From NCBI GenBank assembly GCA_963840495.1, contig CAWIZN010000047.1, positions 89,485 through 153,484 on the forward strand: a stretch of 64,000 nucleotides of DNA. Reading direction: 5' to 3'. Positions 1-64,000 of the stretch are shown here, one piece after another. A program made the translations under genes and the position numbers. The notes under the pieces were generated by a model. That model made no database searches and was not told the origin of the DNA. It worked only from the letters and a program-made list of their open reading frames with translations. Origin of the DNA: an uncultured Candidatus Rokubacteria bacterium (lineage in GTDB: Bacteria; Methylomirabilota; Methylomirabilia; Rokubacteriales; CSP1-6). Within the stretch, counting starts at the first letter, position 1. Every line of letters starts with the position of its first letter.

Positions 1-765
1 CGCTCCGGCACATAGCCCTTGCCACCCTCCATCGGCTTGCCCACCGGAATTGCGGGAATCGTGACCCCCTCGCGCATCTCCCACCACTTGGGCTTCTCGA
101 AGGAGAACGGCGTCTCGCCATTGCCCTCGGTGATCGCTGACCGGGCGGGTCGAGAGGCGGTCATGCGCCTTCCGCGCGGACTGCACCTTGACCTCCGAGC
201 CCCACTCCGCCTCGCCGATGGCCTGACAGACGGCCTCGAGCGAGAGGAACTCCGGCTGGATCTTGGCGAGGGCGCCGAGCACCCGCGCCTCCGTGTGATC
301 CTCCCGGAAGACCCAGAGGCCCGAGAAGGAGGCCTTGGCCGGGATGAGGGCCAGGTTGTACGGCGCCTCCTTCTTGTGGATGTCCTTCAAGAGCTCTTCG
401 GGCTTCTGGAGCGACGTCATCAGCACGGTGCCGTTGGGGACGGTCAGCCTGTTGATCGGCTGGAGGCCATACCAGGCCCAGGACTCGACGCCCTTGGACA
501 GGGTGTCGTCGAGGCAGATGGAGACGTCGACTTCCTTGGGCTCGTAGCGCGCCATGTTCTGCTCGAGCTCTTCCTGACTGTCGGCGACGATGGCGAAGTC
601 CTTGGCCGGGATGCCGTTCCGCTGCGGGCTATCGCCGTAGCGGCCGAAGGCGATGCCCCACCGCCCCGCCTTGCGCGCCGACAACACGATGCCTCGGCAG
701 ATGCGGGCCGCCAGGTTCTTCTGGAAGATCCCGCGGTAGACCACTTCACACGTGAAATGCGCCAT
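1..765 (-). CDS. partial CDS (runs off window), possibly a 2-oxoacid:ferredoxin oxidoreductase gamma-subunit-like protein
   Basis: Own minus-strand translation from ATG 765-763 (absent from the ORF track because there is no stop in the window): MAHFTCEVVYRGIFQKNLAARICRGIVLSARKAGRWGIAFGRYGDSPQRNGIPAKDFAIV... GGGGAGG lies 5 nt upstream (771-777). Natural-looking sequence switches frame near 165-185 (..ITEGNGETPFSFEKPKWWEMREGVTIPAIPVGKPMEGGKGYVPE). The family call rests on loose motif resemblance only. Confidence 0.35.
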   Translation of the reverse strand, partial: MAHFTCEVVYRGIFQKNLAARICRGIVLSARKAGRWGIAFGRYGDSPQRNGIPAKDFAIVADSQEELEQNMARYEPKEVDVSICLDDTLSKGVESWAWYGLQPINRLTVPNGTVLMTSLQKPEELLKDIHKKEAPYNLALIPAKASFSGLWVFREDHTEARVLGALAKIQPEFLSLEAVCQAIGEAEWGSEVKVQSARKAHDRLSTRPVSDHRGQWRDAVLLREAQVVGDARGGHDSRNSGGQADGGWQGLCAGA

Positions 766-885
766 TGCTGCCTCCCCTGATTGTCTGGCCCGAATTGCTT
801 CGCTCGCCCGGATTGCCCTGCTGGTCGACTGGTCGGACCATAAGATGCCGAGACCGGCGTGTCAAGGAAGAAGTCCCCGCGGGGG

Positions 886-1467
886 TCAGCTCCGGCTTTC
901 GCTGACCATCCGCGCGAAGTAGTCGTGCACCTTCGTCTCGTCGGTCAGCTCCGGGTGAAAGGAGGCGACGAGCACCGAGCCCTGGCGGGCCATCACGCAC
1001 TCGTCCCGGTGGTGGGCCAGCGGCGTCACCGCCGGACCCAGCCGCCGGATGCGGGGCGCCCGGATGAACACCATCTTGAGCGGCCCCTGGCCCGCACCGA
1101 GGTCCCCCTCGCCGACCGTCTCGAAGGACTCCTTCTGGCGGCCGTACGCATTGCGCTCCGCCGTGATGTCGATGAGTCCGAGCGAGAACTGGGCGGGACT
1201 CTCGACGTCCCGGGCGAGCAGGATCAGCCCGGCGCAGGTGCCGAAGATGGGCTTGCCCGCCGAATGGAGCTTCTCGAGCGCCGGCACGAACTCCCACGTG
1301 TCGAGCAGCTTGAGGAGGGTCGTGCTCTCCCCCCCGGGCATGATGAGGCCGGCCACCTCGTCGAGCTGACCGGGCATCCGCACCTCGGTCGAGTCGACGC
1401 CGATCCGGTCGAGCGCCTGCCGGTGAAGGGCGAAGTCCCCCTGGAGCGCGAGCACGCCGATCTTCAT
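886..1467 (-). CDS. pdxT: pyridoxal 5'-phosphate synthase glutaminase subunit PdxT
   Basis: ORF 886..1500(-). MKIGVLALQGDF..., GKPIFGTCAGLILL and FHPELT are typical of PdxT. Start moved to ATG 1467, which has AGGAGG 8 nt upstream. Confidence 0.9.
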   Translation of the reverse strand: MKIGVLALQGDFALHRQALDRIGVDSTEVRMPGQLDEVAGLIMPGGESTTLLKLLDTWEFVPALEKLHSAGKPIFGTCAGLILLARDVESPAQFSLGLIDITAERNAYGRQKESFETVGEGDLGAGQGPLKMVFIRAPRIRRLGPAVTPLAHHRDECVMARQGSVLVASFHPELTDETKVHDYFARMVSESRS

Positions 1468-1667
1468 GCCGACCGCACCTCCTAATGTTAAGAACAGCAC
1501 GGCGCCGACCGGCCGTCGCCCGGTCGAGCCGGACGGTCCCGCCCGCCGTCGACGGCAGCGCGACGGCGGGCAGAACGGCTCCGGGCAGGTGATCGGCGGC
1601 CCCGTCGTCCACCGGCACGGGAAGGCCGGCGGGCAGCGCAGTGGGCGCTCGTCGGGTCCATCGGCTC

Positions 1668-2549
1668 CTACCAGCCGCGGGTCTGGAGCAGGTCCGACTC
1701 CTTGAGCTTCGACGTCTCGATGCCGGGCATGGCGTCGCCGAGATCCGCCGAGACCTTGGCGAGCACGTCGGGGTCCTTGTAGTGGGTCGTGGCCTGGACG
1801 ATCGCCCGTGCGCGCACCGAGGGATCTTCCGACTTGAAGATGCCGGAGCCCACGAACACCGCCTGGGCGCCGAGCTGCATCATGAGCGCCGCGTCGGCGG
1901 GCGTCGCGATGCCGCCCGCGGAGAAGTTCGGCACCGGCAGGTGGCCGGCCTTCGCGATCCAGCGGACCAGCTCGTAGGGCGCGCCGAGGTTCTTGGCCTC
2001 CGTCATCATCTCCTCGTCGCCGAGCATCGTGAGCCGCCGGATGCCCGACACGACGGCGCGCATGTGGCGCACGGCCTCGACGATGTTCCCGGAGCCCGCC
2101 TCGCCCTTGGTGCGGATCATCGCCGCGCCTTCGCCGATCCGCCGGAGCGCTTCACCGAGGTCGCGGCAGCCGCACACGAACGGCACCTTGAAGGCGAACT
2201 TGTCGACGTGGAAGTGCTCGTCGGCCGGCGTCAGCACCTCGGACTCGTCGATGAAGTCCACCCCGAGGGACTCGAGGATCTGGGCCTCGACGAAATGGCC
2301 GATCCGGCACTTGGCCATGACCGGAATGGTGACGGTCTTCTGGATCTCCTGGATCTTCTTGACGGGCGACATCCGCGCCACGCCGCCATCCTTCCTGATG
2401 TCGGACGGCACGCGCTCGAGGGCCATGACCGCCACGGCACCCGCGTCCTCGGCGATCTTCGCCTGCTCGGCATTGGTGACGTCCATGATGACGCCGCCCT
2501 TGAGCATCTCCGCCAGTCCGACCTTGAGCCTCAGTGTCCCGACTTCCAT
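1668..2549 (-). CDS. pdxS: pyridoxal 5'-phosphate synthase lyase subunit PdxS
   Basis: ORF 1668..2642(-). ...[37 protein letters not shown]...[18 protein letters not shown]... is unmistakably PdxS. Start moved to ATG 2549 ([11 protein letters not shown]). Confidence 0.95.
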
Positions 2550-3242
2550 GATGGTTGTCCTTTCACGTTGCTGACTGTGGTTGACTTCTCGCGCTGCTGT
2601 TGGGAGAGGCGGAGCTCGAGGTTGGCCCGGACATCGGGCCACTCGCGGTCGAGGATCGAGAAGCAGGCCGTGTCGCGGATGGTGCCGTCCGCGGCGGGCC
2701 GTTGGGCGCGCACGACGCCGTCGAAGCGGGCCCCGAGCCTCAGGATCGCCGCGCGCGATCGCTCATTGCGCGAGTCCGTCATCAGGCTCACGCGGTGGAC
2801 CCGCCATCGATCGAAGGCGTGTGCCAGCATCAGGAGCTTCGCCTCCGTATTGATCGCCGTCCGCTGGACGTCGGCGGCCAGCCAGGTCCAGCCGATCTCC
2901 ACGACGTCGGGCACCTCCTCGCCCCGCTGCAGCGGATGGCCCGGGGGCCAGGGCCAGAACTCGATATTGCCGAACCGTGTCGAGCCGACCACCCGGCCGC
3001 TCACCCTGTCCACCGTGGCGAAGGGCAAGGCCCGCCGCGCCGCCTGCAGCTCGAGCGCGGTCGCGACGTACTGCGCCATCTCGCCCTCGGTGTCCGGCAC
3101 GATCGTGAAGCCGTACGTCTCGCGCGGTCCCCGCGCGGCCGCGACCAGGGCGCCCGACGTGGTCGAGCGACAGGGGCTCGAGCCGCACGTGAGCTCCTTC
3201 GAGCTCCACCGGATGAAGGCCAGCGATCGCGGACGATGTCAT
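2531..3242 (-). CDS. GNAT N-acetyltransferase (RimJ/RimL-like), frameshifted as sequenced
   Basis: The body is ORF 2531..3100(-) (..[15 protein letters not shown]...[29 protein letters not shown]..). The typical N-terminus [29 protein letters not shown] sits in another frame starting at ATG 3242. Removing one G from the GGG at about 3150-3157 restores ..[30 protein letters not shown].. The ATG overlaps the upstream stop (ATGA). Confidence 0.75.
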
Positions 3243-4406
3243 CGGCCCAGCGCCTGGTCGAAGTCGGCCATCAGGTCGTTCACGTCCTCGAGCCCCACGG
3301 AGACGCGCACGAGGCCGGGCCCGATCCCCATCGCCGCCTGCTCCTCCGCGGACACGCGCCGGTGCGAGGTCCGCGTGGGATACGTCCAGGTCGTGGCCAC
3401 GTCCCCGAAGCTCGGCGCGAACTCGAGGAGCCGCGCGCGCGTCATCAAGCCCTCGACCGCGAGCGCGCCGCCGCGGAGATCGAGCGACAGCATCGCGCCC
3501 TGGATCCGGGGCATCAGCCGCCGAGCCAGCGCATGCTGGGGATGGGACGGGAGCCCGGGATGGTAGACGCGCGCGACGGCCGGGTGGCGCTCGAGAAATG
3601 CGGCCAGCGCGAGCGCGCTCGCGGACTGCCGCTCCATGCGCACCGCGAGCGTCCGGGCTCCGCGTGTCGCGAGCCAGGCGTCGAACGGGCCCAGGTTGGT
3701 CCCGGCCCGGATCATGGCGTCGCGCACCCGCGCCATCGCGTCCGCCCGGCCGAGCACCAGCCCCCCCGTCACGTCGCCATGGCCCGAGATGAACTTGGTG
3801 AGGCTGTGCATCACGATGCTCGGCGCCGTGCTCGATGGGCCGGAGGACGGCGGGCGAGGCCATCGAGGCATCCACGATCAGCTCGATGCGGCGCCGGCCG
3901 AGCTCGCCGGCGATGGCGGGCAGGTCGACCAGGCGCAGGAGCGGATTCGAGATCGCCTCGACGAAGACCGCCCGCGTATTGTCGCGGAGCGCCGCCAGGA
4001 TTCCCGCCGCATCGGTCGCATCGACGAAATCGGTGGCGATGCCGAGCCGCCGGCCCTCGTCCGCCAGGAAGGCGGCCGTCGTGCCGTAGAGGTCCCGCGC
4101 GGCGACGACGTGGTCGCCCCGCTCGAAGAGTCCGAAGAGGAGCGCGGTCGTCGCCCCCATGCCCGACGCACAGGCCACCGCCGCCTCGGCGCCCTCGAGC
4201 GCCGCCACGAGGTCCTCGAGCATCGTGTGATTGGCGGTCCCGTAGCGCCCGTAGACGAATCCGGGCTTCTTGTGCTCCCAGACCGACTCCACCGTGTCCA
4301 TGTCCTCGAAGACATACACGTTGGTCTGGTAGATCGGCGCGGTGAGCGGGCGACTCGCGGAGGGCACATCCCGCCCGCCGCGGGCCACGAGCGTCTCGAA
4401 GTTCAT
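3239..4406 (-). CDS. Cys/Met-metabolism PLP-dependent enzyme (cystathionine gamma-synthase/beta-lyase/sulfhydrylase family), frameshifted as sequenced
   Basis: N-terminal half comes from ORF 2763..4406(-) (MNFETLVARGG...YGRYGTANHTMLEDLVAALEGAEAAVACASGMGATT...). C-terminal half comes from ORF 3239..3871(-) (..IVMHSLTKFISGHGDVTGG.. with the PLP lysine). The junction is at about 3818-3822 (..PIEHGA|..IVMHSLTK). Confidence 0.8.
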
Positions 4407-4431
4407 CCCAGCATTCCCCCTCTCCCTGCGG

Positions 4432-5973
4432 CTAGACCAGCGGCACCGCGGACTGCCGGTCGCGGGCGCGGCGCTCGGGCTGCCGCTCCGCCTCGTGAAT
4501 GGTCTCGGCGAGGCGCTTGACCCCCTCGTCGATCTGCCCGACGGGCAGGGCGGAAAAGGACAGCCGGAGCGTGCCTTCTCCGGCGCCGTCCACGAAGAAC
4601 GCCTGTCCGGGCGTGAACGCGACCCCTCGCTCGGCGGCTCGATCGAGCAGGCCGACGGTATTCATGCGCTCCGGCAGCGTGACGAGCAGCGAGAAGCCGC
4701 CTTGCGTTTCCGTCCATTGGACCCCGGGCGGCATCCGGCGCTCGAGGGAGGCGAGCAGCGCATTGCGCCGTCGCCCGTACTCGCGCAGCACCCGCACCTG
4801 GTGGCGATCGAGCAGGCGCTGGCGACAGAAGTGATACACCGCGGCCTGGATGAGCGGGCTGGTGTGGATGTCCGACAGGTCCTTGGCCATCTCGAGCCGA
4901 TCGACCAGCTCGGGCGCCGCCACGATCCAGCCGAGACGCAATCCCGGGAACAGGATCTTCGAGAAGGTCCCGATATAGACGACGAGCCCCGTGCGGTCGA
5001 GCGCCTTCAGCGGAGCCGGGGGCCGTTCGGCGTAGAAGAGGGTGCCGTCGAAGCCATCCTCCACGACGGGGAGCCGGTGGCGCGCCGCCACCTCCAGGAG
5101 CCGCTGCCGCGCGGGCGCCGCCATCGTGAGACCGGTCGGATTGTGGGCGCTGGGCTGGCAGTAGACGAGCTTGGGCGACTGCCGCTCGAGGAGCCGCTCG
5201 AGGGCATCGGCGTCGAGCCCGCCCGACACCATCGGCACGGGCAAGAGCTGGGCGCCGAAGGCGCGAAACACCTGCATCGCGCGCGGATACGACGGCTGCT
5301 CGATGGCCACGAAATCGCCGGGGTCGAGGAGCGTTCGCGCGATGAGGTCGAACCCCTGCTGGGAGCCGTTGACGATGAGGATCTCCTCGGCGCGGGCCTC
5401 GAGACCGAAGCGCAGCAGGTAGCCGGCCAGGAATTCGCGCAGCGGGGGGTAGCCGCGCGCGGGATAGTACTGCAGCAGCTCCCGCCCCTCCTCGCGGATC
5501 ACGCGGTTGAGCACCCGGCGGAAGGCGTCGGTGGGGAAGAGGCCGCTGTCCGGCATGCCCCCCGCGAACGAGATCAGGCCGGGAGCGGGCCGCGGGCCGC
5601 GGCTCCATTCCTGACGCCGGCGCGCGTCCGCCGCGATGACCTGGGCGCTCTTGGACAGGAGGCCGGTCCAGTCGAAGCGCGGCGCGGCCGGGCGGGGCGC
5701 CTCCGCCGCGGGCACCTGGTCTGCCACGAAGGTGCCCTGCCCCACGTGCGCGCGCGCCCACCCCCCCGCCACCAGCTCGTCATAGGCGAGCGCCACCGTC
5801 GTCCGGTTGACGCCGAGGTCCCGCGCCAGCTCGCGGGTCGCGGGCAGCTTGGCGCCGGCTCCCAGGAGGCGCTGGCCGATCAGGCGCTCGATGTGGAGCT
5901 GGATCTGGCGCGCCAGCGGGAGCCGGCCCGCCCGATCCGCCCGCCTGTCAAGGGCAATCCTCATATGGGCCAT
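4432..5973 (-). CDS. MocR/PdxR-type regulator (GntR wHTH plus aminotransferase-like domain)
   Basis: ORF 4432..6072(-). The GntR HTH is ..LPATRELARDLGVNRTTVALAYDELVAGGW.., followed by a fold-type I aminotransferase-like domain (..YIGTFSKILFPGLRLGW..). Start set to ATG 5973 (MAHMRIALD). Confidence 0.85.
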   Translation of the reverse strand: MAHMRIALDRRADRAGRLPLARQIQLHIERLIGQRLLGAGAKLPATRELARDLGVNRTTVALAYDELVAGGWARAHVGQGTFVADQVPAAEAPRPAAPRFDWTGLLSKSAQVIAADARRRQEWSRGPRPAPGLISFAGGMPDSGLFPTDAFRRVLNRVIREEGRELLQYYPARGYPPLREFLAGYLLRFGLEARAEEILIVNGSQQGFDLIARTLLDPGDFVAIEQPSYPRAMQVFRAFGAQLLPVPMVSGGLDADALERLLERQSPKLVYCQPSAHNPTGLTMAAPARQRLLEVAARHRLPVVEDGFDGTLFYAERPPAPLKALDRTGLVVYIGTFSKILFPGLRLGWIVAAPELVDRLEMAKDLSDIHTSPLIQAAVYHFCRQRLLDRHQVRVLREYGRRRNALLASLERRMPPGVQWTETQGGFSLLVTLPERMNTVGLLDRAAERGVAFTPGQAFFVDGAGEGTLRLSFSALPVGQIDEGVKRLAETIHEAERQPERRARDRQSAVPLV

Positions 5974-6029
5974 TTTGGCCACAATTGTATCAGTGTAAAC
6001 CTCCAATTGGATGATTCTTCGCTCATCCA

Positions 6030-6059
6030 TTGACTCCTCGCTCAAGGTCTGGGTATCAT
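6030..6059 (+). promoter_or_regulatory. putative sigma70-type promoter TTGACT-18-TATCAT
   Basis: TTGACT at 6030-6035 and TATCAT at 6054-6059, in the mocR/CHAT-like divergent intergenic region. Read directly from the sequence. Confidence 0.4.
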
Positions 6060-6108
6060 CACCACCCTGCAACGGGCGCCCCCCAGGATCGTGCCAACGA
6101 AGGCCGTG

Positions 6109-6867
6109 ATGGCCGGCCCCGACGCGGGATCAGCCATGCCGGGCCTCATCGTCCTCGAATCGATGTGGAACAAGAAGGGCGGCCTTCTCGACGAGGAGCC
6201 CTCAGTCCTCCCTTACCTCAAGGCGATTTGCCAGTCGATGGCGTGGGAGGGCATCCCCGTCAACCTCGTCTACCGCCGCTTCTACAGCAATTACGATCTC
6301 GGCTTGCTCCTCGAGGAGGTGCGCCGGCGCCGCATCTTCCAGATCTGCTACATCGCCTCGCACGGCCAGCGGCGCAAGCTCGTCGGCTTCGGCGAAAAGG
6401 TGATCCGCCTGGAGAGCCTCATCGAGCACTGCCGCCCGAGTCCGCGCATCGGGTATATCTTCGGCGCCTGCGACTTCGTCACGCCCGACACCGCGCAGAA
6501 GTTCCTCGCCGCCACGTGCGCCCGCTTCGTCGCGGGCTACCAGAAGGCGATCCCCTGGACGGAGTCCATGCTGGTGGACTGCCTGTTTCTCTCCTACCTC
6601 CTCGGCGGCACGATGAAGTGGGTCCGCACCAAGCACGGCGACCGCATCCCGCCGCTCCGCGACCTCGAGGATTTCGAGATCACGCGGTCGCAGAACCCCC
6701 AGAAGGTGGCGGGCCAGCTCTACCGCGACTTCACGCTCTCCCACGACATCACCTTCTCGTGCTTCACGCTCGACCGCGGGCGCGGCCGCAAGCCCGTGCT
6801 CGTCAACTCCTTCGATCAGTACCGGCGAAGCGTCGAGCGGGCGCGCCGCCTCGTGCGCGACATCTAG
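6109..6867 (+). CDS. hypothetical protein with a CHAT/caspase-like His...Cys core
   Basis: ORF 6091..6867(+), GC3-rich. Alternating beta/alpha pattern with ..FQICYIASHGQ.. (His-Gly), then 36 residues later ..IGYIFGACDF.. (Cys), then ..ARFVAGYQKAIPWTESMLVDCLFLSYLL.., which resembles the post-Cys segment of CHAT domains. Start uncertain (GTG 6091, ATG 6109 with GAAGG upstream, or ATG 6136). Confidence 0.5.
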   Translation: MAGPDAGSAMPGLIVLESMWNKKGGLLDEEPSVLPYLKAICQSMAWEGIPVNLVYRRFYSNYDLGLLLEEVRRRRIFQICYIASHGQRRKLVGFGEKVIRLESLIEHCRPSPRIGYIFGACDFVTPDTAQKFLAATCARFVAGYQKAIPWTESMLVDCLFLSYLLGGTMKWVRTKHGDRIPPLRDLEDFEITRSQNPQKVAGQLYRDFTLSHDITFSCFTLDRGRGRKPVLVNSFDQYRRSVERARRLVRDI

Positions 6868-6890
6868 CAAGCTAGGCAGAGGAGGCAGCC

Positions 6891-7076
6891 ATGGCCCTCG
6901 GCGAAGCTCCGATCAAGGCCGCGGTGCGGTGGATCGAGGAGCAGCTTCAGGATCGTCCCGACGCCGACCGCGTCACGCTGGTGGACGAGGCGAGCCGCCG
7001 CTTCGACTTGACGCCGCTCGACGAGGACTTCCTCGTCCGACACATCGCCCAGCGAGGGTCGGACACCAAGAAGTGA
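6891..7076 (+). CDS. small hypothetical protein (61 aa)
   Basis: ORF 6891..7076(+). Strong AGGAGG about 6 nt upstream, 23 nt after the CHAT-like stop. Helical, acidic sequence MALGEAPIKAAVRWIEEQLQDRPDADRVTLVDEASRRFDLTPLDEDFLVRHI.. Confidence 0.5.
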   Translation: MALGEAPIKAAVRWIEEQLQDRPDADRVTLVDEASRRFDLTPLDEDFLVRHIAQRGSDTKK

Positions 7077-7194
7077 CCGACGCCCACACGAGCCGGGTCC
7101 AGGCCCACTTCGGCCGAGCCGCCGACGCCTACGTCGCGAGCGCGGGTCACGCGGGCGGCCCGGATCTCGACCCGTCTCCTGCTGCTTCGGGCGG

Positions 7195-7262
7195 ACCGGG
7201 ACTAGCGCAGGCGGCTGAGCCCGCTGCCGAGGGCGCCGCACCTCCGCGGATGGGCCTTTTCA
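7195..7262 (+). repeat. degenerate half-copy of the long-hairpin repeat (right arm)
   Basis: ggctgagcccgctgccgagggcgccgcacctccgcggatgggcctttt resembles the right arm ..gttgagc..gccgagggcgccaacgaagcagatgggccctt of the other copies. It overlaps the Smr stop. Confidence 0.3.
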
Positions 7263-7561
7263 GCAGCCTGCGTCGGGTCCCTTCAGGATGGCCACCGTGG
7301 CGCCCCAGCCGCCGCGCTCGGCGGGCGCGGTGAAGAACCGCACGACGAGCGGATGACGGGCGAGCAGGCCATGGACGATCGCCCGCTGGACGCCCTTCCC
7401 CCGCCCGTGGATCAGGCGCACCTCCGTGAAGCCTCGCCGGGCCGCCTCGCCGAGATACTCCTCGACGACGGACGGGATGTCCCGGGGCGCGAAGGCGTGC
7501 AGGTCGAGAGCGTCCTCGATGGGCAGGACGACGGGATCTGGTCGTCCATCTCGTCATTCAT
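7260..7561 (-). CDS. Smr domain protein, start region frameshifted as sequenced
   Basis: Own translation: ..DPVVLPIEDALDLHAFAPRDIPSVVEEYLGEAARRGFTEVRLIHGRGKGVQRAIVHGLLARHPLVVRFFTAPAERGGWGATVAILKGPDAGC*, a classic Smr pattern. This frame opens right after a TGA and has no start codon. ATG 7561/7549 (MNDEMDDQ..) lies one frame off, implying an indel at about 7530-7553. Confidence 0.7.
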
Positions 7562-7611
7562 GCCCGCGCCTGCCTCCGCTCATGGACGCCACGGGCGGCG
7601 GCGGATGCCGA

Positions 7612-7640
7612 TTGACAACGCTGCGGAGCCGGCCATAATG
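7612..7640 (+). promoter_or_regulatory. promoter TTGACA-17-ATAATG, leaderless geometry
   Basis: TTGACA at 7612-7617, a 17-nt spacer, ATAATG at 7635-7640, then 6 nt to ATG 7647. Confidence 0.55.
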
Positions 7641-7646
7641 CGGCTC

Positions 7647-8072
7647 ATGACTTCGGACGATCGCGACGTGGGGACCTGGCTTCAGGAGTTCGAAGCGGCG
7701 TGCCGAGCGCGGGACTTCGACACGGCTCGCCGCATGTTCGCGGAAGACGCGCTCGCCTTCGGCACGTGGGCGCGGGCCGTCCATGGCCTGGAGAACGTCG
7801 AGCGCGAGCAGTGGCGGAACGTCTGGCCGCGCATCCGGGAGTTCCGCTTCCAGGAGCAGCCGACGATCCGCGCGGGCGCCGACCTCGCCTGGATCGCCGC
7901 CGAGTGGTCGACCGAGGCCACCGGTGCCGACGGGAAGGCCTTCAAGCGGCCGGGCCGCGGCACCTTCGTCCTCGCCCGTCAGGACGGCCGCTGGCGCTGC
8001 GTCCACAGCCACTTCTCCCTGCTGCCGACCCAGTCGGAAACCGCTCACGGCCGCCTCGCAGACGGCCGATAA
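7647..8072 (+). CDS. SnoaL-like/NTF2-fold (DUF4440-like) protein
   Basis: C-terminal part of ORF 7353..8072(+): MTSDDRDVGTWLQEFEAACRARDFDTARRMFAEDALAFGTW...GTFVLARQDGRWRCVHSHFSLLP. Start set to ATG 7647 because the earlier ATG 7638 lies inside the -10 box. Confidence 0.72.
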   Translation: MTSDDRDVGTWLQEFEAACRARDFDTARRMFAEDALAFGTWARAVHGLENVEREQWRNVWPRIREFRFQEQPTIRAGADLAWIAAEWSTEATGADGKAFKRPGRGTFVLARQDGRWRCVHSHFSLLPTQSETAHGRLADGR

Positions 8073-8176
8073 GGGGCCATCTGCTCGTTGGCGCCCTCGA
8101 CCGGGCGCTCAACGTCGAGCGCTACGCCTCGCGCCCGGCCTTCGGGCGCCGCCTCGCATCTGACCCCTTCTCGGCC
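8068..8176 (-). repeat. long-hairpin intergenic repeat, copy A1 (reverse orientation)
   Basis: gataaggggccatctgc...ggcgccctcgaccgggcgctcaacgt..ctacgcctcgcgcccggccttcgggcgcc..gcatctgaccccttctcgg. Its first bases supply the TAA stop of the SnoaL-like gene. Confidence 0.8.
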
Positions 8177-8195
8177 GCCTGCCGCGCGCGAGCTC

Positions 8196-8218
8196 GGAGG
8201 GGCCTCGAGGCCCCCTCC
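8196..8218. repeat. G5/C5 mini-hairpin module
   Basis: ggaggggcctcgaggccccctcc. The same stem type recurs at 34184-34206, 47055-47075 and 51037-51059. Confidence 0.6.
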
Positions 8219-8225
8219 GGCCGTC

Positions 8226-9958
8226 CTATCCCTTCTCGACCATGTAGATGTGCTCGAGCATGCTGACGTAGATGTTGCCGTCGACGACGAACTCACCCGC
8301 CTTGTTCTTCTCGATGCCCTTGACCCACGGCTTGGCCGCGGCGTACCGCACCACCCAGGCCACCGGCACGTAGCCGACGTCCTGCTGCATGATCTCCTCG
8401 GCCTTCTTGTAGGCCTCGAGGCGCTTCTTGGGATCGCGCGTGTCGCGCCCCGCCTCGAGCTCCTTGTCGAAGGCGTCGTTGACCCAGGCCTGACGCCGGC
8501 CGGTGGTCTTCTTGCCGTAGAACGTGTCGAAGTACTCGTTGTGCGGGTCCGGGTAGTCCATGAACCAGCGGATCCAGACGAACTGCAGATCCTGCTTCCA
8601 CAGCCGCTCGCGGAACACGCGCGGCTCGAGCACCTCGAGGTCGACCTTCATGTTGAGGTTGTCGAGGAGCACCGCCTGCACGGCCTCGGCGAGGGGCTTG
8701 GCCCCGAGCGCCTCGTCCCGCATGGTCAGCGTGATCTTCGGCCAGTTCTTGCCGCCCTCGAAGGGCGTGCCCTTGAGATGATCGAGGGCGGCCTTCTTGT
8801 CGAACTTCTGGATGGCCTTGATCTTGGGGTCGTCGACGGCGCCGGGGAAGCCGGGCGGGATCATGGACCACGCGGGGATGGCCAGGCCCTGCGCTCACCT
8901 TGACGACATTCTCGCGGTCGACGGCCTGGGAGACCGCCCGGCGGACCTTCAGGTTGTCGAAGGGCGGCTTCGTCACCTGAGGCAGGAGGTACCAGGTCCC
9001 GGGGAACGGATAGCGGAAGACGTCCTTCTGCATCCGGGGGTCGGACTGCAGCCGCTTGAGGTCGCCGGCCTGCAGGAGCGTGAGGTCGAGCTCGTTGTTC
9101 TCGTAGGGCAAGGCCCCGGTGGCCACCGGGATGATCGGGATGATCACGCGGTTCAGGTGCACGTCCTTGGCGCCGAAGTAGTGCGGGTTCTTCTTGAGCA
9201 CGATCTGCTTGTTGTGGTCCCACGCCTCCAGCGTGAACGGCCCGTTGCTGACGAGGTTCCCGGCCTCCGTCCACTTGTCGCCGAACTTCTCCACCGCCAG
9301 CTTGTGGGCCGGCAGGGCGGCGAGGTAGGCGGCGAGCACGGGGAAGTAGCCCCGCGGTCCCTCGAGCGTCACCTCGAGCGTCCAGTCGTCCTTGGCGCGG
9401 ACCCCGACCTCCTTCGGGTCGGTGATCTTCTTCTTGTTGAAGGCCTCGCCGTTCTTGATGTCGTAGAGGAAGGAGGCATAGGGCGCGGCGCTGGCGGGAT
9501 CGAGCTGCCGCTTCCACGACCACTCGAAATCGCGCGCCGACACCGGGCGAATTGTCCGACCAGCGGCTGTCCTTCCGGATAGTGAACGTCCACACCGAGC
9601 CGTCCTTGTTGCCCTCCACCTTGGAGGCCATCCACGGCACCGCGACGAAGTCGGAATTGAAGACCATGAGCCCGGCGAAGAGCGCGGGCACACCCGAGCA
9701 GTACAGGTCCTTGTTGAAGTCGTGGCTCGCGGGATCGTTCTGGAAATACCCGCCGCCCCCGTAGCGGAACACCTGCTCCTTGGCGAGCTTCTCGCCGGGC
9801 CCGGGCTTGGTCGGCGTGGCCGCTTGCGCCTGCGTCGCGAAGCCGAGGCCGCCGAAGGCGGCCATCGCGCCCACCACCTTGAGGAAGTCGCGCCGGCCGA
9901 CGCCGATCGCCGAGAGGCGCTGCGCGAACAGGTCCAACTGCTCGTCAGGGATATGCAT
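8226..9958 (-). CDS. ABC transporter substrate-binding protein (peptide/nickel family 5), two frameshifts as sequenced
   Basis: Three consecutive frames: 8861..9958 (Tat-like signal MHIPDEQ..RRDFLKVVGAMAAFGG..), 8293..9693 (..PVSARDFEWSWKRQLDPASAAPYASFLYDIKNGEAFN..) and 8226..8864 (..MIPPGFPGAVDDPKIKAIQKFD...). Junctions are at about 9543-9547 (extra G in cccgg) and about 8888-8892. Confidence 0.85.
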
Positions 9959-9991
9959 GTCGATCTCTCCTTGTGAGTGTTCCGTGCGGGC

Positions 9992-10921
9992 TCATTTCAT
10001 CTTCGGGTCGAGGGCGTCGCGCACGCCATCCCCGAAGAAGGTGAACGAGAGCATGGTGACGGCGATGGCGATCGAGGGGAACACGCAGAGATACCAGTAC
10101 GAGCGCAGGAACTGCTGGTTCTCCCCCACCATCTGCCCCCACGACGGCGTCGGCGGGTTGATGCCGACGCCGATGAACGACAGCGCCGCCTCCGTGAAGA
10201 TCGCCTCGGGAATGCCGAAGGTGACGGACACCACGATCGGGGTGAGCGCGCTCGGCAGCACGTGCTTCGTGAGGATGCGCCAGAACCCGGCGCCGAGCGC
10301 CCGCGCGCCTTCCACGAACTCCTTCTCCTTGATGGCGAGCACCTGGGCGCGCGTCTGCCTGGCGATGCCCACCCAGCCCGTCAAGCCCAGCGCGATGAAG
10401 ATATTGATCAGCCCGGCGCCGAGCATCGACATCACGAGGATGACGAAGAGCAGCCGCGGAAAGGCGTACATCACGTCGATGAACCGCGTGAGCACGAGGT
10501 CGACGCGTCCTCCGAGATACCCGGCGATGGCGCCCATGGGCACGCCGATCAGCACGATGATGATCTGCGCGCCGAGCCCCACCAGCATCGACACGCGGGC
10601 GCCGTAGATCATCCGGGAGAGCACGTCGCGGCCGAGCTGATCGGTGCCGAGGGGGAACTCGCGCGACGGGAACTCGTAGATCTTCCCGAAATTGGCCTTG
10701 GCGTAGGGATACGGGGCGAGCACGTCGGCGAAGATGGCCACCAGGCACAGGAAGACGACGGTGATGCCGCCCACGACGGCGAGCTTGTTGCGGACCAGCC
10801 GGCGCCACGCATCGCGATACAGGCTCGAGCCGCGGGGCTTGGCGCGGGGCAGCGCCATCTCCCCCGCCGGCCCGCCCGGCAACGGCAGGCTAGTATCGGA
10901 TGCGGGGGTCGATAACGCCAT
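9992..10921 (-). CDS. ABC transporter permease (DppC/OppC-like)
   Basis: ORF 9992..10921(-), intact. The EAA-loop region is ..FVEGARALGAGFWRILTKHVLPSAL.. An alternative start is ATG 10858. Confidence 0.9.
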   Translation of the reverse strand: MALSTPASDTSLPLPGGPAGEMALPRAKPRGSSLYRDAWRRLVRNKLAVVGGITVVFLCLVAIFADVLAPYPYAKANFGKIYEFPSREFPLGTDQLGRDVLSRMIYGARVSMLVGLGAQIIIVLIGVPMGAIAGYLGGRVDLVLTRFIDVMYAFPRLLFVILVMSMLGAGLINIFIALGLTGWVGIARQTRAQVLAIKEKEFVEGARALGAGFWRILTKHVLPSALTPIVVSVTFGIPEAIFTEAALSFIGVGINPPTPSWGQMVGENQQFLRSYWYLCVFPSIAIAVTMLSFTFFGDGVRDALDPKMK

Positions 10922-11816
10922 AGAGGAGATCGACGGCGAGGTTCATGATCGCGAGGAACGCGCCGTAGAGCAGGACCACGGCCATGATCATCGGATAGTC
11001 GCGGCCCGTCATGGACAGCACGAAGAACCGCCCCATCCCCGGGACGCGAAAGATCGACTCCACGAAGAACGAGCCGGTGCCCACCGCCGCGAACATGGGT
11101 CCGAGCAAGGTCACCACGGGGATGAAGGCGTTCTTGAGGACGTGCTTCAGGATGACGGGCCGCTCCGCGAGCCCCTTGGCGCGCGCCGTCACGATGTAGT
11201 CCGAGCGGATGACCTCGATCATGCTCGATCGGGTGAAGCGCGCGATGATCCCGAGGGGGGCGAGCGCGAGCGTCACGGTGGGCAAGACCCAGTCGATCGG
11301 CGAGTTCCAGCCGCCGGTGGGGAAGATCGGCAGGATGAGCGAGAAGAGCACGATGAGGAAGACGGCCAGCACGAAGTTGGGCACGCTCACGCCGATGGTC
11401 GCCACCGTGACGGACAGGTAGTCCCACGAGCGATTCTGGTACACGGCGGCGAGCACGCCGAGCGTCACGCCCCCCGCGACGGCGAGGGCCAGGGCCATGC
11501 TGCCGAGCAGGAGCGAGACCGGCAGCGTCTCGGCCAGGATCTCGCGCACCGTGCGCGTCTTGTACACGAAGGACTGCCCGAAGTCCCCGCGGACGGCCTT
11601 GCCGATGAAGATCGTGAACTGCTGCCAGAGCGGCTTGTCGAGCCCGTAGACCTCGGCGAGGTTCTTCTGGGCGTCCGGTGAGAGGGGATTGGCGCCTTCG
11701 GCGACGGGATCGAGGGGGCTGCCAGGCGTCGCGTGCATCACGAGGAACGTGATGAGCGCCATGGCGAGCAGCGTGGGAACCAGCCACAGGAGGCGATACG
11801 CGGCGAAACGGAGCAA
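10890..11816 (-). CDS. ABC transporter permease (DppB/OppB-like)
   Basis: Last 308 aa of ORF 10890..13712(-): (M)LRFAAYRLLWLVPTLLAMALITFLVMH...DYIVTARAKGLAERPVILKHVLKNAFIPVV.. TTG start at 11816 with AAGAGGGGA upstream. The rest of the 940-aa ORF is antisense shadow. Confidence 0.9.
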   Translation of the reverse strand: MLRFAAYRLLWLVPTLLAMALITFLVMHATPGSPLDPVAEGANPLSPDAQKNLAEVYGLDKPLWQQFTIFIGKAVRGDFGQSFVYKTRTVREILAETLPVSLLLGSMALALAVAGGVTLGVLAAVYQNRSWDYLSVTVATIGVSVPNFVLAVFLIVLFSLILPIFPTGGWNSPIDWVLPTVTLALAPLGIIARFTRSSMIEVIRSDYIVTARAKGLAERPVILKHVLKNAFIPVVTLLGPMFAAVGTGSFFVESIFRVPGMGRFFVLSMTGRDYPMIMAVVLLYGAFLAIMNLAVDLLYGVIDPRIRY

Positions 11817-11911
11817 TGCACTCCCCTCTTGAGCCCATCCCGGAGATGGTTGGGTCACTATCGGCAATGGCCAGGGGGAAGTCAAGCGGGAAGTGGTATC
11901 CTGAGCCCCGA

Positions 11912-13778
11912 ATGAGCCCTGTCCTGACCATTCTTCCCGGTCGCCGCACCTCGACGTCAACCCGGAACGACCATCCTGAAGGCGGCGCACGCCGCCGGCG
12001 TCGACATCACGGCGACCTGCGGGGGGCGCGGTCGGTGCACGTCGTGCCGGATCAAGTTCGTCTCGGGCGCAGCACCGCCGCCCACCATCTCGGACCAGCT
12101 CCAGCTCGGCGAGGGGCTGGTCCGCGACGGCTATCGCCTCGCCTGCCAGTGCGCGGTGACCGCGGCGGCGACCGTCCAGATCGCCCCTGCCGTCGACGAG
12201 CGCAGCTTTCAGATCCTCGGCGGCGAGCGGCTGCCCGGCGCGCCGACCCCCGTGACCCTCGACGCCGGGATCGACAAGCAGGTCGTGCAGGTCACGCTCC
12301 CCAAGGACGAGCATCACCAGACCTCGGACCTCGAGGAGCTGCTGGCCGCCGCCGGCGCCTCCGTCGACGACGTGTCCGCCGACGTCTGGAAGACCCTTCC
12401 CGCCGCCCTCCGCGACCGCCAGGGCGAGGTCACCGTCACGCGCTTCGGCCGCCGCATCCTCGCCGTCGAGTCGGGCGACACCGCACTCCTCAAGTTCGGC
12501 CTCGCCATCGACATCGGCACCACGAGCGTGGTGACGACGCTGATGGAGCTGGCCTCCGGCGAGCAGATGGCCTCCGTCTCGAGCCTCAACCCGCAGGCGG
12601 TCTTCGGCGGCGACCTCATGTCGCGGATCGCCTTCGCGCAGGCCGACCCGGGGAACCTCAGAAAGCTGCAGACGCGCATCATCGGCCTCCTGAACCAGCA
12701 CGTCGAGCAGGTCACGCGCGACTCGGGCGTCCTCGCCAAGTGGATCTACAAGGTCGTGGTCGTCGGCAATACGTGCATGCATCACCTGCTCCTCGGCATC
12801 GACCCCTCCTATGTCGGCCTCGCGCCCTATGCTCCGGTGCTGCGCCACGCCGTGACGGTGTCCGCCCGGGAGCTGTTCCTCAAGGTCCATCCCGAGGCGC
12901 GCGTCTGCCTGCTCCCGCTGGTGGCCGGCTTCGTCGGCGCCGACGCGGTGGCCGTCGCCCTCGCCACCCGCATCGCCGACACGCCCGAGATCCGCATCGC
13001 GGTCGACATCGGCACCAATGGCGAGGTGCTGCTCGGCTCGCGCGAGCACCTCTGGGCCTGCTCGGCGCCCGCGGGCCCCGCGCTCGAAGGCGCGCAGATC
13101 CGCCACGGGATGCGCGCGGCGATGGGCGCCATCGACCGCGTCAGCGTGGCCGACGGCGACCTCCGTCTGCACACGATCGGAGAGGCCGCCGCGCAGGGCC
13201 TCTGCGGGTCGGGCATCGTCGACGCGATCGCCGCGCTGCTCGACGCGGGCATCATCGACTGGACCGGCCTCATCGACGTCGACGGCCGCGAGCGGCTGCC
13301 CGCGCCCCTGCGCGCGCGGGTGCTGATGCGCGGGGAGGAGCGCCTCGTCGTCCTCGCGCGGCCCGGGGAAGCGGGCGCCGAGCGGGAGATCGCCCTCACC
13401 CAGGAGGACGTGCGCCAGGTGCAGCTCTGCAAGGGCGCCATCGCCTCCGGCGTGGCGATGCTGCAGCACGTGGCCGGCGTCAGCCCCGACGACGTGAGCG
13501 AGCTGATGCTCGCCGGCGGCTTCGGCAACTACCTCTCGGTGCGGAGCGCGCTGCGCATCGGCCTCATTCCCCCGACCGTGCCCGAGGACCGGATCCGCTA
13601 CGTCGGCAATGCCGCCGCCCTCGGCGCCCAGCTCGCCCTGGTGTCGGAGCCCGAGCGGCGCCGCGCCGAGGCGATCGCGGCGTCGATCGACCACGTCTCG
13701 CTCGCCGCGCACCCGGACTTCCAGGACATCTTCGTCGACTGCATGAACTTCCCCGCCCCGGGCGCGTCCGTCCCGTGA
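11912..13778 (+). CDS. [2Fe-2S] ferredoxin plus ASKHA ATPase (DUF4445) protein, RACo/RamA-like corrinoid reductive activator; N-terminus frameshifted as sequenced
   Basis: Body is ORF 12156..13778(+) (..LAIDIGTTSVVTTL...VVVVGNTCMHHLLLG...AVDIGTNGEV...CGSGI..). Upstream in frame is the ferredoxin motif ..TILKAAHAAGVDITATCGGRGRCTSCRIKF..YRLACQC. ATG 11912 (MSPVLTILPGRR) is reached only through two 1-nt shifts, at about 11943-11948 and 11961-11966 (giving ..HLDVNPGTTIL..). Confidence 0.8.
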
Positions 13779-14747
13779 TGCTCCTCTTCCGTGATGCGAA
13801 TCGTCCGCTGATGCGACTCCCCGAAGGCCTCGTCGGCACCACGGTAGGCCCGCTCGTGCAGGAGATCGATGCGCGCTGGCTCATGGCCTATGCGGCGGCG
13901 CTCGGAGACGTCCATGCCGAATACCTCGACACGACGCGGCCCGAGGGCGTGATCGGCCACCCGATCTTTCCCGTTTGCTACGAGTGGCCTCTCGCGGTCG
14001 AGCTCCGGGCCGCGGCCATATCCGAGAGCATCGCCGTGCGCAGCGTCCACGCCACCCACGATCTCCGCCTCCACCGGCGGGCGCGGGCCGGCGATCGCCT
14101 GAGCACGACCGCCACCGTGATCTCGTCGGAGCCGCGCGCGCCAGGGGCCTACGTCGTCACCCGCCTCGAGACCGTCGACGCCGACGGCCGCTCGGTCAGC
14201 ACCACGGACTACGGCTCCATCTATCGCGGCGTGGAGTGCGAGCGGGCGGCGCTCCCGCCGCGCGTCGCCGGGCTCGCGGACTCGATGGGCGATGCCGGGA
14301 CCGTTCCGGAACCGGACCGCCGAGGTGATGGATCGCCGCCACGACGCGATTGGTCGGTCGAGGTGCCCGTCCCGGCGGGTCTGGCCCATACCTATACCGA
14401 GTGCGCGCGGATCTGGAATCCCATCCACACGGACAAAGCCGTCGCCCGGTCCGCGGGCTTGCCCGACATCATCCTGCACGGCACCGCGACGCTCGCCCTG
14501 GCGGTGTCCGCGGCGCTCGAGCGCGCGGGAGTGAACCCGGCCGCCGGCATCGCCCGGATCACCTGCCGCTTCACCGGGCATGGTGCCCCTGCCCTCCGTC
14601 ATTACCGTGGAGGGATGGAAGGCGCGGGGAGCCACGGGCGAGGGAGTGATCGCGTTTCAGGTGCTCGGTTCCGACGGCCGCCTCGTCCTCCGCGACGGGC
14701 GGCTCATCATGGCCGGGCCGCATGACCCCCAGGAGGCACGTGCATGA
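13778..14747 (+). CDS. MaoC-like double hotdog (dehydratase) protein, frameshifted near the C-terminus as sequenced
   Basis: Tail of ORF 11816..14725(+): MLLFRDANRPLMRLPEGLVGTTVGPLVQEIDARWLMAYAAALGD...ECARIWNPIHTDKAVARSAGLPDIILHGTATLAL.. After ..ITCRFTG (about 14575-14582) the natural sequence continues in another frame (MVPLPSVITVEGWKARGATGEGVIAFQVLGSDGRLVLRDGRLIMAG..*). The start overlaps the upstream stop (TGATG). Confidence 0.7.
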
Positions 14748-15752
14748 CCAAGTTCGAGCGTGTCCAGGCCGCCCTGAAGCGCGAGCCCACCGACCGGCCG
14801 CCCTACGCCTTCTGGCGTCATTTCCCCGACGTCGACCGCTCGGCGGCCGCGCTCGCCCAATCGACGCTGCGCTTTCACGAGCGCTATGGCTCGGACTTCC
14901 TCAAGGTCACTCCCACCGGCGGCTACGCGGTGGAGGACTGGGGCTGCGTGGAGAGCGACGAGGTCGCCCCCGACGGCCACCGCCCCTGCGCCCGCCACGC
15001 CGTCACGAGCTTCGATGACTGGAAGAAGATCCGGCCGCTGCGCCTGGAGTCGACGGGGTGGGGCGCTCATCTCGAGACCATCCTCCGCTGCGTCGTGGAC
15101 CGGCGCGCCGACTGCTCCACGCTGCCGACCATCTTCAGCCCGCTCTCCCTGGCGAGAAAGCTGTCGGGCGAGCGGCTCAACTACGACCTCAAGGAAAACC
15201 CGCAGGCCGTCACCGACGCCCTCGAGGCGATCACCGAGACGATCCTGACCTTCGCCGACGCCTGCTTCCTCGAGGGCGCGGAGGGCATCTTCTACTCCGT
15301 CATGGCGGCGAGCACGCGACCTGCACACCGAGGACGAGTACCGGCGCTTCGGCGAGCCCTACGACCGGCGCATCCTCGAGCACGTGCGGCCGAAGTCCAA
15401 GCTCACCGTCCTGCACTGCCACGGCTCGAACCTCATGTTCGACGTCCTCGCTGCCCTGCCCGCCCATGCGTGGAACTGGGACGACCGGCGGGCCGGGCCC
15501 TCGCTTCGCGACGCGCAGCGCCACGTGCCCGGCGCGGTGATCGGCGGGCTCGACCAGTGGGGGGCGCTCAGGGACGGGACGCCGGATGCCGCGAGCGCCG
15601 AGGCGCAGGATGCGCTCGCGCAGACGGGCGGACGCGGGGTCATTCTCGGCGCGGGCTGCGTGCTGCCGACCCAGACATCGGACCTGGCCCTGGTCGAGGT
15701 GATCAAGTCCATCGGCGGCCAGGTGAGGCTCGGTCTCATCCGACCTCAGTGA
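14744..15752 (+). CDS. uroporphyrinogen decarboxylase (URO-D) family protein, MtaA/CmuA-like methyltransferase candidate; frameshifted as sequenced
   Basis: ORF 14744..15796(+) gives the N-terminal half (MTKFERVQAALKREPTDRPPYAFWRHFP..FLKVTPTGGY..). ORF 15384..15752(+) gives the C-terminal half (..LTVLHCHGSNLMFDVLAALPAHAWNWDD..GAGCVLP..). The junction is at about 15308-15322 (..DLHTEDEYRRFGEPYDRRILEHV..). ATGA overlap with the MaoC stop. Confidence 0.7.
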
Positions 15753-15798
15753 CCGCGCGCTTCGCCGCCTCGCACGCACACGCCGGGCGCCCGTAGTC

Positions 15799-16605
15799 GT
15801 GGACACGCTCATCCTGAAGCTGGTCCTGACGCCTGCGCTGATCGGCATGGCGAGCCTCGCGGGCCGCCGCTTCGGTCCCGCGGTGGGTGGCTGGCTCGTC
15901 GGGTTTCCCTTGACCTCCGCGCCCGTCGCGCTCTTCCTGACGCTGAGCCACGGCCCCGCCTTCGCCGCCGCAGCCGCCGCGGGCACGATGGCGGGGACCG
16001 TCTCGCAGGCCGCCTTCTGCGTCGCGTATAGCTGGCTCGCCCAGCGCCATCGCTGGCCGCTGCCGCTGGCCGTGAGCAGTCTGGCATTCGCGGTGTCGAC
16101 CGCGGCGCTCGGGCGCGTCACCCTGTCCCCGCTCCCGCTCTTCGCGATCGTCGTGACGGCCCTCGCGGTGGCGCTGTATCTCATGCCCGGCGGGGGGCGC
16201 GTTCCCCGCGCGCCCAGGACGGACCGCGCGGGCGCGGTGGCGCCACCCGGCTGGGACCTGCCGGCGCGCATGGTCGTCGCCACCGTCTTCGTCGTGCTGC
16301 TCACCGGCATCGCGCCGGCGCTCGGCCCGCAGCTGACCGGCCTCCTCGCGCCCTTCCCGCTCTACGGCGCCGTGCTCGCCGTCTTCGCCCACGCGATCGA
16401 AGGATCGGGACCGGCGACCGCCGTGCTCCGGGGCATGCTCACCGGCCTCTTCGGCTTCGCGGGCTTCTTCCTCGTCCTCGCCACCTGCCTCGAGGACTGG
16501 GGGCTCGTCGCGGCCTTCGCGGCGGCGATCGCCCTGACGCTCGTGGTGCAGGGCATCGCCTTCTGGACGCTCAAGCGCGGACAGGCGCAAGCGCGGACCG
16601 TGTAG
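15799..16605 (+). CDS. hypothetical integral membrane protein
   Basis: ORF 15799..16605(+), GTG start. Several hydrophobic helices (..LVLTPALIGMASLAG.., ..MVVATVFVVLLTGIAPALG.., ..GLFGFAGFFLVLATCL..). Family not recognised. Confidence 0.6.
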   Translation: MDTLILKLVLTPALIGMASLAGRRFGPAVGGWLVGFPLTSAPVALFLTLSHGPAFAAAAAAGTMAGTVSQAAFCVAYSWLAQRHRWPLPLAVSSLAFAVSTAALGRVTLSPLPLFAIVVTALAVALYLMPGGGRVPRAPRTDRAGAVAPPGWDLPARMVVATVFVVLLTGIAPALGPQLTGLLAPFPLYGAVLAVFAHAIEGSGPATAVLRGMLTGLFGFAGFFLVLATCLEDWGLVAAFAAAIALTLVVQGIAFWTLKRGQAQARTV

Positions 16606-16642
16606 AGAGCGGCGACGGTGGGAGACGCAGCGGGCGGCAGCG

Positions 16643-17722
16643 CTACTTGGCGACGTTGAAGCGGAAGTGGCAGATCTCGCCGTCGCGGACGAGATAGTCC
16701 TTGCCCTCCAGGCGGAACCGGCCGCGCTCGCGCACCACCGCCATCGAGCCCTCGGCCGCGATCAGCTCGTCATAGCCCACGACCTCCGCGCGGATGAACC
16801 CCCGCGCGATGTCGGAGTGGATCGCGCCCGCGGCGTCCTGGGCGCGCGTGCCCTCGGGGATCGACCACGCGCGTACCTCGTCCTCGCCCACCGTGAAGAA
16901 GGAGAGGAGCCCGAGCAGCGTGTAGCAATCCTGGAGCACGCGCGTGATCGCGGGCTCGGCGAGTCCGAGGTCGGCGAGGAAGACGGCCTGCTCCGGCCCG
17001 GCGAGCTGCGCGACCTCGGCCTCGATGACCGCGGAGACCCAGCCGAGCCGCGTGCGCGGCCGCTTCGCGACCTCGGCGAGCCCGAACGCGTCCACCAGTC
17101 CCGACGCCCGGTCGATGTCCTTCTCGGCCAGGTTCAGGCAGTGCAGGATCGGCTTCTGCGAGAGAAAGGTGAAGCCGCGCAGGACACGCGCCTCGTCCTC
17201 GGGGAGATCCATCGCGCGGATCGGCGTCTCCCCCTCGAGCGCCGGCTTCACCTTGAGGAGCACGCCCTGCTCCCTGACGTCGGCGTCGGTCCGCTTCTTC
17301 TTGATCTGGGACTCGAGGCGCTCGAGCCGGCGCTCCACGACCTCGAGGTCGGCCAGGATCAGCTCGGTCTCGAGGTCGCCGATATCGCTCCGGGGATTCG
17401 GGGCGGCGCCCGCCGCGTCGGGAAACGCGCGCACGACGTGGAGGAGCGCGTCCGCGCTCCTGAACTCCTTGGCGTCGAGGCCCTGGCGGTCGCCCTTCGA
17501 GATGCCCGCGAGGTCGACGACCTCGAACGTGGCGGGGGTGGTCTTCTTCGGCTTGAACAGCGCGCTCAGGCGGTCCACCCGCTCGTCGGGCACGCGCGCG
17601 AGCCCCGCGTGCATCTCCGCGCGCGCGCCCTCGAACGACGAGGTCGCCACGCTCTGCCCCGTGAGGAGGTTGAACAGCGAGGTCTTCCCGCTCCGAGACA
17701 GCCCGATCAGTCCGATCTTCAT
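16643..17722 (-). CDS. ychF: ribosome-binding ATPase YchF
   Basis: ORF 16643..17722(-), intact. P-loop GLSRSGKTSLFN and the C-terminal TGS-like region ..FFTVGEDEVRAWSIPEGTRAQDAAGAIHSDIARGFIRAEV... Confidence 0.92.
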   Translation of the reverse strand: MKIGLIGLSRSGKTSLFNLLTGQSVATSSFEGARAEMHAGLARVPDERVDRLSALFKPKKTTPATFEVVDLAGISKGDRQGLDAKEFRSADALLHVVRAFPDAAGAAPNPRSDIGDLETELILADLEVVERRLERLESQIKKKRTDADVREQGVLLKVKPALEGETPIRAMDLPEDEARVLRGFTFLSQKPILHCLNLAEKDIDRASGLVDAFGLAEVAKRPRTRLGWVSAVIEAEVAQLAGPEQAVFLADLGLAEPAITRVLQDCYTLLGLLSFFTVGEDEVRAWSIPEGTRAQDAAGAIHSDIARGFIRAEVVGYDELIAAEGSMAVVRERGRFRLEGKDYLVRDGEICHFRFNVAK

Positions 17723-17835
17723 GAGGTGCTCATGCTACCATGCCGCCACCATGCCCGGGACCTCCCGCCGCGACGGCGTCGTCGCCAGCGCGTCGGTCGC
17801 CGGCGCGCCGCGCTCATGCACCGGACCCGCATAGC

Positions 17836-18321
17836 GTGGCGCATCCCCGCCCGCTCGACCTCCGGGGGACCGTCCTCGCGCTCATCCTCGCGGCGATCTG
17901 GAGCGCCAATCCGCTCGCCGTCAAGGTCGGCCTGGCGGACGCGCCGCCGTTCCGGCTCGCGTGGATGCGCTTCCTCCTCGGCGGGCTCGCGATCCTGGCC
18001 TATGCGTGGTGGACGCGCCACCGGGGCGTCTTCGACGTGCACCCGGGCGAGTGGCGCGTCCTGTGGTCGCTCGGCCTGCTCTTCGCCGTGCAGATCGGCC
18101 TCATGAACGTCGGCATCGCCAGGACCACGGCCACCCACGCCGCGGTGCTCGTCACCTCTTGCAGAATCTACCGGCCGAGCGCCCTCGCCACGTGCGCGCT
18201 CACGACACCGATCTTCGGCGTGCTCGCCTCGGCCGCCATCGCGGGCGAGGCACTCACGCCGACGCTGCTCCTCTCGGCCCTGATGGTGGCGGCGGGCATC
18301 GGCCTGACGACGCGGCGGTGA
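17836..18321 (+). CDS. DMT/EamA-family transporter, apparently shortened by an internal deletion
   Basis: ORF 17740..18321(+). EamA-like TM1-4 (..VLALILAAIWSANPLAVKVGL..PFRLAWMRFLLGG..GLMNVGIARTTATHAAVLVTS) jump through a short AT-richer junction (tcttgcagaatctaccgg) straight to a C-terminal helix pair (..TPIFGVLASAAIAGEALTPTLLLSALMVAAGIGL). About 160 aa, against roughly 290 aa for typical family members. GTG start at 17836. Confidence 0.5.
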   Translation: MAHPRPLDLRGTVLALILAAIWSANPLAVKVGLADAPPFRLAWMRFLLGGLAILAYAWWTRHRGVFDVHPGEWRVLWSLGLLFAVQIGLMNVGIARTTATHAAVLVTSCRIYRPSALATCALTTPIFGVLASAAIAGEALTPTLLLSALMVAAGIGLTTRR

Positions 18322-18334
18322 AGGGCGGGCGCGC

Positions 18335-18364
18335 TTGACCGCCGCGGCGGCCGCGCGGTAGCGT
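18335..18364 (+). promoter_or_regulatory. promoter TTGACC-18-TAGCGT, leaderless geometry
   Basis: TTGACC at 18335-18340 and TAGCGT at 18359-18364, then 6 nt to the queF ATG at 18371. Confidence 0.45.
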
Positions 18365-18370
18365 CGGGGC

Positions 18371-18736
18371 ATGCCGACCGCGCCATCCAAGCAGCTCGAC
18401 GTGGTGCCGAACCCTCATCCGGGCCGCGACTACGAGGTCCGCCTCGAGATCCCGGAGTTCACCTGCGTCTGTCCGATGACCGGCCAGCCCGACTTCGCGA
18501 CGATCCGGATCACCTATGTCCCCGACCGCCACCTGGTCGAGCTCAAGTCCATCAAGCTCTACATGTGGTCGTACCGGGACGAAGGGGCCTTTCACGAGGA
18601 CGTGACCAATCGCATCCTCGACGACTTCGTGGCCGTCGCCGCGCCCCGCTTCATCGAGGTGATCGGCGACTGGAACGTCCGCGGCGGCATCAAGACCGTC
18701 GTGCGGGCCACCCACGGCACGCGGCCGGAGATCTAG
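18371..18736 (+). CDS. queF: NADPH-dependent 7-cyano-7-deazaguanine reductase QueF
   Basis: ORF 18371..18736(+). The hallmark ..[17 protein letters not shown].. and ..[22 protein letters not shown].. Confidence 0.92.
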
Positions 18737-18741
18737 CCAGG

Positions 18742-18889
18742 AGCCCGTCGGAGAAACCCGCTAGAGCGGCTGAGAAAGGTCCAGATGCGAGGCGGCGCCC
18801 GAAGGCAGCACGGCGAGGCGTACGTTTCTGTACGTTGAGCCGGCTGCCGAGGGCGCCAACGAAGCAGATGGGCCCTTATCATCCTCTAG
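18742..18889 (+). repeat. long-hairpin intergenic repeat, copy A2
   Basis: agcccgtcggagaaacccg + ctagagcggctgagaaaggtccagatgcgaggcggcgcccgaaggcagcacggcgaggcgtac..tacgttgagccggctgccgagggcgccaacgaagcagatgggcccttatcatcctctag. The terminal CTAG carries the TAG stop of the minus-strand PAT gene. Confidence 0.85.
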
Positions 18890-19389
18890 CCGCCTGCGAG
18901 GATCTGCTCCATGATGATGACGTCGACCCACCGGCCGTCGAGCAGGCCCTGCTCGCGGTAGATTCCGACCCGCCGGAAGCCCAGGGCCTCGTAGAGCTGC
19001 ATCCCCCGCTCATTCGTCGGGAACGCCGCGAGGACCATCTTGTGGAACCCGATCCTCCGCGCCTCGTCGATCACCCGTGGGAGCAGCACGCGTCCCACGC
19101 CTCGGCCCCGCTCGTCGCGCTCGACGTAGATCGACAGGTCGGCGACGTGGTCATAGGCCGGCCGAGGATTGAACCGGTTGAGACTGGCCCAGGCGATGAC
19201 GCGCCCGTCGCGCTCGGCCACGAGCACCGGATGGCGCTCGCTCCGTGAGGTCAACCACTCCCGCCGCTCATCCGGCGTCCGGAGCTCCGTCTCGAGGGTC
19301 GCCACGCGATCCTCGATGCCCTGGTTGTAGATCGTTGTGATCGCCGCAATATCACCCTCGCCCGCCCGCCTCACCGTGATCGCGCTCAT
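18886..19389 (-). CDS. GNAT acetyltransferase, phosphinothricin N-acetyltransferase (PAT/Bar)-like
   Basis: ORF 18886..19425(-). MSAITVRRAGEGDIAAITTIYNQGIEDRVATLETELRTPDERREWL..., with the acetyl-CoA motif RGRGVGRVLL. Start set to ATG 19389. Confidence 0.82.
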   Translation of the reverse strand: MSAITVRRAGEGDIAAITTIYNQGIEDRVATLETELRTPDERREWLTSRSERHPVLVAERDGRVIAWASLNRFNPRPAYDHVADLSIYVERDERGRGVGRVLLPRVIDEARRIGFHKMVLAAFPTNERGMQLYEALGFRRVGIYREQGLLDGRWVDVIIMEQILAGG

Positions 19390-19426
19390 GCGATCAGAGT
19401 GAGGCAGGCGGGCGGCATCGTCCAAT

Positions 19427-20880
19427 CACTTGTGCGGATGCAAACGATTGGCGATCCTGTGCGTGTGCGGTTTGCTCAGCGCTGGGCGGGAGCGAACGGC
19501 GAGGCGGGAGCGAACGGGTTGGACCGGGAGGGCGCCGGCTCGGCCAGCACTCCGCGTACTTTCTTGGTGCGCGGGCTCCGGATGAACCGCGGCGCTTGGC
19601 CGCAGACCCGCGGCGTCACCGGCCAGGTCAGCGAGAGCCTGTTCGGCAGTCTGGACCTCCTCCCGCGTCCGCCGCAGTGCGGCCCGCTTCCACCGCGCTG
19701 GCCCAAGGTGTATGGCAACTCCACGAGCAGCAGATAGTGGATTGCGATTGTAACGAATGCGACCAGGACGAGAGCCATGATCTCAGCTGCCGGGCCGAGA
19801 TTAGGCAGCAGGCGCTCCAGGATGAGCGCCAAGCCTACTGGCCACGGCGCCCCCCGCATCCTGGCAGCCTGGAAGAGGCTCACAGCACCGAACGCCGCCA
19901 CCGACAGCAAGAGCCACCGCGCCGGCGGCGTCGCCGCCAAGAGGTTGTCACGACGCTCAGGGTCGACGGGCACGCTGTCGAGCTGCGAAGCAGCAAGCGC
20001 ACGGGCGAACCCGATGGCGGGCAGCAGCAGAAGGACGTCGACCGGAACGAGGATCAGCGCTTGGGCCGAGAGGACCACGCCGCGGCCGTCGAGCCCTGAG
20101 GTCTTCTGGTCGGCTGGCCATGATCCAGAGCTCGAATCGCGGCAAGCGTGATGACCTTAGCCACGCCGACATGGAGGGCAAAAGGCGTGACGGCCAACCA
20201 GCCATCAGCCACGCTGCTGTCGGGAAGCCATCTGCCGAGTCGGCGAACTACGTGCAGATAGTGGAACCCGGCGCGGAAGAAGGCGGGCACATCGTTTGCG
20301 GTAAGCGCTGACAAGCCGACGGCATAGGCTGCCAATATGAAGAACGACTCCGGGGTAACCAGGCGAGCCAAAAACGCCTCTGGGGTAAGCAGGCGATCCC
20401 AGAAGAGGGCAGGCTGGGCTCGCGACCTGACAAGAAGGGCGATCCACAAGACGAAGTAGGCGAACGCGACGAGGCCCGCGACGCAGCGGCGCGCACGAGG
20501 GCTCTTGTGCCATCCCGCGCCCACCTCTGTCCCGTGGAGGAAGAACAGCGCCCCGAGGACAGCCATTGCCGCACTCGCGACACCGAACGCCTTCTCTCGG
20601 AATCCGACGTCCAGCATCCCGAGCGCGATAGCGTCAGCAGAAAACCCTCGCGAGGCGCCGGACGGAACGCGGGAACGTCCTCTGACGTACGGCGCGCTGC
20701 ACTGCTGGCATCGCTGCCGCTGGCCACGTAGAGTACAGGCAAGGACGCTCCCGACCCATGGTCCCAGCTTCGGTCCGATCCTCGACGCCCCACCCACACC
20801 GCAAGAGCGGCGATGAGTGCCGTGACGATCAGGCGGGGCCAGTCGAACACCGGCCAGTTCAGCCCGCAGAGCGGCTCCAC
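19427..20880 (-). pseudogene. polytopic membrane protein of unknown family, spread over at least 3 frames
   Basis: The N-terminus VEPLCGLNWPVFDWPRLIVTALIAALAVWVG (frame of 20248..20880) continues naturally in ORF 20054..20797 (..AMAVLGALFFLHG..GLVAFAYFVLWIALLV..FFILAAYAVGLSAL..). It continues again in ORF 19476..20078 (..ILVPVDVLLLLPAIGF..LLLSVAAFGAVSLF..ALVLVAFVTIAIHYLLLV..), with a helical tail (..RWKRAALRRTREEVQTAEQALADLAG..) in yet another frame. The region is visibly lower in GC. Confidence 0.4.
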
Positions 20881-21186
20881 ACCGACACGCTCGAGCCCTC
20901 CGGGTTTCCGGAGTGAGTCCCTAGAGGATAGGTTCGCCTGCCGATTTTGAGGATAACCTGACGACCCGCGGAGGTCCTGCAGGCAATGGCGCAGGCCGTC
21001 AGTCCCGTGGCAAGGCCGCCATCAGGGACGCAAGTAGAGAGGCTACGGCAGCGGTAGGCGGCACAACGAAGGTCGTCGAGTCGTCCTCGGCGCTCGTGGT
21101 GTGACTCTGTGTGTAGAACGATCTGGCAAAGGCGCTCGGCCGCCCTCCCCCTAACCCCCGCTAAGAGGTTTTAACCCCAATCGGCC

Positions 21187-21232
21187 AAGTGCCATAACCT
21201 CTCGGTCACTGAAGTGCCAGTACCTCTCGGTC
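21187..21232 (+). repeat. tandem 21-bp direct repeat (2 copies, 25-bp period) upstream of the integrase remnant
   Basis: aagtgccataacctctcggtc (21187-21207) and aagtgccagtacctctcggtc (21212-21232), 19/21 identical. Confidence 0.65.
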
Positions 21233-21268
21233 GCTATGCTTGGAGAAAACACTTGGGAGTGAGGTGCG

Positions 21269-22340
21269 ATGAGTAAAAAGGCCCCCGGCGGAGGAGAACA
21301 GGCGGCGTGCCATGGTGGCAGCGGTTCGGGACGGCGCCTCGATGCGATCCGTGACACGGGCTCAGAAGGTGAGCCTGGCGACCGTGCAATGGTGGCTGCG
21401 ACGAGCCGGGCAGCGGTCCTTGGAGGAGGTCGATTGGAGCGACCATGCGCCGATTCCCGGACGGACTCGTCGAACTGATCCTCGGTAGAAGATGCCGTGT
21501 TGATCCTGCGCCGCGAGCTGAAGGAGACGAGTAATCTGGGCGAGTACGGCGCTCAGGCTCTCCACCGCGAGCTAGTGATACGAGGAGGCGCGACGGTGCC
21601 CGCGGTGCGCACCATCGGTCGAATCCTCGAACGCCGAGGTGCGTTGGATGGCCGGCGACGCGTGCCTCGACCTTCCGGCCTCGCCAGGCTGGCATCTCCC
21701 CGACTGCGAGGACGGACGCGCTGAACTCGACAGCTTCGATACCGTCGAGGGGCTCACTTTGGAAGGGGGTCTCCGTCTGGAGGTCCTCAATGTGGTCTCC
21801 TTGCACGGGGCTTGCCGGGCTCGTGGCCGCAGACGCTGGTGACCGCAAAACCGCGGTCGAGGCGCTCGTGGACACTGGCGCGAATTCGGACTGCCGACCT
21901 ATGCCGTCGACAACGACACCGTCTTCCATGGGAGCCACCACGGTCAGGATTCTCTCGGCCTCGTCGTGCGGACCTGCCTGCGGCTCGGGGTTACTCCGGT
22001 CTTCGCGCGGCCACAGGAGAGTGGCTTTCAAGCGGCCGTCGAAAATGTCAACGGCCGCTGGCAAGCCAAAGTTTGGGCTCGCTTCCACCATGCGTTGCTC
22101 GCCGCCCTTCAAGAATGTTCTCGACGTTATATCAGCGCCTACCGCAAGCGCGCCGCCGCCCGGATCGAGGCGCGCCTCCGCGGCGGCCGTTCCCGCCCGC
22201 CTGGCGGCCGGACTTGCAGGCCCATCCGGTCGGGACGGTCATCTACATCCGCCGCAGTTCGGAGGCCGGTGCCGTCAGCCTCCTGGGTCATAGCTTTGCC
22301 GTGGTGCGAGAGCTCCTGACACTTGACCGACACGGTGAGC
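21269..22340 (+). pseudogene. decayed DDE (rve-type) integrase/transposase
   Basis: Pieces lie in all three plus frames. HTH: ..RRRAMVAAVRDGASMRSVTRAQKVSLATVQWWLRRAGQRSLEEVDW.. Then ..ILRRELKETSNLGEYGAQALHRELVIRGGATVPAVRTIGRILERRGALDGRRR.. Catalytic-core-like: ..YAVDNDTVFHGSHHGQDSLGLVVRTCLRLGVTPVFARPQESGFQAAVENVNGRWQAKVW.. There are multiple stops and frame changes, and no matching right-end repeat. Confidence 0.6.
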
Positions 22341-22345
22341 CCGCG

Positions 22346-23152
22346 TCATTTCTTCACCCCGGCGAGAAAGGCGAGGAGCGCGCGGTTGAAGCGCGGCACC
22401 TCCTCGATGAAAAAGGCGTGCCCGCCGGGAAGGATCTTGAGCTTGGCATCGGGGATGAGAGCGGCCAGCCGCCGCGAGAAAACGGGCGGCGTCAGGATGT
22501 CGTCTCCACCAGCACGAGCGCCGGCGCCCGGAGCTTGCCCAGCTCGCGCAGCCGCGTCCCGTTCCACTCGACCAGCCCCCGGCCTTGCCGCTCGATCGCG
22601 TCGGCCTTGGTGGGGAACGGATAGGCGAGCGCACGCTTGACGGCGTCCGCCACGCGCGCGGAGTCGCCGAGGAAGGCGGGCGAGTAGAGCCACGGGAAGA
22701 GCAGGTGGCGGAAACGATCCTCGAGCGAGAGCTGGGGCGCCAGCGCGCGCCATGACTCGATCGTGCGCAGGAAGCGGCCGTCCCCCTCCGCCCACGTGCA
22801 GCACAGGGTGAGGCTCCTGACGCTCGCCGGGTACCGGATCGGCGAGCTCCATGGCGATGGTGCCGCCCATCGAGGCGCCGATCACGTGGGCGCGCTTCAC
22901 GTTCAGGTGATCGAGGAGCGCCCGGGCGTCCTCCGCCAGCTCGCCGGTCGCGTACCGCAGCTCGCGCGGCATGTCGGTCTCGCCCACCCCGCGATTGTCG
23001 AAGGTGATGACGTGATAGCGCGGCGAGAGGTCGCGTACCTGGAAGAGCCACCCGACGCCGGGTCCGCCGAGTCCGCTGATGAGGAGCACGGGGTCGCCGG
23101 CGCCATGCGTCTCGTAGTGCATGCGGATGCCGTTCACGGTCGCGTAGGGCAA
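22346..23152 (-). CDS. alpha/beta hydrolase, two compensating frameshifts as sequenced
   Basis: ORF 22346..23248(-) carries the N-terminus (..VNGIRMHYETHGAGDPVLLISGLGGPG...HVIGASMGGTIAMELA) and the C-terminus (..DDILTPPVFSRRLAALIPDAKLKILPGGHAFFIEE..). The middle roughly 110 aa reads naturally only in another frame (..IRYP..VRSLTLCCTWAEGDGRFLRTIESWRALAPQLSLEDRF..). Junctions are at about 22843-22850 and 22498-22505. TTG start at 23152 with GGAGG upstream. Confidence 0.75.
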   Translation of the reverse strand: MPYATVNGIRMHYETHGAGDPVLLISGLGGPGVGWLFQVRDLSPRYHVITFDNRGVGETDMPRELRYATGELAEDARALLDHLNVKRAHVIGASMGGTIAMELADPVPGERQEPHPVLHVGGGGRPLPAHDRVMARAGAPALARGSFPPPALPVALLARLPRRLRARGGRRQACARLSVPHQGRRDRAARPGAGRVERDAAARAGQAPGAGARAGGDDILTPPVFSRRLAALIPDAKLKILPGGHAFFIEEVPRFNRALLAFLAGVKK

Positions 23153-23171
23153 GGAGCGAAGCCTCCGGGCG

Positions 23172-24177
23172 TTAGAGCGTGAGGGCGACTTTGATCGAAT
23201 CGGGAGCGCGATGCGCCTCGAAGGCATCGGCGATTCGATCGAGGGCAAACCGGTGCGTGAGCAAGCGCTGCCCCTGCACCTGACCGGACGCGAGGAGCGC
23301 CATGGCCTCCGGGAACTCGTCCTGGTAGATCATCGAGCCGAGGATGCTGATCTCCCGCCGCACCACCCAGAAAAACTCGAGCTGGCTCGCCTCGTGGGGC
23401 AGCCCGGTCAAGACGACGCGCCCACCGGGCCGGCACAGCTCGACGGCCTGCCCGACGGCCGGCGCGGTGCCCGCGGTCTCGACGACCAGGTCGACCCCTT
23501 CGCGACCGGACAGCGCCCGCGCCGCCTCGACATGATCCCCCGCGTCCGTGGTGGCGACCGCGTCGGCGCCGAGCGCCCGGGCGAGCGGCAGCCGGCGCGC
23601 CGAACGCCCCACCGCGAGCACCCGGCACCCGCGCGCCTTGAGGACCTGGATGGCGAGGAGCCCGAGGGCGCCGACGCCCAGCACCGCGGCCGTCTCTCCC
23701 GCGCGCCGGCGCGCCGCGCCGCACCGCGCGGACCACGACGGCGAGGGGCTCGGTGAGGAGGAGCTGATCGTCGTCGATCCCGGCGGGCGCGGGCCAGCAG
23801 CAATGGGCGGGCAGCGCCACTTCCTGAGCGAAGCCGCCGTCCACGTCGATGCCCACCGCCGTTCGCGACAGGCAGAGGTTCTTGTTGCCCTCTCGGCACA
23901 GCGGACATACACCGCACGAGTAGTTGGGCTCGACCGCCACCTTGGCCCCGGGCGTGAGCCCGCTCACGCCGGACCCGAGGGCGAGCACACGGCCGATCAG
24001 CTCATGGCCCATCACGCGCGGGTAGTCGACGGCGCGATCGCCGTTCCAGATCCGGTAGTCGGTGCCGCACAGACCGGCGCCCTCGACCCGGATCACGGCT
24101 TCGCCGACGCCGGGCGAAAGCGACGGGCGGGTCTCGATCGTGAGATCTCTCGGCGCGTGGAGGACAGCCGCGATCAT
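23172..24177 (-). CDS. zinc-dependent alcohol dehydrogenase family (threonine/sorbitol dehydrogenase-like), frameshifted as sequenced
   Basis: ORF 23134..24177(-) gives the N-terminus (..GLCGTDYRIW..GHELIGRV..CGVCPLCREGNKNLC..). ORF 23172..23912(-) gives the C-terminus (..AGETAAVLGVGALGLLAIQVLKARG...). The junction is at about 23700-23725. Confidence 0.8.
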
Positions 24178-24202
24178 GGCCTTCGTATCCTATCGCACGA
24201 CC

Positions 24203-24352
24203 CTAGAGCCTGTCGGAGTGACCCGGCTAGAGCGATGAGAAGGGTCCAGCTGCGAGGCGGCGCCCGATGGCAGCCGCGAGGCGTACTCTCTGTACGTTGA
24301 GCCTGCTGTCGAGGGCGCCTACGCAGCAGATGGGCCCTTCTCATCGCTCTAG
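24203..24352 (+). repeat. long-hairpin intergenic repeat, copy A3
   Basis: ..agcctgtcggagtgacccgg + ctagagcgatgagaagggtccagctgcgaggcggcgcccgatggcagccgcgaggcgtac..tacgttgagcctgctgtcgagggcgcctacgcagcagatgggcccttctcatcgctctag. The terminal CTAG carries the TAG stop of the SDR. It lies between the co-directional SDR and ADH genes. Confidence 0.85.
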
Positions 24353-25110
24353 GCCGCGGAGTGACCGCCGTCGAGAAATACCGTTTGACCGGTCATGTAG
24401 CTCGACGCGGCCGAGGCCAGGTAGACGGCGAGCGGCCCGATCTCTTCCAGGTGGCCGGTGCGGCGCATGGGCACGTCGCGCAGCAGCCGCTCGCGGACCC
24501 TGGCCTGGTCGAACGCCTCCGAGTTCATGTCGGTGACGAACCAGCCGGGCGCGATGGCATTGACCTGGATATTGTGGCGCGCCCATTCCACGCCGAGTGC
24601 GCGGGTCAGCGCGATGACGCCCCCCTTGGACGCCGAGTACGCCGCATAGCCGGGCAGCCCGGCGGCGCCGAGCACGGAGGCCAGGTTGATGACCTTGCCG
24701 GATTCCTGCGCGATCAGCCGTCCCGCGGCGGCTCGGCAGCCGTTGAAGACGCCGATCAGGTTGACCTCGACGGTGCGCCGAAACTCCTCCGGCGCCATCT
24801 CGGCCACCGGCGAGACGCTCGCGACGCCCGAGTTATTGACCACGACGTCGAGCCGGCCCAGCTCAGCCTCCGTGCGCGCGATGAGCGCCTCCACCTGGGC
24901 GTAGTCCGCCACGTCGGTCGGCACGACGATCGCGCGGCGCCCGAGCGCCCGGATCTCGTGGGCGGTCTGCTCGAGCTCGGCCACGGAGCGCGCCGCCACC
25001 GCCACATCGGCCCCGGCGCCCGCCAGCGCCAGCGCCATGGCGCGACCCAGACCGCGGCTCGCGCCAGTGACGACGGCGACCTTGCCGTCGAGGGCGAAGG
25101 CGGAGAGGAC
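24349..25110 (-). CDS. short-chain dehydrogenase/reductase (FabG-like), start unresolved
   Basis: ORF 24349..25038(-) has the YxxxK site (YAAYSASKGG). The Rossmann motif ..FALDGKVAVVTGASRGLGRA lies in frame upstream of the first ATG (25038). No ATG, GTG or TTG occurs between it and the upstream in-frame TGA. Confidence 0.78.
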   Translation of the reverse strand, partial: VLSAFALDGKVAVVTGASRGLGRAMALALAGAGADVAVAARSVAELEQTAHEIRALGRRAIVVPTDVADYAQVEALIARTEAELGRLDVVVNNSGVASVSPVAEMAPEEFRRTVEVNLIGVFNGCRAAAGRLIAQESGKVINLASVLGAAGLPGYAAYSASKGGVIALTRALGVEWARHNIQVNAIAPGWFVTDMNSEAFDQARVRERLLRDVPMRRTGHLEEIGPLAVYLASAASSYMTGQTVFLDGGHSAA

Positions 25111-25114
25111 CGGC

Positions 25115-26902
25115 CTATCGATAGAGGGAATCGAGCTGGTCCTTGTGCTGCTCGGTGATGATCTTCCGCTTCACCTTGAGCGTCGGGGTGAGGAGGCCAT
25201 TGTCCACCGTGAAGTCCTCGGCCAGGATGAGGAACTTCTTCACCTTGGCGTAGGATTGCAGCTCGCCATTGCGCTCCTCCACGATGCGCGAGACGCGCTC
25301 GATCACCTTGGGGTGCTTGGCCAGCGCGGCCGGATCGGCGTTCAGAATCCCCTGCGCCTTGGCGAACTTGGCGAGCTCCTCGGGGTTGAGCGTGATCAGC
25401 GCGACCGGATAGGGCCGGCGATCGCCGTGGACCATGGCCTGGCTGATGAAGGGATCGCCCTTGAGGAGGTTCTCGATGTTCTGCGGCGCGATATTGATCC
25501 CGCCCGCGGTGACGATGAGGTCCTTCTTTCGATCGGTGATGGACAGGAAGCCCTCGGAGTCGATCGTGCCGATGTCGCCGGTGGCGAACCAGCCATCGGC
25601 CAGGAAGACCTCGGCGGTCGCCTCGGGCTTCTTGAAATAGCCCTTGGCGATATTGGGCCCGCGCCCGAGGATCTCGCCGTCCGCGGCGATCTTGAGCTCG
25701 ACGCCCGGCTGGGCCTGCCCCACGGTCCCGAACTTGAAGTGGTCCTCGCGGTTGAAGGTGAGCGAGGGGCAGGTCTCGGTGAGCCCATAGCCCTCGAGGA
25801 TCAGGATGCCCGCCGCGTGGAAGAACTCGGCGATCTCCTTGGACAGCGGCGCGCCGCCCGACACCGCGAAGCGCAGCCGCCCGCCGAGGGCCGCCCGCAT
25901 CTTCGAGAAGACGAGCTTGTCGGCCAGGCGGTGCTGGAAGGCGAGCCCGGACGGCACCGGCTGGCGGGCCTGCGCGAGCTTCGAGACTTTCTTGCCCACG
26001 CCCACCGCCCAGAAGAAGATCTTCTTCTTGAGCCCCTTCTCGGCGTCGGCCCGGGCAAGAATCCCCGCGTACACCTTCTCGAAGACGCGCGGCACGCTGC
26101 AGATGAAGTGGGGCTGGATCTCGGGGAGGTTCTCCCGGAGCCGGTCGATGCTCTCGGCGAACGCCGTGGTGAGACCCCGGTAGACCCCCGCAAAGGACTC
26201 GAGCCGGCCGAAGGAGTGCGCCAGCGGCAGGAAGAGGAGATGGACGTCGCCTTCCTTCACGCGCAGCGTCTGCTCCGAGGACTTGAGCATGAAGACGTGG
26301 TTGCCGTGGGTCTGGACCACCCCCTTGGGCGGGCCCGTCGTGCCCGAGGTGTACACGATCGTCGCGATGTCGTCGGGCAGTCCTTCGGCGACCCGGCCGG
26401 CCAGCTCGCTCTTGAGCGCGTCGGCGCGGTCGCGGCCGAGCTGGCGCAGCGCCTCCCAGGTGAGCACCCAGGGCTCCTTGCCCTGATAGCCCTCCATCAC
26501 CACGACCTGCTCGAGGCCGTCCATCTTGTCCTTCACCTCGGCCACCTTCGCGAGCTGGGCTCCGTCCTCGACGATGAGCGTCTTGATCCCCGCGTCGTTG
26601 ACGATGTACTGGATCAGATCCGGCGGATAGCTCGGGTAGATCGGAATGGTCCGGGCGCCGGCCGAGAAGACGGCGAAGTCCGCGTGGACCCACTCGGGCC
26701 GGCTCGCCGAGAGCACCCCGACCGCCTCACCCTTCTTCCGCCCGAGCGCGATGAGGCCGAGCGCGACCTCGCGCGTGATGTCGCCCATCTCTCGCCACGA
26801 GAGCGTCTGCCACGCGCCCCCGCGCTTGAACCGCTGGGCGGGACCGCCGCCGCCTCGCTCCACGCGCGCCCAGAACATCCGTGCCAGAGTGTCGTCGGCC
26901 AT
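25115..26902 (-). CDS. fadD: long-chain-fatty-acid--CoA ligase (AMP-dependent synthetase)
   Basis: ORF 25115..27001(-), intact. AMP-binding motifs ..IVYTSGTTGPPKGV.., ..GYGLTET.., ..TGDIG..DRKKDLI.. Start set to ATG 26902 (MADDTLARMFW) with GGGAGAG upstream. Confidence 0.9.
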   Translation of the reverse strand: MADDTLARMFWARVERGGGGPAQRFKRGGAWQTLSWREMGDITREVALGLIALGRKKGEAVGVLSASRPEWVHADFAVFSAGARTIPIYPSYPPDLIQYIVNDAGIKTLIVEDGAQLAKVAEVKDKMDGLEQVVVMEGYQGKEPWVLTWEALRQLGRDRADALKSELAGRVAEGLPDDIATIVYTSGTTGPPKGVVQTHGNHVFMLKSSEQTLRVKEGDVHLLFLPLAHSFGRLESFAGVYRGLTTAFAESIDRLRENLPEIQPHFICSVPRVFEKVYAGILARADAEKGLKKKIFFWAVGVGKKVSKLAQARQPVPSGLAFQHRLADKLVFSKMRAALGGRLRFAVSGGAPLSKEIAEFFHAAGILILEGYGLTETCPSLTFNREDHFKFGTVGQAQPGVELKIAADGEILGRGPNIAKGYFKKPEATAEVFLADGWFATGDIGTIDSEGFLSITDRKKDLIVTAGGINIAPQNIENLLKGDPFISQAMVHGDRRPYPVALITLNPEELAKFAKAQGILNADPAALAKHPKVIERVSRIVEERNGELQSYAKVKKFLILAEDFTVDNGLLTPTLKVKRKIITEQHKDQLDSLYR

Positions 26903-26913
26903 GGATCTCTCCC

Positions 26914-28421
26914 TCAGAGCTGTCTGCGGAGCTCTTTTTTCAGGATCTTCCCGATCGGGCTCTTGGGCAGTGAGTCCACAAAACGGACGTGCTTCGGACA
27001 CTTGAACCGTGCGAGCCGGGTCGCGCAGAACGCCATGACGTCATCGGCCGTCGCCGCCTCGCCGGGTTTGAGCACGACGAAGGCGAGGACGTCCTCGCCC
27101 ATCAGCGCATCCGGCATGGCGATCACCGCGGCCTCCGCGGTCTTCGGGAAGGCGTAGAGCACTTCCTCGACTTCCCGAGGGTAGATATTGAACCCGCCGC
27201 GGATGATGAGGTCTTTCTTTCGCTCGACGATGTAGAGGAAGCTCGTCCTCGTCGAGGCGCCCCATGTCGCCCGTGTGCAGCCACCCCTCGCGGATGGCGC
27301 GCGCCGTCTCCTCGGGGCTCCGATAGTAGCCCACCATCACGTTGGGCCCCTTCACGCAGACCTCGCCGACCTCGCCGGCGGGCAGATGCCGGCCATCGTC
27401 GTCCTGGATGGAGACGCGCACGCCCGGAATCGGCTGGCCCACGGAGCCGAGCTTCCTGACGCCCGACAGCCGATGGGCCGAGACCACGGGCGACGCCTCG
27501 GTGAGGCCATAGCCCTCCATGAGCTTGCCCCCGAACTTCCGCTCGAACGGCTCCACGATCTCGACGGGGAGCGGTGCGGCACCGGATCCCCAGACGCGCA
27601 TCGTCCGCGTATCGAAGCGGTCCGCCTCGGCGTAGTTCAGCAAGTAGAGGAACATGGTCGGGACGCCCGCCATGCTCGTCGCCTTGAAGGCCTGGATGGC
27701 CGCGAGAACCTCTTCGGGATTGAACCAGCGGAGGAGGCACGCCCGCGTGCCGAGGATGTGGCCCGCGTTCATCACCGTGAGGCCGTAGGAATGCGACAGC
27801 GGCAGGACCGCGACGCCCCAGTCCGTCCGGTCGAGCTCGGTAGAGCGCGGCCGCCGAGCGCGCGTTGGACTCGAGGTTGTCATGCGAGAGCGCCACGCCC
27901 TTGGGCACCCCGGTGGTCCCCGACGTGTAGAGGATCACCGCGAGGTCGTCGGCGCCGCGCTCCTCGGTCGGGAACGACTCGGGCTCCCCCGCGATCTCCC
28001 CGGCGAACGAGAGGGTGCGGCCGTCTCCCCCGCCGTCCACGAGCAGCACGTGGCGAAGCGTGGGCATGACGCCGATCTGCGCGTCGACTTTCCAGAGCAT
28101 ATCGCTCGAGGTGATGACGACCTTCGACTCGGAGTCGGCGAGGATGTGCGCGACCTCCGCGTCGCCGAGCAGGAAGATCACCGGGACGATCACGCCGCCC
28201 GCCCTCAGAATTCCGCCGTAGCTCTGCAGCACCTCGGGACAGTTGGGCAGCATGACCATGACGCGGTCGCCCGGCTCGACCCCGAGGCGGCGCAACGCAT
28301 TGGCCACGCGGCCCGCCGTCCGGTGCTGCTCGACGTTGGTGTACTGCCGCCCCTCGAAGGCGAGCGCGACGTATTCGCCGTACTTCTCGAGGCTCTCCTC
28401 CACCAGGCGCGTGAGTGACAT
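26914..28421 (-). CDS. acyl-CoA synthetase (AMP-binding), two frameshifts as sequenced
   Basis: Three frames: 27123..28421 (MSLTRLVEESLEKYGEYVALAFEG...ILYTSGTTGVPKGVALSH..), 27041..27883 (..WGVAVLPLSHSYGLTVMNAG...EGYGLTEASPV...WLHTGDMGRLDED) and 26914..27162 (..LYAFPKTAEAAVIAMPD...PKSPIGKILKKELRRQL). Junctions are at about 27838-27845 and 27236-27243. Confidence 0.82.
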
Positions 28422-28573
28422 CTCGGGCTCCGGAGCTCGGGATCCAGGGGGTTAGGGCAAGCGACAACCCTATAGCATGACGGGGATAACGCAACGCAAG
28501 AAAAGTGCCCCGGAGCGAAGATCGCATGAGGTGCTTCAGAACCGGCGGTTGGCCGGTGAGAACCGCGCCGGAC

Positions 28574-29068
28574 CTACCGCTCCCGCCGCTTCTCCAGTCG
28601 CTCTTCCAGAGCGCGGAGCTGCTCGCGCAGGGCGAAGACCTCGTCGCGGAGGGCGTCGCCTTCCGCGGCCTCGGTCCGCTTCTCCGGCTTCGGCTCGGCG
28701 GGCGTGCCGTGCAGCCACCCGGCCCGCGAGGCCCATTCGCGGAGCACGCGGTCGGACTCGCGCTGGCTCGTCATGATGCCGTCGAGGCTCGACTTGAGCG
28801 AGCGCTGGACGAAGTCCTGCCACGCCTCGCCGTGCTTGATGAGCTGGTGGAGGAAGGCGGTGGGCAGCGTGGCGCGGCGGTTCCTCTCGTTCTCGAGAAT
28901 GATCTGGGCGAGCGTGACCGAGGTCAGGTCTTCCCCCGTGGACACGTCGACGACCGAGATCTCCTTGCCCGCGCGGATGAGCTCTTCGAGCTCTTCGAGC
29001 GTGACGTACCGGCTCTCTTGCGTATCGTAGAGCTTGCGGTTCGAGTAACGCTTGATCACGTACGCCAT
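28574..29068 (-). CDS. phaR: polyhydroxyalkanoate synthesis repressor PhaR
   Basis: ORF 28574..29137(-). MAYVIKRYSNRKLYDTQESRYVTLEELEELIRAGKEISVVD..GEDLTSVTLAQIILE.. is the PhaR N-terminal DNA-binding domain pattern. Start set to ATG 29068. Confidence 0.82.
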   Translation of the reverse strand: MAYVIKRYSNRKLYDTQESRYVTLEELEELIRAGKEISVVDVSTGEDLTSVTLAQIILENERNRRATLPTAFLHQLIKHGEAWQDFVQRSLKSSLDGIMTSQRESDRVLREWASRAGWLHGTPAEPKPEKRTEAAEGDALRDEVFALREQLRALEERLEKRRER

Positions 29069-29288
29069 GGCGAACGTCAGTCTAACACCGCGCGTTAGTC
29101 GCGACAAGGCGGGCAGGCGGTCAATTTGCTTCGCCATACTTCGTTACTCGGTCGCCAGCGACGCTCAACGGCTACACTGCCAAGTAGTCGCCTCGCATCG
29201 CTGGCTCCCTCGTGCCTCGTCTGGCTCGCAACTTGCCCCGTGCCAAACTGACCCACTACCCCCGGACGAGCCGGGAGTGGTTGCCTGG

Positions 29289-29849
29289 TCAGGTTCGGTC
29301 GGCGGCGTCGGGCAGCACCGAGAGGCCCAGGGTCATCCACATCGCCGTGGCCTGGGCGGCCCAGGTCCACGGGTTGAGCGTCCACAGGGCGACGAGGCTC
29401 GCGGGCTCCGCCGGCCTTTCGTAGAGGACGGGCGTGCGCGACGGCATGACGAGCGCTTCCCCCGTGAGGACGTCCTCGCCGCGCTGGTTGGTGCAGACCG
29501 TCCGGAGGCGCATCCGGTTCTTGACCCGGTTCGTCTCGAGGACCTCGACGCGCGCGCGAATCACGTCGCCGAGCTTCACCGGGCGAAGGAACTTGAGATC
29601 CTGCGACAGGTAGATGGCGCCCGGCCCGGGCAACCGCGTCCCGATCACGGCGGAGATCAGGCCCGCCGTCCAGATCCCCGGGGCGATCGGCTCTTCGAAT
29701 TGCGTCGCCGCCGCGTACGCCGGATCGGAGTGCACGGGATTGTAGTCGCCGACCGACTCGACGAAGCCGGCGATGTCGGCGTCGGAGGCCCGGCGCGCAA
29801 TCTCCGCGACATCGCCCACCTCGATGGCGTCGATCGTGAGGCCGATCAC
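29289..29849 (-). CDS. phaJ: (R)-specific enoyl-CoA hydratase, MaoC/PhaJ-like
   Basis: C-terminal 186 aa of ORF 29289..30986(-): VIGLTIDAIEVGDVAEIARRASDADIAGFVESVGDYNPVHSDPAYAAATQFEEPIAPGIW.. The GTG start overlaps the upstream stop (GTGA). Confidence 0.78.
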   Translation of the reverse strand: MIGLTIDAIEVGDVAEIARRASDADIAGFVESVGDYNPVHSDPAYAAATQFEEPIAPGIWTAGLISAVIGTRLPGPGAIYLSQDLKFLRPVKLGDVIRARVEVLETNRVKNRMRLRTVCTNQRGEDVLTGEALVMPSRTPVLYERPAEPASLVALWTLNPWTWAAQATAMWMTLGLSVLPDAADRT

Positions 29850-30367
29850 GCGCGCGCTGCCTTGACGGCGGCGGTCAGCTCGCGGAGCTCTTTCACCACC
29901 GCGTCGAGGCGATCCTCGAGACCGTCGACCTTGTCCTCGAGCTGCACGATCTGCGCCGCCACGCCGATCACCTGGCTGCGCGAGGGCAGGCCGAGGCCCG
30001 CGAGCCCCGCGTCGATCTGCTGCTCGGCCGCCTTCTTGACCGGCCCCGACGTGTTGAGGAAGCTCTCCATCTGCTTGCCCATGGCCTGGGCGAAGGTCTC
30101 GGTGCCCATGGCCTGCTCGAGCACCTTGGACCACGCGGCGATCCACTGATCGAGGAACTGCTTCCACTGGCCCATCAGGTCCGCCGACGGCGGCCCCTGG
30201 GTCATCACCTTCGACCACGCCGCCATCCCCTGGTCCATGAAGGGCCGCCAGAACGACTGCGGATCCGCCGGCTGTCCCTGCCCGAGCGTCCGCAGCCAGG
30301 CCTGGGAGCCCTCCTCCACTTGCCGCTTCCAGAGATCGAAGAGCTGCTGACCGCCCGTCTCCGCCAT
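29846..30367 (-). CDS. small PHA synthase partner subunit (PhaE/class-IV PhaR-like), W/Q-rich
   Basis: ORF 29846..30367(-). W/Q-rich N-terminal half, with the C-terminal motif ..LGLPSRSQVIGVAAQIVQLEDKVDGLEDRLDAVVKEL.. typical of PhaE-type subunits. Lies 12 nt downstream of phaC1. Confidence 0.6.
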   Translation of the reverse strand: MAETGGQQLFDLWKRQVEEGSQAWLRTLGQGQPADPQSFWRPFMDQGMAAWSKVMTQGPPSADLMGQWKQFLDQWIAAWSKVLEQAMGTETFAQAMGKQMESFLNTSGPVKKAAEQQIDAGLAGLGLPSRSQVIGVAAQIVQLEDKVDGLEDRLDAVVKELRELTAAVKAARA

Positions 30368-30379
30368 GGCGCGTCTCCT

Positions 30380-31480
30380 CTACGACCGGGCCGCCAGCCA
30401 GGCGGCGACCTTGGGCCAGCAATGGGTCGAAGCGCCCCGGCCGGCGATGAGCGAGATATGGCCGCCCGGGAGCTCGAGGTATTCCTTGTCCGTGCTCGAC
30501 ACCGCGTCCATCAGCGCCTTCACGCAGGCGGGCGGCGCGATATTGTCTTCCTTCGCCCCCACGGCGAGCACCGGGCAGGCGATGGCCGAGAGCTTGACCG
30601 GCCGCCCGCCCATCACGAGCTCGCCCTTGACGAGCTTGTTCTGCTGGTAGAACTCCTTCACCCACTGGCGGAAGAACTCGCCCGGAAACGGCAGGTACTC
30701 GTTCGCCCACTTGTTGAGGGCGTTGAAGCCCGCGACGTACTCCGGATTCCACAGATTCCACCAGAGGTTCACGTTGGTGCTGAGGTCCATCGTCGGCTTG
30801 AGGAGCTTGAAGCCGAGCTTGACCATGTCGGCGGGGATGGTGCCGAGCGTGTCCACGTACTTGTCGACGTCGAAGTAGCGCGCGTCGAGCCACTGGCCGA
30901 ACATCCCCACCTGGGAGAAGTCGATGGGGCCCGCCATGTCGATGTAGTTCTTGAGGGGGAACTCCGGATGCGTGGTCAGGAAGCACGCCGACAGCGGCGC
31001 GCCCATGCAGTAGCCGAGCACCGACATCTCCGACGCCCCGGACGACTCGAGCGCCTTCCGGGCGAGCCGCGGCAGGATCTTCGTCACCGCGTCCTCCACC
31101 GTGAGGCTATTGTCCTCCGGGCCGAACACGCCCCAGTCGACGAGGTAGAAGTCGAAGCCCTGCTGGGTCATGTGCTCGATGAAGGATGCCTTGGGCATCA
31201 GGTCGAAGATGTACGGCCGGCTGATCCCGAGATTCGGCACGAAGAGCAGCGGGGTGCGGTAGGTGCGCTTGGAGGCGTACCGCCAGAGCCGCGACTTGTT
31301 CTTGCGGTAGATCTCCTCCCGAGGGGTGGGCCCGACCTCGGGCTCCTTCGGGTTCATGACCATCTCGCTCCAGTGCTTCATCCGGAGGAAATTGCGGCGC
31401 GTGTCTTCATCGAGGCGCGCCATCACTTCGGCGGACATGGCCGGCATCTCGGGCATCATCGTGAACAGTTGATCTTTCAT
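30380..31480 (-). CDS. phaC: class III poly(R)-hydroxyalkanoate synthase PhaC (copy 1)
   Basis: ORF 30380..31609(-). About 366 aa with lipase-box-like GYCMGA, plus ..LLFVPNLGISRPYIFDL.., ..FYLVDWG.. Start set to ATG 31480 with GAGGGGGAG upstream. Confidence 0.9.
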   Translation of the reverse strand: MKDQLFTMMPEMPAMSAEVMARLDEDTRRNFLRMKHWSEMVMNPKEPEVGPTPREEIYRKNKSRLWRYASKRTYRTPLLFVPNLGISRPYIFDLMPKASFIEHMTQQGFDFYLVDWGVFGPEDNSLTVEDAVTKILPRLARKALESSGASEMSVLGYCMGAPLSACFLTTHPEFPLKNYIDMAGPIDFSQVGMFGQWLDARYFDVDKYVDTLGTIPADMVKLGFKLLKPTMDLSTNVNLWWNLWNPEYVAGFNALNKWANEYLPFPGEFFRQWVKEFYQQNKLVKGELVMGGRPVKLSAIACPVLAVGAKEDNIAPPACVKALMDAVSSTDKEYLELPGGHISLIAGRGASTHCWPKVAAWLAARS

Positions 31481-31656
31481 ATGCTCCCCCTCGGTGCTGA
31501 CCTTCGGTGCTGCCCCTCGGTGCTGCCCCTCGGGCGCCATCGGCCTGGGTGGACTCGCCTGCTCGCTCGCGGCGTCGCCATCGTACCGCAACATGACGCC
31601 GTGCGGCAATCAATAGCCGGCGCCTCGGCGGCGCCCCTCCGCTATACTGGCGCCCT

Positions 31657-32226
31657 ATGCCGTCACCCTCCGCGGACGGACGGGCCTATCCTCGGGCCGT
31701 GACGCTCGCCGACGGCGGGACCGTCTCCCTGCGCCTCATGTCGACGGACGACGGGGACCGTCTCGTGGCCTTCGCCCGCGAGCTGCCGCCGGACGATCTG
31801 CTCTTCCTGAGCGTCGACATCACCGATCCGGAGGCGGTAGGGCGCTTCATCGAGGGCCTCGAGGCCGGCCGCATCGTCGGGGTGATCGCCGAGGACGCCG
31901 GCGTGACGGCGGGCTACGCCGCGCTCCTGCACCACGGCGTCACGTGGCAGCGCCACCTGGGGGAGATCTTCATCCAGGTGAGCTCGCGCCATCGGTCGCG
32001 CGGGCTCGGCCGCGCGCTCGCGACCGAGATCTCGGCGATCGCCCGCGACCTCGGGCTGCGGAAATTCATCGCGCGCATGACGCCCGATCAGAAGGGCGCC
32101 GTCAGCACCTTCGAGCGCCTCGGGTTCAAGACCGAGGCGCTGCTCCAGGACTTCGTGATCGACGCCGACGGCCGGACGCGCGACATCCTCGTGATGGCGC
32201 GCGATGTGCCGGCCGCCGCTCCCTGA
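31657..32226 (+). CDS. GNAT acyltransferase, storage-synthase-linked subfamily (GNAT-1)
   Basis: ORF 31657..32226(+). ..AYPRAVTLADGGTVSLRLM..LPPDDLLFLSVDITDP..GYAAL..RSRGLGRAL..ARMTPDQKGAVSTFERLGFKTEALLQDFVID.. TATACT at 31643-31648, 8 nt before the ATG. Divergent from phaC1. Confidence 0.8.
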   Translation: MPSPSADGRAYPRAVTLADGGTVSLRLMSTDDGDRLVAFARELPPDDLLFLSVDITDPEAVGRFIEGLEAGRIVGVIAEDAGVTAGYAALLHHGVTWQRHLGEIFIQVSSRHRSRGLGRALATEISAIARDLGLRKFIARMTPDQKGAVSTFERLGFKTEALLQDFVIDADGRTRDILVMARDVPAAAP

Positions 32227-32240
32227 AGAGGAGGACAGCC

Positions 32241-32651
32241 ATGACGACCGAACCAGGCAAGCCAGGCCCGCAACAGGCGCAACAGATGTGGGAGGCCGGC
32301 GCGCGCTCGTTGAGCGAGGGCTGGCAGCAGGCGCAGTCGTTCTGGAACACGGTCGCGCGGAGCTGGAGCGAGGCGGCGGGCACGATGATGGGGCAGCTCC
32401 CGCGCTCCGGGCCGGCCATGTCCTCCGAGGCCCTGGCCGCGTGGCGCGAGCTGAACGAAGCGGCCTTTGCCGTCGGACAGGCCTGGATGCGCCTGCCGCT
32501 GGCGCTGTCCTCCGGCGCTCCGCCCGCGGAGCTTCAGGCGGCGGTCACCCGGCTGACGGAGGCGCAGGGCCGCGCCTACAAGCTCTGGATGGAGGCCATC
32601 CAGAAGATGGGCGAGATGGCCAAGCCGGGGAGCGGCCCGCGGTCCTCGTGA
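32241..32651 (+). CDS. W/Q-rich phasin/PhaE-like small protein
   Basis: Last 136 aa of ORF 31944..32651(+). AGGAGGA lies 6 nt upstream of ATG 32241. MTTEPGKPGPQQAQQMWEAGARSLSEGWQQAQSFWNTVARSWSEAAG.. resembles in composition the N-terminal halves of the two PhaE-like proteins. Confidence 0.5.
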   Translation: MTTEPGKPGPQQAQQMWEAGARSLSEGWQQAQSFWNTVARSWSEAAGTMMGQLPRSGPAMSSEALAAWRELNEAAFAVGQAWMRLPLALSSGAPPAELQAAVTRLTEAQGRAYKLWMEAIQKMGEMAKPGSGPRSS

Positions 32652-33085
32652 GCACCCCCGCACCCGCACAGAGAATCGAGGCCGACTTTTTCCGCGCGCT
32701 CAATGCGCTGGTGGAGCCGGCCGTGCGCGCGGGCTGCGGCTCGCCCGGCCTTCTGCCCACCGGATTGATCGTGCTCGAGACCACGGGGGCCAAGAGCGGG
32801 CAGCCGCGTCGCGTACCCCTCCTCGCCACGGTCTTCGACGGCTGCGTCTTCATCGGCACCGTGCGCGGCGCGCGCTCGCTCTGGGTGCGCAATCTCGTCG
32901 CCGAGCCTCGCGCGCGCTACTGGGTCGCGGGACGCGAGCACCGCGGGCTCGCGCGGATCTTCGATCCGGGACGCCCCCTGCCCGCCACCGACGGGCTGCC
33001 GCCCTTCGCCCGCGCCGTGGCGGACGGGCTCCTGCCGCCTGCCACGCTGTGCGGCTGGACCTTCGCCATCATCGTCCCGGAGTGA
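32648..33085 (+). CDS. deazaflavin(F420)-dependent nitroreductase-family protein
   Basis: Tail of ORF 32204..33085(+): ..FFRALNALVEPAVRAG...VLETTGAKSGQPRRVPLLATVFDG..FIGTVRGARSLWVRNLVAEPRARYWV.. The GTG start overlaps the upstream stop (GTGA). Confidence 0.68.
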   Translation: MSTPAPAQRIEADFFRALNALVEPAVRAGCGSPGLLPTGLIVLETTGAKSGQPRRVPLLATVFDGCVFIGTVRGARSLWVRNLVAEPRARYWVAGREHRGLARIFDPGRPLPATDGLPPFARAVADGLLPPATLCGWTFAIIVPE

Positions 33086-33127
33086 CGTCGATCGACTGGC
33101 TCGCGCGGCGCTTTCTCTGAGGTCGCG

Positions 33128-34027
33128 GTGAGGGTCCTGGTCAGCGGAGCCACCGGGCTGATCGGCTCAGCCCTCGTCGCGCGCCTCGGCCAGACGGGCC
33201 ACGCGGCCATCCGCCTGGTGCGCACCGACCCTGACCCCGGCGGAACCGACGTGCGCTGGGACCCGGCGGCAGGCGCGCTCGACTCAGCACCCATCGAGGG
33301 GCTGGACGCCGTGGTGCATCTCGCGGGCGAGGACATTGCGAGCGGCGCCTGGACGGACGCCAAGAAAGCCCGCATCCGCGCGAGCCGCGTGGACGCCACC
33401 GCGCTCCTCGCACGGACCGTCGCCCGCCTGTCCCGTCCGCCCGCCGTCCTCGCCTGCGCGTCGGCGGTGGGATACTACGGCGACCGGGGCGACGAAGTCC
33501 TGACCGAGGAGAGCGCGGCGGGGACGGGCTTTCTCGCCTCCGTCTGCCGCGACTGGGAGCAGGCGGCGGCGCCCGCGAGCGAGGCCGGCATCCGCGTGCT
33601 GCACCTGCGCTTCGGCGTGGTCCTCGACCCGTCCGCGGGGGCGCTGTCCAAGATGCTCGGCCTGTTCCGGAAGGGCATGGGGGGGCCCATCGGGGGCGGG
33701 CGCCAGTACGTGAGCTGGATCGCGCTCGACGACGCGGTCGGCGGCATCCTGCACGCGCTGTCGACACCGGCGCTCTCGGGGGCGGTGAATGTCGCCGCGC
33801 CCGCTGCCGTCACGCAATCCGAATTCGCCGCGACCCTCGGTCGCGTGCTCGGGCGGCCGACCCTGCTCAGCGTGCCCGCGTTCGGGGTGCGGCTGATGCT
33901 CGGCGAGATGGCGGGTGAGACGATCCTGGCCAGTCAGCGCCTCGTGCCGGGCCGTCTCCTCGCGACCGGCTACACGTTCAGGTGGCCCGCGCTCGAGCCC
34001 GCGCTCCGCCACCTGCTCTCGGCCTGA
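33128..34027 (+). CDS. TIGR01777-type epimerase family protein (YfcH-like, SDR plus DUF1731)
   Basis: ORF 33128..34027(+). MRVLVSGATGLIGSALV.., ..RQYVSWIALDD.., and the C-terminus ..LLATGYTFRWPALEPALRHLL. Confidence 0.85.
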   Translation: MRVLVSGATGLIGSALVARLGQTGHAAIRLVRTDPDPGGTDVRWDPAAGALDSAPIEGLDAVVHLAGEDIASGAWTDAKKARIRASRVDATALLARTVARLSRPPAVLACASAVGYYGDRGDEVLTEESAAGTGFLASVCRDWEQAAAPASEAGIRVLHLRFGVVLDPSAGALSKMLGLFRKGMGGPIGGGRQYVSWIALDDAVGGILHALSTPALSGAVNVAAPAAVTQSEFAATLGRVLGRPTLLSVPAFGVRLMLGEMAGETILASQRLVPGRLLATGYTFRWPALEPALRHLLSA

Positions 34028-34086
34028 GCGTCAGACCATCGCCGCGCTCGCCGCCCGTCACGCCCGAAACCATGCCCGCGAGGATG

Positions 34087-34210
34087 TGTGTCGGAGTAGG
34101 CGACATGGACTCACGTGTCAGCGTCTGGCGTTCCGCTTCGAGCGCCGGCTCCGCCGGCGCAATCCCTCCTGGGGGGAGGCATCGGAAGGGGGGCGAAGCC
34201 CCCTCCGAGG
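34087..34210 (-). repeat. mosaic repeat B2 (GTCGGAGTA module plus GC palindrome plus G5/C5 hairpin)
   Basis: gtgtcggagtagg...ttcgagcgccggctccgccggcgcaatccctcctggggggaggcatcggaaggggggcgaagccccctccgagg is the reverse complement of 51034-51123, with one internal insertion. Confidence 0.75.
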
Positions 34211-34622
34211 GACTTAGCTTAGGCTAGCTAGCCGAGCGGACACATTCATGGATGCTATGCGACGACGGATTGCGAGGGTGGTCGTCGTCCATGGATGTCT
34301 ACTGACGTGATTTGGCACCCATTGCCGAGCGAGGTCGAGATGCAGAGCATGCGTATGGCGACTCGCGTTACTGACTGCCGTCGGACGATCGGCACTGAGC
34401 CGACGCGGCAGCGACGAAGGTCGAAATGTTGGACGAGTGTGATCGCCGCCACCTGTCAATGCCAGCGGATTGCGGCGTATGATCTGCGACGTCGAGTTCT
34501 GACGGGGGAGTGCCCGTGTCCTGAGTGTTGCCTCGATCCTGCCGCCTGCAGCTTCTGGCCGCCGGGCTTGCGAGGTTTCACGTTCCATATCTCGCAGATT
34601 CGACTCAACGAAAAGGTGCAGG

Positions 34623-34886
34623 TCAGAAACGATGCCGATGAAGACCATCCGCGTCGTCGATCGTGTATTTCATTTCCGCGGGGGCGAGGCGCCAGTTCAC
34701 CGCCACGTTCACGGCATTGATCTTGCCGCCGCCGAAGAGAACCTCGAAGTACTCCGGGCCGTTCTTGTCGAGGAAGGCGACGCGGTCCTGGGCAGCCACG
34801 CCCTCGGCGGCGAGCGCCCGAGCGACGCGGCTCGAGCGCCCGTCCATCTCGGCATAGCTGATCGTCCGCTGGCCGTACGTGATCAT
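34623..34886 (-). pseudogene. 5' fragment of an acyl-CoA synthetase gene
   Basis: ORF 34623..34886(-). MITYGQRTISYAEMDGRSSRVARALAAEGVAAQDRVAFLDKNGPEYFEVLFGGGKINAVNVAVNWRLAPAEMKYTIDDA is a typical AMP-binding N-terminus. It then breaks off into an AT-richer, non-coding-looking stretch. Confidence 0.65.
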
Positions 34887-34964
34887 CGGCCGGCCGCCGC
34901 GCGCTCTCGCGTGGGTGCGGACGACATTGGCGAGCGGTCCATGCCTCGAGGTGAGAGGAGGGCG

Positions 34965-35838
34965 TCATGCCGCGCCGCCGAGCCAACGCTCGGCCGTCTC
35001 GACGAAGCGCCCGGGTGCTTCGAGCTGGGGGACATGGCCGATCGCGTCGAACACCTCGAGCTTCCAGTCCGGCCGTCGCCGAGCCAACTCGCGCGAGGAT
35101 GCGATCGGCACGAGCCGATCGCCCGCGCCCTGGATGATGAGGCAAGGCGCGGTGACGCGGTCCACCATCGCATAGAAGCGGCGCCGCCGGCGCAGGGCCG
35201 ACCAGCAGCGAGCGCGTCGCATCGAGGAACGCGTCAGTGGCCCACGGCATCCGCGCGAGGCGGTCGGCCGCGAGAGCCACGTGGGCGGCCCGCACATCGG
35301 GCGCCACGCGGCTCGGATCCACGCAGCAGAGGCGCAGCATCTCGCGAACCAGGCCCTCGGCCCCGAGCCGCGCCGCGCGCCGCCGCATGTACCACGGGCC
35401 CAGCCACGGCATCGCGTAGGTGGCGAACACCGCCAGGACCTCGAGGTCGATGCGCCCTCGGCGCGGCGTCGGCTGGGCGGGCGCGGCCAGGATGAGGCGT
35501 GACACGCGCTCGGGCTCGGCCGCGGCCTCCATCAAGGCGAGGAGGCCGCCCATCGAGTTCCCCACCACGATGGCCGGGCCCGCAATGACCGAAGCGAGGA
35601 AGCGGTCGAGGAGATCCCGCTGCGCCGCCAACCCCGTCGAGCCCTTGACCGGCGGGGTCTCGCCGAAGCCGGCGAGATCGAGCGCGACGACCCGGTACCG
35701 GCGGGCAAGAGACGGCCCCACGCCGAGCCAGTTGATCGCCGATCCGCCGAGTCCGTGCACCAGCACCATGGGCGCCCCGGAGCCCCCGAAATCGATGTAG
35801 TGCACCGGCACCCCGAGGTCGATAACGCGCTGATCCAT
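34965..35838 (-). CDS. alpha/beta hydrolase, frameshifted as sequenced
   Basis: ORF 34456..35943(-) gives the N-terminal part (MDQRVIDLGVPVHYIDFGGSGAPMVLVHGLGGSAINW...VVGNSMGGLLAL..). ORF 34965..35297(-) gives the C-terminal part (..FYAMVDRVTAPCLIIQGAGDRLVP...GHVPQLEAPGRF..). The junction is at about 35192-35204. Confidence 0.75.
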
Positions 35839-35878
35839 CACTTGGACCCGGCAATAACGCGACGCAGCAAAATATCGC

Positions 35879-35906
35879 TTGACCGAATGACGCACCGTGT
35901 TATCCT
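35879..35906 (+). promoter_or_regulatory. putative promoter TTGACC-16-TATCCT upstream of the phasin gene
   Basis: TTGACC at 35879-35884 and TATCCT at 35901-35906, about 110 nt before ATG 36016. Confidence 0.35.
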
Positions 35907-36015
35907 CGCCTACGTGAGCAAGCAGCGGGTCACCGCAAAGCAACGCGTCCAGGTCAAACCAGTTCGGAGCCGGCAGTCGCCCGTCGCGGCCAGAGCCGGC
36001 ACAAGGAGCACGACG

Positions 36016-36479
36016 ATGTCCACGACAAAGACCCAGCCCCAGGCGACCACCGAGTTCCCCCCCTCAACCAGATCGGCGGCAAGGCTCTCGATGCCGTCTC
36101 GGCGCTCGCGGAGGCCAATCAGCGGGTGGTCGGCCAGCTGATCGAGCTGTCCGCTTCGGCTGCCGCGGATCGGCTCCGCACGCTCGGCGAGCTGCAGTCG
36201 GCCGCGCTCGACGCGGCCCGGGGCGTGTTCACACCGATGAATCCGCGCGAGGCCTTCGAGGAGCTTCGGCAGGACCCCTTCGCGTGGTACCGGAAGGGCG
36301 TCGCCTCGATGCTGGACGGCACCCAGCGCGTGTTCAAGCTCTTCGAGACCAATGCCCAGATCGTCTCCCGCAATACCGAGCGCTTCCAGGGCACCGCGGA
36401 GCGGACGGGCAAGGAGATCGAAAACGCCGTGAGCACCTGCACGAGCCGGCTCCGCGAGATCTACGGCACCCGCAACTAA
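36016..36479 (+). CDS. phasin-family protein, frameshift in a C7 run as sequenced
   Basis: ATG 36016 (AAGGAG upstream) gives MSTTKTQPQATTEFPP. After the C7 run (36057-36063) the natural sequence continues in the frame of ORF 36126..36479(+): ..LNQIGGKALDAVSALAEANQRVVGQLIELSASAAADRLRTLGELQSAALDAARG... Confidence 0.7.
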
Positions 36480-36543
36480 CACGATCGGCCGCGCGCGGGC
36501 CGCTCGGACGAGATCCGGCCTACCGATCGTTCCGAGCGGCCCG

Positions 36544-37143
36544 CTACGGCTCCAGGGCTTCACTGACCCCATACGCATCCATCTGCGACTGGAACCGCGC
36601 CACGTCATGGCTCAGGACCAGCAGATCGTGCTTCTTGCCCTCGCGGTCCTTGACGTGGTCCCGCAGGAGCGCCTCCGGCCGAAACCCCATGCCTTCGAAC
36701 ACCGCGATCGCGCCCTTCTGGTCCACCGTCATCTGCGCCACCATCTTCTCGATGCCGAGCTCGAGGGCCAGCGCAAAGGCCTCCTGGGTGAGCAGCCGAC
36801 CGAGTCCCTTGCCCCGCATCGCCCCGGAGACCAGCACCCGCAGCTCGGCGACGTGCGGGGACCAGTCGAGCTGCCCGCGGTCGACGGCCGCGTACCCCTG
36901 CACCACCCCATCGCGATCCGCGAGCAGGGTCGTGACCGCGCCGCGCTCGATGGCGTCGACCCAGGCGTCGATCACGGCAGGCCGGGTGATGTCGACGGGC
37001 AGGAAGAGCAGGTCGTGTCCGGGCAACGCGCGCGAGAACGCGAGCAGGGCCGCCCGGTCCATCCCGTTCATGGGGCGGAGCGTGACCATCTCCCCGCCGA
37101 GCGAGACCTTCCGCGGATAGGCGCGGCGCTCCCGGGTGCTCAT
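36544..37143 (-). CDS. GNAT acyltransferase, storage-synthase-linked subfamily (GNAT-2)
   Basis: Last 199 aa of ORF 36544..37773(-). MSTRERRAYPRKVSLGGEMVTLRPM..LPGHDLLFLPVDITRP..GYAAV..RGKGLGRLL..AQMTVDQKGAIAVFEGMGFRPEALLRDHVKD.. The ATG overlaps the phaC2 stop (ATGA). Confidence 0.8.
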   Translation of the reverse strand: MSTRERRAYPRKVSLGGEMVTLRPMNGMDRAALLAFSRALPGHDLLFLPVDITRPAVIDAWVDAIERGAVTTLLADRDGVVQGYAAVDRGQLDWSPHVAELRVLVSGAMRGKGLGRLLTQEAFALALELGIEKMVAQMTVDQKGAIAVFEGMGFRPEALLRDHVKDREGKKHDLLVLSHDVARFQSQMDAYGVSEALEP

Positions 37144-38225
37144 ACCGAGCGCTCCGAGAGCCAGGTATCGAGCTGGGGCCAGAGTCGTCGGCTGGCATTG
37201 GGCCCCGCCACGAGGCTCACGTGACCGCCCTTGAGCAGGAGCTCCTTCTTGTCGGCGCTCCCGACCATCGCCACGAGATCCTTCGCCGACGCGTAGGGGA
37301 CGATGTGATCGTGCTCGGCCATGACGTGCAGGAAGGGCACCGTGATGCGCTCGAGCACGACCGGCCGGCCGCCGAGCACCAGCTCGTTCTTGTACAGCCG
37401 GTTCTCCCACATGAGCTCCTTGACCGTCTGGCGGAAGCACTCGCCGGGAAACGGGATCTGGTCCGCCGCCCAGCGGTCGAACATGCGATAGCCCTTCACG
37501 AAATCGTCGTTCCACATATTGTCCCAGAGGCGCACCTGCCCGGCCAGGCGCGCCGCCGGCTTCAGCATCTCGAACGACGCGTACATCAGCTCGGGCGGCA
37601 CGTTGCCCAGCGAGTCGACGATGCGATCGACGTCGAAGTAGCGCTTGTCGGTCCACTGGCTGAACAGCGTCATCCCCTCGAAGTTCACCGGCGTGGTGAA
37701 GCAGGCGAGGTTCTTGACCGGGCCGTCCGGGTGCAGCGCCTCGTACAGCACCGCGAGCAGCCCCCCCATGCAATAGCCGATCATGGAGACATCGGGCTCG
37801 CCGCTGTCGCGCCGGATTCGCTCGAGGCAGTCGGGGATGAAGTCGAGGACATAGTCTTCCAGGCGCAGGCGCTTGTCCGCCGGGCGCGGCACGCCCCAGT
37901 CGATCATGTAGACGTCATAGCCCTGGCGGAGGAGGAACTCGATGAAGCTCTGGCCCGGCGTGAGATCGAGGATATAGGCCTTGCTGACCAGCGACATCAC
38001 GAGCAGCACCGGCACGCGGTACACCTCCGGCGCCAAGGGCCGGTAGTGGTAGAGGCGCAAGGTCCCGCGGGCGTACACGACGTCCTTCGGCGTCAGTCCC
38101 ATCTCCGGGGCCCCGGCCGACAGGTACTCGAGCCCCTTGACGTTGCGGAGGAGCGCGCGCTCCACCTCCTCGCGCACCCGGGTCTCGATGACGATCTCCG
38201 CCGGCGCGGCGCCCGGCGCCGTCAT
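37140..38225 (-). CDS. phaC: class III poly(R)-hydroxyalkanoate synthase PhaC (copy 2)
   Basis: Last 361 aa of ORF 37140..39404(-). MTAPGAAPAEIVIETRVREEVERALLRNVKGLEYL..., ..VLLVMSLVSKAYILDL.., ..VYMIDWG.., and the box GYCMGG. The ATG overlaps the upstream stop (ATGA). Confidence 0.9.
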   Translation of the reverse strand: MTAPGAAPAEIVIETRVREEVERALLRNVKGLEYLSAGAPEMGLTPKDVVYARGTLRLYHYRPLAPEVYRVPVLLVMSLVSKAYILDLTPGQSFIEFLLRQGYDVYMIDWGVPRPADKRLRLEDYVLDFIPDCLERIRRDSGEPDVSMIGYCMGGLLAVLYEALHPDGPVKNLACFTTPVNFEGMTLFSQWTDKRYFDVDRIVDSLGNVPPELMYASFEMLKPAARLAGQVRLWDNMWNDDFVKGYRMFDRWAADQIPFPGECFRQTVKELMWENRLYKNELVLGGRPVVLERITVPFLHVMAEHDHIVPYASAKDLVAMVGSADKKELLLKGGHVSLVAGPNASRRLWPQLDTWLSERSV

Positions 38226-38638
38226 GTGCCGCGACTCTCGCCGGCCGGTGTCGTCCCCGTTCCAGAGGCCGGCTGCTTCGTCCGCGGCGGCCGCATCGCG
38301 GCCGCGGTGGCGCCATCGGTCGGCGCCGCGCTCGTTCCGGCGGCGGTGAGCATCCGCTCGATCCCGGCCAGCCGGTCCTCGATCATCGCCAGCCGGTCCC
38401 CGAGGGTGAGGATGTCCGTGCGCGTCGGCATATTGAGCGCGCCGAGATAGCGGCTCATGCTCTCGGCCATGTTCTTCTGCATCATGACGTACGTCTCCAT
38501 CATGCGGCCCATCCACTGGGAGTACTGATCGGACCCCATGGCCTGGTTCAGGAGGGCATTCCATTGCTGCTCGGACTGGCTGATCCAGGAGCGCCACGCC
38601 GCCACCGGATCGGGAATGGGAGATGCCGGGTCCGCCAC
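38222..38638 (-). CDS. small PHA synthase partner subunit (PhaE-like), copy 2
   Basis: ORF 38222..38689(-). ..VAAWRSWISQSEQQWNALLNQAMGSDQYSQWMGRMMETY.. and ..LNMPTRTDILTLGDRLAMIEDRLAGIERML.. GTG start at 38638 with GAAGGAGGGG upstream. Confidence 0.6.
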   Translation of the reverse strand: MADPASPIPDPVAAWRSWISQSEQQWNALLNQAMGSDQYSQWMGRMMETYVMMQKNMAESMSRYLGALNMPTRTDILTLGDRLAMIEDRLAGIERMLTAAGTSAAPTDGATAAAMRPPRTKQPASGTGTTPAGESRGT

Positions 38639-38705
38639 GATGCGCCCCTCCTTCGGGTGTAAAGTGCCCCGGACCCGCCTCCCAGTCAATAGCCGGGCGG
38701 GACGC

Positions 38706-38735
38706 TTGATGCCGCCACGGCGCGCGCACTACAAT
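38706..38735 (+). promoter_or_regulatory. promoter TTGATG-18-TACAAT
   Basis: TTGATG at 38706-38711, TACAAT at 38730-38735, then SD GAAGGAGG (38748-38755) and ATG 38763. Confidence 0.5.
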
Positions 38736-38762
38736 GGCGTGCCCCACGAAGGAGGACCGATA

Positions 38763-41700
38763 ATGCCGAGCCGCAACCCGCTCGACCCCATTCCGCACCC
38801 GCCGAGGACGCCGTGGCTCGGCAATCTTCTGTCGCTCGGCGCGACCTCGCCGGTGCAGAACATGGCCAAGCTGGCCCGCCAGTACTGGCCGATCTACTGG
38901 CTCGACATGCGCGGCAAGCCCCTCGTCGTCGTCTCCGGACACGAGCTGGTGGACGAGCTCTGCGACGAGTCGCGCTTCGACAAGAGCGTGCGCGGCGCCC
39001 TCCGGCTCGTGCGGAATTTCGCGGGCGACGGCCTCTTCACCGCGTACACGCAAGAGCCGAACTGGTCGAAGGCGCACAATATCCTGCTTCCGAACTTCAG
39101 CCAGCGCGCGATGCAGGGCTATCACGCGATGATGCTCGACATCGCCGAGCAGCTCGTCCTGAAGTGGGAGCGGCTCAACGCCGACGACGAGGTCGACGTC
39201 GTGCACGACATGACCTCGCTGACCCTCGACACGATCGCGCTGTGCGGGTTCGACTACCGCTTCAACTCGTTCTACCGCGAGACGAACCACCCCTTCGTCG
39301 ACGCCATCGGTGGGCGCGCTCAGCGGCACCATGGAGCAATCGGGGCGGCTGCCCCTCGAGGACCTGATCCGGAAGGACCGCGATCGCAAGCTGCGCGCCG
39401 ACATCCGTCACATGAACGAGACGGTCGACGGCATCATCCGCGAGCGCCGGGAGAGCGGCGAGGATCTGGGACGGAAGCAGGACCTCCTGAGCTACATGCT
39501 GTCCGGCGTCGACAAGAAGACGGGCGAGCGGCTCGACGACCTCAATATCCGCTACCAGATCATCACCTTCCTGATCGCGGGCCACGAGACGACGAGCGGC
39601 CTCCTGTCCTTCGCGATCTACGCGCTCCTGAACAATCCGCACGTCCTCGCCCGGGCCTACGACGAGGTCGACCGCGTGCTCGGCTCGGACCCGTCGCGCA
39701 CGCCGAGCTATGCGCAGGTCAACCAGCTCACCTACGTGTCCCAGATCCTGAAGGAAACGCTCCGGCTCTGGCCCACCGCGCCCGCCTTCGCGCTGGCGCC
39801 GCACAAGGACACCGTGATCGGCGGCCAGTACAAGATGAAGAAGAGCTACCAGATCGTGGTGCTCGTCGGGGCACTCCACCGCGACCCCGCCGTGTGGGGA
39901 GAGAACGCCGAGGTCTTCGACCCCGACAACTTCAGCCGCGAGGCCGAGCGCGCGCGGCCCGCCAATGCCTACAAGCCCTTCGGCAATGGCCAGCGAGCGT
40001 GCATCGGCCGCCAGTTCGCCCTGCAGGAAGCCACGCTCGTCCTCGGGATGATCCTGCAGCGCTTCAAGCTGATCGACCACAAGCGCTACCAGCTCAAGAT
40101 CAAGGAAAGCCTCACCATCAAGCCCGACGGCCTCACGATCACGCTCAAGCGCCGGACGTCGGCCGACCGCCCCGACATCGCGCGGCCCGCCGCGGTGACC
40201 GTGGCCGCCGCCGCGGAGCCCGCCGCGGCGGCGAGTCCTGACCGCCATGGCCACTCGACCCCGCTGCTCGTGCTGTACGGGTCGAATCTCGGGACGGCGG
40301 AGGGCCTCGCCCGCCAGATCGCCGAGGACGGCCTCGCCCAGGGCTTCGCCGCGACGGTGGCCCCGCTCGACGACTACGCGGGGCGGTTGCCGAGAGAGGG
40401 CGCCGTCATGATCGCCACCGCGTCGTACAACGGCACCCCGCCCGACAACGCCGTCCAATTCTGTGACTGGCTGCGCGGGGGCGCGCTCGAATCCGGAGCG
40501 CTCGAGGGCGTGAGCTACGCGGTCTTCGGCTGCGGGAACCAGGATTGGGCCTCGACCTTTCAGGCGATTCCCCGGCTCATCGACGACAAGCTCGCGGCGT
40601 ACGGGGCTCGGCGCATCACGCCGCGGGGCGAAGGCGATGCCCGCGACGACTTCGATGGGCAGTTCCACACCTGGTACAAGCCGCTGTGGAACACGGTCGC
40701 CGCCGAGCTCGGCATCGACCTCGAGGGGCGCGGGACGCCGGCCAAGGAGCCGCTCTACACCCTCGAGATCGTGCCCGGACAGCGCATGAGCCCCTTCGTC
40801 GACTCCCTCGGGGCACGGGCCATGGCGGTGACGGTGAACCGCGAGCTGCACCGGCGCGACGGCCCCCAGCCCTCCGATCGATCGACGCGCCACATCGAGC
40901 TCGAGCTGCCGGCCGGGGCGAGCTATCGCGCCGGCGACCATCTCGGCGTCATCGCCCACAATGCCGAATCGCTCGTCAAGCGCGTGGCTGCCCGCTTCGG
41001 CTTCGAGCACGACGCCTTCGTCCGCCTGCGCCGGACCGGGGCACGCAAGTCGTTCCTGCCCGTCGACGAGACGATCTCCGTGTACCGGCTCCTCGGTGAC
41101 TACGTCGAGCTCCAGGACGTGGCCACGCGGAGCCAGATCCAGACGCTCGTCGAGCACACCGAGTGCCCGTGGACCCGTCCGCGGCTGGCCGCGCTCGCCG
41201 GGGACGACGAGGCGAGCACCGCCCGCTACAAGGCGGAGGTGATGGCCACGCGCAAGTCCCTCGTCGATCTGCTCGAGGAGTACCCCGCCTGCGCCCTGCC
41301 GTTTCACGTCTATCTCGAGATGCTGGCCCCGCTCGCGCCGCGCTACTACTCCATCTCCTCCTCTCCACTGCGCGACGAGCGCCACCTGAGCATCACCGTC
41401 GGCGTGGTGGACGCCCCCGCCCGCTCCGGGCGCGGGACCTATCGCGGCGTGTGCTCGAACTATCTGTGCCATCAGGAGGACGCGACCGTCATCTACGCCT
41501 TCGTGAAGGACACCAAGTCGGCGTTCCGCCTGCCCGAGGACGCCGCCACGCCCATCATCATGATCGGCCCCGGCACGGGCCTCGCCCCGTTTCGCGGATT
41601 CCTCCAGGAGCGCGCCTGGCTCAAGAGCCAGGGCACGCCGGTCGGGAGATCGATGCTCTTCTTCGGCTGCCGCCATCCCGAGCAGGACTTCCTCTACGCC

Positions 41701-42012
41701 GACGAGCTGGCGGCCCTCGCCCGCGACGGAGTCACCGATCTCAAGGTCGCGTTCTCCCGGCTTCCCGGCGAGAAGAAGATGTACGTCCAGGACCTGCTCC
41801 TCGAGGAGCGGGACGCCGTGTGGCAGATGATCGAGAGCGGCGCCGTCGTCTACGTGTGCGGCGATGCGAGCCGGATGGCGCCCGACGTGCGGCGTGCGTT
41901 CGCGGCCATCCATGCGCAGAAGACCGGCGGGGGCGAGGCCGCCGCCGATCGGTGGCTCGATGAGCTGACGGCGGAGAACCGCTACCTCGTCGATGTCTGG
42001 GCCGCGAGCTGA
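38763..42012 (+). CDS. self-sufficient cytochrome P450-NADPH reductase fusion (CYP102/BM3-like), one frameshift as sequenced
   Basis: ORF 38538..40241(+) gives the N-terminus (MPSRNPLDPIPHPPRTPWLGNLL...). ORF 39310..42012(+) gives the remainder (I-helix AGHETTS, heme loop FGNGQRACIGRQFA, flavodoxin-like and FAD/NADPH domains to ..YLVDVWAAS). The junction is at about 39308-39310 (..HPFVDAI|VGALSGTMEQS..). Confidence 0.9.
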
Positions 42013-42071
42013 TCGAGCTCGCCGCCGATCCCCGCAAGCCGCGGCACCAGCGGCGCCTCGCCCTCACCGTC

Positions 42072-43292
42072 TTGCTCGCCGCCGCGGCCCTCGCCGTGGC
42101 CGTGTTCCCTTGGCGGGGCAGATGGTGGGGCGGATGGATCCTCGCCATCGCCGAGGCCGGGGTCGTGGGCGGCCTCGCCGACTGGTTCGCCGTCACGGCG
42201 CTCTTCCGCCATCCGCTCGGCATCCCCATCCCGCACACCGCGCTCATCCCCGCCAACTGGCAGCTCATGGCCGCGCGCGTCGGCGGCATGGTCGGCGGCC
42301 GCATCCTGACCACCGAGTACGTGACGCGCGAGATCTCGCGCGTGGACGTGGCGAGCCTTCTCGCCCAGGTCGCCGCGCGCGTCAAGCCGGCCGACGTCGA
42401 GCCGCTCGTGGCGACCGTCGCGCGCTGGGCGGCGGCCCAGCTCCCGGCCGGGTCGGCGACGGAGCTGGTGTCCTGGATTCGGCGGCTCCTCCTGAGCCGC
42501 CCGGTCGCGCCCGTGCTCGCGGAGATCATCGACGTGGCGCACCGAAATGGATGGGACCAGCGCCTGGTCGAGGCGCTGGCCCGGACGCTGGTCGAGACGC
42601 TGGACCGTCCCGACGTTCGCGACGCGGTCGGCGAGCTGGTCGACGAGGTCGTCGGCAGCTATCGCCAGCGCATGGGCCTGTACCCGGGCTTCCTGATCCG
42701 CGTCGCCAATATCCTCGGGTTGATCGACCGCGACCGCCTCGTGTCGGCCCTCCGCGCGGCGCTCGCGAAGGTCGCCGACGATCCGGACGATCCGCTCCGG
42801 CGGCGCCTCTCCGAGGCGCTGGCCGAGCTACCGGGTCGCCTGCGCACCGAGCCCGACCTGGCCGCCCGTGTCGAGGCGACCAAGACCGAGCTCCTGACGA
42901 GCCCCGCGCTCAGCGGGCTCATCGAGGACGCCGCCGCTGGGCTGCGCCGTGCCCTGGTCACCGATCTCGGGAGCGATCGGTCGGAGCTGGTGGCGTGGAT
43001 CACCGGCCAGATCGAGCGGGCCCGCGAGACGCTGGTGTCGGACGCAGACGTTCGAAAGAGCCTCGACCGCTGGCTCAAGCAGCACGCCGCAACTCTCGTC
43101 GAACGCTACCAGAATCATCTGGCCGCATTCATCGAGCGCGGCGTCCATGCGCTCGGAGCGGAGGGCGCGGTGCGGCTCATCGAGGAGCACGCGGGCGACG
43201 ATCTCCAGTACATCCGCGTCAACGGCACCGTGGTCGGCGGCCTCGCGGGCGGGGGGATCTACGGCCTCCACCTGCTCCTCAACTTCCTGTGA
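42072..43292 (+). CDS. DUF445-family membrane-associated protein
   Basis: ORF 42072..43292(+). ..GGLADWFAVTALFRHPLGIPIPHTALIPAN.. and the C-terminus ..LQYIRVNGTVVGGLAGGGIYGL.. are typical of DUF445/YjiN-like proteins. TTG start is uncertain. Confidence 0.72.
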   Translation: MLAAAALAVAVFPWRGRWWGGWILAIAEAGVVGGLADWFAVTALFRHPLGIPIPHTALIPANWQLMAARVGGMVGGRILTTEYVTREISRVDVASLLAQVAARVKPADVEPLVATVARWAAAQLPAGSATELVSWIRRLLLSRPVAPVLAEIIDVAHRNGWDQRLVEALARTLVETLDRPDVRDAVGELVDEVVGSYRQRMGLYPGFLIRVANILGLIDRDRLVSALRAALAKVADDPDDPLRRRLSEALAELPGRLRTEPDLAARVEATKTELLTSPALSGLIEDAAAGLRRALVTDLGSDRSELVAWITGQIERARETLVSDADVRKSLDRWLKQHAATLVERYQNHLAAFIERGVHALGAEGAVRLIEEHAGDDLQYIRVNGTVVGGLAGGGIYGLHLLLNFL

Positions 43293-43320
43293 GCTCCGTT
43301 TCGAGGGCCGACCCCTCGAG

Positions 43321-43881
43321 TCACTCGCGAGGCCAGCCGGCCGTGTCCGGCGCGTCGCGGCGAAGGAGGCTCTCGGCGATCGCGCGGCGGATGACGCGCT
43401 TGACGTCGCGGCCGGTGAAGTCGCCCAGGAGGAGCGTCGTGTAGTGGGTGGCGTCCTCGAAGCGCTTGCCGAAGGCGATCAGCCGGTCGATGCGGGCGGC
43501 CGTCGCGGGACGAGCCGCGAGGACGTCGGCGAGGCCCGACAGGAGCGTCATGGTGAGGACAGGCGGCTGCAGCGACTCGAGCACCTCGAGCACGGTCTCC
43601 TCGCGCCCCTGCTCGGCGAGATAGGCAGCGGCGGCGACGCGCGCGGTGTCGGTCGGGCCGAAGCGGAGCACGCCCTCGAACAGCGGCGTGGCGTCGAGGC
43701 CATACCCGCGCGCGAGCTGGGCCATGAAGTCGACGCTCTTTTCCCGCGAGCCCCCCTCGAGCCCGAGGAGCTCGCGATAGACCCGCATCGCCTGCTCGGG
43801 CCCCTGGAGAAACCGCGACATCATGCCGACGAACTGGTTCATGTCGAAAGGCGGAAACGGAGAAGCCGGCTCGGGCGCCAT
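43321..43881 (-). CDS. hypothetical protein
   Basis: ORF 43321..43881(-), natural-looking composition (MAPEPASPFPPFDMNQFVGMMSRFLQGPEQAMRVYRELLGLEGG...). Family not recognised. Confidence 0.5.
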   Translation of the reverse strand: MAPEPASPFPPFDMNQFVGMMSRFLQGPEQAMRVYRELLGLEGGSREKSVDFMAQLARGYGLDATPLFEGVLRFGPTDTARVAAAAYLAEQGREETVLEVLESLQPPVLTMTLLSGLADVLAARPATAARIDRLIAFGKRFEDATHYTTLLLGDFTGRDVKRVIRRAIAESLLRRDAPDTAGWPRE

Positions 43882-44032
43882 GCCGCGAGTATGAGCCCCT
43901 GAAGGCCAGTGTCAACCCGTCGCGCAACGCTGCGCGGCTGCCGCGGCGTGGAGCCCTTTCATTGAGCGGGGACGCGCGACTATACTCGTGGCTCGACCCC
44001 GCGATCCGTCGCCGGCCGGAGGACAGCATCCA

Positions 44033-46099
44033 ATGACGCAGCCGAGCCTCAACCGTCGCCTCACCACGATCGATTCCACCTTCCTCTATCTCGAGAAGGC
44101 CGAGCAGCCCATGCACATCGGAGGCTGCATGCTCTACGAGGGCCGCGTCTCCCGCGAGGAGCTGGCGCGCCTGCTCCTCGACCGACTCCATCGGCTGCCC
44201 CGCTACCGGCAGAAGGTCGTGTTCCCCCCGTTCACCCTCGCGCATCCGACGTGGGAAGACGACCCGGACTTCGACATCGCTCACCACATCGACGAGGTCA
44301 CGCTGCCCGCCCCCGGCGACGACCGCACGATGGCCGAGATCGGCGGCCGCGTGTACGGGGGGATGCTGGATCGCGGCCACCCGCTCTGGAAGCTGATCCT
44401 GCTCCAGGGCCGATCCGACGGCCATACCGCGATCGTCTGGAAGATCCACCACGCGATGATCGACGGCATGTCCGGGGTCGACTTGACCATGGTGCTTCAC
44501 GATCTGACACCCGACGCCGAGCCCCCGACCCCGCCGGCGGCGCCGTGGCAGCCTCGTCCGCTGCCCGATCCGATCACCCTGCTGCAGGATGCCGTGCGCG
44601 ACCGCTTGACCGAGGCCGCCCAGAGCTTCACCGACTCGGCATTCGGCCTGCTCCGCCCGACCGAGATCAGCGCGCGCGCCCGGCAGCTCACGGGGGCCGT
44701 CACGACCGCGCTGCCCTCCTTGCTCAAGCCGGCGCCGAGCACGCCGTTCAATGCCCCGCTGTCGACCGAGCGCCGCTTCGCCTGGCATGGCCTGCCCTTC
44801 GCGGACATCCGCGCGATCCGCTCCGCGCTGGGCGGCACCGTGAACGACGTCGTGCTCGCCATCCTGAGCGGCGCCCTCGGCCGTTACCTCCGCGCGCGGG
44901 GCCTTCCGACCGAGGGCGTCGAGCTGCGCGCGATGTGCCCGGTGAGCATGCGCAGGCCGGACGAGCGCGGCGCCCTCGGCAACCTCGTGTCGATCATGAT
45001 CGCCCCGCTCTATGTCGGCATCGCCGATCCCGTCGCGCGCCTCACGGCCGAGCGCCAGGCCATGGAGCGGCTCAAGGGCGAGGATCAGGCGGGCGGGCTC
45101 TACTCGCTGCAGCAGCTCATGAACGGCGTCCCCGCCGCGTGGCAGGCGCTCGCGGGCGCGATCACCATCCCCCAGACCCTGTTCAATACGGTCTCCACCA
45201 ATGTGCCGGGACCGCAGATCCCGCTCTATCTGGGTGGGCGCCGCCTGCTGAACTGGATTCCGCTCGGGATCTGCTCGACGGGCGTCGGCCTGTTCGTCGC
45301 CATCCTGACCTATGACCGGCGGCTCACGTTCGGCCTCACCTTCGACCCCGCGCTCATCGCCGACGGCTGGGAGATCGCCGATCACCTGCGCCTGGCGTTT
45401 GCGGAGCTGCGGAGCGCCGCCGAGGCGGCCCAACCGGCGGCCTTCGCGGGGGTTGCGCGCACCCGCGGCCGCGGTACTCGCGGACGCGGCGGCCGCGGCG
45501 CGATAGGCACGCCGATGCCGACCGCGGACGCCCCGGGCACGCGCCGCGCCTACCCGCGCGCCATCACGCTCGACAGCGGCACCGCCATCACCCTGCGATT
45601 CATGACCGCCGCCGACGCCACCGCCGTCGTCTCGTTCGCGAAGAGCCTGCCCGCGGACGACCTCCTGTTCCTGCGCACGGACATCACGAGCCCCTCCGTC
45701 GTCGCGCAGTGGGTGAAGAACCTCGCGGCGGGGCGCACCGTCACGGTCATCGCCGAGGCGGGCGGCGAGATGGCCGGCTATGCGAGCCTGCACCACCACG
45801 AGACGAGCTGGCAGCGCCACCTGGGCGAGATTCGCATCCAGGCGGGGCAGCGCTATCGCTCGCAGGGCCTCGGACGGGGGCTCGCGGGAGAGGTCTTCGC
45901 GCTGGCCACGGAGCTGGGGCTGCGCAAGATCGTCGCGCAGATGACGGTCGATCAGAAGGGCGCGATCGCCACCTTCGAGCGGCTCGGCTTCCGCGCCGAG
46001 GCGCTCCTGTCGGATTTCGTGATCGACCGCGACGGGCGCACGCGCGATCTCATGATCATGGCCTACGACGTCGACGGGTTGACCGAGCACCTGGACTGA
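44033..46099 (+). CDS. wax ester synthase/diacylglycerol acyltransferase (WS/DGAT), read as one ORF with a C-terminal GNAT (GNAT-3)
   Basis: ORF 43988..46099(+). MTQPSLNRRLTTIDSTFLYLE.., catalytic HHAMIDG, ..NVPGPQIPLYLGG.. Then an R/G-rich linker and the GNAT domain. Start set to ATG 44033 (GGAGGA 10 nt upstream; a TATACT -10 lies at 43981-43986). Confidence 0.88.
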   Translation: MTQPSLNRRLTTIDSTFLYLEKAEQPMHIGGCMLYEGRVSREELARLLLDRLHRLPRYRQKVVFPPFTLAHPTWEDDPDFDIAHHIDEVTLPAPGDDRTMAEIGGRVYGGMLDRGHPLWKLILLQGRSDGHTAIVWKIHHAMIDGMSGVDLTMVLHDLTPDAEPPTPPAAPWQPRPLPDPITLLQDAVRDRLTEAAQSFTDSAFGLLRPTEISARARQLTGAVTTALPSLLKPAPSTPFNAPLSTERRFAWHGLPFADIRAIRSALGGTVNDVVLAILSGALGRYLRARGLPTEGVELRAMCPVSMRRPDERGALGNLVSIMIAPLYVGIADPVARLTAERQAMERLKGEDQAGGLYSLQQLMNGVPAAWQALAGAITIPQTLFNTVSTNVPGPQIPLYLGGRRLLNWIPLGICSTGVGLFVAILTYDRRLTFGLTFDPALIADGWEIADHLRLAFAELRSAAEAAQPAAFAGVARTRGRGTRGRGGRGAIGTPMPTADAPGTRRAYPRAITLDSGTAITLRFMTAADATAVVSFAKSLPADDLLFLRTDITSPSVVAQWVKNLAAGRTVTVIAEAGGEMAGYASLHHHETSWQRHLGEIRIQAGQRYRSQGLGRGLAGEVFALATELGLRKIVAQMTVDQKGAIATFERLGFRAEALLSDFVIDRDGRTRDLMIMAYDVDGLTEHLD
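45515..46099 (+). other. GNAT-3 module (domain of, or separate gene after, the WS/DGAT)
   Basis: MPTADAPGTRRAYPRAITLDSGTAITLRFM..LPADDLLFLRTDITSP..GYASL..RSQGLGRGL..AQMTVDQKGAIATFERLGFRAEALLSDFVID.. It begins like GNAT-1 (MPSPSADGRAYPRAV..). A TAG in the +1 frame ends 8 nt before this ATG (45504-45506). Confidence 0.8.
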
Positions 46100-46149
46100 G
46101 CCCGGGCACTGGCGGCGAGCCTCAGCGTCGGCTCGGACTGCACGCTGCC

Positions 46150-46945
46150 GACGCTGCGCCGGCAACCGAGCGCCGCCGGCCGGGGCCGCGAGCGCGGCCA
46201 GGCGCTCCGCGATGATCCGGTACACCTTCGGGTTCCACGCCAGTCCCACGTGGGTGCCCGACACCTCGACGTCAGCCTCGGCATCGTCATTGATGCACGA
46301 CCGCCAGTCCACGATGCCGTCCGTCTTGGTGTAGATCGCGATCTGGGGAACAGAGGACGGCAGCGGCGCCTGGAGCGCCTTGACGGTGTCGCACTGACAC
46401 GCCGCGGTGAAGCAATCCGGGCGATCGTCCCGCTGCTCCGCCCGGCTCCGGATGCGGGCGCGCACCGTGCTCGCCGCTTGCATCACGAGCGGATGCGACC
46501 GGATGCCACGGAACGGAGACCCGAGCGTGATCACGGAGGCGATCCGGTCCGGGCGGCGCACCGCGGCCGAGCGCGCCAGCATGCCTCCAAGGCTGTGGCC
46601 GATGAGATGCACCGGGCGGCCCGTCGACGCCCGCGCCTCCTCGACCGTGCCGAGCAGTCGCCCGACCAGGACATCCAGGCACTCCGCGTTTCTGCCGATG
46701 CGCGAGAGAAAGGGCCGGTAGCCGATGCGGCCGAGCCAGAAGTACATCTCGAGGAGATAGACGTCGCTGCCGAGGAAGCCGGGCACCACGACGACCGGCG
46801 CCCCGTCACCGCGGGGGATGCCGCACCCGTACAGAACGGGTGAGGTTCGAAGGGCCAGCCAATCGAAGCCGAACAGCGCCTCGCGCCAGATCGGGACGGA
46901 AGCCGGCCGCTCTTCCACATCGAAGTGCACCGTCGAGCGCGCCAT
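46150..46945 (-). CDS. alpha/beta hydrolase, lipase/esterase-like; 3' end unresolved
   Basis: First roughly 255 aa of ORF 43259..46945(-). ..VVVVPGFLGSDVYLLEMYFWLGRIGYRPFL.., nucleophile box GHSLGG, ..ITLGSPFRG.., ..GTHVGLAWNPKVYRIIAERL.. The frame has no stop and continues as antisense shadow of the WS/DGAT gene, so the low coordinate is a guess. Confidence 0.7.
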
Positions 46946-47054
46946 GAGTTCGAACCCCCTCCCGCGTCCTTGCGGCGAGTACCACGCAGAGTGTCACACA
47001 GATGACGCACCCTGGCAAATGTATAGCGCGGCGCGCATTCACGGGAGAGGGCTA

Positions 47055-47075
47055 GAAGGGGGCAGCGCCCCCTTC
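47055..47075. repeat. G5/C5 mini-hairpin module
   Basis: gaagggggcagcgcccccttc, immediately left of repeat A4. Confidence 0.6.
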
Positions 47076-47084
47076 CGGTTCGCG

Positions 47085-47251
47085 CTAGGAGCCTGTCGGA
47101 GTAACCCGGCTAGAGCGAGGAGAAGGGTCCAGCTGCGAGGCGGCGCCCGGCGGCCGCCGGCGCAGCGCGTAGCGCGTTTCTGACGGTCTGAGCCGTCGCG
47201 TGCTCGAGGCCGGCGCCGACGAACGCAGATGGGCCCTTCTCCTCGCTCTAG
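47085..47251 (+). repeat. long-hairpin intergenic repeat, copy A4 (longer, divergent centre)
   Basis: gctaggagcctgtcggagtaacccgg + ctagagcgaggagaagggtccagctgcgaggcggcgcccgg...gacgaacgcagatgggcccttctcctcgctctag. The terminal CTAG carries the TAG stop of the SCP2 gene. Confidence 0.8.
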
Positions 47252-47568
47252 ACCTGGAACAGGCCCCCGATCTTCATCGCCAGGCCCATGTCGCCCTTGA
47301 GCTTGAGCTTGCCCGACATGAACGCCATCTGCCCCGACAGCTTGCCCCCGACCATGTCGAGCCAGTCCTGGGACGACATGGAGAGCGTGAGGCTGGGGGC
47401 CGCGGCCGCCCCCGGATTCACCGCGCAGGTCCCGTCCTTGATCACCGCGTTCCAGGTTCCGCCCTGATCGCCGGTGATGTCGTACTGGATGGTCGCGTTC
47501 ACTCCCGCGGCCTTCTCGGCGCGGAACCGGCCCGCCATCGCATCGAACGTCTCCTTGACTGTCGGCAT
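47248..47568 (-). CDS. SCP2 sterol/lipid-carrier domain protein
   Basis: Last 106 aa of ORF 47248..47949(-). MPTVKETFDAMAGRFRAEKAAGVNATIQYDITGDQGGTWNAVIKDGTC...GKLSGQMAFMSGKLKLKGDMGLAMKIGGLF. GGAGGAGGGG lies upstream. Confidence 0.8.
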   Translation of the reverse strand: MPTVKETFDAMAGRFRAEKAAGVNATIQYDITGDQGGTWNAVIKDGTCAVNPGAAAAPSLTLSMSSQDWLDMVGGKLSGQMAFMSGKLKLKGDMGLAMKIGGLFQV

Positions 47569-47603
47569 GAGAGTACCCCTCCTCCGGACGTTGTTCCGGA
47601 TCG

Positions 47604-48353
47604 CTAGAAGGTGAACAGATCCATTCCACCCGTGACCGTGAGCACGGCACCGGTGATGTACCGCGCGCGCTCCGAGCACAGAAACGCGATGGCGTGGGCC
47701 ACGTCCGCCGGCTCCCCTTCCCGCTGCATCGCCACGCGCTTGACCATCCGCTCGTACAGGGGCGAGAGATTCGCGTTGGGGCCGATGATGCCGGGGGCGA
47801 TCACGTTGGACGTCACGTTGTGCCGCGCGCCCTCGAGGGCCACCGACTTGGCGAATCCGATCACGCCCATCTTGCTCGTCGAGTAGGCGGCCTGGCCGAA
47901 GCCGCCCATCAGCCCCGCGATCGAGGCCATGCAGATCACCCGGCCCCACTTGCGTTCCCGCATGCCGGGGAACACCGCCTTGGTGACATTGTACGTTCCC
48001 GTCAGATTGATCTTCAGGTTCAGATCCCAGTCCTCGTCGCCCATGTCCTTGAGCTGGCCCATCGTGTAGATGAAGCCCGCATTGTTCACGCAGATGTCCG
48101 CGGGCCCGACCTCGCTCTCCGCCCGTGGAACGATCTCGGCGAGCGCCGCGCGGTCCGTGATGTCGACGGCATAGCCGCGCGCCGTCCCGCCGCCGCCGAC
48201 GATCTCGTTGGCCGTCTCGGCCGCGCCCTCTCCGTTCAGGTCGAGGATGATGAGCTTGCAGCCCTCCGCGGCCAGCGTGAGGCAGTCCTGCTTGCCGAGG
48301 CTTCGCGCCCCGCCCGTGACCAGTGCCACCTTACCCGCGATGCCGAGGTCCAT
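47604..48353 (-). CDS. short-chain dehydrogenase/reductase (3-oxoacyl reductase FabG-like)
   Basis: ORF 47604..48353(-), intact. GKVALVTGGARSLG, NNAG, YSTSK. Confidence 0.88.
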   Translation of the reverse strand: MDLGIAGKVALVTGGARSLGKQDCLTLAAEGCKLIILDLNGEGAAETANEIVGGGGTARGYAVDITDRAALAEIVPRAESEVGPADICVNNAGFIYTMGQLKDMGDEDWDLNLKINLTGTYNVTKAVFPGMRERKWGRVICMASIAGLMGGFGQAAYSTSKMGVIGFAKSVALEGARHNVTSNVIAPGIIGPNANLSPLYERMVKRVAMQREGEPADVAHAIAFLCSERARYITGAVLTVTGGMDLFTF

Positions 48354-48426
48354 CAGCTAGCTCGCTCCGCTCGCACTCATCTCGGATCCGCTCGCCTCGC
48401 CTTCGGCTGCGCCTCGCTCGCCGAGA

Positions 48427-48571
48427 ACCCGTCGGGAAACCCGGCTAGAGCGATGAGAAGGGTCCAGCTGCGAGGCGGCGCCCGAAGGCCGCACGCGAGG
48501 CGTAGTCGCTCTACGTTGAGCGTGCGGCCGAGGGCGCCAACGAAGCAGATGGGCCCTTCTCATCGCTCTAG
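48427..48571 (+). repeat. long-hairpin intergenic repeat, copy A5 (best-formed)
   Basis: acccgtcgggaaacccgg + ctagagcgatgagaagggtccagctgcgaggcggcgcccgaaggccgcacgcgaggcgtag tcg ctctacgttgagcgtgcggccgagggcgccaacgaagcagatgggcccttctcatcgctctagc. Outer stem of 19 bp and central stem ggccgcacg/cgtgcggcc. The terminal CTAG carries the TAG stop of the crotonase gene. Confidence 0.88.
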
Positions 48572-49341
48572 CGGCCCTTGAACTCTGCCGGGCGCTTGGC
48601 GAAGAAGGCCTGGATGCCCTCGCTCGCGTCGTCGGTCTTGAGCGATTGGACGAACGCGCGAATCTCGATCTCGATGGCCTGGTCGATGGGCGCCTGGAGA
48701 CCGTCGTCCACGGCCTCGATGATGAGCCGCGTGGCGACGGGCGGCCGCTTGCCCAGCTCGCGGCAGAGCGCCTTGGCGTCGGCGAGCGTCTCGCCCTCCT
48801 TCGAGAGCCGGTTGACGAGGCCGATGCGGTGGCACTCGGCGGCGGGGATCTGCGTGCCGAGGATGAGGTACTCGAGGGCCAGGCCTCGTCCGACGAGCCG
48901 CGGAAGGCGCTGGCTGCCCCCGAAGCCAGGCGTGATTCCCAGGTTCGACTCCGTCTGCCCCATCCGGGCGCCCTCCTTGAGGATGCGGATGTGGCAGCCC
49001 ATCGCGATCTCACAGCCCCCGCCCAGCGCATGGCCGTTGATGGCGGCCACCACGGGCTTGGGAAAGCGCTCGATCCGCCGCACGACGCTATTGCCGAACC
49101 GGATGAAGGTCGCCACATCGGGCCCCGAGAAGGCATTGCCGAGATCGGCGCCCGCGCAGAAGATCCTGTCGCCCCCTCCCGTGATGATGACCGACCTGAC
49201 CGCGCCGTCGGCCTCCACGTCGGACAGCGCCGCGTTCAGCTCGCGCATCAGCGTCTCGCTGATCGCATTGGCGGGCGGACGGTTGAGCGTGATCACCGCG
49301 TACGTCTCCTCGCGATCGAGGACGATGGTCTCGTACGGCAT
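48568..49341 (-). CDS. enoyl-CoA hydratase/isomerase (crotonase family)
   Basis: ORF 48568..49341(-), intact. ..ITLNRPPANAI.., ..FCAGADL.., ..AAINGHALGGGCEIAMGC.. Confidence 0.9.
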   Translation of the reverse strand: MPYETIVLDREETYAVITLNRPPANAISETLMRELNAALSDVEADGAVRSVIITGGGDRIFCAGADLGNAFSGPDVATFIRFGNSVVRRIERFPKPVVAAINGHALGGGCEIAMGCHIRILKEGARMGQTESNLGITPGFGGSQRLPRLVGRGLALEYLILGTQIPAAECHRIGLVNRLSKEGETLADAKALCRELGKRPPVATRLIIEAVDDGLQAPIDQAIEIEIRAFVQSLKTDDASEGIQAFFAKRPAEFKGR

Positions 49342-49380
49342 GGGAGCGCGTCTCCTTCTGTGGAGTGCGGATCGCGGGAG

Positions 49381-49978
49381 CTAGCTCGCGCCACGCGGCG
49401 CGGCAGCAGCGCCTTGCAGGAAGATGTCCACCACGGTGTCCGCCGTGCCGACGAGGTGGTAGCCGCGCTTGCCGAGCACCCACGAGGTCGCCATCTGATC
49501 CATGGCGCCGAAGAGCATCTTCGTGGCGACCTTCACGGGCAGGTCGGCGGAGAAGCGTCCCGGCCGCCGCGCCCTCCTCGAAGACGGAGGCGATCAGGGC
49601 GAAATACGCGGCGATCTCTTGGTTGGCCGGGCCGCGGAAGAGCTTCTGGCCCTGCCGCAGCTCCACCTGCACCACCTCGGCCAGCTCTGGGTTGTCCTCC
49701 AGGATCCGGAAATGGAGCCGGACGAGCCGCCGCAGCTTGGCGACGGCGTCGCGCTCCTCGGCAATGGCCTGGCGCACCGTCTCCACGAACCCCGCCATCT
49801 TCTCCCGGAAGAGCGTGATCAGGATCTCTTCCTTGGTGTCGAAGTACAGGTAGATGGTGCCCGCGGCGATCCCCGCCTCGCGCGCGATGTCGGAGACGCG
49901 CGCGTTGAAATATCCCTTTCGGGCGAAGACCCGAAGGGCGGCCTCGATGATCTGCTGTGGCTTCTCGGGATCGCGCAT
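49381..49978 (-). CDS. TetR-family transcriptional regulator, frameshifted as sequenced
   Basis: From ORF 49088..51202(-): MRDPEKPQQIIEAALRVFARKGYFNARVSDIAREAGIAAGTIYLYFDTKEEIL... After ..VFEEGAAAG (about 49552-49564) the natural sequence continues in another frame (RFSADLPVKVATKMLFGAMDQMATSWVLGKRGYHLVGTADTVVDIFLQG..*). Confidence 0.8.
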
Positions 49979-50056
49979 GACGAGCGGTGAACCGTGGTTC
50001 ATTCTAGGGAGGCCCCGTCCGCATGTCAAACTCGCGGCGCTTACCAGGCGCTCGCC

Positions 50057-50085
50057 TTGACTCACCCTGGCCGCCCGCGTACGAT
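50057..50085 (+). promoter_or_regulatory. promoter TTGACT-17-TACGAT, leaderless geometry
   Basis: TTGACT at 50057-50062 and TACGAT at 50080-50085, then 7 nt to ATG 50093. Confidence 0.5.
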
Positions 50086-50092
50086 CCCGCCC

Positions 50093-51028
50093 ATGCACAT
50101 CAAATACCGGATCGGGATCATGCCCGGCCCCTGGCCGAAGGGACGAGAGGGCGTCGATTTCCTGTGGGCGCTCACCGACTTCCTCGAGCGGAGCGGGATC
50201 GACTCGCTCTGGCTCTCCGACCGCCTGTCCTCGCCGACGCCTGTGCCCGAGGTCATGACGACGCTGGCCGCGGTGGCCGCGCGGACGCAGACGCTCAAGT
50301 TCGGCCCGAGCGTGATCGTGCTGCCCTACCGGACTCCGGTGGTGGCGGCCAAGGAGATGGCGACGCTCGACTGGCTCTCCCGCGGCCGCTTCTTCCCGGC
50401 GGTGGGCGTCGGCGTCGAGCTGCCGCGTGAGTTCGACGCCTCCGGCGTGCCGTTCAAGGAGCGCGGCCGGCGCACCGACGAGGCCATCCACGTCATTCGC
50501 CTGCTCTGGACCCAGGACGAGGTGAGCTTCCAGGGCGAGTTCTACAAGCTCGACCGCGTGACGATCTTTCCCAAGCCCTGGCAGACCCCGCCCCCCATCT
50601 GGATCGGCGGCAAGAGCGAGGCGGCCATCAAGCGCACCGCGCGGGTCGGCGACGGCTGGATGCCCTCGTTCATCACGCCCGAGGAGCTCCGTGTGGGAGT
50701 CGACCGCGTGCAGGAGCTGGCGGCCGCGGCCGGGCGCGAGGTGCCCGAAGACCACTTCGGCACGCTGATCAACTTCGCGATCGCGGAGAGCAGCGAGGCC
50801 GCCCTCGCCATGGCCCAGCCCTTCATCCAGCGCGGGCGCGTCGACGAGGCCACGATGAAGCAGTGCACGGCCTTCGGGCCGGTCGACACGGTGATCGCGA
50901 AGGTCGAGGAGTACGTGAAGGCGGGCGCGTCGAAGTTCATCCTGCGCCCCCTCTGCCCCTCCGAGCGCATGCTCGAGCAGCTCGCCGTCATCGCCGAGCA
51001 CGTGGCCCCCGAGTACCACCGCCGCTAG
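50093..51028 (+). CDS. luciferase-like monooxygenase family oxidoreductase (probably an F420-dependent LLM class)
   Basis: ORF 49994..51028(+) from ATG 50093. MHIKYRIGIMPGPW..., ..LWLSDRL.., ..SVIVLPYRTPVVAAKEMATLDWLSRGRF..GVGVG.., ..IWIGGKSEAAIKRTARVGDGWMP.. Confidence 0.82.
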   Translation: MHIKYRIGIMPGPWPKGREGVDFLWALTDFLERSGIDSLWLSDRLSSPTPVPEVMTTLAAVAARTQTLKFGPSVIVLPYRTPVVAAKEMATLDWLSRGRFFPAVGVGVELPREFDASGVPFKERGRRTDEAIHVIRLLWTQDEVSFQGEFYKLDRVTIFPKPWQTPPPIWIGGKSEAAIKRTARVGDGWMPSFITPEELRVGVDRVQELAAAAGREVPEDHFGTLINFAIAESSEAALAMAQPFIQRGRVDEATMKQCTAFGPVDTVIAKVEEYVKAGASKFILRPLCPSERMLEQLAVIAEHVAPEYHRR

Positions 51029-51033
51029 ACGAC

Positions 51034-51123
51034 TCGGAGGGGGGCTCCGCCCCCTTCCGATGCCTCCCCCGAACAGCGGATTGCGCCGGCGAAGCCGGCG
51101 CTCGAACACGGTTACTCCGACAC
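51034..51123 (+). repeat. mosaic repeat B1 (G5/C5 hairpin plus GC palindrome plus GTTACTCCGAC module)
   Basis: tcggaggggggctccgcccccttccgatgcctcccccgaacagcggattgcgccggcgaagccggcgctcgaacacggttactccgacac. It is the reverse-complement match of 34087-34210. The module gttactccgac is the complement of the gtcggagtaac found at the left edge of the A copies. Confidence 0.75.
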
Positions 51124-51200
51124 GCTCCTCGCCAGTCGAGGCCTCGTCGGCTGGCTCCGAGTCTGCCCCGACGTTCGCCCGGCCAGGATATACTGCGCGC

Positions 51201-52160
51201 ATGCGTCAGCCTACGGCGATTGCCCTCCTCGCGCTCTTTCTCTGCGGTTGCTCCGTGCTCTCGATCGACTTCCAGCCGCGTATCCGGCCCCTCGAGGAGG
51301 AAACACTCGAGGGCCACGGGCGCGCGAAGATCCTCCTCGTCGACCTCTCCGGCGTGCTCCAGGACGAGTCGGTCAGCTTCTCCCTCGGCGCTCCCCCGCC
51401 CCGCGTGCCTCTGCTCGCGCGGGTCCGCGAGGAGCTCGAGAAGGCCGAGAAAGACGACCGGGTCCGGGCGCTGATCGTCAAGATCAATAGCCCGGGCGGC
51501 ACCATCACGGCCTCCGACATCCTCTACCGCGAGATCGTCGAGTTCAAGGCGCGCCGGAAGATTCCGGTGACGGCGGTCATCATGGACGTCGGGGCCTCGG
51601 GCGGCTACTACGTGGCGCTGGCCGCCGACACCATCGTCGTCCATCCGACTTCGGTGACGGGGAGCCTGGGCGTCGTCATGCTCACGGTCAATGCCCAGGG
51701 CCTCATGGAGAAGATCGGCGTCGCCCCGCTCGCCATCAAGTCGGGGCCGATGAAGGATGCCGGCTCCCCCTTCCGCCCCCTCACCCAGCCGGAGCTCCAG
51801 GTGTTCCAGGGCGTCATCGACGACATGTACGGCCGCTTCGTTCGGCTGATCGCCGAATCGCGGAAGATTCCCGAGGAGCGCGTGCGATCGCTCGCCGACG
51901 GGCGCATCTACACCGCCCAGCAGGCGCTCGCCCTCGGCCTCGTCGACCGGATCGCCTACCTCGACGACGTCGTCCGTACCACGAAAAAGGCGCTCGGCGT
52001 CGATGAAGCGCGCGTCGTCATGTACCACCGTCCCCGGGAATATCGCGCGACGATCTACTCGGAAGCGGCGACCGTCCCCGGATCGAGCGGCGCCCTCGGG
52101 CAGCTCACGGGCTTCCTCGGTGGGCCCGGGCCGCGCTTCATGTACCTCTGGTGGCCCTGA
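51201..52160 (+). CDS. sppA: signal peptide peptidase SppA (36K type), lipoprotein-like signal
   Basis: ORF 51060..52160(+) from ATG 51201. MRQPTAIALLALFLCGCS.., ..ALIVKINSPGGTITASD.., ..MDVGASGGYYVALAAD.. TATACT at 51189-51194, 6 nt before the ATG. Confidence 0.86.
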   Translation: MRQPTAIALLALFLCGCSVLSIDFQPRIRPLEEETLEGHGRAKILLVDLSGVLQDESVSFSLGAPPPRVPLLARVREELEKAEKDDRVRALIVKINSPGGTITASDILYREIVEFKARRKIPVTAVIMDVGASGGYYVALAADTIVVHPTSVTGSLGVVMLTVNAQGLMEKIGVAPLAIKSGPMKDAGSPFRPLTQPELQVFQGVIDDMYGRFVRLIAESRKIPEERVRSLADGRIYTAQQALALGLVDRIAYLDDVVRTTKKALGVDEARVVMYHRPREYRATIYSEAATVPGSSGALGQLTGFLGGPGPRFMYLWWP

Positions 52161-52291
52161 GCGCAGGATGCTGAAAAAGGCCCATCTGCTTCGTTGGCGC
52201 CCTCGGCAGCCGGCTCAACGTAGAGCGACTACGCCTCGCCGGCTGCCTTCGGGCGCCGCCTCGCATCTGGACCTTTTTGAGCATCCTGCGC
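52161..52291 (-). repeat. long-hairpin intergenic repeat, copy A6 (reverse orientation, different outer stem)
   Basis: gcgcaggatgctgaaaaaggcccatctgcttcgttggcgccctcggcagccggctcaacgta..tacgcctcgccggctgccttcgggcgccgcctcgcatctggacctttttgagcatcctgcgc. It starts 1 nt after the sppA TGA. Confidence 0.85.
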
Positions 52292-52323
52292 GTTCTGGCA
52301 GAGGCGCCTAGGCTCAGCAGGCT

Positions 52324-53178
52324 TTACGTCTTCGTCTCGCTCGATCCCCGGAGCTGGTAGATCGCCTTGTGGCGGATGTGAGCGACGGGGCGCTTGCCCT
52401 CGGCCAGGAGCAAGAGGTCGAGCTCGACGAACTGGTGTCCCTTGCGCTCGAAGAGGGTCCCGACCCGCGCCCGCGTCTCGAGGCGCTCGCCGACGCGAAG
52501 CGCGCCCAGGTGCTGCCCCTCGCTCTCCGCGTGGATCCACGGGCTCACGATGACATTGCGGCTCAAGGCCCGATTGGCCTCGTGCAGATACAACCCGGGA
52601 TGGGCGGGCGCGGCCGGGCCGCCATAGAGCGCGAGCGGCTCGCCGACGCGGTCGAGGAAGGCCCGCGCCGTCGCCGCATCCAAGACAAGCTCGGGCGTGC
52701 CCAGCACGGGCCGGGCGGCCAGGACCTCCCGGCTCACCCGAGGGCGCTCGTCGGGCAGCGGCGCCGCGGGATAGTTCCCCGGATCCGGTGCCGCTGGGCT
52801 CGTGCCCTCCGTGAGGCCGAAGGTCGCCGTGGCGCACAGCTCACCGGCGCTGTTCACCGCGCGCGCCTCGATCATCACGCCCTGGCCCGTCAGCGAAGCC
52901 ACCGCGGCTTCGATCACGACCGGCTCGTCGAAGTAGATGGGGCTCAGAAAGCGCGCCCTGAAGGTGCCGCGCTCGAGCCACGGCACGCCGAGCGCGGCCA
53001 CGACGGGATGGGTCATCCACGCGTATACCGTCACGCCGGGCACGAGGCCGCCGCGAAAGCCGAGCTCGCGGGCGAGCCCGTCCTCGTGGATCTTGTTCTC
53101 CGTCACGTCCGCCGGCATCTGGGCGCTCACGCGGTGGCGGGGGAGCGTGCTGCCGGCGGCGAGCGTCGCGAGGCTCAT
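52324..53178 (-). CDS. MaoC-like/hotdog-fold protein
   Basis: ORF 52324..53217(-) from ATG 53178 (GGAGGA upstream). ..NKIHEDGLARELGFRGGLVPGVTVYAWM.. and a second hotdog half ..LYLHEANRALSRNVIVSPWIHAESE.. Confidence 0.68.
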   Translation of the reverse strand: MSLATLAAGSTLPRHRVSAQMPADVTENKIHEDGLARELGFRGGLVPGVTVYAWMTHPVVAALGVPWLERGTFRARFLSPIYFDEPVVIEAAVASLTGQGVMIEARAVNSAGELCATATFGLTEGTSPAAPDPGNYPAAPLPDERPRVSREVLAARPVLGTPELVLDAATARAFLDRVGEPLALYGGPAAPAHPGLYLHEANRALSRNVIVSPWIHAESEGQHLGALRVGERLETRARVGTLFERKGHQFVELDLLLLAEGKRPVAHIRHKAIYQLRGSSETKT

Positions 53179-53191
53179 CGGATCCTCCGTG

Positions 53192-53866
53192 TCACTTCTT
53201 CTCGATCCGGGCGCCATAGCCGCCCGCCCGGTCCTGCTGCTCGTTCCACTTGTCCCACTCGGCGTCGCGCTTCTCGCGCTTGAGCGTGCCCGTCTCCTTG
53301 GGCGCCCCCACCGGCGGCACGATCAGCGCCTGATCCTGCGCGAGCGCACGCTGCCACCCCTCTCCTGACACCGTCACTCCCCCGTGATACACGGCCACGA
53401 CGACGGAGCCGTCCGGGTTCATGCCGATGGTGGCCCCGCCGCCGCGGGCGGTGACGGTCGCGGGTCCCGCGCGCACCTCGATGTGAGTGGAGACCGGGCT
53501 GTTCGGCATGACGGACACCCAGAGCAGGCCGCCATCCATGCGCAGGCGCGTCGGGCCCGGGGTCACCGGTGCATCGTCGGCGGCGAAGACGATTTGAGTG
53601 CGAGCGCCGAGCCGGAGCGCCTGCCCGCTCGCGGTGAGCACGGTGAGGCGGCCCGCGATGGTGCGCACCGCGTCGCCCGCCGACAGCTCGTCCCGCAGGG
53701 CCGCCGCCGCCCACGGCCCCGACTTCCGCGACAGCTCGGCGCGGCCGCCGAGGGTCGCGATCTGCGCGGGCAGCTCCTGCGGCTGGGCCGCCGCGAGGCA
53801 CGGCCACGCGCCGAAGACGGCGGTGATGAAGGCGAACAGCAGCAGACGGCGTTCACGCGCGCTCAT
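53192..53866 (-). CDS. FecR-domain secreted protein
   Basis: ORF 53192..53866(-). Signal peptide MSARERRLLLFAFITAVFGAWPCLAAA, then ..ATLGGRAELSRKSGPWAAAALRDELSAGDAVRTIAGRLTV.. Confidence 0.68.
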   Translation of the reverse strand: MSARERRLLLFAFITAVFGAWPCLAAAQPQELPAQIATLGGRAELSRKSGPWAAAALRDELSAGDAVRTIAGRLTVLTASGQALRLGARTQIVFAADDAPVTPGPTRLRMDGGLLWVSVMPNSPVSTHIEVRAGPATVTARGGGATIGMNPDGSVVVAVYHGGVTVSGEGWQRALAQDQALIVPPVGAPKETGTLKREKRDAEWDKWNEQQDRAGGYGARIEKK

Positions 53867-54032
53867 GTGCGGGCTCGTACCCGGGACAGCGTAGCACGGG
53901 CAGCCGAGGATACTTGGCGAACGCGGGATCGCGCGCGGCGAGCCGGCACAACCAGAAGAGCGAGCCGCGGGCGGAGGTGACCTGGCCCGCGTGGCGGCAG
54001 TCGGCGCAGAGGCCCACCGCCGCGTCGGTCAC
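53853..54032 (-). CDS. small Cys-rich hypothetical protein (59 aa)
   Basis: From ORF 53853..54098(-). VTDAAVGLCADCRHAGQVTSARGSLFWLCRLAARDPAFAKYPRLPVLRCPGYEP. The GTG start overlaps the NUDIX stop (GTGA). Confidence 0.4.
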   Translation of the reverse strand: MTDAAVGLCADCRHAGQVTSARGSLFWLCRLAARDPAFAKYPRLPVLRCPGYEPAHERA

Positions 54033-54631
54033 CCCCGGCGCGCCTCCTCGGCGAGCATGTCGAGGAACTGCTTCACGATCCGCGCGGTGGCGCCCCACAC
54101 GAGGTCATCGGGTGAGACCTGGTAGAAGTACACCTCGTGGGACTCGCCCCCTCGCGTCCACGTCTCCGCGCGGAAGATCGCGGGATCCGCCAGCGTCTCG
54201 AGCGGGACTTCGATCACGCGCTCGATCTCGCGGCCGTCCGGCACGAAGTCCACGGCCTCGGTCACGATCCCGACCACCGGCGTGATGATGAACGGGGTCG
54301 CGCGCGTCTCCGTGTCGTCCAGGAGGCCCAGCACCTCGACGGCTTCGGCGGGCAACCGGATCTCTTCCCAGGCCTCGCGCAGCGCCGCCTCCACGCGCGA
54401 GGCGTCGCGCTGCTCGACCACACCCCCGGGAAACGAGAACTGCCCCTTGTGGTGCGGCACCCCGTCGGACTTCTTGGTGAAGACGAGGTGCGGGCGGCCG
54501 GCGTGCTCGGTGATCGGCACGAGCACGGCTGCCGAGACGAGGTCGCTGCGGTCGAGAGCCAGGCGCGGACGACGCGAGAGCCCCGCGTCGAGCCGCGCGC
54601 GCAGCTCGCGGAGCGCGGGGGAATCCGGCAC
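54029..54631 (-). CDS. NUDIX hydrolase (CoA pyrophosphatase-like)
   Basis: ORF 54029..54631(-). Nudix box GGVVEQRDASRVEAALREAWEEIRL. Confidence 0.8.
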   Translation of the reverse strand: MPDSPALRELRARLDAGLSRRPRLALDRSDLVSAAVLVPITEHAGRPHLVFTKKSDGVPHHKGQFSFPGGVVEQRDASRVEAALREAWEEIRLPAEAVEVLGLLDDTETRATPFIITPVVGIVTEAVDFVPDGREIERVIEVPLETLADPAIFRAETWTRGGESHEVYFYQVSPDDLVWGATARIVKQFLDMLAEEARRG

Positions 54632-54638
54632 CCGCGTC

Positions 54639-55418
54639 CTAGACGAACCGGCAGGCGACGCTGCCGAGGCGCGTGAACGACGCGCGGACGGACTCGCCCG
54701 CCTTGGGGCGCAGGATCTTGGAGATCGACCCCGTCAGCACGACGTCGCCCGGCCGGAGCCCGCGCCCCATCCGGCCGAGCGTATTGGCGAGCCACGCGAG
54801 CGAGTGCAGCGGATTGCCCATGACCTCGGCCGCGGTATTGGTCGCCACGACCTCGCCGTTCTGCTCGAACACCACGCCCTCGAGGGCCAGGTCGAGGCCC
54901 ATCACGGACGTGAGCGGTCGGCCGAGCACGATCGCATTGGTGGCCACACCGTCGGCGACCATGTCGACCCCGCGCGGCTTGCCCGCGAAGCGCAAGTCGA
55001 TGAGCTCGAGCGCCGGCAGCGCGCCCTCCACCGCGAGCAGCGCGGAGGCCGCGGTCACGCCCGGACCCGCCAGGTCGGCCTTGAGGAGAAAGGCGACCTC
55101 CGCCTCCACGCCGAGGCCCACGAAGCGCGCCGCGGGCACGGCATCGCCGCTGCTGAACACGCCCGACGCGAGCATGAAGCCCGCCGCCGGCTCGGTCACA
55201 CCGTAGGCCGCCTGCGCCGCGGCGCCGGTGAAGCCGACCTTCCAGCCGATCACCCGCTCGCCGCGCGCCACCACCGCCTGCTCGAGATTCCGCTGGATGT
55301 CGTAGGCCTCGGCGAGCGCCAGGCCCGGCGTGGCGTCCGTCAGTGGGGTCATGCGCTCGGGACCGAAGCGTCCGCGCAGGAGGTGCTCCACGACATTCGG
55401 GATCGACAGGGTGCTCAC
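54639..55418 (-). CDS. 2-keto-4-pentenoate hydratase / fumarylacetoacetate-hydrolase-superfamily hydratase (MhpD-like)
   Basis: ORF 54639..55418(-). ..LALAEAYDIQRNLEQAVVARGERVIGWKVGFT.. and ..GDVVLTGS.. Confidence 0.78.
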   Translation of the reverse strand: MSTLSIPNVVEHLLRGRFGPERMTPLTDATPGLALAEAYDIQRNLEQAVVARGERVIGWKVGFTGAAAQAAYGVTEPAAGFMLASGVFSSGDAVPAARFVGLGVEAEVAFLLKADLAGPGVTAASALLAVEGALPALELIDLRFAGKPRGVDMVADGVATNAIVLGRPLTSVMGLDLALEGVVFEQNGEVVATNTAAEVMGNPLHSLAWLANTLGRMGRGLRPGDVVLTGSISKILRPKAGESVRASFTRLGSVACRFV

Positions 55419-55696
55419 GCTCGGCTCCTTCTCCAGAATCGGGACGCGACGATGAAACGACGCCCAAGCCTACTCCCGGCGCGCGACGAGCCGCAAGCGG
55501 TGATTGACCAACCCGCTGCGCCTTGACAGGCCTCCGCCCAAGGCTTAGGGTCGCCCGAGCGCTCCGGCGCACGGCACGGCGCGCCCACCTGTTTTCAGTT
55601 CAAGGAGACCGGCCATGGCGGTTCGCTATTCGCGGCGCGATGATCTCGACCTCATGCTCCTGCGCGCGGCATCCGGCGCGCTCCTGGGCGGCCGTG

Positions 55697-56446
55697 ATGC
55701 GCGTGCTCGTGACGGGCATGAGCGGGCTCATCGGCGGCGCGTTGCGCACGCGGCTCGCGGGCGCCCACGAGCTCCGCGCGCTCAACCGCGGCCGGGTCGA
55801 CGGCGTGCCGTGCCACCAGGCGGACATCGCCGACCTCGAGGCCATCAGGCCCGCGTTCGACGGCGTCGACGTGGTCGTGCACCTCGCCGCCAATGCCCAC
55901 GGCTCGGCGCCGTGGGCCGACGTGCTCCAGCACAATGTCGTCGGCACCTACAATGTCTTCGAGGCCGCGCGGCTCGCCGGCGTGAAGCGCGTGATCTACG
56001 CGTCGAGCGGAGCCACCGTCAGCAACTACGAGCGCGACTTCCCGTACTCGGCGCTCGTGAGCGGGCGCTACGACGAGGTGGCGAGCTGGCCGATCTTGAC
56101 CCACGAGTCGCCGCTCAGGCCCAGTGGCCTCTACGGCGCGAGCAAGGTCTGGGGCGAGGCTCTCGCCCGCCACTATGCCGACGCGCACGGCCTGTCCATG
56201 ATCTGCCTGCGCATCGGCGCGGTGAACGCGGAGGACCGGCCGCTGGCGCCGCGACAGTACTCGGTCTGGTGCAGCCAACGCGACATCGCGCAGATGATCG
56301 AGCGCTGCATCGCGGCGCCCGAGAGCCTCCGATTCGACGTCTTCTTCGTCGTCTCCGACAACAAGTGGAGCTATCGCGATCTGAGCCATGCGCGCACCGT
56401 CGTCGGGTACGTGCCCTCGGACCGCGCGGAGGATCACCGGTCGTGA
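55697..56446 (+). CDS. NAD-dependent epimerase/dehydratase family protein
   Basis: ORF 55523..56446(+) from ATG 55697. MRVLVTGMSGLIGGAL.., ..YGASKVWGE.. Confidence 0.84.
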   Translation: MRVLVTGMSGLIGGALRTRLAGAHELRALNRGRVDGVPCHQADIADLEAIRPAFDGVDVVVHLAANAHGSAPWADVLQHNVVGTYNVFEAARLAGVKRVIYASSGATVSNYERDFPYSALVSGRYDEVASWPILTHESPLRPSGLYGASKVWGEALARHYADAHGLSMICLRIGAVNAEDRPLAPRQYSVWCSQRDIAQMIERCIAAPESLRFDVFFVVSDNKWSYRDLSHARTVVGYVPSDRAEDHRS

Positions 56447-56660
56447 TGACCGGGGCGTCCTGAGCTCGACTGTCGCCACGCGGCTCGAAGATCTCGACGA
56501 GGTGCTCGCGCTCCCCCAGCAGCCGGCGCACATCGAGGTCAGTGCACAAACTGTGCCGGCACCGTCCACCGCGAAGCGCCCTTGCAGGAATCGTTTGCCC
56601 GTTCCGACCTTCATCTGTACATTGATTGGGTCGCACCATCCCACAATCGAGGTCACTGAC

Positions 56661-56994
56661 ATGCTGGACAATTTGTTCAAGTCGTTCGATGGACTTCTGA
56701 AAGAGAAGCACAGTCTCAGTGCGAAGGCTGACCAGTTGGCGCGGAACGAACGGACAGCTTGTCGAGAAGCTGAGCCGCGCGCTGGCAGGGTCGGGCTACC
56801 GCGTGGTCCCCGTCTCCGATGCCGGTTCCGCCCCGGGCCGCGCGGGAGGCAAGATGCGGGGGCGGCGCAAGCGGCTGCAGTGCCCGAAATGCGAGCGGAC
56901 ATTCGCTCACCCGCTGCCGATGTCCCGGCATCTGAAGGCCACGCACAATGTCACGGTGGGCGGCAAGAAGAAGGGCCGGAGGAAGACCGCGTAA
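56661..56994 (+). CDS. small coiled-coil plus classical C2H2 zinc-finger protein with a basic tail, frameshifted as sequenced
   Basis: ATG 56661 (GAGG 8 nt upstream) gives MLDNLFKSFDGLLKEKHSLSAKADQLARNER. After about 56752-56756 it continues in the frame of ORF 56719..56994: QLVEKLSRALAGSGYRVVPVSDAG...RKRLQCPKCERTFAHPLPMSRHLKATHNVTVGGKKKGRRKTA. The spacing is C-x2-C-x12-H-x4-H. Confidence 0.55.
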
Positions 56995-57018
56995 CGCCCG
57001 GCCTCGCGCCGGCTGTCC

Positions 57019-57047
57019 TTGACCTGGGTAGCGCTCGGGGCTAGCCT
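57019..57047 (+). promoter_or_regulatory. promoter TTGACC-17-TAGCCT
   Basis: TTGACC at 57019-57024 and TAGCCT at 57042-57047, then 8 nt to ATG 57056. Confidence 0.45.
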
Positions 57048-57055
57048 CAAGCCTG

Positions 57056-58780
57056 ATGTACATCGGTCATTTCGGCCTGACTGAGCCCCCGTTCTCGATC
57101 ACGCCCGATCCCCGCTACCTGTACATGAGCGAGGCCCATCGCGAGGCCCTCGCTCATCTTCTCTACGGGATCGGGGAAGGCGGCGGCTTCGTCCAGCTCA
57201 CCGGTGAGGTGGGAACCGGGAAGACGACGCTGTGCCGGTGCCTGCTCGAGCAATTGCCCGCCCGGGTGGACGTGGCGTTCATCCTCAACCCGAAGCTCAC
57301 GGACGTCGAGCTTCTGGCCGCCATCTGCGACGAGCTTCGCATTCCCTATCCGGCCGGCACCACCAGCCGGAAGGTGTACGTCGACGCGCTCCACCACCAC
57401 CTGCTCGACGCGCACGGGCGCGGCCACCGCACCGTGCTGATCATCGACGAGGCTCAGGATCTCGCCCCGGACGTGCTCGAGCAGATCCGGCTCCTCACCA
57501 ACCTCGAGACCACCACGCAGAAGCTCCTCCAGATCATCCTCATCGGACAGCCGGAGCTCATCCGCATCCTCGAGCGCGAGGACTTGAGGCAGCTCGCCCA
57601 GCGAGTCACCGCGCGCTATCATCTCCGGCCATTCACCGAGCCCGACACGCGGGCCTACATCGCGCATCGCCTGGAGGTCGCGGGCGCGAAGGAAAAGATC
57701 GTGAGCGACGCGGCCACGCGCGCGGTGCATCGCGCCTCCCGCGGCATCCCCCGGCTGATCAATGCCATCTGCGACCGCGCGCTGCTCGGGGCCTTCAGCC
57801 AGGATCGCCGCCGCGTCACCGCCCCGACGGTCCGCCGGGCCGCGGGTGAGGTCCTGGGCGCCGCCGGGCCCCGCCGCGGCCGCCCGTGGAGGTGGGTGGG
57901 AGCGGCCGTCGCCGCGGGGGCGCTCCTCACCGGCGCCGCCATGCTGATCGGCCAGGCGAGGATCGGCCCGAGCGCTGGTGGGCCTTTCATCCCGTGGATC
58001 AAGCCCGAGCCGACCATGCCGGGTGCGCCGCCCGCCCGTCCAGTACCGGCGTCCCCGAGCGCCAGCATGACCTCGACGCCGCCGGACTCGAAGGTCACGG
58101 CGCCCGCGCCCGCGGCGGCCTTGGAAAAGAAGCCGGCCACGCCGGCATCGGTGACGCTCGGCGAGCTCCTCGCCGATCCCGGGGTGCGGGCCGACAAGAA
58201 ATCGGCCTTCGCAAGCCTCTACGCCCGCTGGCGGCTCGACTTCGATGGGGCGAAGACGACGCTCGGGTGTGAGCGCGGACGGGCGGAGGGACTCGAGTGC
58301 CTCTTCAAGACGGGCACCTGGGCAAAGCTCAGACGCTACAATGTGCCGGCGATCATCGAGCTGTCGGCGCCGAACGGTGACCGCAGGTACGCCACGGTCG
58401 TCGCGCTCGGCGAGGACACGGCGACGCTCGACTTCGGGGGCCGACGCTATGTCCTGCCCTTCAGCGAAGTCGATCGTTACTGGGAAGGCCCGTTCATCGT
58501 CCTGTGGAGGGCGGCCTCGGTCACCGCCTCCTCGATCGCGCCGGGGGCGCGCGGCAAGGACGTGGAGTGGGTTCGCCAGCGGCTCAGCGAGATGGACGGC
58601 GCCCCCGCGGGAGGCCGGCAGCGGGATGTCTTCGACGAGGACCTGCGCTCCCGCGTGATGGCGTTCCAGCGCGCCCGATCGCTGGTCGCTGATGGGATCG
58701 TCGGCGAGGAGACCCTGCTCCACCTGAGCGCCGGCGCGCGCGATCCGCGCATCCCGCGCCTGTCCGAGACGGGCTCCTGA
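57056..58780 (+). CDS. ExeA/GspA-type AAA+ ATPase with a C-terminal peptidoglycan-binding domain
   Basis: ORF 57056..58780(+). MYIGHFGLTEPPFSITPDPRYLYMSEAHREAL.., Walker A GEVGTGKTT, Walker B LIIDEAQ, a TM segment, a Pro-rich linker, and the C-terminus ..RVMAFQRARSLVADGIVGEETLLHL. Confidence 0.87.
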   Translation: MYIGHFGLTEPPFSITPDPRYLYMSEAHREALAHLLYGIGEGGGFVQLTGEVGTGKTTLCRCLLEQLPARVDVAFILNPKLTDVELLAAICDELRIPYPAGTTSRKVYVDALHHHLLDAHGRGHRTVLIIDEAQDLAPDVLEQIRLLTNLETTTQKLLQIILIGQPELIRILEREDLRQLAQRVTARYHLRPFTEPDTRAYIAHRLEVAGAKEKIVSDAATRAVHRASRGIPRLINAICDRALLGAFSQDRRRVTAPTVRRAAGEVLGAAGPRRGRPWRWVGAAVAAGALLTGAAMLIGQARIGPSAGGPFIPWIKPEPTMPGAPPARPVPASPSASMTSTPPDSKVTAPAPAAALEKKPATPASVTLGELLADPGVRADKKSAFASLYARWRLDFDGAKTTLGCERGRAEGLECLFKTGTWAKLRRYNVPAIIELSAPNGDRRYATVVALGEDTATLDFGGRRYVLPFSEVDRYWEGPFIVLWRAASVTASSIAPGARGKDVEWVRQRLSEMDGAPAGGRQRDVFDEDLRSRVMAFQRARSLVADGIVGEETLLHLSAGARDPRIPRLSETGS

Positions 58781-58792
58781 CGGGGCGTCGCG

Positions 58793-59733
58793 ATGTCCTA
58801 TATCCTCGACGCCCTCAGGAAAGCCGAGCAGAAGCGGCAGCTCGCGGCAAAAGTGCCGACGCTCGCCACGATCCATCGCCAGCCTGCCGCGGTCCGTCCG
58901 CCGATTCGCCTGCGGCTCTGGCCCTGGGTCGCGGGCGCCGTGATCGTCGTGAATGCCGGCGTCGTGACGTGGCTCCTGCTCCCGGCCGGGACGAGGTCCA
59001 CCGCATCGCTGGACAGGCCGGGCTCATTCTCGACGCCCGGCACCGCGGCGCCGTCCGCGCCCGGCGCGACGGCCTCCCCTGCGCCCGGCCCTCGGGCCGC
59101 GCCACTCACGGCCGACGGCCCTGTGCCCTCGGCGCCAGCCGCTCCCCGTGCCCCCGCGACGCCGGGTCCTCCCGTCGCCGCGCCTCCGGCTCCGGCCCGC
59201 GGGCCTGCATCGGAACCAGGTCGGGCGACAACCAACGCGGCCGAGACCAAAGTCCGGGGCTCGGCCTGCGCCGCCGCAGGCCGCGGTGAGCCCGATCAGC
59301 CCAGGTCCGATCAGAAGCCCCACACCGCCGTCGCGCCTGTTCCCCCCGCGTCGTCGCCGACCGCAGAAAAGCCCTCCCGGCGCCGCGCTCTCCGGCCACT
59401 CCCGCCGCACCGGAGCGGGCCGCCCCCTCGCCGGATCGGCCGGCCGTGGCCGCGATCCCGCCGGCGAATCAAGCCAGGCCGGCCGAGCGCGCGCCGGGAT
59501 CACCCGCCGGCACCGCACCTCAGAGCACGCCTCAGGGCGTGCAGGATATGGTGGCGAAATTGAAGCTGCAGATGGTGGTCTACTCGGACGTTCCGGCGGA
59601 GCGACTGGTCTTCATCAACAACCAGAAGTACGTCGAGGGCAGCTCGATCGACGGCACGCTTCGCGTCGAGAGCATCAATCCCGACAGCGCGGTCCTCAGC
59701 CACCAGGGCCAGCGCTTCGTCATCCGGCAGTAG
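58793..59733 (+). CDS. GspB/ExeB-like protein, at least one frameshift in the Pro/Ala-rich linker as sequenced
   Basis: ORF 58793..59563(+) gives the N-terminus MSYILDALRKAEQKRQ.. plus a TM segment. ORF 59446..59733(+) gives the C-terminal domain ..LKLQMVVYSDVPAERLVFINNQKYVEGSSIDGTLRVESINPDSAVLSHQGQRFVIRQ. The junction is somewhere in 59100-59450. Confidence 0.7.
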
Positions 59734-60087
59734 TCCGCCGGCGGCCTCCGAAGATCCGGTCCTTGACCCGGCCCGGCACCCAGCGCGCCAGTCGGCGCGC
59801 CACCGCCGCGACCGCGTCGAGTGAGGCCGGCTGACCCGGCCAATACTTCAGCAGCAGGGCCCGGTCGACGTGGTTCAAGAGCCCGTCGAGCACCAGCGCC
59901 ACGAGCAGGACATCATCGAGCAGGCCGACGAACGGGAATCACGTCGGGGATGAGGTCGAGCGGGCTCGCCAGGTAGAACGCCATCGCCGCGAGCACCAGC
60001 TTGGCCGACACGCGGGACCTGGCGATCGGTGAGGAGCGAGGCGATCATCCGCCCGAGGCGCGGCAAGAGCAGCGCCAGGCTCTTCAC
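59720..60087 (-). CDS. DUF1232 (YkvA-like) membrane protein, two frameshifts as sequenced
   Basis: Own three-frame reading: VKSLALLLPRLGRMIASLLTDRQVPRV | AKLVLAAMAFYLASPLDLIPDVIP | FVGLLDDVLLVALVLDGLLNHVDRALLLKYWPG.. This shows the hallmark PxDLIPDxIPxxGxLDD. Junctions are at about 60000-60012 and 59927-59939. Confidence 0.7.
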
Positions 60088-60094
60088 GCCCCTG

Positions 60095-62107
60095 TCACTC
60101 GAGCCGCTCCACCAGCACCTCGGCGATGTCGCGCGTCTTGATCCGGTCGCCGACCTCCTTCGCCTTCACCCCGTCCTCGAACATGGTGAGGCAGAAGGGG
60201 CAGGCGGAGGCGAGGATGTCCGGATTCACCTCCATCGCCTGCTCGACGCGCACCTGGTTCACGCGCCGCCCCTCGTGCTCCTCCATCAGCACCCGACCGC
60301 CGCCGCCGCCGCAGCAGAACCCGCGGGACCGCGACAGCTCCATCTCGACGATCGGTCCCTGCGTCAACGAGGCCAGGACGCGCCGCGGCTCGTCGTACAC
60401 GTCGTTGTAGCGGCCGAGGTTGCAGGCGTCGTGGTAGGTGATGCGGTCCGTCTGATCCCGCGCGACGCGCAGGCGCCCCGAGCCCACCAGGTCGTCGAGG
60501 AGCTGGCTGTGATGGATGACGCGGAAATGCCCGTCGAAGTCCGGGTACTCGTTCTTGATCGTGTTGAAGCAGTGCGGACAGGCCGTGACGATGGTCTGGA
60601 ACCGGTATTGCTTGAGCGTCTCGACATTGCCCTGGGCCAGGGTCTGGTAGAGATACTCGTGGCCCAGCCGCCGCGCCGGCTCGCCCGTGCAGCGCTCCTC
60701 GTTGCCGAGGATGGCGAAATCAACCCGGGCCGCCTGCATGAGCTTGACGAAGGCGCGGGCGACCTTCTTGTTGCGCTCGTCGAAGGAGCCATAGCAGCCG
60801 ACCCAGTAGAGATACTCGGCCTCGCGGACGTCGCTCATGACGCGGACGCCGAGGTCGGCGGCCCAGTCGGCGCGGGTCTGCCACGACATCTGCCACGGGT
60901 TGCCGTTGCTCTCCATGTTGCGGAAGGCCGGCTGCAGCTCCGCGGGGAAGCGCGACTCGGAGAGGACGAGGAAGCGCCGCATGTCCGTGATCTTCGGCAC
61001 GTGCTCGATGAAGACCGGGCAGGCGTCCACGCACCAGCGGCACATCGTGCACGCCCAGAGGACATTGTCGTGGATGACGTCGCCGACGAGCGCCCCGCCG
61101 TGGGCCGTCGCCGCCCCCGCCGGCGCACCGTTCTTGGTCCCGGCGACCAGGGCGGGCCCCTCCTCCATGATGCGCTCCTGCAGGTGCAGGATGAGCATCT
61201 TCGGGTCCAGCTCCTTGCCGCTCATGTTGGCCGGGCAGCGCGAGGTGCAGCGGCCGCACTCGGTGCAGTTGTAGGTGTCGAAGAGGTCCTTCCAGGTGAA
61301 CTCCGTGATCTCCCCCACCCCGAACGTCTCGGCGTTCTCGAGGTCCACCGTCCGGAACCGCCCCTTCGGCTCGAGCGTGGCGAAGAACACGTTGAGCGGC
61401 GCGGCGAGCACGTGCAGATGCTTCGAGTATGGCAGCCAGACCAGGAAGCCCAGCAGGAGCGCGGCGTGCAGCCACCACGCCGCGTGGAAGATCACCGCGA
61501 CCGCGCCGTGGGGCAGGCCGGCGAGCGCGCGCGCGATGGCCTGGCCGGCGAACTGCCAGTGGTCGCTCGGCGCCGGGGCGAGCACGATGCGCCCCGCGTC
61601 GGCCACGAGGTCCGAGACCATGAGCCCGAAGATCAGGCTCAGGATGAACAGGCCCTCGGCGGACAGCGTGAGGCGGCGCGGCCGCGTGACGATGCGCCGG
61701 AACGCCGCGTAGGAGACCGCGGCGATGACGAGGACGCTGAAGAGGTCCTGCAGGACGAGGAACGGACCGGTGTCGGACATGAAGGGCAGAAAGAACGACT
61801 CCGTGACGCCCTTGCCGAAGAACTCGACGGTGCCGAGGGTCAGGATGATGAAGCCCCAGAAGATGGTGGCGTGCATCAGGCCGGGCCAGAAGTCGCCCCC
61901 GATGAGCCGCGCCTGCCCGATCACGTAGACGAGGACCTTGCCGATGCGCGCCGGCAGGTGGTCCCATCGGGACGCCGGCTTGCCCTTGAGCAGGAGCCGA
62001 ACGAGGAAGGTCACCCGCCGCGCGAAGAGCACGACCGCAACCGCGACCATCGCGGCGAAGATGAGCCAGCCGGGAACGATCCCGTACCAGTGGTGAGACG
62101 GCAACAT
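60095..62107 (-). CDS. membrane-anchored (Fe-S) oxidoreductase: N-terminal multi-TM domain plus 2x[4Fe-4S] plus CCG domains (HdrD/DsrK-like)
   Basis: ORF 60095..62107(-), intact. CTECGRCTSRCP and CTMCRWCVDACP, with CCG-type motifs ..GFCCGGGGG.., ..ACPHCF.., ..ACPFCL.. Confidence 0.85.
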   Translation of the reverse strand: MLPSHHWYGIVPGWLIFAAMVAVAVVLFARRVTFLVRLLLKGKPASRWDHLPARIGKVLVYVIGQARLIGGDFWPGLMHATIFWGFIILTLGTVEFFGKGVTESFFLPFMSDTGPFLVLQDLFSVLVIAAVSYAAFRRIVTRPRRLTLSAEGLFILSLIFGLMVSDLVADAGRIVLAPAPSDHWQFAGQAIARALAGLPHGAVAVIFHAAWWLHAALLLGFLVWLPYSKHLHVLAAPLNVFFATLEPKGRFRTVDLENAETFGVGEITEFTWKDLFDTYNCTECGRCTSRCPANMSGKELDPKMLILHLQERIMEEGPALVAGTKNGAPAGAATAHGGALVGDVIHDNVLWACTMCRWCVDACPVFIEHVPKITDMRRFLVLSESRFPAELQPAFRNMESNGNPWQMSWQTRADWAADLGVRVMSDVREAEYLYWVGCYGSFDERNKKVARAFVKLMQAARVDFAILGNEERCTGEPARRLGHEYLYQTLAQGNVETLKQYRFQTIVTACPHCFNTIKNEYPDFDGHFRVIHHSQLLDDLVGSGRLRVARDQTDRITYHDACNLGRYNDVYDEPRRVLASLTQGPIVEMELSRSRGFCCGGGGGRVLMEEHEGRRVNQVRVEQAMEVNPDILASACPFCLTMFEDGVKAKEVGDRIKTRDIAEVLVERLE

Positions 62108-62169
62108 TCAGCGAATCCTCCGTTCGGGGCGACGATTGGGGCTGATACTGCGTGCGGCCCGGACGCTTG

Positions 62170-63132
62170 TCAAGGCCGCGCGAGCGTCGACGACAGGATC
62201 CGCGTGACGGCCGAGTACGGATCGAGCGCCCCGTCGGACACGACGGCGAGCGTGCGCGCGAGATCCGGATCGGCGTGCACGCGGGCCATGACCTGCGCCG
62301 TGAGCTCCTCGGCGAGGAGCGCTTCGAGCTCCGCCCGCCGCCGGGCCCGGCGCCGCGCATCGAGCGCGCCCGCCTCGCCGAGGGCCGCGCGGTGACGCAC
62401 GATGGCCTCCAAGACCTCCGCCACGCCCACGTCATTGACGGCCTGCGCGGCGAGCACCGGCGTCTCCCAGTCCACGTCCTTGGGACCCGCGCCGCTCGTG
62501 TACTGCAGGTGGACGCTGAAGCGGATATCGGCCATCAGGGCGTGGGCCCCGTCGCGATCGGCCTTGTTGACCACGAAGATGTCGGCCACCTCCATGAGCC
62601 CCGCCTTCATGGCCTGGATCGAGTCGCCGGACTCCGGCACCAGCGCGACGACCGTCGTGTCGGCCTGGCGGATCACGTCGAGCTCCGTCTGCCCGACGCC
62701 GACCGTCTCGAGGATGATCCACGGAAACCCGAAGGCGTCCATCAGCTTGATGACGTCGCCGGTGGCGCGGGCCAGGCCTCCGAGGCTGCCGCGCGTGGCC
62801 ATGCTGCGGATGAAGACGTCCGGGTCGAGGGTATGCGCCTGCATCCGGATGCGGTCGCCGAGGACCGCGCCCCCGGTGAACGGGCTCGACGGATCCACCG
62901 CGATCACCCCCACGGACGAGCCCCCGGTGCGCAGGCGAGCGGTGAGCCGGTCGACGAGGGTCGACTTCCCGGCGCCCGGCGGCCCGGTCACTCCGAGGAC
63001 ATAGGCGCGTCCGGTGTGCGGATGGACGGCGCGCATGATGTCGGGCACGTCCGGCAGGCGATTCTCGACGCGCGTGATGAGCCGCGCAAGCGCCAGCCGA
63101 TCGCCGCCGAGCATGCGCCCGACCAGGTCCAT
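62170..63132 (-). CDS. meaB: methylmalonyl-CoA-mutase-associated G3E GTPase MeaB/ArgK
   Basis: ORF 62170..63132(-), intact. GPPGAGKST, ..AVDPSSPFTGGAVLGDRIRM.., ..ETVGVGQ.., ..VNKADR.. Confidence 0.9.
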   Translation of the reverse strand: MDLVGRMLGGDRLALARLITRVENRLPDVPDIMRAVHPHTGRAYVLGVTGPPGAGKSTLVDRLTARLRTGGSSVGVIAVDPSSPFTGGAVLGDRIRMQAHTLDPDVFIRSMATRGSLGGLARATGDVIKLMDAFGFPWIILETVGVGQTELDVIRQADTTVVALVPESGDSIQAMKAGLMEVADIFVVNKADRDGAHALMADIRFSVHLQYTSGAGPKDVDWETPVLAAQAVNDVGVAEVLEAIVRHRAALGEAGALDARRRARRRAELEALLAEELTAQVMARVHADPDLARTLAVVSDGALDPYSAVTRILSSTLARP

Positions 63133-63277
63133 CGGCTAGGCTGAGGTGGATCGAGACGACGCGGAAGTCGGCACGCACGCGCCGATCTTAGCAGACTCCC
63201 CGCGACGCCGACCTCGCGTGATCGGCTCCGGTCGGCCGCGTCTCTTTCCTTTGCCGGTCCGGCCGGGCCGCGCGCGT

Positions 63278-63830
63278 ATGCTATTCGATACATGTCACGC
63301 ATCGGATACCTGTCGCGGGCCGCGCGCGGCGCGCGGCCCGTGGCTCGCGGCCCTGGTCGGCTTCGTCGTCTCCCTCCTCGTCCTCGTCCCGAACGCCGCC
63401 TCCCCTTACGACACCCGGAGCCTCACGGCGATCGTCACGCAGGTCGTCGACGGGGACACGATCTACGTGCGCGTCGACGGGCGAATCGAGAAGGTCCGGT
63501 ATATCGGGATGGACACGCCCGAGACCAAGCATCCGGTCAAAGGTAGAGAACCGGGCGGCATGGAGGCGACCGCCCTCAATCGCCGCCTCGTGATGGGCAA
63601 GACGGTCCGGCTCGAGCTCGATGTGCGGGAGCGCGACCGCTACCGGCGGCTGCTCGCCTACGTGTACGTGGGGGACCTCATGGTCAACGCGGAGCTGGTC
63701 AGGCTCGGCTACGCCCACGCCATGACGGTGCCGCCCAACGTGGCCCACGCGAGCCGCTTCGTGAGCCTCGAGCGGCAGGCGCGGGAGGCCGGCCGCGGCC
63801 TGTGGGCGGCCGTCCGCCGGGGGGCGATAA
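63278..63830 (+). CDS. thermonuclease (SNase-like) with an N-terminal TM/signal; stop lost as sequenced
   Basis: Own translation from ATG 63278 (not in the track: no stop before the window end). ..LAALVGFVVSLLVLVPNAASPYDTRSLTAIVTQVVDGDTIYVRVDGRIEKVRYIGMDTPETKHP...RYRRLLAYVYVGDLMVNAELVRLGYAH..ERQAREAGRGLWAA.. Removing one G from the G6 run (63819-63824) puts the repeat-borne TAA (63828-63830) in frame. Confidence 0.75.
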
Positions 63831-63934
63831 GGGGCCATCTGCTTCGTTGGCGCGCTCGTCCGGGCGCTCAACGTACAGAGAGTACGCCTCGCGCCCGGCC
63901 TTCGCGCGCCGCCTCGCAGCTGACCCCTTCTCGC
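63826..63934 (-). repeat. long-hairpin intergenic repeat, copy A7 (reverse orientation)
   Basis: gataaggggccatctgcttcgttggcgcgctcgtccgggcgctcaacgta..gtacgcctcgcgcccggccttcgcgcgccgcctcgcagctgaccccttctcgcc. Confidence 0.82.
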
Positions 63935-64000
63935 CGCCCGGCGCCGTTCCCACCGTGGACGAGTCGCCCGGAAAGACGGTGGCGTGGTTCCGTTCGAGCG

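Follow-up and report, generated by a model that had tools for sequence, protein, structure and literature searches.

An uncharacterised GNAT subfamily in a conserved fatty acid and storage-lipid gene island of bacteria from four phyla, including Candidatus Rokubacteria

A precedent for protein acylation is provided by acuA, which adjoins acsA, and by Pat, which acetylates acyl-CoA synthetases. In the searchable literature we found no account of a GNAT that belongs to PHA or WS/DGAT (wax-ester/TAG synthase) systems, and the first-pass annotation of the DNA studied here was likewise aware of none. That DNA, hereafter the window, is a stretch of 64,000 nucleotides from an uncultured Candidatus Rokubacteria bacterium (contig CAWIZN010000047.1), in which three GNAT genes lie among storage-lipid genes; this linkage is genuine and conserved, and the searchable literature does not mention it.

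The best neighbours of these GNAT proteins by both sequence and fold are the amino-acid N-acetyltransferases YncA/MnaT, PPT-AT, ArsN1, 4j3g and 2ge3; the ArsN1/PPT-AT family matches score 32-42 bits, and YncA 3dr8, PSPTO_3321 and PA4866 are also near. Pat-type protein acetyltransferases match more weakly than these small-molecule enzymes. The profile matches to Pat-type 4nxy/4u5y, 9isq, 4ava and 3f8k (E 1e-6 to 4e-5) are nevertheless near full-length and include the AYPR N-terminal extension, and 4nxy ranks seventh by fold against the GNAT model, with the longest alignment (180 columns).

The window island and its three GNAT genes

Table 1. Features of the storage island (coordinates within the window)
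Feature	Coordinates	Strand	Evidence and remarks
FadD11-like long-chain fatty acid-CoA ligase	25115..27001	-	NF038343 (NCBIfam) 393 bits, below cutoff; edge of storage island
Second AMP-binding acyl-CoA ligase gene	27041..28421	-	Two frames, apparent frameshift; ORF translations, tblastn FadD matches
PhaR-type regulator, PHB_acc_N DNA-binding domain	28574..29068	-	PF07879 95.5 bits
PhaJ-like MaoC (R)-specific enoyl-CoA hydratase	29289..29849	-	PF01575 65 bits
PhaE1, short PhaE-like subunit	29846..30367	-	PF09712 31 bits (cutoff 25.7)
PhaC1, class III-like PHA synthase	30380..31480	-	TIGR01836 296 bits (<365 cutoff); G-Y-C-M-G box, GGH
13-bp unit TGCTGCCCCTCGG, four tandem copies	31482..31533		Tandem Repeats Finder score 83
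GNAT-1	31657..32226	+	189 aa; PF00583 44 bits; AlphaFold2 pLDDT 86, pTM 0.83
'phasA', small W/Q-rich helical protein	32241..32651	+	Conserved directly 3' of GNAT in Rokubacteria and some Chloroflexota
DUF385/F420H2_quin_red-like protein	32648..33085	+	PF04075 44 bits
'phasB', phasin-like small protein	36126..36479	+	Convergent with GNAT-2; conserved in 14 Rokubacteria loci
GNAT-2	36544..37143	-	199 aa; start overlaps phaC2 stop
PhaC2, class III-like PHA synthase	37140..38225	-	TIGR01836 331 bits (<365 cutoff); G-Y-C-M-G-G box
PhaE2, short PhaE-like subunit	38222..38689	-	PF09712 29.5 bits
CYP102 (P450 BM3-type) self-sufficient fatty-acid hydroxylase	38763..42012	+	Frameshift near 39306; reductase and P450 matches
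DUF445 protein	42072..43292	+	PF04286 259 bits; also in L001, L034, L090-92
WS/DGAT	44033..45506	+	TIGR02946 412 bits (cutoff 310); HHAMIDG; 490 aa in relatives
GNAT-3	45515..46099	+	194 aa; separate gene in relatives
PGAP1/Palm_thioest-like alpha/beta hydrolase ('lipase')	46130..46945	-	Convergent with GNAT-3; Pfam matches, alignment to L081
FabG/PhaB-like SDR	47604..48353	-	SDRs recur in the island

Both PhaC proteins fall below the curated TIGR01836 cutoff, and each is adjoined by a PhaE-like gene that matches PF09712. The CYP102 gene is read as two ORFs (38538-40241 and 39310-42012), and its homologue in locus L090 has p450, Flavodoxin_1, FAD_binding_1 and NAD_binding_1 domains; in the same locus a Phasin_2 gene occupies the position matching 'phasB'. 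Profile searches gave no family match for 'phasA'. The 3' end of the hydrolase gene is uncertain, with no in-frame stop before 43259.

The three GNAT ORFs of the first-pass annotation are all present, and each matches PF00583 at 44-46 bits (Pfam cutoff 20.7). GNAT-1 and GNAT-3 are 60.3% identical over 184 aa, in agreement with an earlier hand alignment (106 of 175 positions), and GNAT-2 is the most divergent copy, as had been noted, with 45.7% identity to GNAT-1 and 47.3% to GNAT-3. Since third-codon-position identity among the three genes is only 49-56% and DNA similarity is limited to the coding regions, they are not the products of a recent block duplication, as the first-pass annotation had also concluded; they are ancient paralogues of one unnamed, uncharacterised GNAT subfamily. 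A protein identical to GNAT-1 is already in the databases, within a 90% cluster of 183 members.

The signature first recognized in the three copies is real: the motifs AYPR, LPxDDLLFLxxDITxP, GYA, RxxGLGR and MTxDQKGA...FExxGF...EALL show almost no variation among 71 family members. R113xxG116LG118R119 and E103 are likewise fully or almost fully conserved, and E103 shares one face of beta4 with R105. The second of these motifs, on the acceptor side (alpha1-alpha2), is invariant across all three paralogues. With the CoA-binding RxxGxGR motif intact, the beta4 glutamate conserved in the subfamily and a confident AlphaFold2 model, we infer that the proteins are active acyl-CoA-dependent N-acyltransferases, which would draw on the acyl-CoA pool of the synthases.

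The gene junctions largely bear out the earlier description. The phaC2 stop and GNAT-2 start share the sequence ATGA, and GNAT-1 diverges from phaC1 across a 176 bp spacer if the phaC1 start is taken at 31480; the TGCTGCCCCTCGG tandem repeat lies in this spacer, immediately upstream of the phaC1 start codon, and is possibly an operator. GNAT-3 had been described as either fused to the WS/DGAT or 8 nt after it, and it is the second of these that stands. While the two genes share one frame in the window, stop-free from 44033 to 46099, there is one surplus G near 45457 relative to a farmland contig of 96% identity, and the alternative frame of the WS/DGAT ends '...APAAAVLADAAAAAR*', with a TAG (45504-45506) 8 nt ahead of the ATG at 45515. 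Relatives at 96% DNA identity end the WS/DGAT with TAG and start GNAT 8 nt further on, and among the proteins clustered at 90% with the fused one are stand-alone WS/DGATs of 490 aa and stand-alone GNATs of 194 aa. We therefore reject the fusion, which stems from a 1-nt indel found in this assembly alone, and regard the 8-nt spacing as the natural state. Other apparent PhaC-GNAT or WS/DGAT-GNAT fusions (P0433, P0437/L093 and P0484) carry signs of frameshift or assembly error, and in P0446 PhaC is joined to GNAT by a deletion in which the region of the catalytic His is lost, so that none of the fusions inspected lends Rosetta-stone support.

Linkage across four phyla

We identified 408 GNAT relatives in GTDB genomes and counted neighbours at the 80 best loci, which span Methylomirabilota, Binatia, Chloroflexota and Blastocatellia. 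A WS/DGAT is present at 55 of these 80, the hydrolase at 56, a P450 at 36 and PhaE/PhaC at 27-28; hydrolase homologues adjoin the WS/DGAT in 56 loci and FadD homologues lie upstream of GNAT in 29. Among the 30 loci that are fully flanked (approximately 10 kb on both sides of GNAT), 26 have a WS/DGAT within 10 kb and one (L073) lacks island genes. The linkage of GNAT to synthases recurs in four phyla and in at least five gene orders, which differ by phylum, within islands that contain PhaE/PhaC, PhaJ, WS/DGAT, the PGAP1-like hydrolase, CYP102-type P450, FadD and SDR, and also phasin-like proteins, PhaR, DUF445 and DUF385 proteins. In these four phyla the GNAT subfamily belongs to the core of a conserved gene island that leads from fatty acids to storage lipids.

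The immediate neighbour of GNAT is as often a CYP102-type P450, a DUF385/F420H2_quin_red-like protein, a phasin-like protein, an SDR or a PGAP1-like hydrolase as it is a synthase. The repeated linkage to storage synthases claimed in the first-pass annotation is therefore upheld, albeit without the dedicated tie to the synthases: GNAT is tied to the entire island. In Blastocatellia the operon runs phasin-like, GNAT, DUF385 (cluster c19, directly downstream of GNAT), CYP102, WS/DGAT, hydrolase, and GNAT copies outside the GNAT-2 clade are operonic with WS/DGAT, hydrolase, P450 or phasin-like genes. The GNAT-2 clade is always found directly 3' of phaC, to which it is translationally coupled, the two genes in most cases overlapping by 4 nt; at the loci of remoter members (E ~1e-50 to 1e-58) a PhaE-like gene, PhaC and GNAT (again with the 4-nt overlap) precede a hydrolase or Phasin_2 gene. 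GNAT copy number roughly tracks the number of synthase systems: Blastocatellia and Binatia have a single copy, Chloroflexota no more than two and the window three. Some Chloroflexota PhaE/PhaC operons have no GNAT-2.

These patterns make it highly improbable that the proteins are ordinary housekeeping or detoxifying acetyltransferases (of methionine-sulfoximine or phosphinothricin type) whose synteny is inherited without functional meaning. Automatic annotation does name the family 'YncA' or 'RimJ/RimL', and the families it most resembles are resistance acetyltransferases, but scores against curated families are at most 42 bits where the cutoffs are 170-420, the linkage outlasts extensive rearrangement in four phyla, where GNAT meets varied island genes at junctions of 4-8 nt, and the GNAT paralogue clades track gene partners.

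Possible roles of the GNAT proteins

We weakly favour, at somewhat less than even confidence, the reading that each GNAT copy is an acyl-CoA-dependent protein acyltransferase or a partner for its own synthase. Each would serve its own synthase module, either as a Pat/AcuA-like protein acyltransferase or as an acyl-CoA-sensing partner; when acyl-CoA is abundant it would acylate an inclusion-body protein (synthase, hydrolase or coat protein), and would in this way tune synthesis against hydrolysis, the enzymes for which are encoded side by side. Lysine acylation of the synthase in particular, and the priming or editing activity that the first-pass annotation also raised, are conjectural. We lean towards protein acylation because of the near full-length Pat profile matches, the fold rank of 4nxy and a Usp-GNAT protein in the GNAT-2-like clade, seen on a single 1.6-kb contig; the assignment of one GNAT to each synthase module is argued from the confinement of the GNAT-2 clade to positions after phaC and from copy number. 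Against protein acylation count the small-molecule enzymes that are the best neighbours, and the translational coupling of GNAT to several different enzymes, an arrangement more usual for pathway enzymes than for regulators. The invariant acceptor-side motif argues for one common acceptor and against unrelated partner proteins. A search with an approximate CobB sequence found no sirtuin in any examined locus or in the window, which also weighs against protein acylation.

The main rival, which we consider unlikely, is that GNAT acts on small molecules, as an N-acyltransferase of a lipid pathway, and feeds CYP102 and WS/DGAT. In this scheme FadD and PhaJ would supply fatty or (R)-3-hydroxyacyl-CoA, with which GNAT would N-acylate an amine or a free amino acid; CYP102 would then hydroxylate a subterminal carbon of the N-acyl amino acid, WS/DGAT would O-acylate the hydroxyl and the hydrolase would turn the product over. 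Ornithine and glycine lipids follow the same N-acyl/O-acyl logic, which would here be built on CoA thioesters, and PhaC would be linked to the pathway through the 3-hydroxyacyl-CoA substrate that it shares. The nearest relatives, which N-acylate the alpha-amino group of free amino acids, fit this pathway, as do the 6-7 nt gaps between GNAT and CYP102 in nine Rokubacteria loci, the presence of CYP102 and WS/DGAT in the Blastocatellia operon, the acceptor-side motif and the placement of E103/R105. It is also favoured by the binding of N-palmitoylglycine to CYP102A1 with a Kd of 262 nM, compared with 2 uM for palmitate (PMC11900375), and by the making of acyloxyacyl aminolipids by an N-acyl and O-acyl transferase pair (PMC12493201). 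However, the islands of Chloroflexota and Binatia have no P450, several paralogues per island with one clade dedicated to phaC would be unexpected for a single pathway step, and the phasin-like proteins, PhaR and hydrolase point to storage inclusions, not membrane lipids. [quoted passage not shown]

It is more doubtful still that the partner is the PGAP1/Palm_thioest-like hydrolase or the phasin-like coat proteins, with the synthases mere island neighbours, for example in a writer/eraser protein-acylation pair or in coat-protein lipidation that anchors the protein to hydrophobic inclusions. GNAT does adjoin the hydrolase in Binatia, in the window, in L034/L043 (which have no WS/DGAT) and in L084 (4-nt overlap), and phasin-like genes flank it in Blastocatellia (c16), in Rokubacteria and Chloroflexota ('phasA') and in L090 (Phasin_2). 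While the hydrolase scores above the Pfam cutoffs for both PGAP1 and Palm_thioest, these matches span only about 60 residues round the nucleophile elbow; in Chloroflexota it lies beyond the WS/DGAT and does not adjoin GNAT, and the most constant tight junction is that of phaC to GNAT-2.

Protein acylation or partnership with the synthase remains our tentative preference for the role of this GNAT, which looks like an unrecognised component of the gene clusters with which soil bacteria of four phyla store fat and polyester.

The three GNAT paralogs and their family

All three GNAT ORFs named in the first-pass annotation are present (see the table below), and each lies above the PF00583 (Acetyltransf_1) gathering cutoff of 20.7 bits, GNAT-1, GNAT-2 and GNAT-3 scoring 44.1, 45.9 and 45.2 bits respectively. 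The signature motifs proposed there hardly vary across an alignment of 71 family sequences, in which R113-x-x-G116-L117-G118-R119 of the pyrophosphate-binding motif A (Q/R-x-x-G-x-G/A) is invariant or nearly so and the beta4 glutamate E103 and CoA loop RxxGLGR are conserved; these are intact GNATs with an acyl-CoA-binding loop. All three paralogs have the same acceptor-side alpha1-alpha2 motif, LPxDDLLFLxxDITxP, their differences being concentrated in the beta3-beta4 region. GNAT-1 and GNAT-3 are 60% identical, with GNAT-2 46-47% identical to either. Third codon positions are 49-56% identical and DNA similarity ends at the borders of the coding regions, showing that the copies are old paralogs and ruling out a recent block duplication, as the annotation had argued.

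The family carries no name. It comprises more than 3,284 proteins at E<=1e-10 and 284 clusters at 50% identity (E<=1e-30); the best 120 members are all 181-235 aa long, nearly all of them 187-200 aa, and none is fused to a WS/DGAT. No curated NCBIfam family is reached by the GNATs, the highest score being 41.9 bits for ArsN1 against a cutoff of 170, while the remaining scores among the ArsN1, phosphinothricin and streptothricin models (NF040503, NF040504, NF040502, NF000487) are about 21-26 bits against 210-420, and a PHROGs scan gave generic acetyltransferase matches only. Most overlong family members contain no second domain and are probably mis-called starts. The exceptions are two-domain GNAT-GNAT proteins (P0165 and P0175 in our set of database homologues) and P0178, a 377 aa protein with a universal stress protein (Usp) domain joined to a GNAT-2-like member, found on a single 1.6-kb metagenome contig; the N-terminal extension of another long homologue, P0192, has no similarity to PhaE2. 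Tandem GNAT-GNAT gene pairs also occur in some genomes. GNAT-2 shares with P0437, P0484, P0178 and P0192 a C-terminal tail, 'DVAxFxAQMxAYG...EP', that is absent from GNAT-1 and GNAT-3 and could be a docking element.

In a confident AlphaFold2 model (pLDDT 86, pTM 0.83) the AYPR region folds into a short beta-hairpin ahead of a GNAT core. There were 810 PDB matches at E<=1e-3, and all 50 of those listed are GNAT-type acetyltransferases; a search with the N-terminal 92 residues alone gave nothing useful. The nearest solved structures by both profile and fold (4j3g, 2ge3, 2vi7, YncA 3dr8, PPT-AT, ArsN1 and PA4866) are small-molecule amino-acid N-acetyltransferases. The closest GNATs, the COG1247-type YncA/MnaT, phosphinothricin and ArsN1 enzymes (3dr8, 2j8m, 5wph, 9igl, 1vhs, 4j3g, 2ge3), resemble the present family in having a single GNAT domain of ~170-190 aa, the conserved beta4 glutamate and the CoA-binding loop, with sequence E-values of 1e-13 to 1e-9, Foldseek E-values of ~1e-14 and TM scores of 0.72-0.75. 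However, identity is just 18-25%, scores are about 22-42 bits against curated cutoffs of 170-300, and those enzymes have neither the extra N-terminal AYPR hairpin, nor the LPxDDLLFLxxDITxP and MTxDQKGA motifs, nor the storage-lipid gene context that is conserved here.

Coordinates of features in the window and in related loci from other genomes (L numbers)
Feature	Sequence	Position	Remark
RACo-type reductive activator of corrinoid enzymes	window	11928-13778	Fer2, RACo linker, middle and C-terminal domains
Second acyl-CoA ligase	window	27041-28421	frame break
Tandem repeat, 13-bp unit	window	31482-31533	four copies
GNAT-1	window	31657-32226 (+)	189 aa
phasA	window	32241-32651	phasin-like
DUF385 protein	window	32648-33085	after phasA
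Alpha/beta hydrolase	window	34456-35943	frame break
phasB	window	36126-36479	phasin-like
GNAT-2	window	36544-37143 (-)	199 aa
GNAT-2-type C-terminal tail	window	36544-36610	
CYP102 gene	window	~39306	frame break
WS/DGAT tail	window	45457	frame break; extra G near this position
WS/DGAT stop in +1 frame	window	45504-45506	TAG
GNAT-3	window	45515-46099 (+)	194 aa; ATG at 45515
PGAP1-like hydrolase, 3' end	window	46100-46130	missing stop; ORF continues to 43259
Tandem GNAT-GNAT genes	L004	8511-10579	
Tandem GNAT-GNAT genes	L051	2121-3456	
GNAT stop to CYP102 start	L005, L007, L009, L011, L013, L014, L017, L019, L032	near 10570	6-7 nt; Rokubacteria
GNAT-3 ortholog locus	L034	9941-11292	Rokubacteria
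DUF385 protein	L052	10587-11021	Blastocatellia
PhaR-type regulator (PHB_acc_N)	L052	8236-8838	Blastocatellia
PhaR-type regulator (PHB_acc_N)	L064	7934-8494	Blastocatellia
Usp-GNAT protein P0178	L082	415-1548	
PhaC-GNAT read-through P0437	L093	10001-11695	

Synthases, apparent fusions and frame breaks

The WS/DGAT upstream of GNAT-3 passes the curated TIGR02946 cutoff (412.5 against 309.95 bits) and has an HHAMIDG active-site motif, bearing out its identification. Assignment of both PHA synthases to class III stands in part. PhaC1 and PhaC2 have the catalytic Cys boxes GYCMGA and GYCMGG and the GGH(I/V)SL motif, and the PhaE-like neighbour of each passes PF09712, but with 295.9 and 331.2 bits they fall below the TIGR01836 cutoff of 365.3, and are class III-like rather than certified members. 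As in class III operons (phaE-phaC with phaR, phaP and phaJ), PhaE-like, PhaC, PhaR, PhaJ and phasin-like proteins are all encoded here; the differences are the short PhaE proteins (~130-175 aa) and a GNAT gene that overlaps the stop codon of phaC. This ATGA overlap of phaC2 and GNAT-2 is seen in the window as described, and translationally couples the GNAT to phaC; the divergent spacer between phaC1 and GNAT-1 is likewise 176 bp. Within that spacer, directly upstream of the phaC1 start, a 13-bp unit (TGCTGCCCCTCGG) is repeated four times in tandem, 2.4 kb from the PhaR gene, and may be an operator.

The region from ~24 to 49 kb also encodes FadD11-like ligases, PhaR, a PhaJ-type hydratase, the two small phasin-like proteins, a DUF385/F420H2_quin_red-like protein, a CYP102 (P450 BM3-type) hydroxylase, a DUF445 protein, a PGAP1/Palm_thioest-like alpha/beta hydrolase, SCP2, SDRs and an enoyl-CoA hydratase. 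The CYP102 gene is frameshifted and has matches to P450 and to a CysJ-like reductase, the fusion that defines this class; an intact homologue in a related locus (L090) has PF00067, PF00258, PF00667 and PF00175. The remainder of the window consists of housekeeping genes, and the RACo-type gene, which lies outside the island, is unrelated to the GNATs.

The first-pass annotation gave GNAT-3 as either fused to the WS/DGAT or 8 nt downstream of it. In the window the two form one 688-aa ORF, and the exact protein is on record (NCBI/ENA, 158,784-bp contig), but no other assembly has it. In its 90% cluster the WS/DGATs (490 aa) and the GNATs (194 aa) are separate proteins, and a GNAT domain is absent from all of the 120 closest WS/DGATs. 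The WS/DGAT of relatives ends '...PAPAAAGLADAAAAAR*', a tail found in the +1 frame of the window and followed by a TAG 8 nt before the GNAT-3 ATG, and a farmland contig with 96% DNA identity has one G fewer ('GTTGC-CGCACC' against 'GTTGCGCGCACC' in the window). Within 20 kb the reading frame is broken, or a stop is missing, at five or more places, which suggests either indel errors in the source assembly or a pseudogene-rich island. Because relatives are separate, one G is in excess, fusions are absent from the closest WS/DGATs and other frames are broken nearby, a natural fusion is rejected and the junction is most likely an assembly indel; the natural arrangement has the GNAT start 8 nt beyond the WS/DGAT stop, an operon junction that remains tight.

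A concatenated PhaC2 and GNAT-2 query found four long proteins (P0433, P0437, P0446 and P0484), none of which serves as Rosetta-stone evidence. P0433 and P0484 contain out-of-frame stretches, and in P0437 the +1 frame still encodes the normal PhaC C-terminus 'SWLGGRST*' and retains the ATGA overlap; all three are frameshift read-throughs. A deletion in P0446 removes the catalytic His region. Such read-throughs arise easily where the two genes overlap as ATGA and stop codons are rare, as in high-GC DNA (the window is ~70% G+C).

A conserved storage-lipid island

With each GTDB species represented by one genome, a scan yielded 408 GNAT relatives, and the best 80 loci, from Methylomirabilota/Rokubacteria, Binatia, Chloroflexota (Dehalococcoidia, Tepidiformales) and Blastocatellia, were analysed both by tblastn with the window proteins and by all-against-all ORF clustering. 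The two approaches gave the same recurring gene set around the GNAT: among these 80 loci the PGAP1-like hydrolase is present in 56, WS/DGAT in 55, SDR in 46, CYP102 in 36, FadD in 29, PhaR in 28 and PhaE/PhaC in 27-28, and phasin-like small proteins and the DUF385 protein also recur. Where ~10 kb was available on both sides, a WS/DGAT lies within 10 kb of the GNAT in 26 of 30 loci, and a single one (L073) has no island gene at all; by our own estimate a random gene would have a WS/DGAT this close ~4% of the time, even with ten copies per 5-Mb genome.

Gene order varies by lineage. In Blastocatellia phasin-like, GNAT, DUF385, CYP102, WS/DGAT and hydrolase genes follow one another on a single strand, and in Rokubacteria the order is FadD, SDR, GNAT, optionally phasA and SDR, then CYP102, with GNAT and P450 genes nearly abutting in nine loci. 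CYP102 is an island member in these two groups and is absent from the Chloroflexota and Binatia loci. In Binatia the hydrolase is divergent from GNAT, which is convergent with WS/DGAT; the Chloroflexota order is SDR, GNAT convergent with WS/DGAT, hydrolase, PhaE and PhaC, with GNAT-2 next in eight loci. Among distant members, P0221 is encoded in a series of PhaE-like, PhaC, GNAT and hydrolase genes with 4-nt overlaps, P0181 has WS/DGAT and CYP102 upstream, then PhaE-like, PhaC, GNAT, Phasin_2, DUF445 and hydrolase, and in L093 PhaC is followed by GNAT with an ATGA overlap. The DUF385/F420H2_quin_red-like gene is conserved just downstream of GNAT, at a gap of 0-16 nt in Blastocatellia, and hints at a deazaflavin-dependent step. 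In Blastocatellia loci without PhaC, a PhaR-type gene precedes the GNAT/WS/DGAT operon by 1-4 kb, so that PhaR-like proteins may also serve neutral-lipid inclusions.

Clustering sets apart a GNAT-2 clade whose members all lie directly after phaC (in the window, Rokubacteria L034, eight Chloroflexota loci and distant loci), while copies of the GNAT-1/GNAT-3 type adjoin WS/DGAT, hydrolase, phasA or P450 genes. Copy number approximates the number of synthase systems: Blastocatellia and Binatia, whose only synthase is WS/DGAT, have one GNAT, Chloroflexota have no more than two, and the window, with two PhaCs and a WS/DGAT, has three. This is the strongest support for the earlier proposal that each GNAT is a dedicated synthase partner. 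There are exceptions: some Chloroflexota PhaE/PhaC operons have no GNAT-2, and in L034 the GNAT-3 ortholog is still beside the PGAP1-like hydrolase with WS/DGAT gone from that position. The linkage itself recurs, but with CYP102, the hydrolase and phasin-like proteins as further companions the proposal should be widened, the GNAT being a core gene, deeply conserved, of a fatty-acid/storage-lipid island and not the partner of a synthase alone. In the open-access literature we found no GNAT described in a pha operon or WS/DGAT cluster, in agreement with the first-pass annotation, and nothing relevant on lysine acetylation of PHA synthase. The association is real, conserved and, as far as that literature shows, undescribed, within an enzyme superfamily that is already known.

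Possible functions and implications

GNATs are known that are encoded beside the acyl-CoA enzymes they control, and Pat/PatZ, the mycobacterial KAT (Rv0998), S. lividans PatA and AcuA are protein lysine acetyltransferases by which acyl-CoA synthetases are controlled. Matches to this group (S. lividans PatA GNAT domain 4nxy/4u5y, full-length Pat 9isq, Rv0998 4ava, Sulfolobus Pat 3f8k) are weaker than those to the small-molecule enzymes; the alignments extend over the N-terminal extension, with profile E-values of 2e-6 to 4e-5 and 4nxy as fold rank 7. The island GNATs likewise share their loci with acyl-CoA-metabolising enzymes such as FadD-type ligases, and the Usp-GNAT protein recalls the relation of KAT to Usp in mycobacteria. 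They differ in being single-domain proteins of 189-199 aa (NF058543, 15 bits against a cutoff of 460), with no NDP-forming acyl-CoA-synthetase-like or cNMP-binding regulatory domain, and in having as neighbours acyl-CoA consumers (PhaC, WS/DGAT) and not only AMP-forming ligases. No deacetylase was found nearby, a search with a CobB query detecting no sirtuin close to the GNATs.

We weakly prefer a Pat/AcuA-like role, on the strength of one GNAT per synthase, the phaC-dedicated clade, the Pat-like N-terminus, the Usp-GNAT protein and the precedent of GNATs beside their target enzymes. Each copy would read the acyl-CoA pool and acylate, or bind, a protein of its own synthase module, so that synthesis would be balanced against the hydrolase encoded next door. 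Against this, the substrates of the best homologues are small molecules, the invariance of the acceptor motif points to a single acceptor shared by all copies, and there is no sirtuin nearby and no reliable fusion.

The main rival is an N-acyl amino-acid step supplying CYP102 and WS/DGAT. It explains the 6-7-nt GNAT-to-P450 junctions, the Blastocatellia operon and the finding that CYP102A1 binds N-palmitoylglycine more tightly than palmitate (PMC11900375), and it mirrors the N-acyl/O-acyl logic of ornithine lipids (PMC12493201). Islands without a P450 and the phaC-dedicated clade are left unexplained, unless the shared substrate is 3-hydroxyacyl-CoA. It is conceivable, if rather unlikely, that the island is a CoA-thioester route to a new class of acyloxyacyl amino-acid (or estolide-like) amphiphiles, in which the GNAT would N-acylate an amino acid, CYP102 or a PhaJ-derived 3-hydroxyacyl-CoA would give the hydroxyl and WS/DGAT would add a second chain. 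As in the OlsB/OlsA and GlsB/GlsA aminolipid pathways, candidate N- and O-acyltransferases are co-encoded, here together with a hydroxy-acyl source (PhaJ or CYP102); the O-acyltransferase would be a WS/DGAT and not an LPLAT/PlsC-type enzyme. OlsB and GlsB take acyl-ACP as donor and are members of another GNAT-fold family, and we know of no aminolipid products from these phyla. If such amphiphiles are made, they might coat or seed PHA and neutral-lipid inclusions, and CYP102 enzymes might have N-acyl amino acids as a class of physiological substrates.

PHA synthase and WS/DGAT systems are studied closely for bioplastics and oleochemicals, and their accepted accessory genes encode PhaE/PhaR, phasins, PhaJ, and depolymerases or lipases; to our knowledge these include no acyl-CoA N-acyltransferase. 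Attachment of the GNAT family to such systems in four phyla, with one clade at the phaC stop codon, implies either a missing layer of control, in which acyl-CoA-dependent modification would choose between storage and mobilisation, or a missing chemical step, in which N-acylated lipids would be produced alongside storage polymers. Either role could alter yields or polymer properties in engineered hosts. The natural role of CYP102-type P450s is still debated, and FadD, GNAT, WS/DGAT and hydrolase provide a physiological context for them. Most of the organisms concerned (Rokubacteria, Binatia, soil Chloroflexota and Blastocatellia) have not been grown in culture, so the island also marks the strategy by which they store carbon.

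What the first reader, a model, noticed from the sequence alone, without database searches (positions are those of the whole stretch)
44033..46099. WS/DGAT-GNAT: genuine fusion or a one-base artefact
As read, a 688-aa ORF joins a complete WS/DGAT (HHAMIDG, ..NVPGPQIPLY..) to GNAT-3 through an Arg/Gly-rich linker (..ARTRGRGTRGRGGRGAIGTP). The GNAT part begins MPTADAPGTRRAYPR, which mirrors the free-standing GNAT-1 start MPSPSADGRAYPR.

In the +1 frame a TAG (45504-45506) sits 8 nt before that ATG (45515). This window also has many 1-nt indels. An indel in or just before the linker, for example in the G5 run of gcgggggttgcg, could therefore have fused two adjacent genes. Either outcome keeps the tight linkage, but a real fusion would be the strongest evidence for a functional partnership.
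Basis: seen in the sequence. Interest (0 to 1): 0.6.

Follow-up and report, generated by a model that had tools for sequence, protein, structure and literature searches.

The report
False gene fusion from one extra base
The 688-residue "wax-ester synthase plus acetyltransferase" protein is almost certainly two ordinary neighbouring genes, joined on paper by a single extra base in an error-rich assembly; only their close neighbourhood is real.

Summary
The ORF is there as described: 44033-46099, 688 aa, a complete WS/DGAT plus a GNAT.

The join is not supported by any relative.
- Three contigs 94-96% identical in DNA (L001, L016, L024) differ from the window inside this 2-kb coding stretch by exactly one indel. 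The window has one extra base at about 45457 (GTTGC[G]CGC).
- Without that base, WS/DGAT reads ...FAGV-APAAAVLADAAAAAR and stops at TAG 45504-45506. The GNAT ATG (45515) follows 8 nt later. Relatives make exactly these two proteins, 490 aa and 194 aa.
- 18 of 19 tandem orthologous loci are cleanly split. The 19th is another noisy contig with a different extra base. A further 35 loci have the GNAT convergent. None is fused.
- No GNAT-carrying WS/DGAT appears among the best 150 of 1.84 billion representatives.

The assembly itself is riddled with frame breaks. I confirmed 8 single-domain splits in this 64-kb window. Genome-wide, 9 of about 32 AMP-binding genes are broken. The breaks are mostly of the "one extra base" kind.

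Verdict: artefact about 0.85, real recent mutation about 0.1, ancient fusion about 0.01. The WS/DGAT-GNAT linkage is real and spans several phyla.

The parts
44033..46099 (+). Fused ORF as assembled (688 aa): WS/DGAT + 55-residue Arg/Gly-rich 'linker' + GNAT
44018..44022 (+). Shine-Dalgarno GGAGG, 10 nt upstream of the WS/DGAT start ATG 44033
   Evidence: Relatives start at the same Met.
44033..45506 (+). WS/DGAT gene proper. It would be 490 codons plus TAG once the extra base at about 45457 is discounted. HHAMIDG active-site motif is present.
   Evidence: The window's +1 frame reads RAPAAAVLADAAAAAR*, which matches the tails of the 490-aa relatives.
45455..45460 (+). GCGCGC stretch holding the one extra base (exact placement ambiguous, about 45457). 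It is absent from L001, L016, L024 and L017.
45452..45514 (+). Apparent linker. It is the out-of-frame reading of the Ala-rich WS/DGAT tail, the TAG stop and the 8-nt spacer.
45504..45506 (+). Ancestral TAG stop of WS/DGAT, intact in the +1 frame
45515..46099 (+). GNAT gene proper (194 codons plus TGA). It has its own ATG, the RAYPR N-terminal motif and the acetyl-CoA motif RSQGLGRG.
   Evidence: The 194-aa free-standing orthologues are 96-98% identical.
46190..46945 (-). Convergent alpha/beta-hydrolase (PGAP1 / palmitoyl-thioesterase-like), a conserved neighbour of the GNAT

Best explanation
There are two separate, co-directional genes here, probably co-transcribed and translationally coupled. 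One is a 490-aa WS/DGAT acyltransferase. The other is a 194-aa GNAT N-acyltransferase whose ATG lies 8 nt after the WS/DGAT stop.

The assembled sequence carries one extra base at about 45457, in GTTGC[G]CGC. That base pushes the last 16 WS/DGAT codons into the GNAT's frame. The TAG is then read through as ..GCG ATA GGC.., and the Ala-rich tail plus the spacer appears as an Arg/Gly-rich 'linker'.

The extra base is most probably an assembly or consensus error, of the same kind that breaks many other genes of this MAG.

- **Shown:** the extra base relative to all relatives; the split state of orthologues; the error load of the assembly.
- **Inferred:** that this particular base is an error and not a real mutation; co-transcription and translational coupling of the two genes.
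For: 1. **One indel.** The window differs from L001, L016 and L024 (94-96% nt identity) inside 44033-46099 by a single indel, one extra base at about 45457.
2. **Matching tails.** The 490-aa relatives end FAGV[AP]AP[AV][AS]AG[LI]ADA[AT]AAAR*. The window's +1 frame reads RAPAAAVLADAAAAAR* and ends at TAG 45504-06.
3. **90% cluster.** The window protein's 90% cluster has 195 members, of which 15 were listed. It shows 490-aa WS/DGATs and 194-aa GNATs. Only the window's own entry is 688 aa.
4. **Tandem loci.** 19 were examined, 14 from metagenomes and 5 GTDB representatives at 36-98% aa identity. All 18 clean ones have a stop between the genes, with spacers from -4 (ATGA/GTGA overlap) to +44 nt. 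Three have the two genes in the same frame but separated by a stop.
5. **Convergent loci.** 35 further loci have the GNAT on the opposite strand, so they cannot be fused.
6. **No fused architecture elsewhere.** The GNAT-region search among 378-1204-aa proteins found only unfused WS/DGATs. The best 150 of 1.84 billion representatives hold no protein matching both halves. The long ones carry no GNAT, and two carry CBS pairs.
7. **Assembly noise in the window.** Eight frame breaks in this 64-kb window each split one Pfam domain or one canonical domain pair. They are Cys_Met_Meta_PP 1-189|191-380, SBP_bac_5, URO-D, ADH_N|ADH_zinc_N, AMP-binding (two breaks), p450 1-176|207-457 and TetR_C_4. All eight are of the +1 class.
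8. **Assembly noise genome-wide.** 9 of about 32 AMP-binding genes are split between frames, with 10 frame changes, 7 of them +1 and 3 -1. Overall that is 14 +1 against 3 -1.
9. **Other window-only insertions.** Two more single-base insertions specific to the window lie nearby in non-coding DNA, at 43967 and 44012.
10. **Same false join elsewhere.** A second noisy contig, L017, lacks this base. It has its own extra C 14 nt downstream, which gives the same false read-through.
Against: - The extra base is therefore not directly shown to be an error.
- The comparators are 4-6% divergent strains, not the same genome.
- A frameshift that changes only the last 16 residues and joins two functionally linked enzymes could be tolerated in vivo.
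- The site is not a homopolymer.
- GC3 of the short linker does not discriminate between the two frames.
Confidence: 0.85

Rival explanations
1. The extra base is a real, very recent +1 insertion in this strain. The cell would then make a 688-aa bifunctional WS/DGAT-GNAT with a makeshift Arg/Gly linker.
For: - The two genes are linked across phyla, so a joined product might be tolerated.
- Only 16 C-terminal residues of WS/DGAT are altered, beyond the end of the Pfam C-terminal domain at residue 459.
- The GNAT keeps its full sequence.
- Reads were not available to exclude it.
Against: - The same contig has at least 8 other frame breaks of the +1 (one extra base) class, inside conserved enzyme genes.
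- About 28% of AMP-binding genes genome-wide are broken.
- At roughly 0.3 breaks per kb, an error in the approximately 190-nt target is expected in several percent of such gene pairs. A natural coding indel between strains of about 95% identity is far rarer.
- No other member of the 90% cluster is fused.
Confidence: 0.1
2. This is an old, selected domain fusion (a Rosetta-stone protein), with the Arg/Gly stretch as a genuine linker.
For: Only the open frame itself and the conserved neighbourhood.
Against: - None of the 18 clean tandem loci and none of the 35 convergent loci is fused.
- There is no fused representative in the big libraries.
- The ancestral TAG, spacer and ATG are intact in the +1 frame.
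- The 'linker' is the frameshifted Ala-rich tail.
Confidence: 0.01
3. The frame breaks, including this one, are real and the genome is undergoing pseudogenisation.
For: Many broken genes.
Against: - Broken genes keep full-length, high-scoring domain halves and the coding GC3 signal on both sides.
- They show no in-frame stops or other lesions.
- The direction is biased to +1, 14 against 3. This fits a technical bias better than natural mutation, which established knowledge says is deletion-biased in bacteria.
- Contig sizes (minimum 13.8 kb, N50 75 kb, no N) fit a long-read assembly.
Confidence: 0.04

Closest known systems
Bacterial WS/DGAT acyltransferases (TIGR02946; Pfam PF03007 + PF06974). 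From my own knowledge, AtfA of Acinetobacter baylyi ADP1 and the Tgs enzymes of Mycobacterium are examples.
   Same: Full-length match above the curated cut-off, HHxxxDG motif (HHAMIDG), both domains present, and about 490 aa once the extra base is discounted.
   Different: Nothing unusual in the enzyme itself. Its closest genomes are Rokubacteria/Methylomirabilota MAGs. Activity is untested.
PAT / YncA (MnaT)-type small GNAT acetyltransferases (PDB 1vhs, 2vi7, 3dr6; NCBIfam ArsN1/PPT models)
   Same: GNAT fold signature, R-x-x-G-x-G acetyl-CoA motif and about 190 aa. Best PDB hit is 1vhs at E 7e-10. Sources name the orthologues YncA or RimJ/RimL.
   Different: Scores are far below every equivalog cut-off, for example 38 bits against 170 for ArsN1a. 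The subfamily has its own N-terminal [R/E/K]xYP[RK]xhxL motif. It also has a conserved position next to WS/DGAT or class III PhaC-like genes. The substrate is unknown.
Chimeric or split ORFs created by residual indels in long-read assemblies (a known artefact class; from my own knowledge, described for long-read assemblies around 2019)
   Same: A single-base indel changes the frame, so neighbouring genes merge or single genes split. Many such events occur in one assembly, and they are absent from short-read contigs of the same population.
   Different: The site is a GC-dinucleotide stretch and not a homopolymer. The sequencing platform of this MAG is not known to me.

Membership tests
WS/DGAT (TIGR02946 / PF03007+PF06974) | Whole-protein match above the curated cut-offs, with both the catalytic and the C-terminal domain | tested here: met
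   TIGR02946 scores 412.5 bits against a cut-off of 309.95. PF03007 scores 201 bits and PF06974 scores 95 bits.
WS/DGAT (TIGR02946 / PF03007+PF06974) | Active-site motif HHxxxDG | tested here: met
   HHAMIDG in the translation, conserved in P0001-P0003, P0009, P0010 and P0014.
WS/DGAT (TIGR02946 / PF03007+PF06974) | Acyl-CoA:alcohol / diacylglycerol acyltransferase activity | not testable with these tools
   Needs an enzyme assay.
GNAT superfamily (PF00583 / PF13302) | Pfam match above the gathering score and the acetyl-CoA-binding motif R/Q-x-x-G-x-G/A | tested here: met
   PF00583 scores 42.3 bits against 20.7, and PF13302 scores 33.2 against 25.4. RSQGLGRG is present.
PPT / ArsN1 / YncA equivalogs | Score above the NCBIfam equivalog cut-off | tested here: not met
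   ArsN1a scores 38.2 against 170. PPT acetyltransferase scores 22.1 against 300.
Natural multidomain fusion protein | The same fused architecture in orthologues or anywhere in protein libraries | tested here: not met
   No fused case in 18 clean tandem loci and 35 convergent loci. None or in the top 150 of 1.84 billion representatives. Only the window's own entry is 688 aa in its 90% cluster.
Natural multidomain fusion protein | Loss of the upstream stop and of the downstream start signals, with a linker conserved in the fused frame | tested here: not met
   TAG 45504-06, the 8-nt spacer and ATG 45515 are intact in the +1 frame. The linker is the frameshifted Ala-rich tail.
Natural multidomain fusion protein | Read-level support for the uninterrupted frame | not testable with these tools
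Assembly indel artefact | The indel is absent from near-identical independent assemblies | tested here: met
   L001, L016, L024 and L017 all lack the base.
Assembly indel artefact | The same assembly shows many other single-base frame breaks in conserved genes | tested here: met
   8 in this window. 9 of about 32 AMP-binding genes genome-wide.

The most novel reading that the evidence does not exclude
The fusion is false but the partnership is real. A distinct small GNAT subfamily may be a dedicated accessory of storage-lipid and polyester synthases.

- It has the N-terminal xYP[RK]xhxL motif and is 47-69% identical across phyla.
- It sits tandem to or convergent with WS/DGAT in Rokubacteria/Methylomirabilota, Binatia, Chloroflexota, Hydrogenedentes and Pseudomonadales.
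- In this genome its paralogues also lie next to two class III PhaC-like genes.

It might, for example, N-acylate or acetylate the synthase, a granule or droplet protein, or a lipid head group. No such partner has been described for WS/DGAT.
Probability: 0.3. Interest if true: 0.5.

Novelty: not a real feature. Interest (0 to 1): 0.1.

Why it matters
The main value is as a caution. In this MAG an in-frame "fusion" or a "pseudogene" cannot be taken at face value, because roughly one frame break occurs every 3-8 kb of coding sequence.

The 688-aa protein is already deposited in public protein collections. It bridges the otherwise unrelated 490-aa WS/DGAT and 194-aa GNAT families into one 90% cluster, so the artefact is propagating.

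What survives is modest but real: a WS/DGAT-GNAT gene neighbourhood conserved in two orientations across several phyla. That is a testable lead for an unknown accessory function in neutral-lipid storage.

Tried and rejected
- **Reads.** The decisive test is missing.
- **GNAT-region search.** Searching among long proteins returned only three unfused WS/DGATs. This is useful as a negative, but it was capped at 8000 candidates.
- **Codon statistics of the linker.** By eye, GC3 is 16/20 in the fused frame against 14/17 in the +1 frame. Synonymous versus non-synonymous differences to L001 are 2 and 2 in either frame. The stretch is too short to discriminate, so I dropped this.
- **Abutting coding segments.** Not every abutting pair is a frameshift. 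9998-10888 | 10890-11792 are two separate permease genes, 29298 | 29861 are MaoC and PhaE-like genes, and 1668 | 2585 are PdxS and a GNAT. 52351 | 53195 was inconclusive. I counted only junctions that split one domain or one canonical domain pair.
- **C73 AMP-binding pair.** The two matches are in the same frame, so they are not a break.
- **Second copy.** No second copy or strain variant of the locus exists in the MAG.
- **Literature.** Searches for a WS/DGAT-GNAT partnership found nothing relevant.
- **Programmed frameshifting.** I considered it and dropped it. Relatives need no shift, and the genes are complete as separate cistrons.

Full report
**1. The observation**

The open frame is real. 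The ORF listing gives 43988..46099 on the + strand (703 aa from GTG). ATG 44033 is the true start. GGAGG lies at 44018-44022, 10 nt upstream, and every relative begins MTQPSLNRRL.

- Pfam finds WS_DGAT_cat (10-274), WS_DGAT_C (316-459) and GNAT models (519-676).
- NCBIfam TIGR02946 scores 412.5 bits against a cut-off of 309.95.
- HHAMIDG, NVPGPQIPLY and the linker ARTRGRGTRGRGGRGAIGTP are present.
- In the +1 frame, TAG lies at 45504-45506 and ATG at 45515, with 8 nt between them.
- The GNAT start aligns with the free-standing paralogue at 31657-32223 (59% identity). It is 47% identical to the one at 36547-37143.

**2. What close relatives look like**

A search restricted to the C-terminal part of the query, but to proteins of 378-1204 aa, returned only three proteins. 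All are unfused WS/DGATs of 485-490 aa. Their contigs each carry a separate 192-194-aa GNAT gene 5-14 nt downstream.

P0001 ends ...AAQPAAFAGVPAPAAAGLADAAAAAR. The window's +1 frame reads ...RAPAAAVLADAAAAAR* and stops at the TAG.

DNA alignments place the difference.
- Inside the whole 2-kb coding stretch, the window differs from L001, L016 and L024 (94-96% identity) by one indel only.
- That indel is an extra base at about 45457, GTTGC[G]CGC.

The "linker" is therefore the Ala-rich tail, the stop codon and the 8-nt spacer read one base out of frame. This is why it is Arg/Gly-rich.

The window's 688-aa protein is itself in the public collection. It sits in one 90% cluster of 195 members. Of the 15 members listed, four are 490-aa WS/DGATs, eight are 194-aa GNATs, two are fragments, and only the window's own entry is 688 aa.

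**3. Orthologous loci at large**

A metagenome scan gave 14 loci with WS/DGAT followed by the GNAT on the same strand, at 36-98% aa identity. A scan of GTDB species representatives gave 5 more.

- Eighteen of the 19 have a stop codon between the genes.
- Spacers run from -4 (ATGA or GTGA overlap) to +44 nt.
- In L096, L126 and L136 the genes even share a frame but are separated by a stop.
- The nineteenth is L017, a 332-kb contig full of homopolymer indels. It lacks the window's extra base but carries its own extra C 14 nt further on. It then breaks frame twice inside the GNAT. Independent noise has produced the same false read-through.
- In 35 further loci the same GNAT subfamily (37-78% identity) lies convergent to WS/DGAT. 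These are mostly Binatia and Chloroflexota, with one Hydrogenedentes locus.

An exhaustive phmmer search with the fused protein against 1.84 billion representatives listed no protein matching both halves among the best 150. The long hits carry no GNAT, and two have CBS pairs.

**4. Quality of the window's own assembly**

I segmented the window by codon-position GC content. I then tested abutting same-strand segments with Pfam. Eight junctions split a single domain, or a canonical domain pair, between two frames.

| Position | Split |
|---|---|
| ~3818 | Cys_Met_Meta_PP 1-189 \| 191-380 |
| ~8893 | SBP_bac_5 40-233 \| 237-364 |
| ~15305-15317 | URO-D 2-203 \| 213-332 |
| ~23697-23721 | ADH_N \| ADH_zinc_N |
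| 27241 | AMP-binding \| AMP-binding_C |
| 27839 | AMP-binding 2-194 \| 209-384 |
| 39309 | p450 1-176 \| 207-457 |
| ~49555-49573 | TetR_C_4 1-79 \| 86-129 |

- All eight have a gap of 1 modulo 3, meaning one extra base.
- In the P450, the text reads GCC ATC G GTG GGC where ...FVDAM-VGALSGTM... is expected.
- Genome-wide, the AMP-binding family gives 21 intact copies and 9 genes split between frames. That is 10 frame changes, 7 of the +1 class and 3 of the -1 class.
- Together this is 14 +1 against 3 -1.
- The window also has two more window-specific single-base insertions in the non-coding DNA just upstream, at 43967 and 44012.
- Contig statistics (83 contigs, minimum 13.8 kb, N50 75 kb, no N) fit a long-read MAG. 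This last point is inference.

Any +1 insertion in roughly the last 190 nt of WS/DGAT would fuse it to the GNAT. That figure comes from the GNAT frame, which is open for 198 nt upstream of its ATG in L001. At about 0.3 breaks per kb, this is expected in several percent of such gene pairs. A natural coding indel between 95%-identical strains is far rarer.

**5. What is really there**

There are two cistrons, WS/DGAT (490 aa) and GNAT (194 aa), tightly spaced and probably translationally coupled. Coupling is inferred from the spacing, which ranges from -4 to +18 nt in most relatives.

They sit in a lipid-metabolism neighbourhood:
- a convergent PGAP1 / palmitoyl-thioesterase-like hydrolase
- SCP2
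- an SDR
- an enoyl-CoA hydratase
- a CYP102-like P450-reductase
- two class III PhaC-like genes, each with a paralogous GNAT

The GNAT is a PAT/YncA-like small acetyltransferase by fold signature only. Its best PDB hit is 1vhs at E 7e-10, and all NCBIfam equivalog cut-offs are missed by far. Its substrate is unknown.

The recurrence of the pair in two orientations across several phyla supports a functional link. It does not support a physical fusion. The closest genomes are Rokubacteria/Methylomirabilota MAGs.

**6. Limits**

A real, very recent +1 mutation in this strain therefore remains possible, at about 0.1. An ancient selected fusion is effectively excluded. Literature searches found nothing on a WS/DGAT-GNAT partnership.

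**7. Verdict**

The fusion is not a real feature (confidence 0.85). Interest is low. The useful outputs are:
- a warning about frame-dependent calls in this genome
- a note that the chimeric protein already sits in public collections and merges two families in clustering
- a modest lead on a conserved WS/DGAT-GNAT neighbourhood

Noticed in passing
window 46100-46945 (- strand): The convergent alpha/beta-hydrolase ends at about 258 aa in relatives (...AERLAAPSVVAAAAR*). In the window it has no stop there and runs on antisense through GNAT and WS/DGAT to 43259, giving a 1228-aa ORF. The window carries about 35 extra bases at 46100-46190 relative to L016 and L024. This could be another indel or a divergent intergenic stretch.
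   Followed up: partly
L017:4392-4498 (equivalent to window 45425-45530): A second, independently noisy 332-kb contig (96.5% identical) also reads WS/DGAT into the GNAT, through a different extra base. It then breaks frame at the equivalents of window 45606 and 45822.
   Followed up: yes
L104-L133, L139, L153 and L022, L026, L033, L036, L039, L041, L054, L055, L060: The same GNAT subfamily lies convergent, directly downstream of WS/DGAT, in 26 GTDB species representatives and 9 metagenome contigs. The representatives are mostly Binatia and Chloroflexota, with one Hydrogenedentes. The linkage is kept in two orientations.
   Followed up: partly
window 3818, 8893, 15305-15317, 23697-23721, 27241, 27839, 39309, 49555-49573: Eight frame breaks each split one Pfam domain or domain pair between two frames. 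All are of the one-extra-base class. The acyl-CoA synthetase at 26929-28430 is in three frames.
   Followed up: yes
P0099, P0120 (WS/DGAT representatives): WS/DGAT proteins with a C-terminal CBS-domain pair exist. This is a genuine C-terminal extension architecture of the family.
   Followed up: no
window 20000-22400: A stretch of lower GC (63-67%) with weak codon-position signal and only short ORFs on the - strand.
   Followed up: no
L007 (genome G005, another genus of the same family): A 64%-identical GNAT there has no WS/DGAT beside it. It keeps the convergent alpha/beta-hydrolase neighbour and lies next to an encapsulin (Linocin_M18) gene.
   Followed up: partly
other contigs of the same genome: First-reader notes list further in-frame 'fusions' in this MAG, namely hydrolase-LLM monooxygenase and KS-like-GT2. 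Given the error load, they need the same one-base test.
   Followed up: no

Follow-up and report, generated by a model that had tools for sequence, protein, structure and literature searches.

MITEs of CTAG-targeting insertion sequence families, such as the IS5-family MITEPsy1 of Pseudomonas syringae, are short, non-coding repeats with inverted-repeat ends, which are present in many copies, insert at CTAG and are afterwards flanked by CTAG on both sides. IS630 also targets CTAG and duplicates the dinucleotide TA. To our knowledge, strict polarity towards gene ends has not been reported for any CTAG-targeting MITE. REP sequences and REPINs, which are mobilised by RAYTs, occur in hundreds of extragenic copies, form long hairpins with a conserved foot tetranucleotide, and are found at gene 3' ends and inside operons. 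In E. coli, REPs located within 15 nt of a stop codon affect translation of the upstream gene (PMC12306157). IS200/IS605-derived PATE possess two subterminal hairpins, lack inverted ends, insert 3' of a fixed tetranucleotide without duplication, and take an orientation that is tied to replication. Mycobacterial interspersed repetitive units (MIRU) reside in the intergenic spacers of operons of a high-G+C genome, are oriented with transcription and overlap the flanking stop and start codons with their ends, as does the element described below; however, they are tandem direct repeats of 46-101 bp that encode small ORFs and have neither a hairpin nor CTAG flanks. QMITE1 and QMITE2 of Coxiella burnetii, the Correia elements of Neisseria and the enterobacterial ERIC are hairpin-forming MITEs of 100-150 nt, which are co-transcribed with neighbouring genes. 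Where Coxiella QMITEs have inserted into functional genes, they invariably lie at the 3' end and overlap the gene by 1-50 bp (PMC5896051).

Here, a small hairpin-forming repeat is described, which is present in about 250 copies in the MAG of an uncultured soil Rokubacteria bacterium (G000; 4.83 Mb, 70% G+C). The element is about 155 nt long and consists of a hairpin of about 131 nt, whose two arms are long inverted repeats, and a 21-nt tail, the box. In the main subfamily, the hairpin has the sequence CTAGAGCGATGAGAAGGGTCCAG...CAGATGGGCCCTTCTCATCGCTCTAG; the genome-wide consensus of the box is GAGCCTGTCGGAGAAACCCGG. An nhmmer search of G000 gave 332 non-overlapping matches, 200 of which are full length, and in about 46 further copies the apex is replaced by a longer one of around 78 nt. 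The ends of the element were taken from the HMM coordinates, as automatic helix extension was too noisy to define stem ends. The core is invariant across subfamilies and the outermost stem differs from one subfamily to the next; covariation in the stems amounts to 808 compensated pair cells, and pairing is kept even in the diverged, unique outer and apical stems. The true left terminus is formed by the tail; its match to the right end is loose in the main subfamily and good in a few copies with GCAGGATGC. In tandem arrays, adjacent units have one CTAG in common. An exact 22-mer of the core is present in many Rokubacteria and Methylomirabilota MAGs, and no Rfam family matched at or above the gathering threshold within the window, the 64-kb stretch of G000 from which the analysis started.

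The element is non-coding, lies below the 300-500 bp that delimit MITEs and is dispersed in many copies. We consider it likely to be a non-autonomous mobile repeat of the MITE/REP type, which targets CTAG, is polar towards gene stops and meets the stop as an older target. Elements of this sort are well known, but the family is new and stands out by its unusually strict polarity. In contrast to the CTAG-targeting MITEs, its terminal stem varies among subfamilies around a fixed core, it carries an asymmetric 21-nt tail, and no transposase with matching ends was found. It differs from REPs in its foot tetranucleotide, CTAG instead of GTAG, and from REPINs in that a single imperfect hairpin of 131 nt, whose conserved core contains internal loops, takes the place of a doublet of 20-35-nt REPs; no RAYT (Y1) gene was found in G000. 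Insertion beside a tetranucleotide, as seen for PATE, is compatible with the element; however, it has a single hairpin, and its orientation is unrelated to that of its neighbours. It has no sequence similarity to QMITE, Correia or ERIC elements, from which it also differs in that stop association is the rule (~70%) and its orientation is fixed.

Seven copies of the hairpin repeat lie in the window, four in forward and three in reverse orientation, and six of them end on or overlap a stop codon. Forward copy A5 (alignment, positions 48423-48571, plus strand) contains a hairpin of the main subfamily at 48445-48571, whose terminal CTAG (48568-48571) provides the TAG stop, read on the minus strand at 48568-48570, of an enoyl-CoA hydratase (crotonase) gene at 48568-49341 (Pfam ECH_1, E = 1.8e-61); the upstream crotonase mRNA bears the reverse complement of the hairpin. 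A5 folds with -110 kcal/mol (z = -13.9) on the plus strand and -95 kcal/mol on the minus strand. Its tail box of 21-22 nt, GAGAACCCGTCGGGAAACCCGG (48423-48444, plus strand), is degenerate compared to the consensus and is not preceded by the usual flanking CTAG. Forward copy A4 starts with a left CTAG (47085-47088) followed by the box GAGCCTGTCGGAGTAACCCGG (together 47085-47109) and continues with a hairpin of divergent apex at 47110-47251 (-102 kcal/mol), whose CTAG at 47248-47251 includes the TAG at which a minus-strand gene assigned to Pfam SCP2 (47248-47568) stops. Between A5 and A4 lies a minus-strand SDR gene (47604-48353; ORF list and Pfam), whose start codon is located 4-7 nt from the crotonase stop in relatives, and downstream of A4 follows the 'lipase-like' alpha/beta-hydrolase gene (46106-46945; Pfam Abhydrolase_1, E = 1.3e-8), which starts at 46945 on the same strand. 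The CTAG of forward copy A3 (24203-24352) at 24349-24352 contains the stop of a minus-strand SDR gene (24349-25038), which is followed downstream of A3 by a zinc-ADH gene on the same strand. Likewise, the CTAG at 18886-18889 of forward copy A2 (18741-18889) holds the stop of a minus-strand GNAT acetyltransferase gene (18886-19425).

The reverse copies, located on the minus strand, belong to other subfamilies. A1 (8066-8185; outer stem GCAGGCGGCCG) receives the end of a plus-strand SnoaL-like gene (7353-8072), which terminates inside the hairpin arm as ...GCA GAC GGC CGA TAA. The TGA of an S49 peptidase (SppA-like) gene (52158-52160; Pfam Peptidase_S49) precedes the hairpin of A6 (52161-52291; GCAGGATGCTC; -89 kcal/mol) by one base. 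The original prediction, which had placed the TAG of a minus-strand gene in the right-hand terminus of all four forward copies, the SnoaL TAA inside a reverse copy and the sppA stop 1 nt before another, and which had described the neighbours of A5, A4 and A3 as co-directional, was borne out in these respects, and Pfam confirmed the gene identities. Its assignment of the TAA at 63828-63830 to the SNase gene beside A7 (63822-63945; GCCGGGCGGCG) did not hold: the SNase ORF, which starts at 63146 and matches Pfam SNase up to residue 221, is out of frame with this TAA by one base and, as assembled, runs through the hairpin in the one open frame of the arm. The seventh copy would end its gene as well only if the G6 run at 63819-63824 contained one G in excess.

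The preference for stop codons holds throughout the genome, as the genome-wide tally proposed with the original prediction revealed. A converging stop codon lies no more than 11 nt from the hairpin end in 143 of the 200 full copies (71.5%), compared to 2.9% expected for random intergenic placement, an approximately 25-fold effect (binomial p ~1e-170). In 53 of the 200 (26.5%; 0.18% expected at random), the terminal CTA is the stop itself (offset 0), and in 39 copies the stop is located inside the element, either as TGA at offset -8 (n = 25) or as TAA at -11 (n = 14). TAG accounts for 63% of the element-linked stops and for 29% of all stops in the genome. The 21-nt tail end is almost never found at a stop in G000. 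The gene calls were made with a home-made caller that covers 78% of the genome and whose start codons are unreliable, and for the copies with a stop at -8, reconstructed empty-site reading frames gave mixed answers, partly for this reason. This crude gene calling, or the assembly, or chance could be thought to create the stop association; however, we regard this as practically negligible, as it is contradicted by the size of the excess, the Pfam support for all genes of the window, the concordant orthologous alignments and an ORF-only test in other Rokubacteria genomes, in which 33 of 42 copies had the same stop pattern.

Comparison with related genera revealed which of the two, stop or element, is older. 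The element is absent from the orthologous junctions at all 12 loci examined. At copies of the CTAG type, the empty sites of relatives possess one CTAG or CTAC at the exact point and the same TAG stop. At the crotonase-SDR junction occupied by A5, relatives have CTAG, CTAC or TTAT; the site in G003 is clean (GCTCGCC|CTAC|cgcccc), and A5, which has no left CTAG, shows no duplication. The SCP2 gene ends as ...GGCTAG|acctggaac without the element in G036, followed by a different subfamily in G015 and by a family-B repeat (see below) in two further genomes; this stop was struck independently by another subfamily and by family B. At locus C6_55432, cacccg-CTAG-aaccgg of a relative corresponds to CTAG[element]CTAG in G000, and loci C20_8444, C7_23291 and C42_30352 behave in the same way. 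At CTAG-type copies, the stop is thus older than the element and is its target rather than its cargo, as the alignments of these element-free orthologs show: their sole CTAG or CTAC comes with an identical TAG stop. The original prediction had named two outcomes that would speak against it, of which the first, a lack of stop preference, did not occur, and the second, a stop older than the element and not part of it, applies to the CTAG-type copies. Its suggestion that insertion is targeted at stop-codon or CTAG sites gains support from the same empty sites and from the great rarity of CTAG, about a third of whose free sites are stops.

In about 20% of the copies, the native gene end has been replaced, and the gene now stops at a TGA or TAA supplied by the element. 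Six copies of the non-CTAG type have no counterpart in relatives; in G000, the element took the place of the last 2-8 codons and of the native TGA. The orthologs of the SnoaL gene at A1 end differently, with a native TGA, in four element-free relatives. It was also considered whether the outer stem is copied from the local gene end; this was rejected, as unrelated genes all end in ...GCA GGN GGC CGA TAA and their orthologs lack that sequence. Several copies split gene junctions that are just 0-7 nt long in relatives, and the downstream genes are intact.

The tetranucleotide CTAG is eight-fold depleted in G000 (1655 sites; observed/expected 0.12), 457 of the sites (28%) are in or adjoin elements, and 31% of the free sites are stop codons. 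Given this rarity, and with roughly one in three of the remaining sites consisting of a C followed by the TAG of a stop, CTAG targeting alone would deliver the element onto stop codons; yet the observed stop proximity of 71% exceeds the 34% given by free CTAG sites. We propose that the dominant and youngest subfamily integrates at CTAG, which would leave CTAG on both sides. Among main-subfamily copies, 99 of 104 terminate in CTAG on the right and 41 of 82 have CTAG as the flank left of the box, with the first base of the left tetranucleotide varying among C, T, G and A and the right end being constant; at several loci, relatives have CTAC where G000 has CTAG. The double CTAG flanks and the single CTAG of the empty site at C6_55432 fit a duplication of 4 bp, one of 2 bp (TA), or none at all, with CTAG being carried by the element itself. 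For subfamilies without CTAG ends, the corresponding sites of relatives show neither TA nor CTAG. In the sense of the gene, the proximal arm closes reading frames, one by TAG and a second by TGA-TAA, and the distal CTAG of the main subfamily closes the third. Because the gene-proximal arm closes reading frames, integrations that clip the last few codons would be tolerated, and the gene would then finish on the stop of the element.

The orientation of the element follows the genes. Between co-directional genes, 107 copies have the hairpin towards the upstream stop and 15 the opposite orientation (p = 3e-18); the ratio is 51:13 in convergent contexts and 27:1 in the youngest third of the main subfamily. 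Neighbouring copies have the same orientation in 62 cases and opposite orientations in 52, which rules out replication direction as the determinant: polarity tracks gene direction. A slow selective build-up is not supported either, as the youngest copies are the most polar. Polarity therefore reflects oriented integration or immediate selection. Either integration itself or survival directly afterwards would be polar relative to the gene, so that the hairpin abuts the stop and the moderately U-rich, unstructured tail points downstream, with a spacer separating it from the start codon that follows. A palindromic target alone does not suffice to fix an orientation. An asymmetric, extended target was considered as the cue, as the base following the right-hand CTAG is C in 66% of the copies, compared to 27% among free stops of the CTAG type; this candidate was dismissed, since the mirror-image G is commoner at free sites (47%) and the expected polarity would thus be reversed. 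Ordinary cut-and-paste transposition does not account for a polarity that is strict and independent of age at a palindromic target; the pattern points either to an expression-linked cue or to immediate selection of great strength.

The same layout and polarity towards gene ends recur in family B, a repeat with an unrelated core, which has the tail box GAGCGTGTCGGAGTAAC in common with the element. Family B is present in the window at 51034-51123 (inverted repeat I17) and at 34087-34210; among its 109 matches in the genome, 44 copies are full length, and the hairpin end is located at a stop in 27 of these and the box end in 7. One could imagine that expression directs integration itself: both families would be pasted as a folded single strand beside CTAG, on the strand exposed past the stop codon, where ribosome-free transcription begins, and would represent a portable 'gene-end cassette' of frame-closing stops, hairpin, U-rich tail and spacer, with the polarity set by transcription and neither by the target sequence nor by replication. 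We think this rather unlikely. If true, expression-directed integration would be a mode of target choice that has not been described for bacterial transposable elements.

As a non-autonomous repeat, the element would depend on an enzyme encoded elsewhere, most likely a trans-acting transposase specific for CTAG, like those of the IS5 or IS630 families. No gene for Y1_Tnp (PF01797, 0 matches) or DDE_3 was found in G000, which is 80% complete; it contains one frameshifted DDE_Tnp_1 insertion sequence, which is flanked by CTAG and whose ends resemble the tail box weakly. Y1 is encoded by 14 of the 61 genomes of the family, and among the 60 genomes other than G000, 20 transposase loci (12 DDE_3 and 8 Y1) were fetched with ~1.5 kb on either side, none of which contains the element or the box. 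As MAGs are incomplete, such an absence is weak evidence. A search of G000 for an autonomous version found no hairpin halves more than 200 nt apart that enclose a gene, and the sole inverted pair of copies was rejected as such an element, as it encloses housekeeping genes. Classical DDE MITEs conserve their termini; the present element, with its fixed core and variable outermost stem, fits this scheme poorly. Further departures from it are the fixed orientation at a palindromic target, the subfamilies whose sites lack TA and CTAG in relatives, the stop proximity in excess of that of free CTAG sites, and the missing left CTAG of A5 despite its clean empty site in G003. A three-way covariation of the tail with both arms was not significant, as the tail matched its own arm at 5.55 of 8 positions and the arms of other subfamilies at 5.37.

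An alternative is movement of single-stranded DNA by an HUH/Y1-type enzyme in the manner of REPIN/RAYT or IS200/IS605 PATE. In this scheme, the folded strand would be recognised as a hairpin and pasted 3' of CTAG without duplication, with the element bearing its own terminal CTAG, and the polarity would derive from the target strand that is exposed by transcription, not replication, at gene ends. The conserved core with internal loops between covarying stems, the constant right-hand CTAG next to a left tetranucleotide of variable first base, the insertion of A5 beside CTA(G/C) without duplication, the cases of CTAC in relatives against CTAG in G000 and the polarity already present in the youngest copies are all in line with it. 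The strand-specific G.T wobbles and the greater stability of the forward strand in 161 of 161 copies also agree; however, this strand asymmetry may simply be inherited, since all copies descend from one master, and among variable pairs the ratio of G.T to A.C is only 209:83, with 77 of those G.T cells stemming from one pair. Further points against it are the distribution of Y1 described above, including the eight element-free Y1 loci, the presence of one long hairpin instead of two subterminal ones, and an orientation that, unlike that of IS200/IS605, does not follow replication. We therefore give this route a small chance. For the favoured reading of a MITE/REP-type repeat mobilised in trans, copy number, stop proximity, polarity, its independence of age and the empty orthologous sites are read directly from the data; we infer the enzyme, the length of the target duplication and any effect on the mRNA.

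As several copies split junctions that span 0-7 nt in relatives, it is plausible that the copies between co-directional genes are transcribed within polycistronic mRNAs. The element might have been exapted as an RNA module, with a very stable hairpin immediately behind the stop codon and a U-rich tail behind the hairpin, which is kept in place and orientation by a function in the transcript, be it as terminator or attenuator, as barrier to 3' exonucleases or as brake on translation termination; this would be compatible with mobility. The original prediction had likewise offered selection for 3'-end definition or differential mRNA stability as an option, on which the arguments are divided. Arguments for it are the polarity relative to transcription, the 808 compensated pair cells with pairing preserved in diverged outer and apical stems, the same layout and polarity in family B with its unrelated core, and the formerly tight operon junctions that are split with intact downstream genes. 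In addition, 34% of copies have a TTT in the 12 nt that follow the hairpin in the mRNA sense, compared to 2% on the other strand; the U content of the tail is moderate, as in the UUUCU of the main subfamily. A precedent is provided by REPs located no more than 15 nt from a stop, which stall ribosomes (cited in PMC12306157). However, the strand corresponding to the upstream mRNA is the weaker folder in all 161 copies (mean -75 kcal/mol versus -90 kcal/mol on the other strand), and three conserved G.T wobbles are located on the opposite strand. A consensus terminator scan of 46500-53000 called none, in part because the scan requires a short stem and loop. Furthermore, polarity is strongest in the youngest copies, which is not what slow selective sorting predicts. 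Taken together, we regard such a role in the transcript as possible, leaning against it.

The element rewrites the C-termini of about 40 genes in G000 and splits dozens of formerly tight operon junctions. It also accounts for 28% of the CTAG sites, and all this bears on the calling of genes, the prediction of operons and the statistics of stop codons in Rokubacteria MAGs. Should they work as terminators or stabilisers, the elements would supply a large lineage of uncultured soil bacteria with gene-end signals that are mobile.

Of the seven copies of a repeat in the window, two (A4 and A5) lie in the region 47055-48571. Each window copy forms an imperfect hairpin of ~131 nt, and the segment 48440-48573 folds with -110 kcal/mol (z = -13.9). 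A 21-nt tail with the consensus GAGCCTGTCGGAGAAACCCGG precedes the hairpin on one side only, and the main subfamily, the commonest and CTAG-ended form, is laid out as CTAG / tail / CTAGAGCGATGAGAAGGGTCCAG ... CAGATGGGCCCTTATCATCGCTCTAG. No Rfam family matches the repeat. A hidden Markov model built from the seven window copies gave 332 non-overlapping matches, 200 of them full length, in the draft genome (4.83 Mb, 83 contigs, 69.8% G+C), and an exact core 22-mer is found in many Rokubacteria/Methylomirabilota MAGs. Within the draft, the window corresponds to C47:89485-153484. About 46 pairs of half-hits represent a second size class of ~195 nt (e.g. C43:59791-59983 and C76:105259-105452), in which the apex (model columns ~71-84) is exchanged for an unrelated insert of ~78 nt; the apex of A4 differs again from both size classes. 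A short G5/C5 hairpin (GAAGGGGGCAGCGCCCCCTTC) with CTAG ahead of it is found just distal to A4, at 47055-47078.

Pfam agrees with the identities originally assigned to the neighbouring genes in the window (a GNAT acetyltransferase, two SDR genes, SCP2, enoyl-CoA hydratase, a SnoaL-like protein, an S49 peptidase, an alpha/beta-hydrolase and a zinc ADH). As had been proposed, the minus-strand gene at each of the four forward copies (ORFs 18886.., 24349.., 47248.. and 48568..) terminates on the terminal CTAG, whose CTA is its stop codon, the SnoaL gene stops at a TAA within the hairpin arm, and the TGA of the peptidase gene ends one base ahead of the hairpin. The SNase gene, which was thought to use the TAA at 63828-63830, does not do so as assembled: its ORF (63146-64000) is one base out of frame, traverses the hairpin of copy A7 and extends beyond the window end. 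A G6 run (63819-63824) directly before this TAA could be an assembly error; the read-through is either due to such a homopolymer error or means that the element encodes a genuine C-terminal extension. Elsewhere in the window, 44033-46099 (+) encodes a 688-aa protein in which a wax-ester synthase/DGAT (WS_DGAT_cat and WS_DGAT_C) is fused to a C-terminal GNAT acetyltransferase domain, and the GNAT part includes one copy of the 300-nt repeat D1 (31857-32156 vs 45721-46020, 73% identity); of the 1228-aa shadow ORF on the opposite strand (43259..46945), only the first ~280 residues (alpha/beta-hydrolase) look real.

Genome-wide, the association of hairpin ends with stop codons was confirmed and generalised. 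Genes were called by a home-made codon-usage model, whose calls span 78% of the genome with unreliable start positions, and the stop of the gene reading into the hairpin end was tallied for the 200 full copies. Such a stop lies within 11 nt in 71.5% of them, compared to 2.9% for random intergenic placement: 53 stops coincide exactly with the terminal CTA (offset 0), 25 are the TGA (-8) and 14 the TAA (-11) within the arm, and ~45 lie 1-11 nt outside the arm. The tail end is at a stop in only ~3 copies. In other species, 33 of 42 full copies have their hairpin end no more than 11 nt from the end of a long coding-like ORF. Across the genome, our gene calls use TGA, TAG and TAA in 64%, 29% and 7% of the cases.

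Does the element bring the stop codon or insert at it? CTAG is heavily avoided in this genome (1655 sites, observed/expected 0.12) and is, with TTAA (0.06), the most depleted palindromic tetranucleotide, while GATC and TCGA are over-represented three-fold or more. Elements contain or adjoin 457 of the 1655 CTAG sites, and 31% of the free sites are stops. Related genera have orthologous junctions without the element, several only 0-7 nt long. At the crotonase/SDR junction, the related genome G036 reads ...GTCCAC-CTAG-cggccc and another relative GGCCTAG; in G003, the closest relative, a 50-nt spacer shared with the draft is followed by CTAC. At the SCP2 stop, G036 reads GGCTAG|acctgg without an element and several other relatives have CTAC, G015 carries an element of a different subfamily, and two genomes carry a repeat of a second family, family B. 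Likewise, a relative has cacccg-CTAG-aaccgg where the draft has CTAG[element]CTAG (C6_55432), a pattern also seen at C20_8444, C7_23291 and C42_30352. Since orthologs lacking the element keep the CTAG-type site, the TAG stop was there first and the element homed to it. The original suggestion of insertion targeted at stop-codon/CTAG sites, one half of the proposed interpretation, is supported by the empty sites, and the notion that the TAG stop belongs to the element gives way to a stop older than the element. The picture differs at six copies whose subfamilies lack CTAG ends: in relatives, which have no element there, the gene ends on its native TGA a few codons downstream, and the genes in the draft end on the element's ...GGN CGA TAA, so that here the element has taken the place of the gene end and provides the stop. 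Read in the direction of the gene, the arm of the main subfamily is C TAG / CTA GAG CGA TGA TAA; the third frame meets no stop before the distal CTAG, ~50 codons on, and is used by very few genes (~3 copies, offsets near -148).

The hairpin faces the upstream gene in 107 copies between co-directional genes and is reversed in 15; 69 copies (35%, compared to 13% of all intergenic regions) lie between convergent and 6 between divergent genes. The palindromic CTAG is unable to give direction, and the sole flank asymmetry, the right CTAG being followed by C in 66% of copies, does not predict the observed one. Replication does not set orientation either, as neighbouring copies within 30 kb agree in 62 and differ in 52 cases. 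At operon junctions, a selective reason is plausible, because in the orientation observed the unstructured 21-nt tail, and not the foot of a 60-bp helix, precedes the next start codon; such spacing is inapplicable between convergent genes, yet polarity persists there (51 vs 13 near a stop, 12 vs 2 exactly on it). Polarity is highest among the youngest third of main-subfamily copies (27:1; 31 of 37 at a stop), so the bias is already there at or straight after integration. Family B (~98 nt, 109 matches genome-wide; 34087-34210 and 51034-51123 in the window) has an unrelated core, the same tail box and the same polarity (27 vs 7). Its layout is CTAG/GAGCGTGTCGGAGTAACCGCCGTTCGAGCGCCGGCTTCGCCGGCGC...GGGGGGCGGAGCCCCCCTCCGAG followed by 3-5 nt and CTAG/TTAG, and in 27 of 44 full copies a converging stop is found 2-5 nt from its G/C-hairpin end, which is formed by mini-hairpins similar to that at 47055-47078.

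Presence/absence at orthologous sites, young copies that are nearly identical (93% median identity to their subfamily consensus, 95% or more in the top third), head-to-tail arrays with one common CTAG and repeated independent insertions at one site are evidence that the repeat is probably mobile, and CTAG targeting has a published precedent. The search for a partner transposase found none: Y1_Tnp and DDE_3 are absent from the draft (80% complete), and among 60 further genomes from the same family, 27 encode DDE_3 and 14 Y1, with neither the element nor its box at the 20 loci fetched. The draft contains one frameshifted DDE_Tnp_1 insertion sequence of ~1.95 kb (C61:38438-40390; IS4/IS5-like transposase of 452 + 167 aa, internal low-G+C stretch), whose insertion point is the terminal CTAG of a tandem element pair and which is flanked by CTAG itself. 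Between its inverted ends (CYGAAGTTCCC..GACAG) and the tail box, 13 of 21 positions agree, a lead rather than a match.

In 237 distinct copies, the central part and the internal loops are nearly invariant, and compensated variation (808 cells) is found at pairs 9-14 of the outer stem and at pairs 50-54 and 65 of the apical stem. The forward strand, with three conserved G.T wobbles, is the better folder in 161 of 161 copies (means -90 vs -75 kcal/mol); as the antisense strand of the upstream gene, it leaves the mRNA with the weaker, still very stable version. G.T exceeds A.C at variable pairs (209 vs 83), a single pair supplying 77 of the G.T cells. This strand asymmetry is not independent evidence for selection, since all copies descend from one master. 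In mRNA sense, CCGGGUUUCUCC... follows the hairpin in the main subfamily and GAGUUUUUC or GAUUUCUUC in others; TTT occurs within 12 nt past the hairpin in 34% of copies and in 2% on the opposite strand, and a simple terminator scan of 46500-53000 called no terminator. By analogy with E. coli REPs lying no more than 15 nt from a stop (PMC12306157), we infer that the repeat may act as a terminator, stabiliser or termination brake.

Taken together, these results place the element in a new MITE/REP-type family, distinguished by homing to CTAG and gene ends, by stops that close incoming reading frames, and by a strict, age-independent polarity common to a second family with the same tail.
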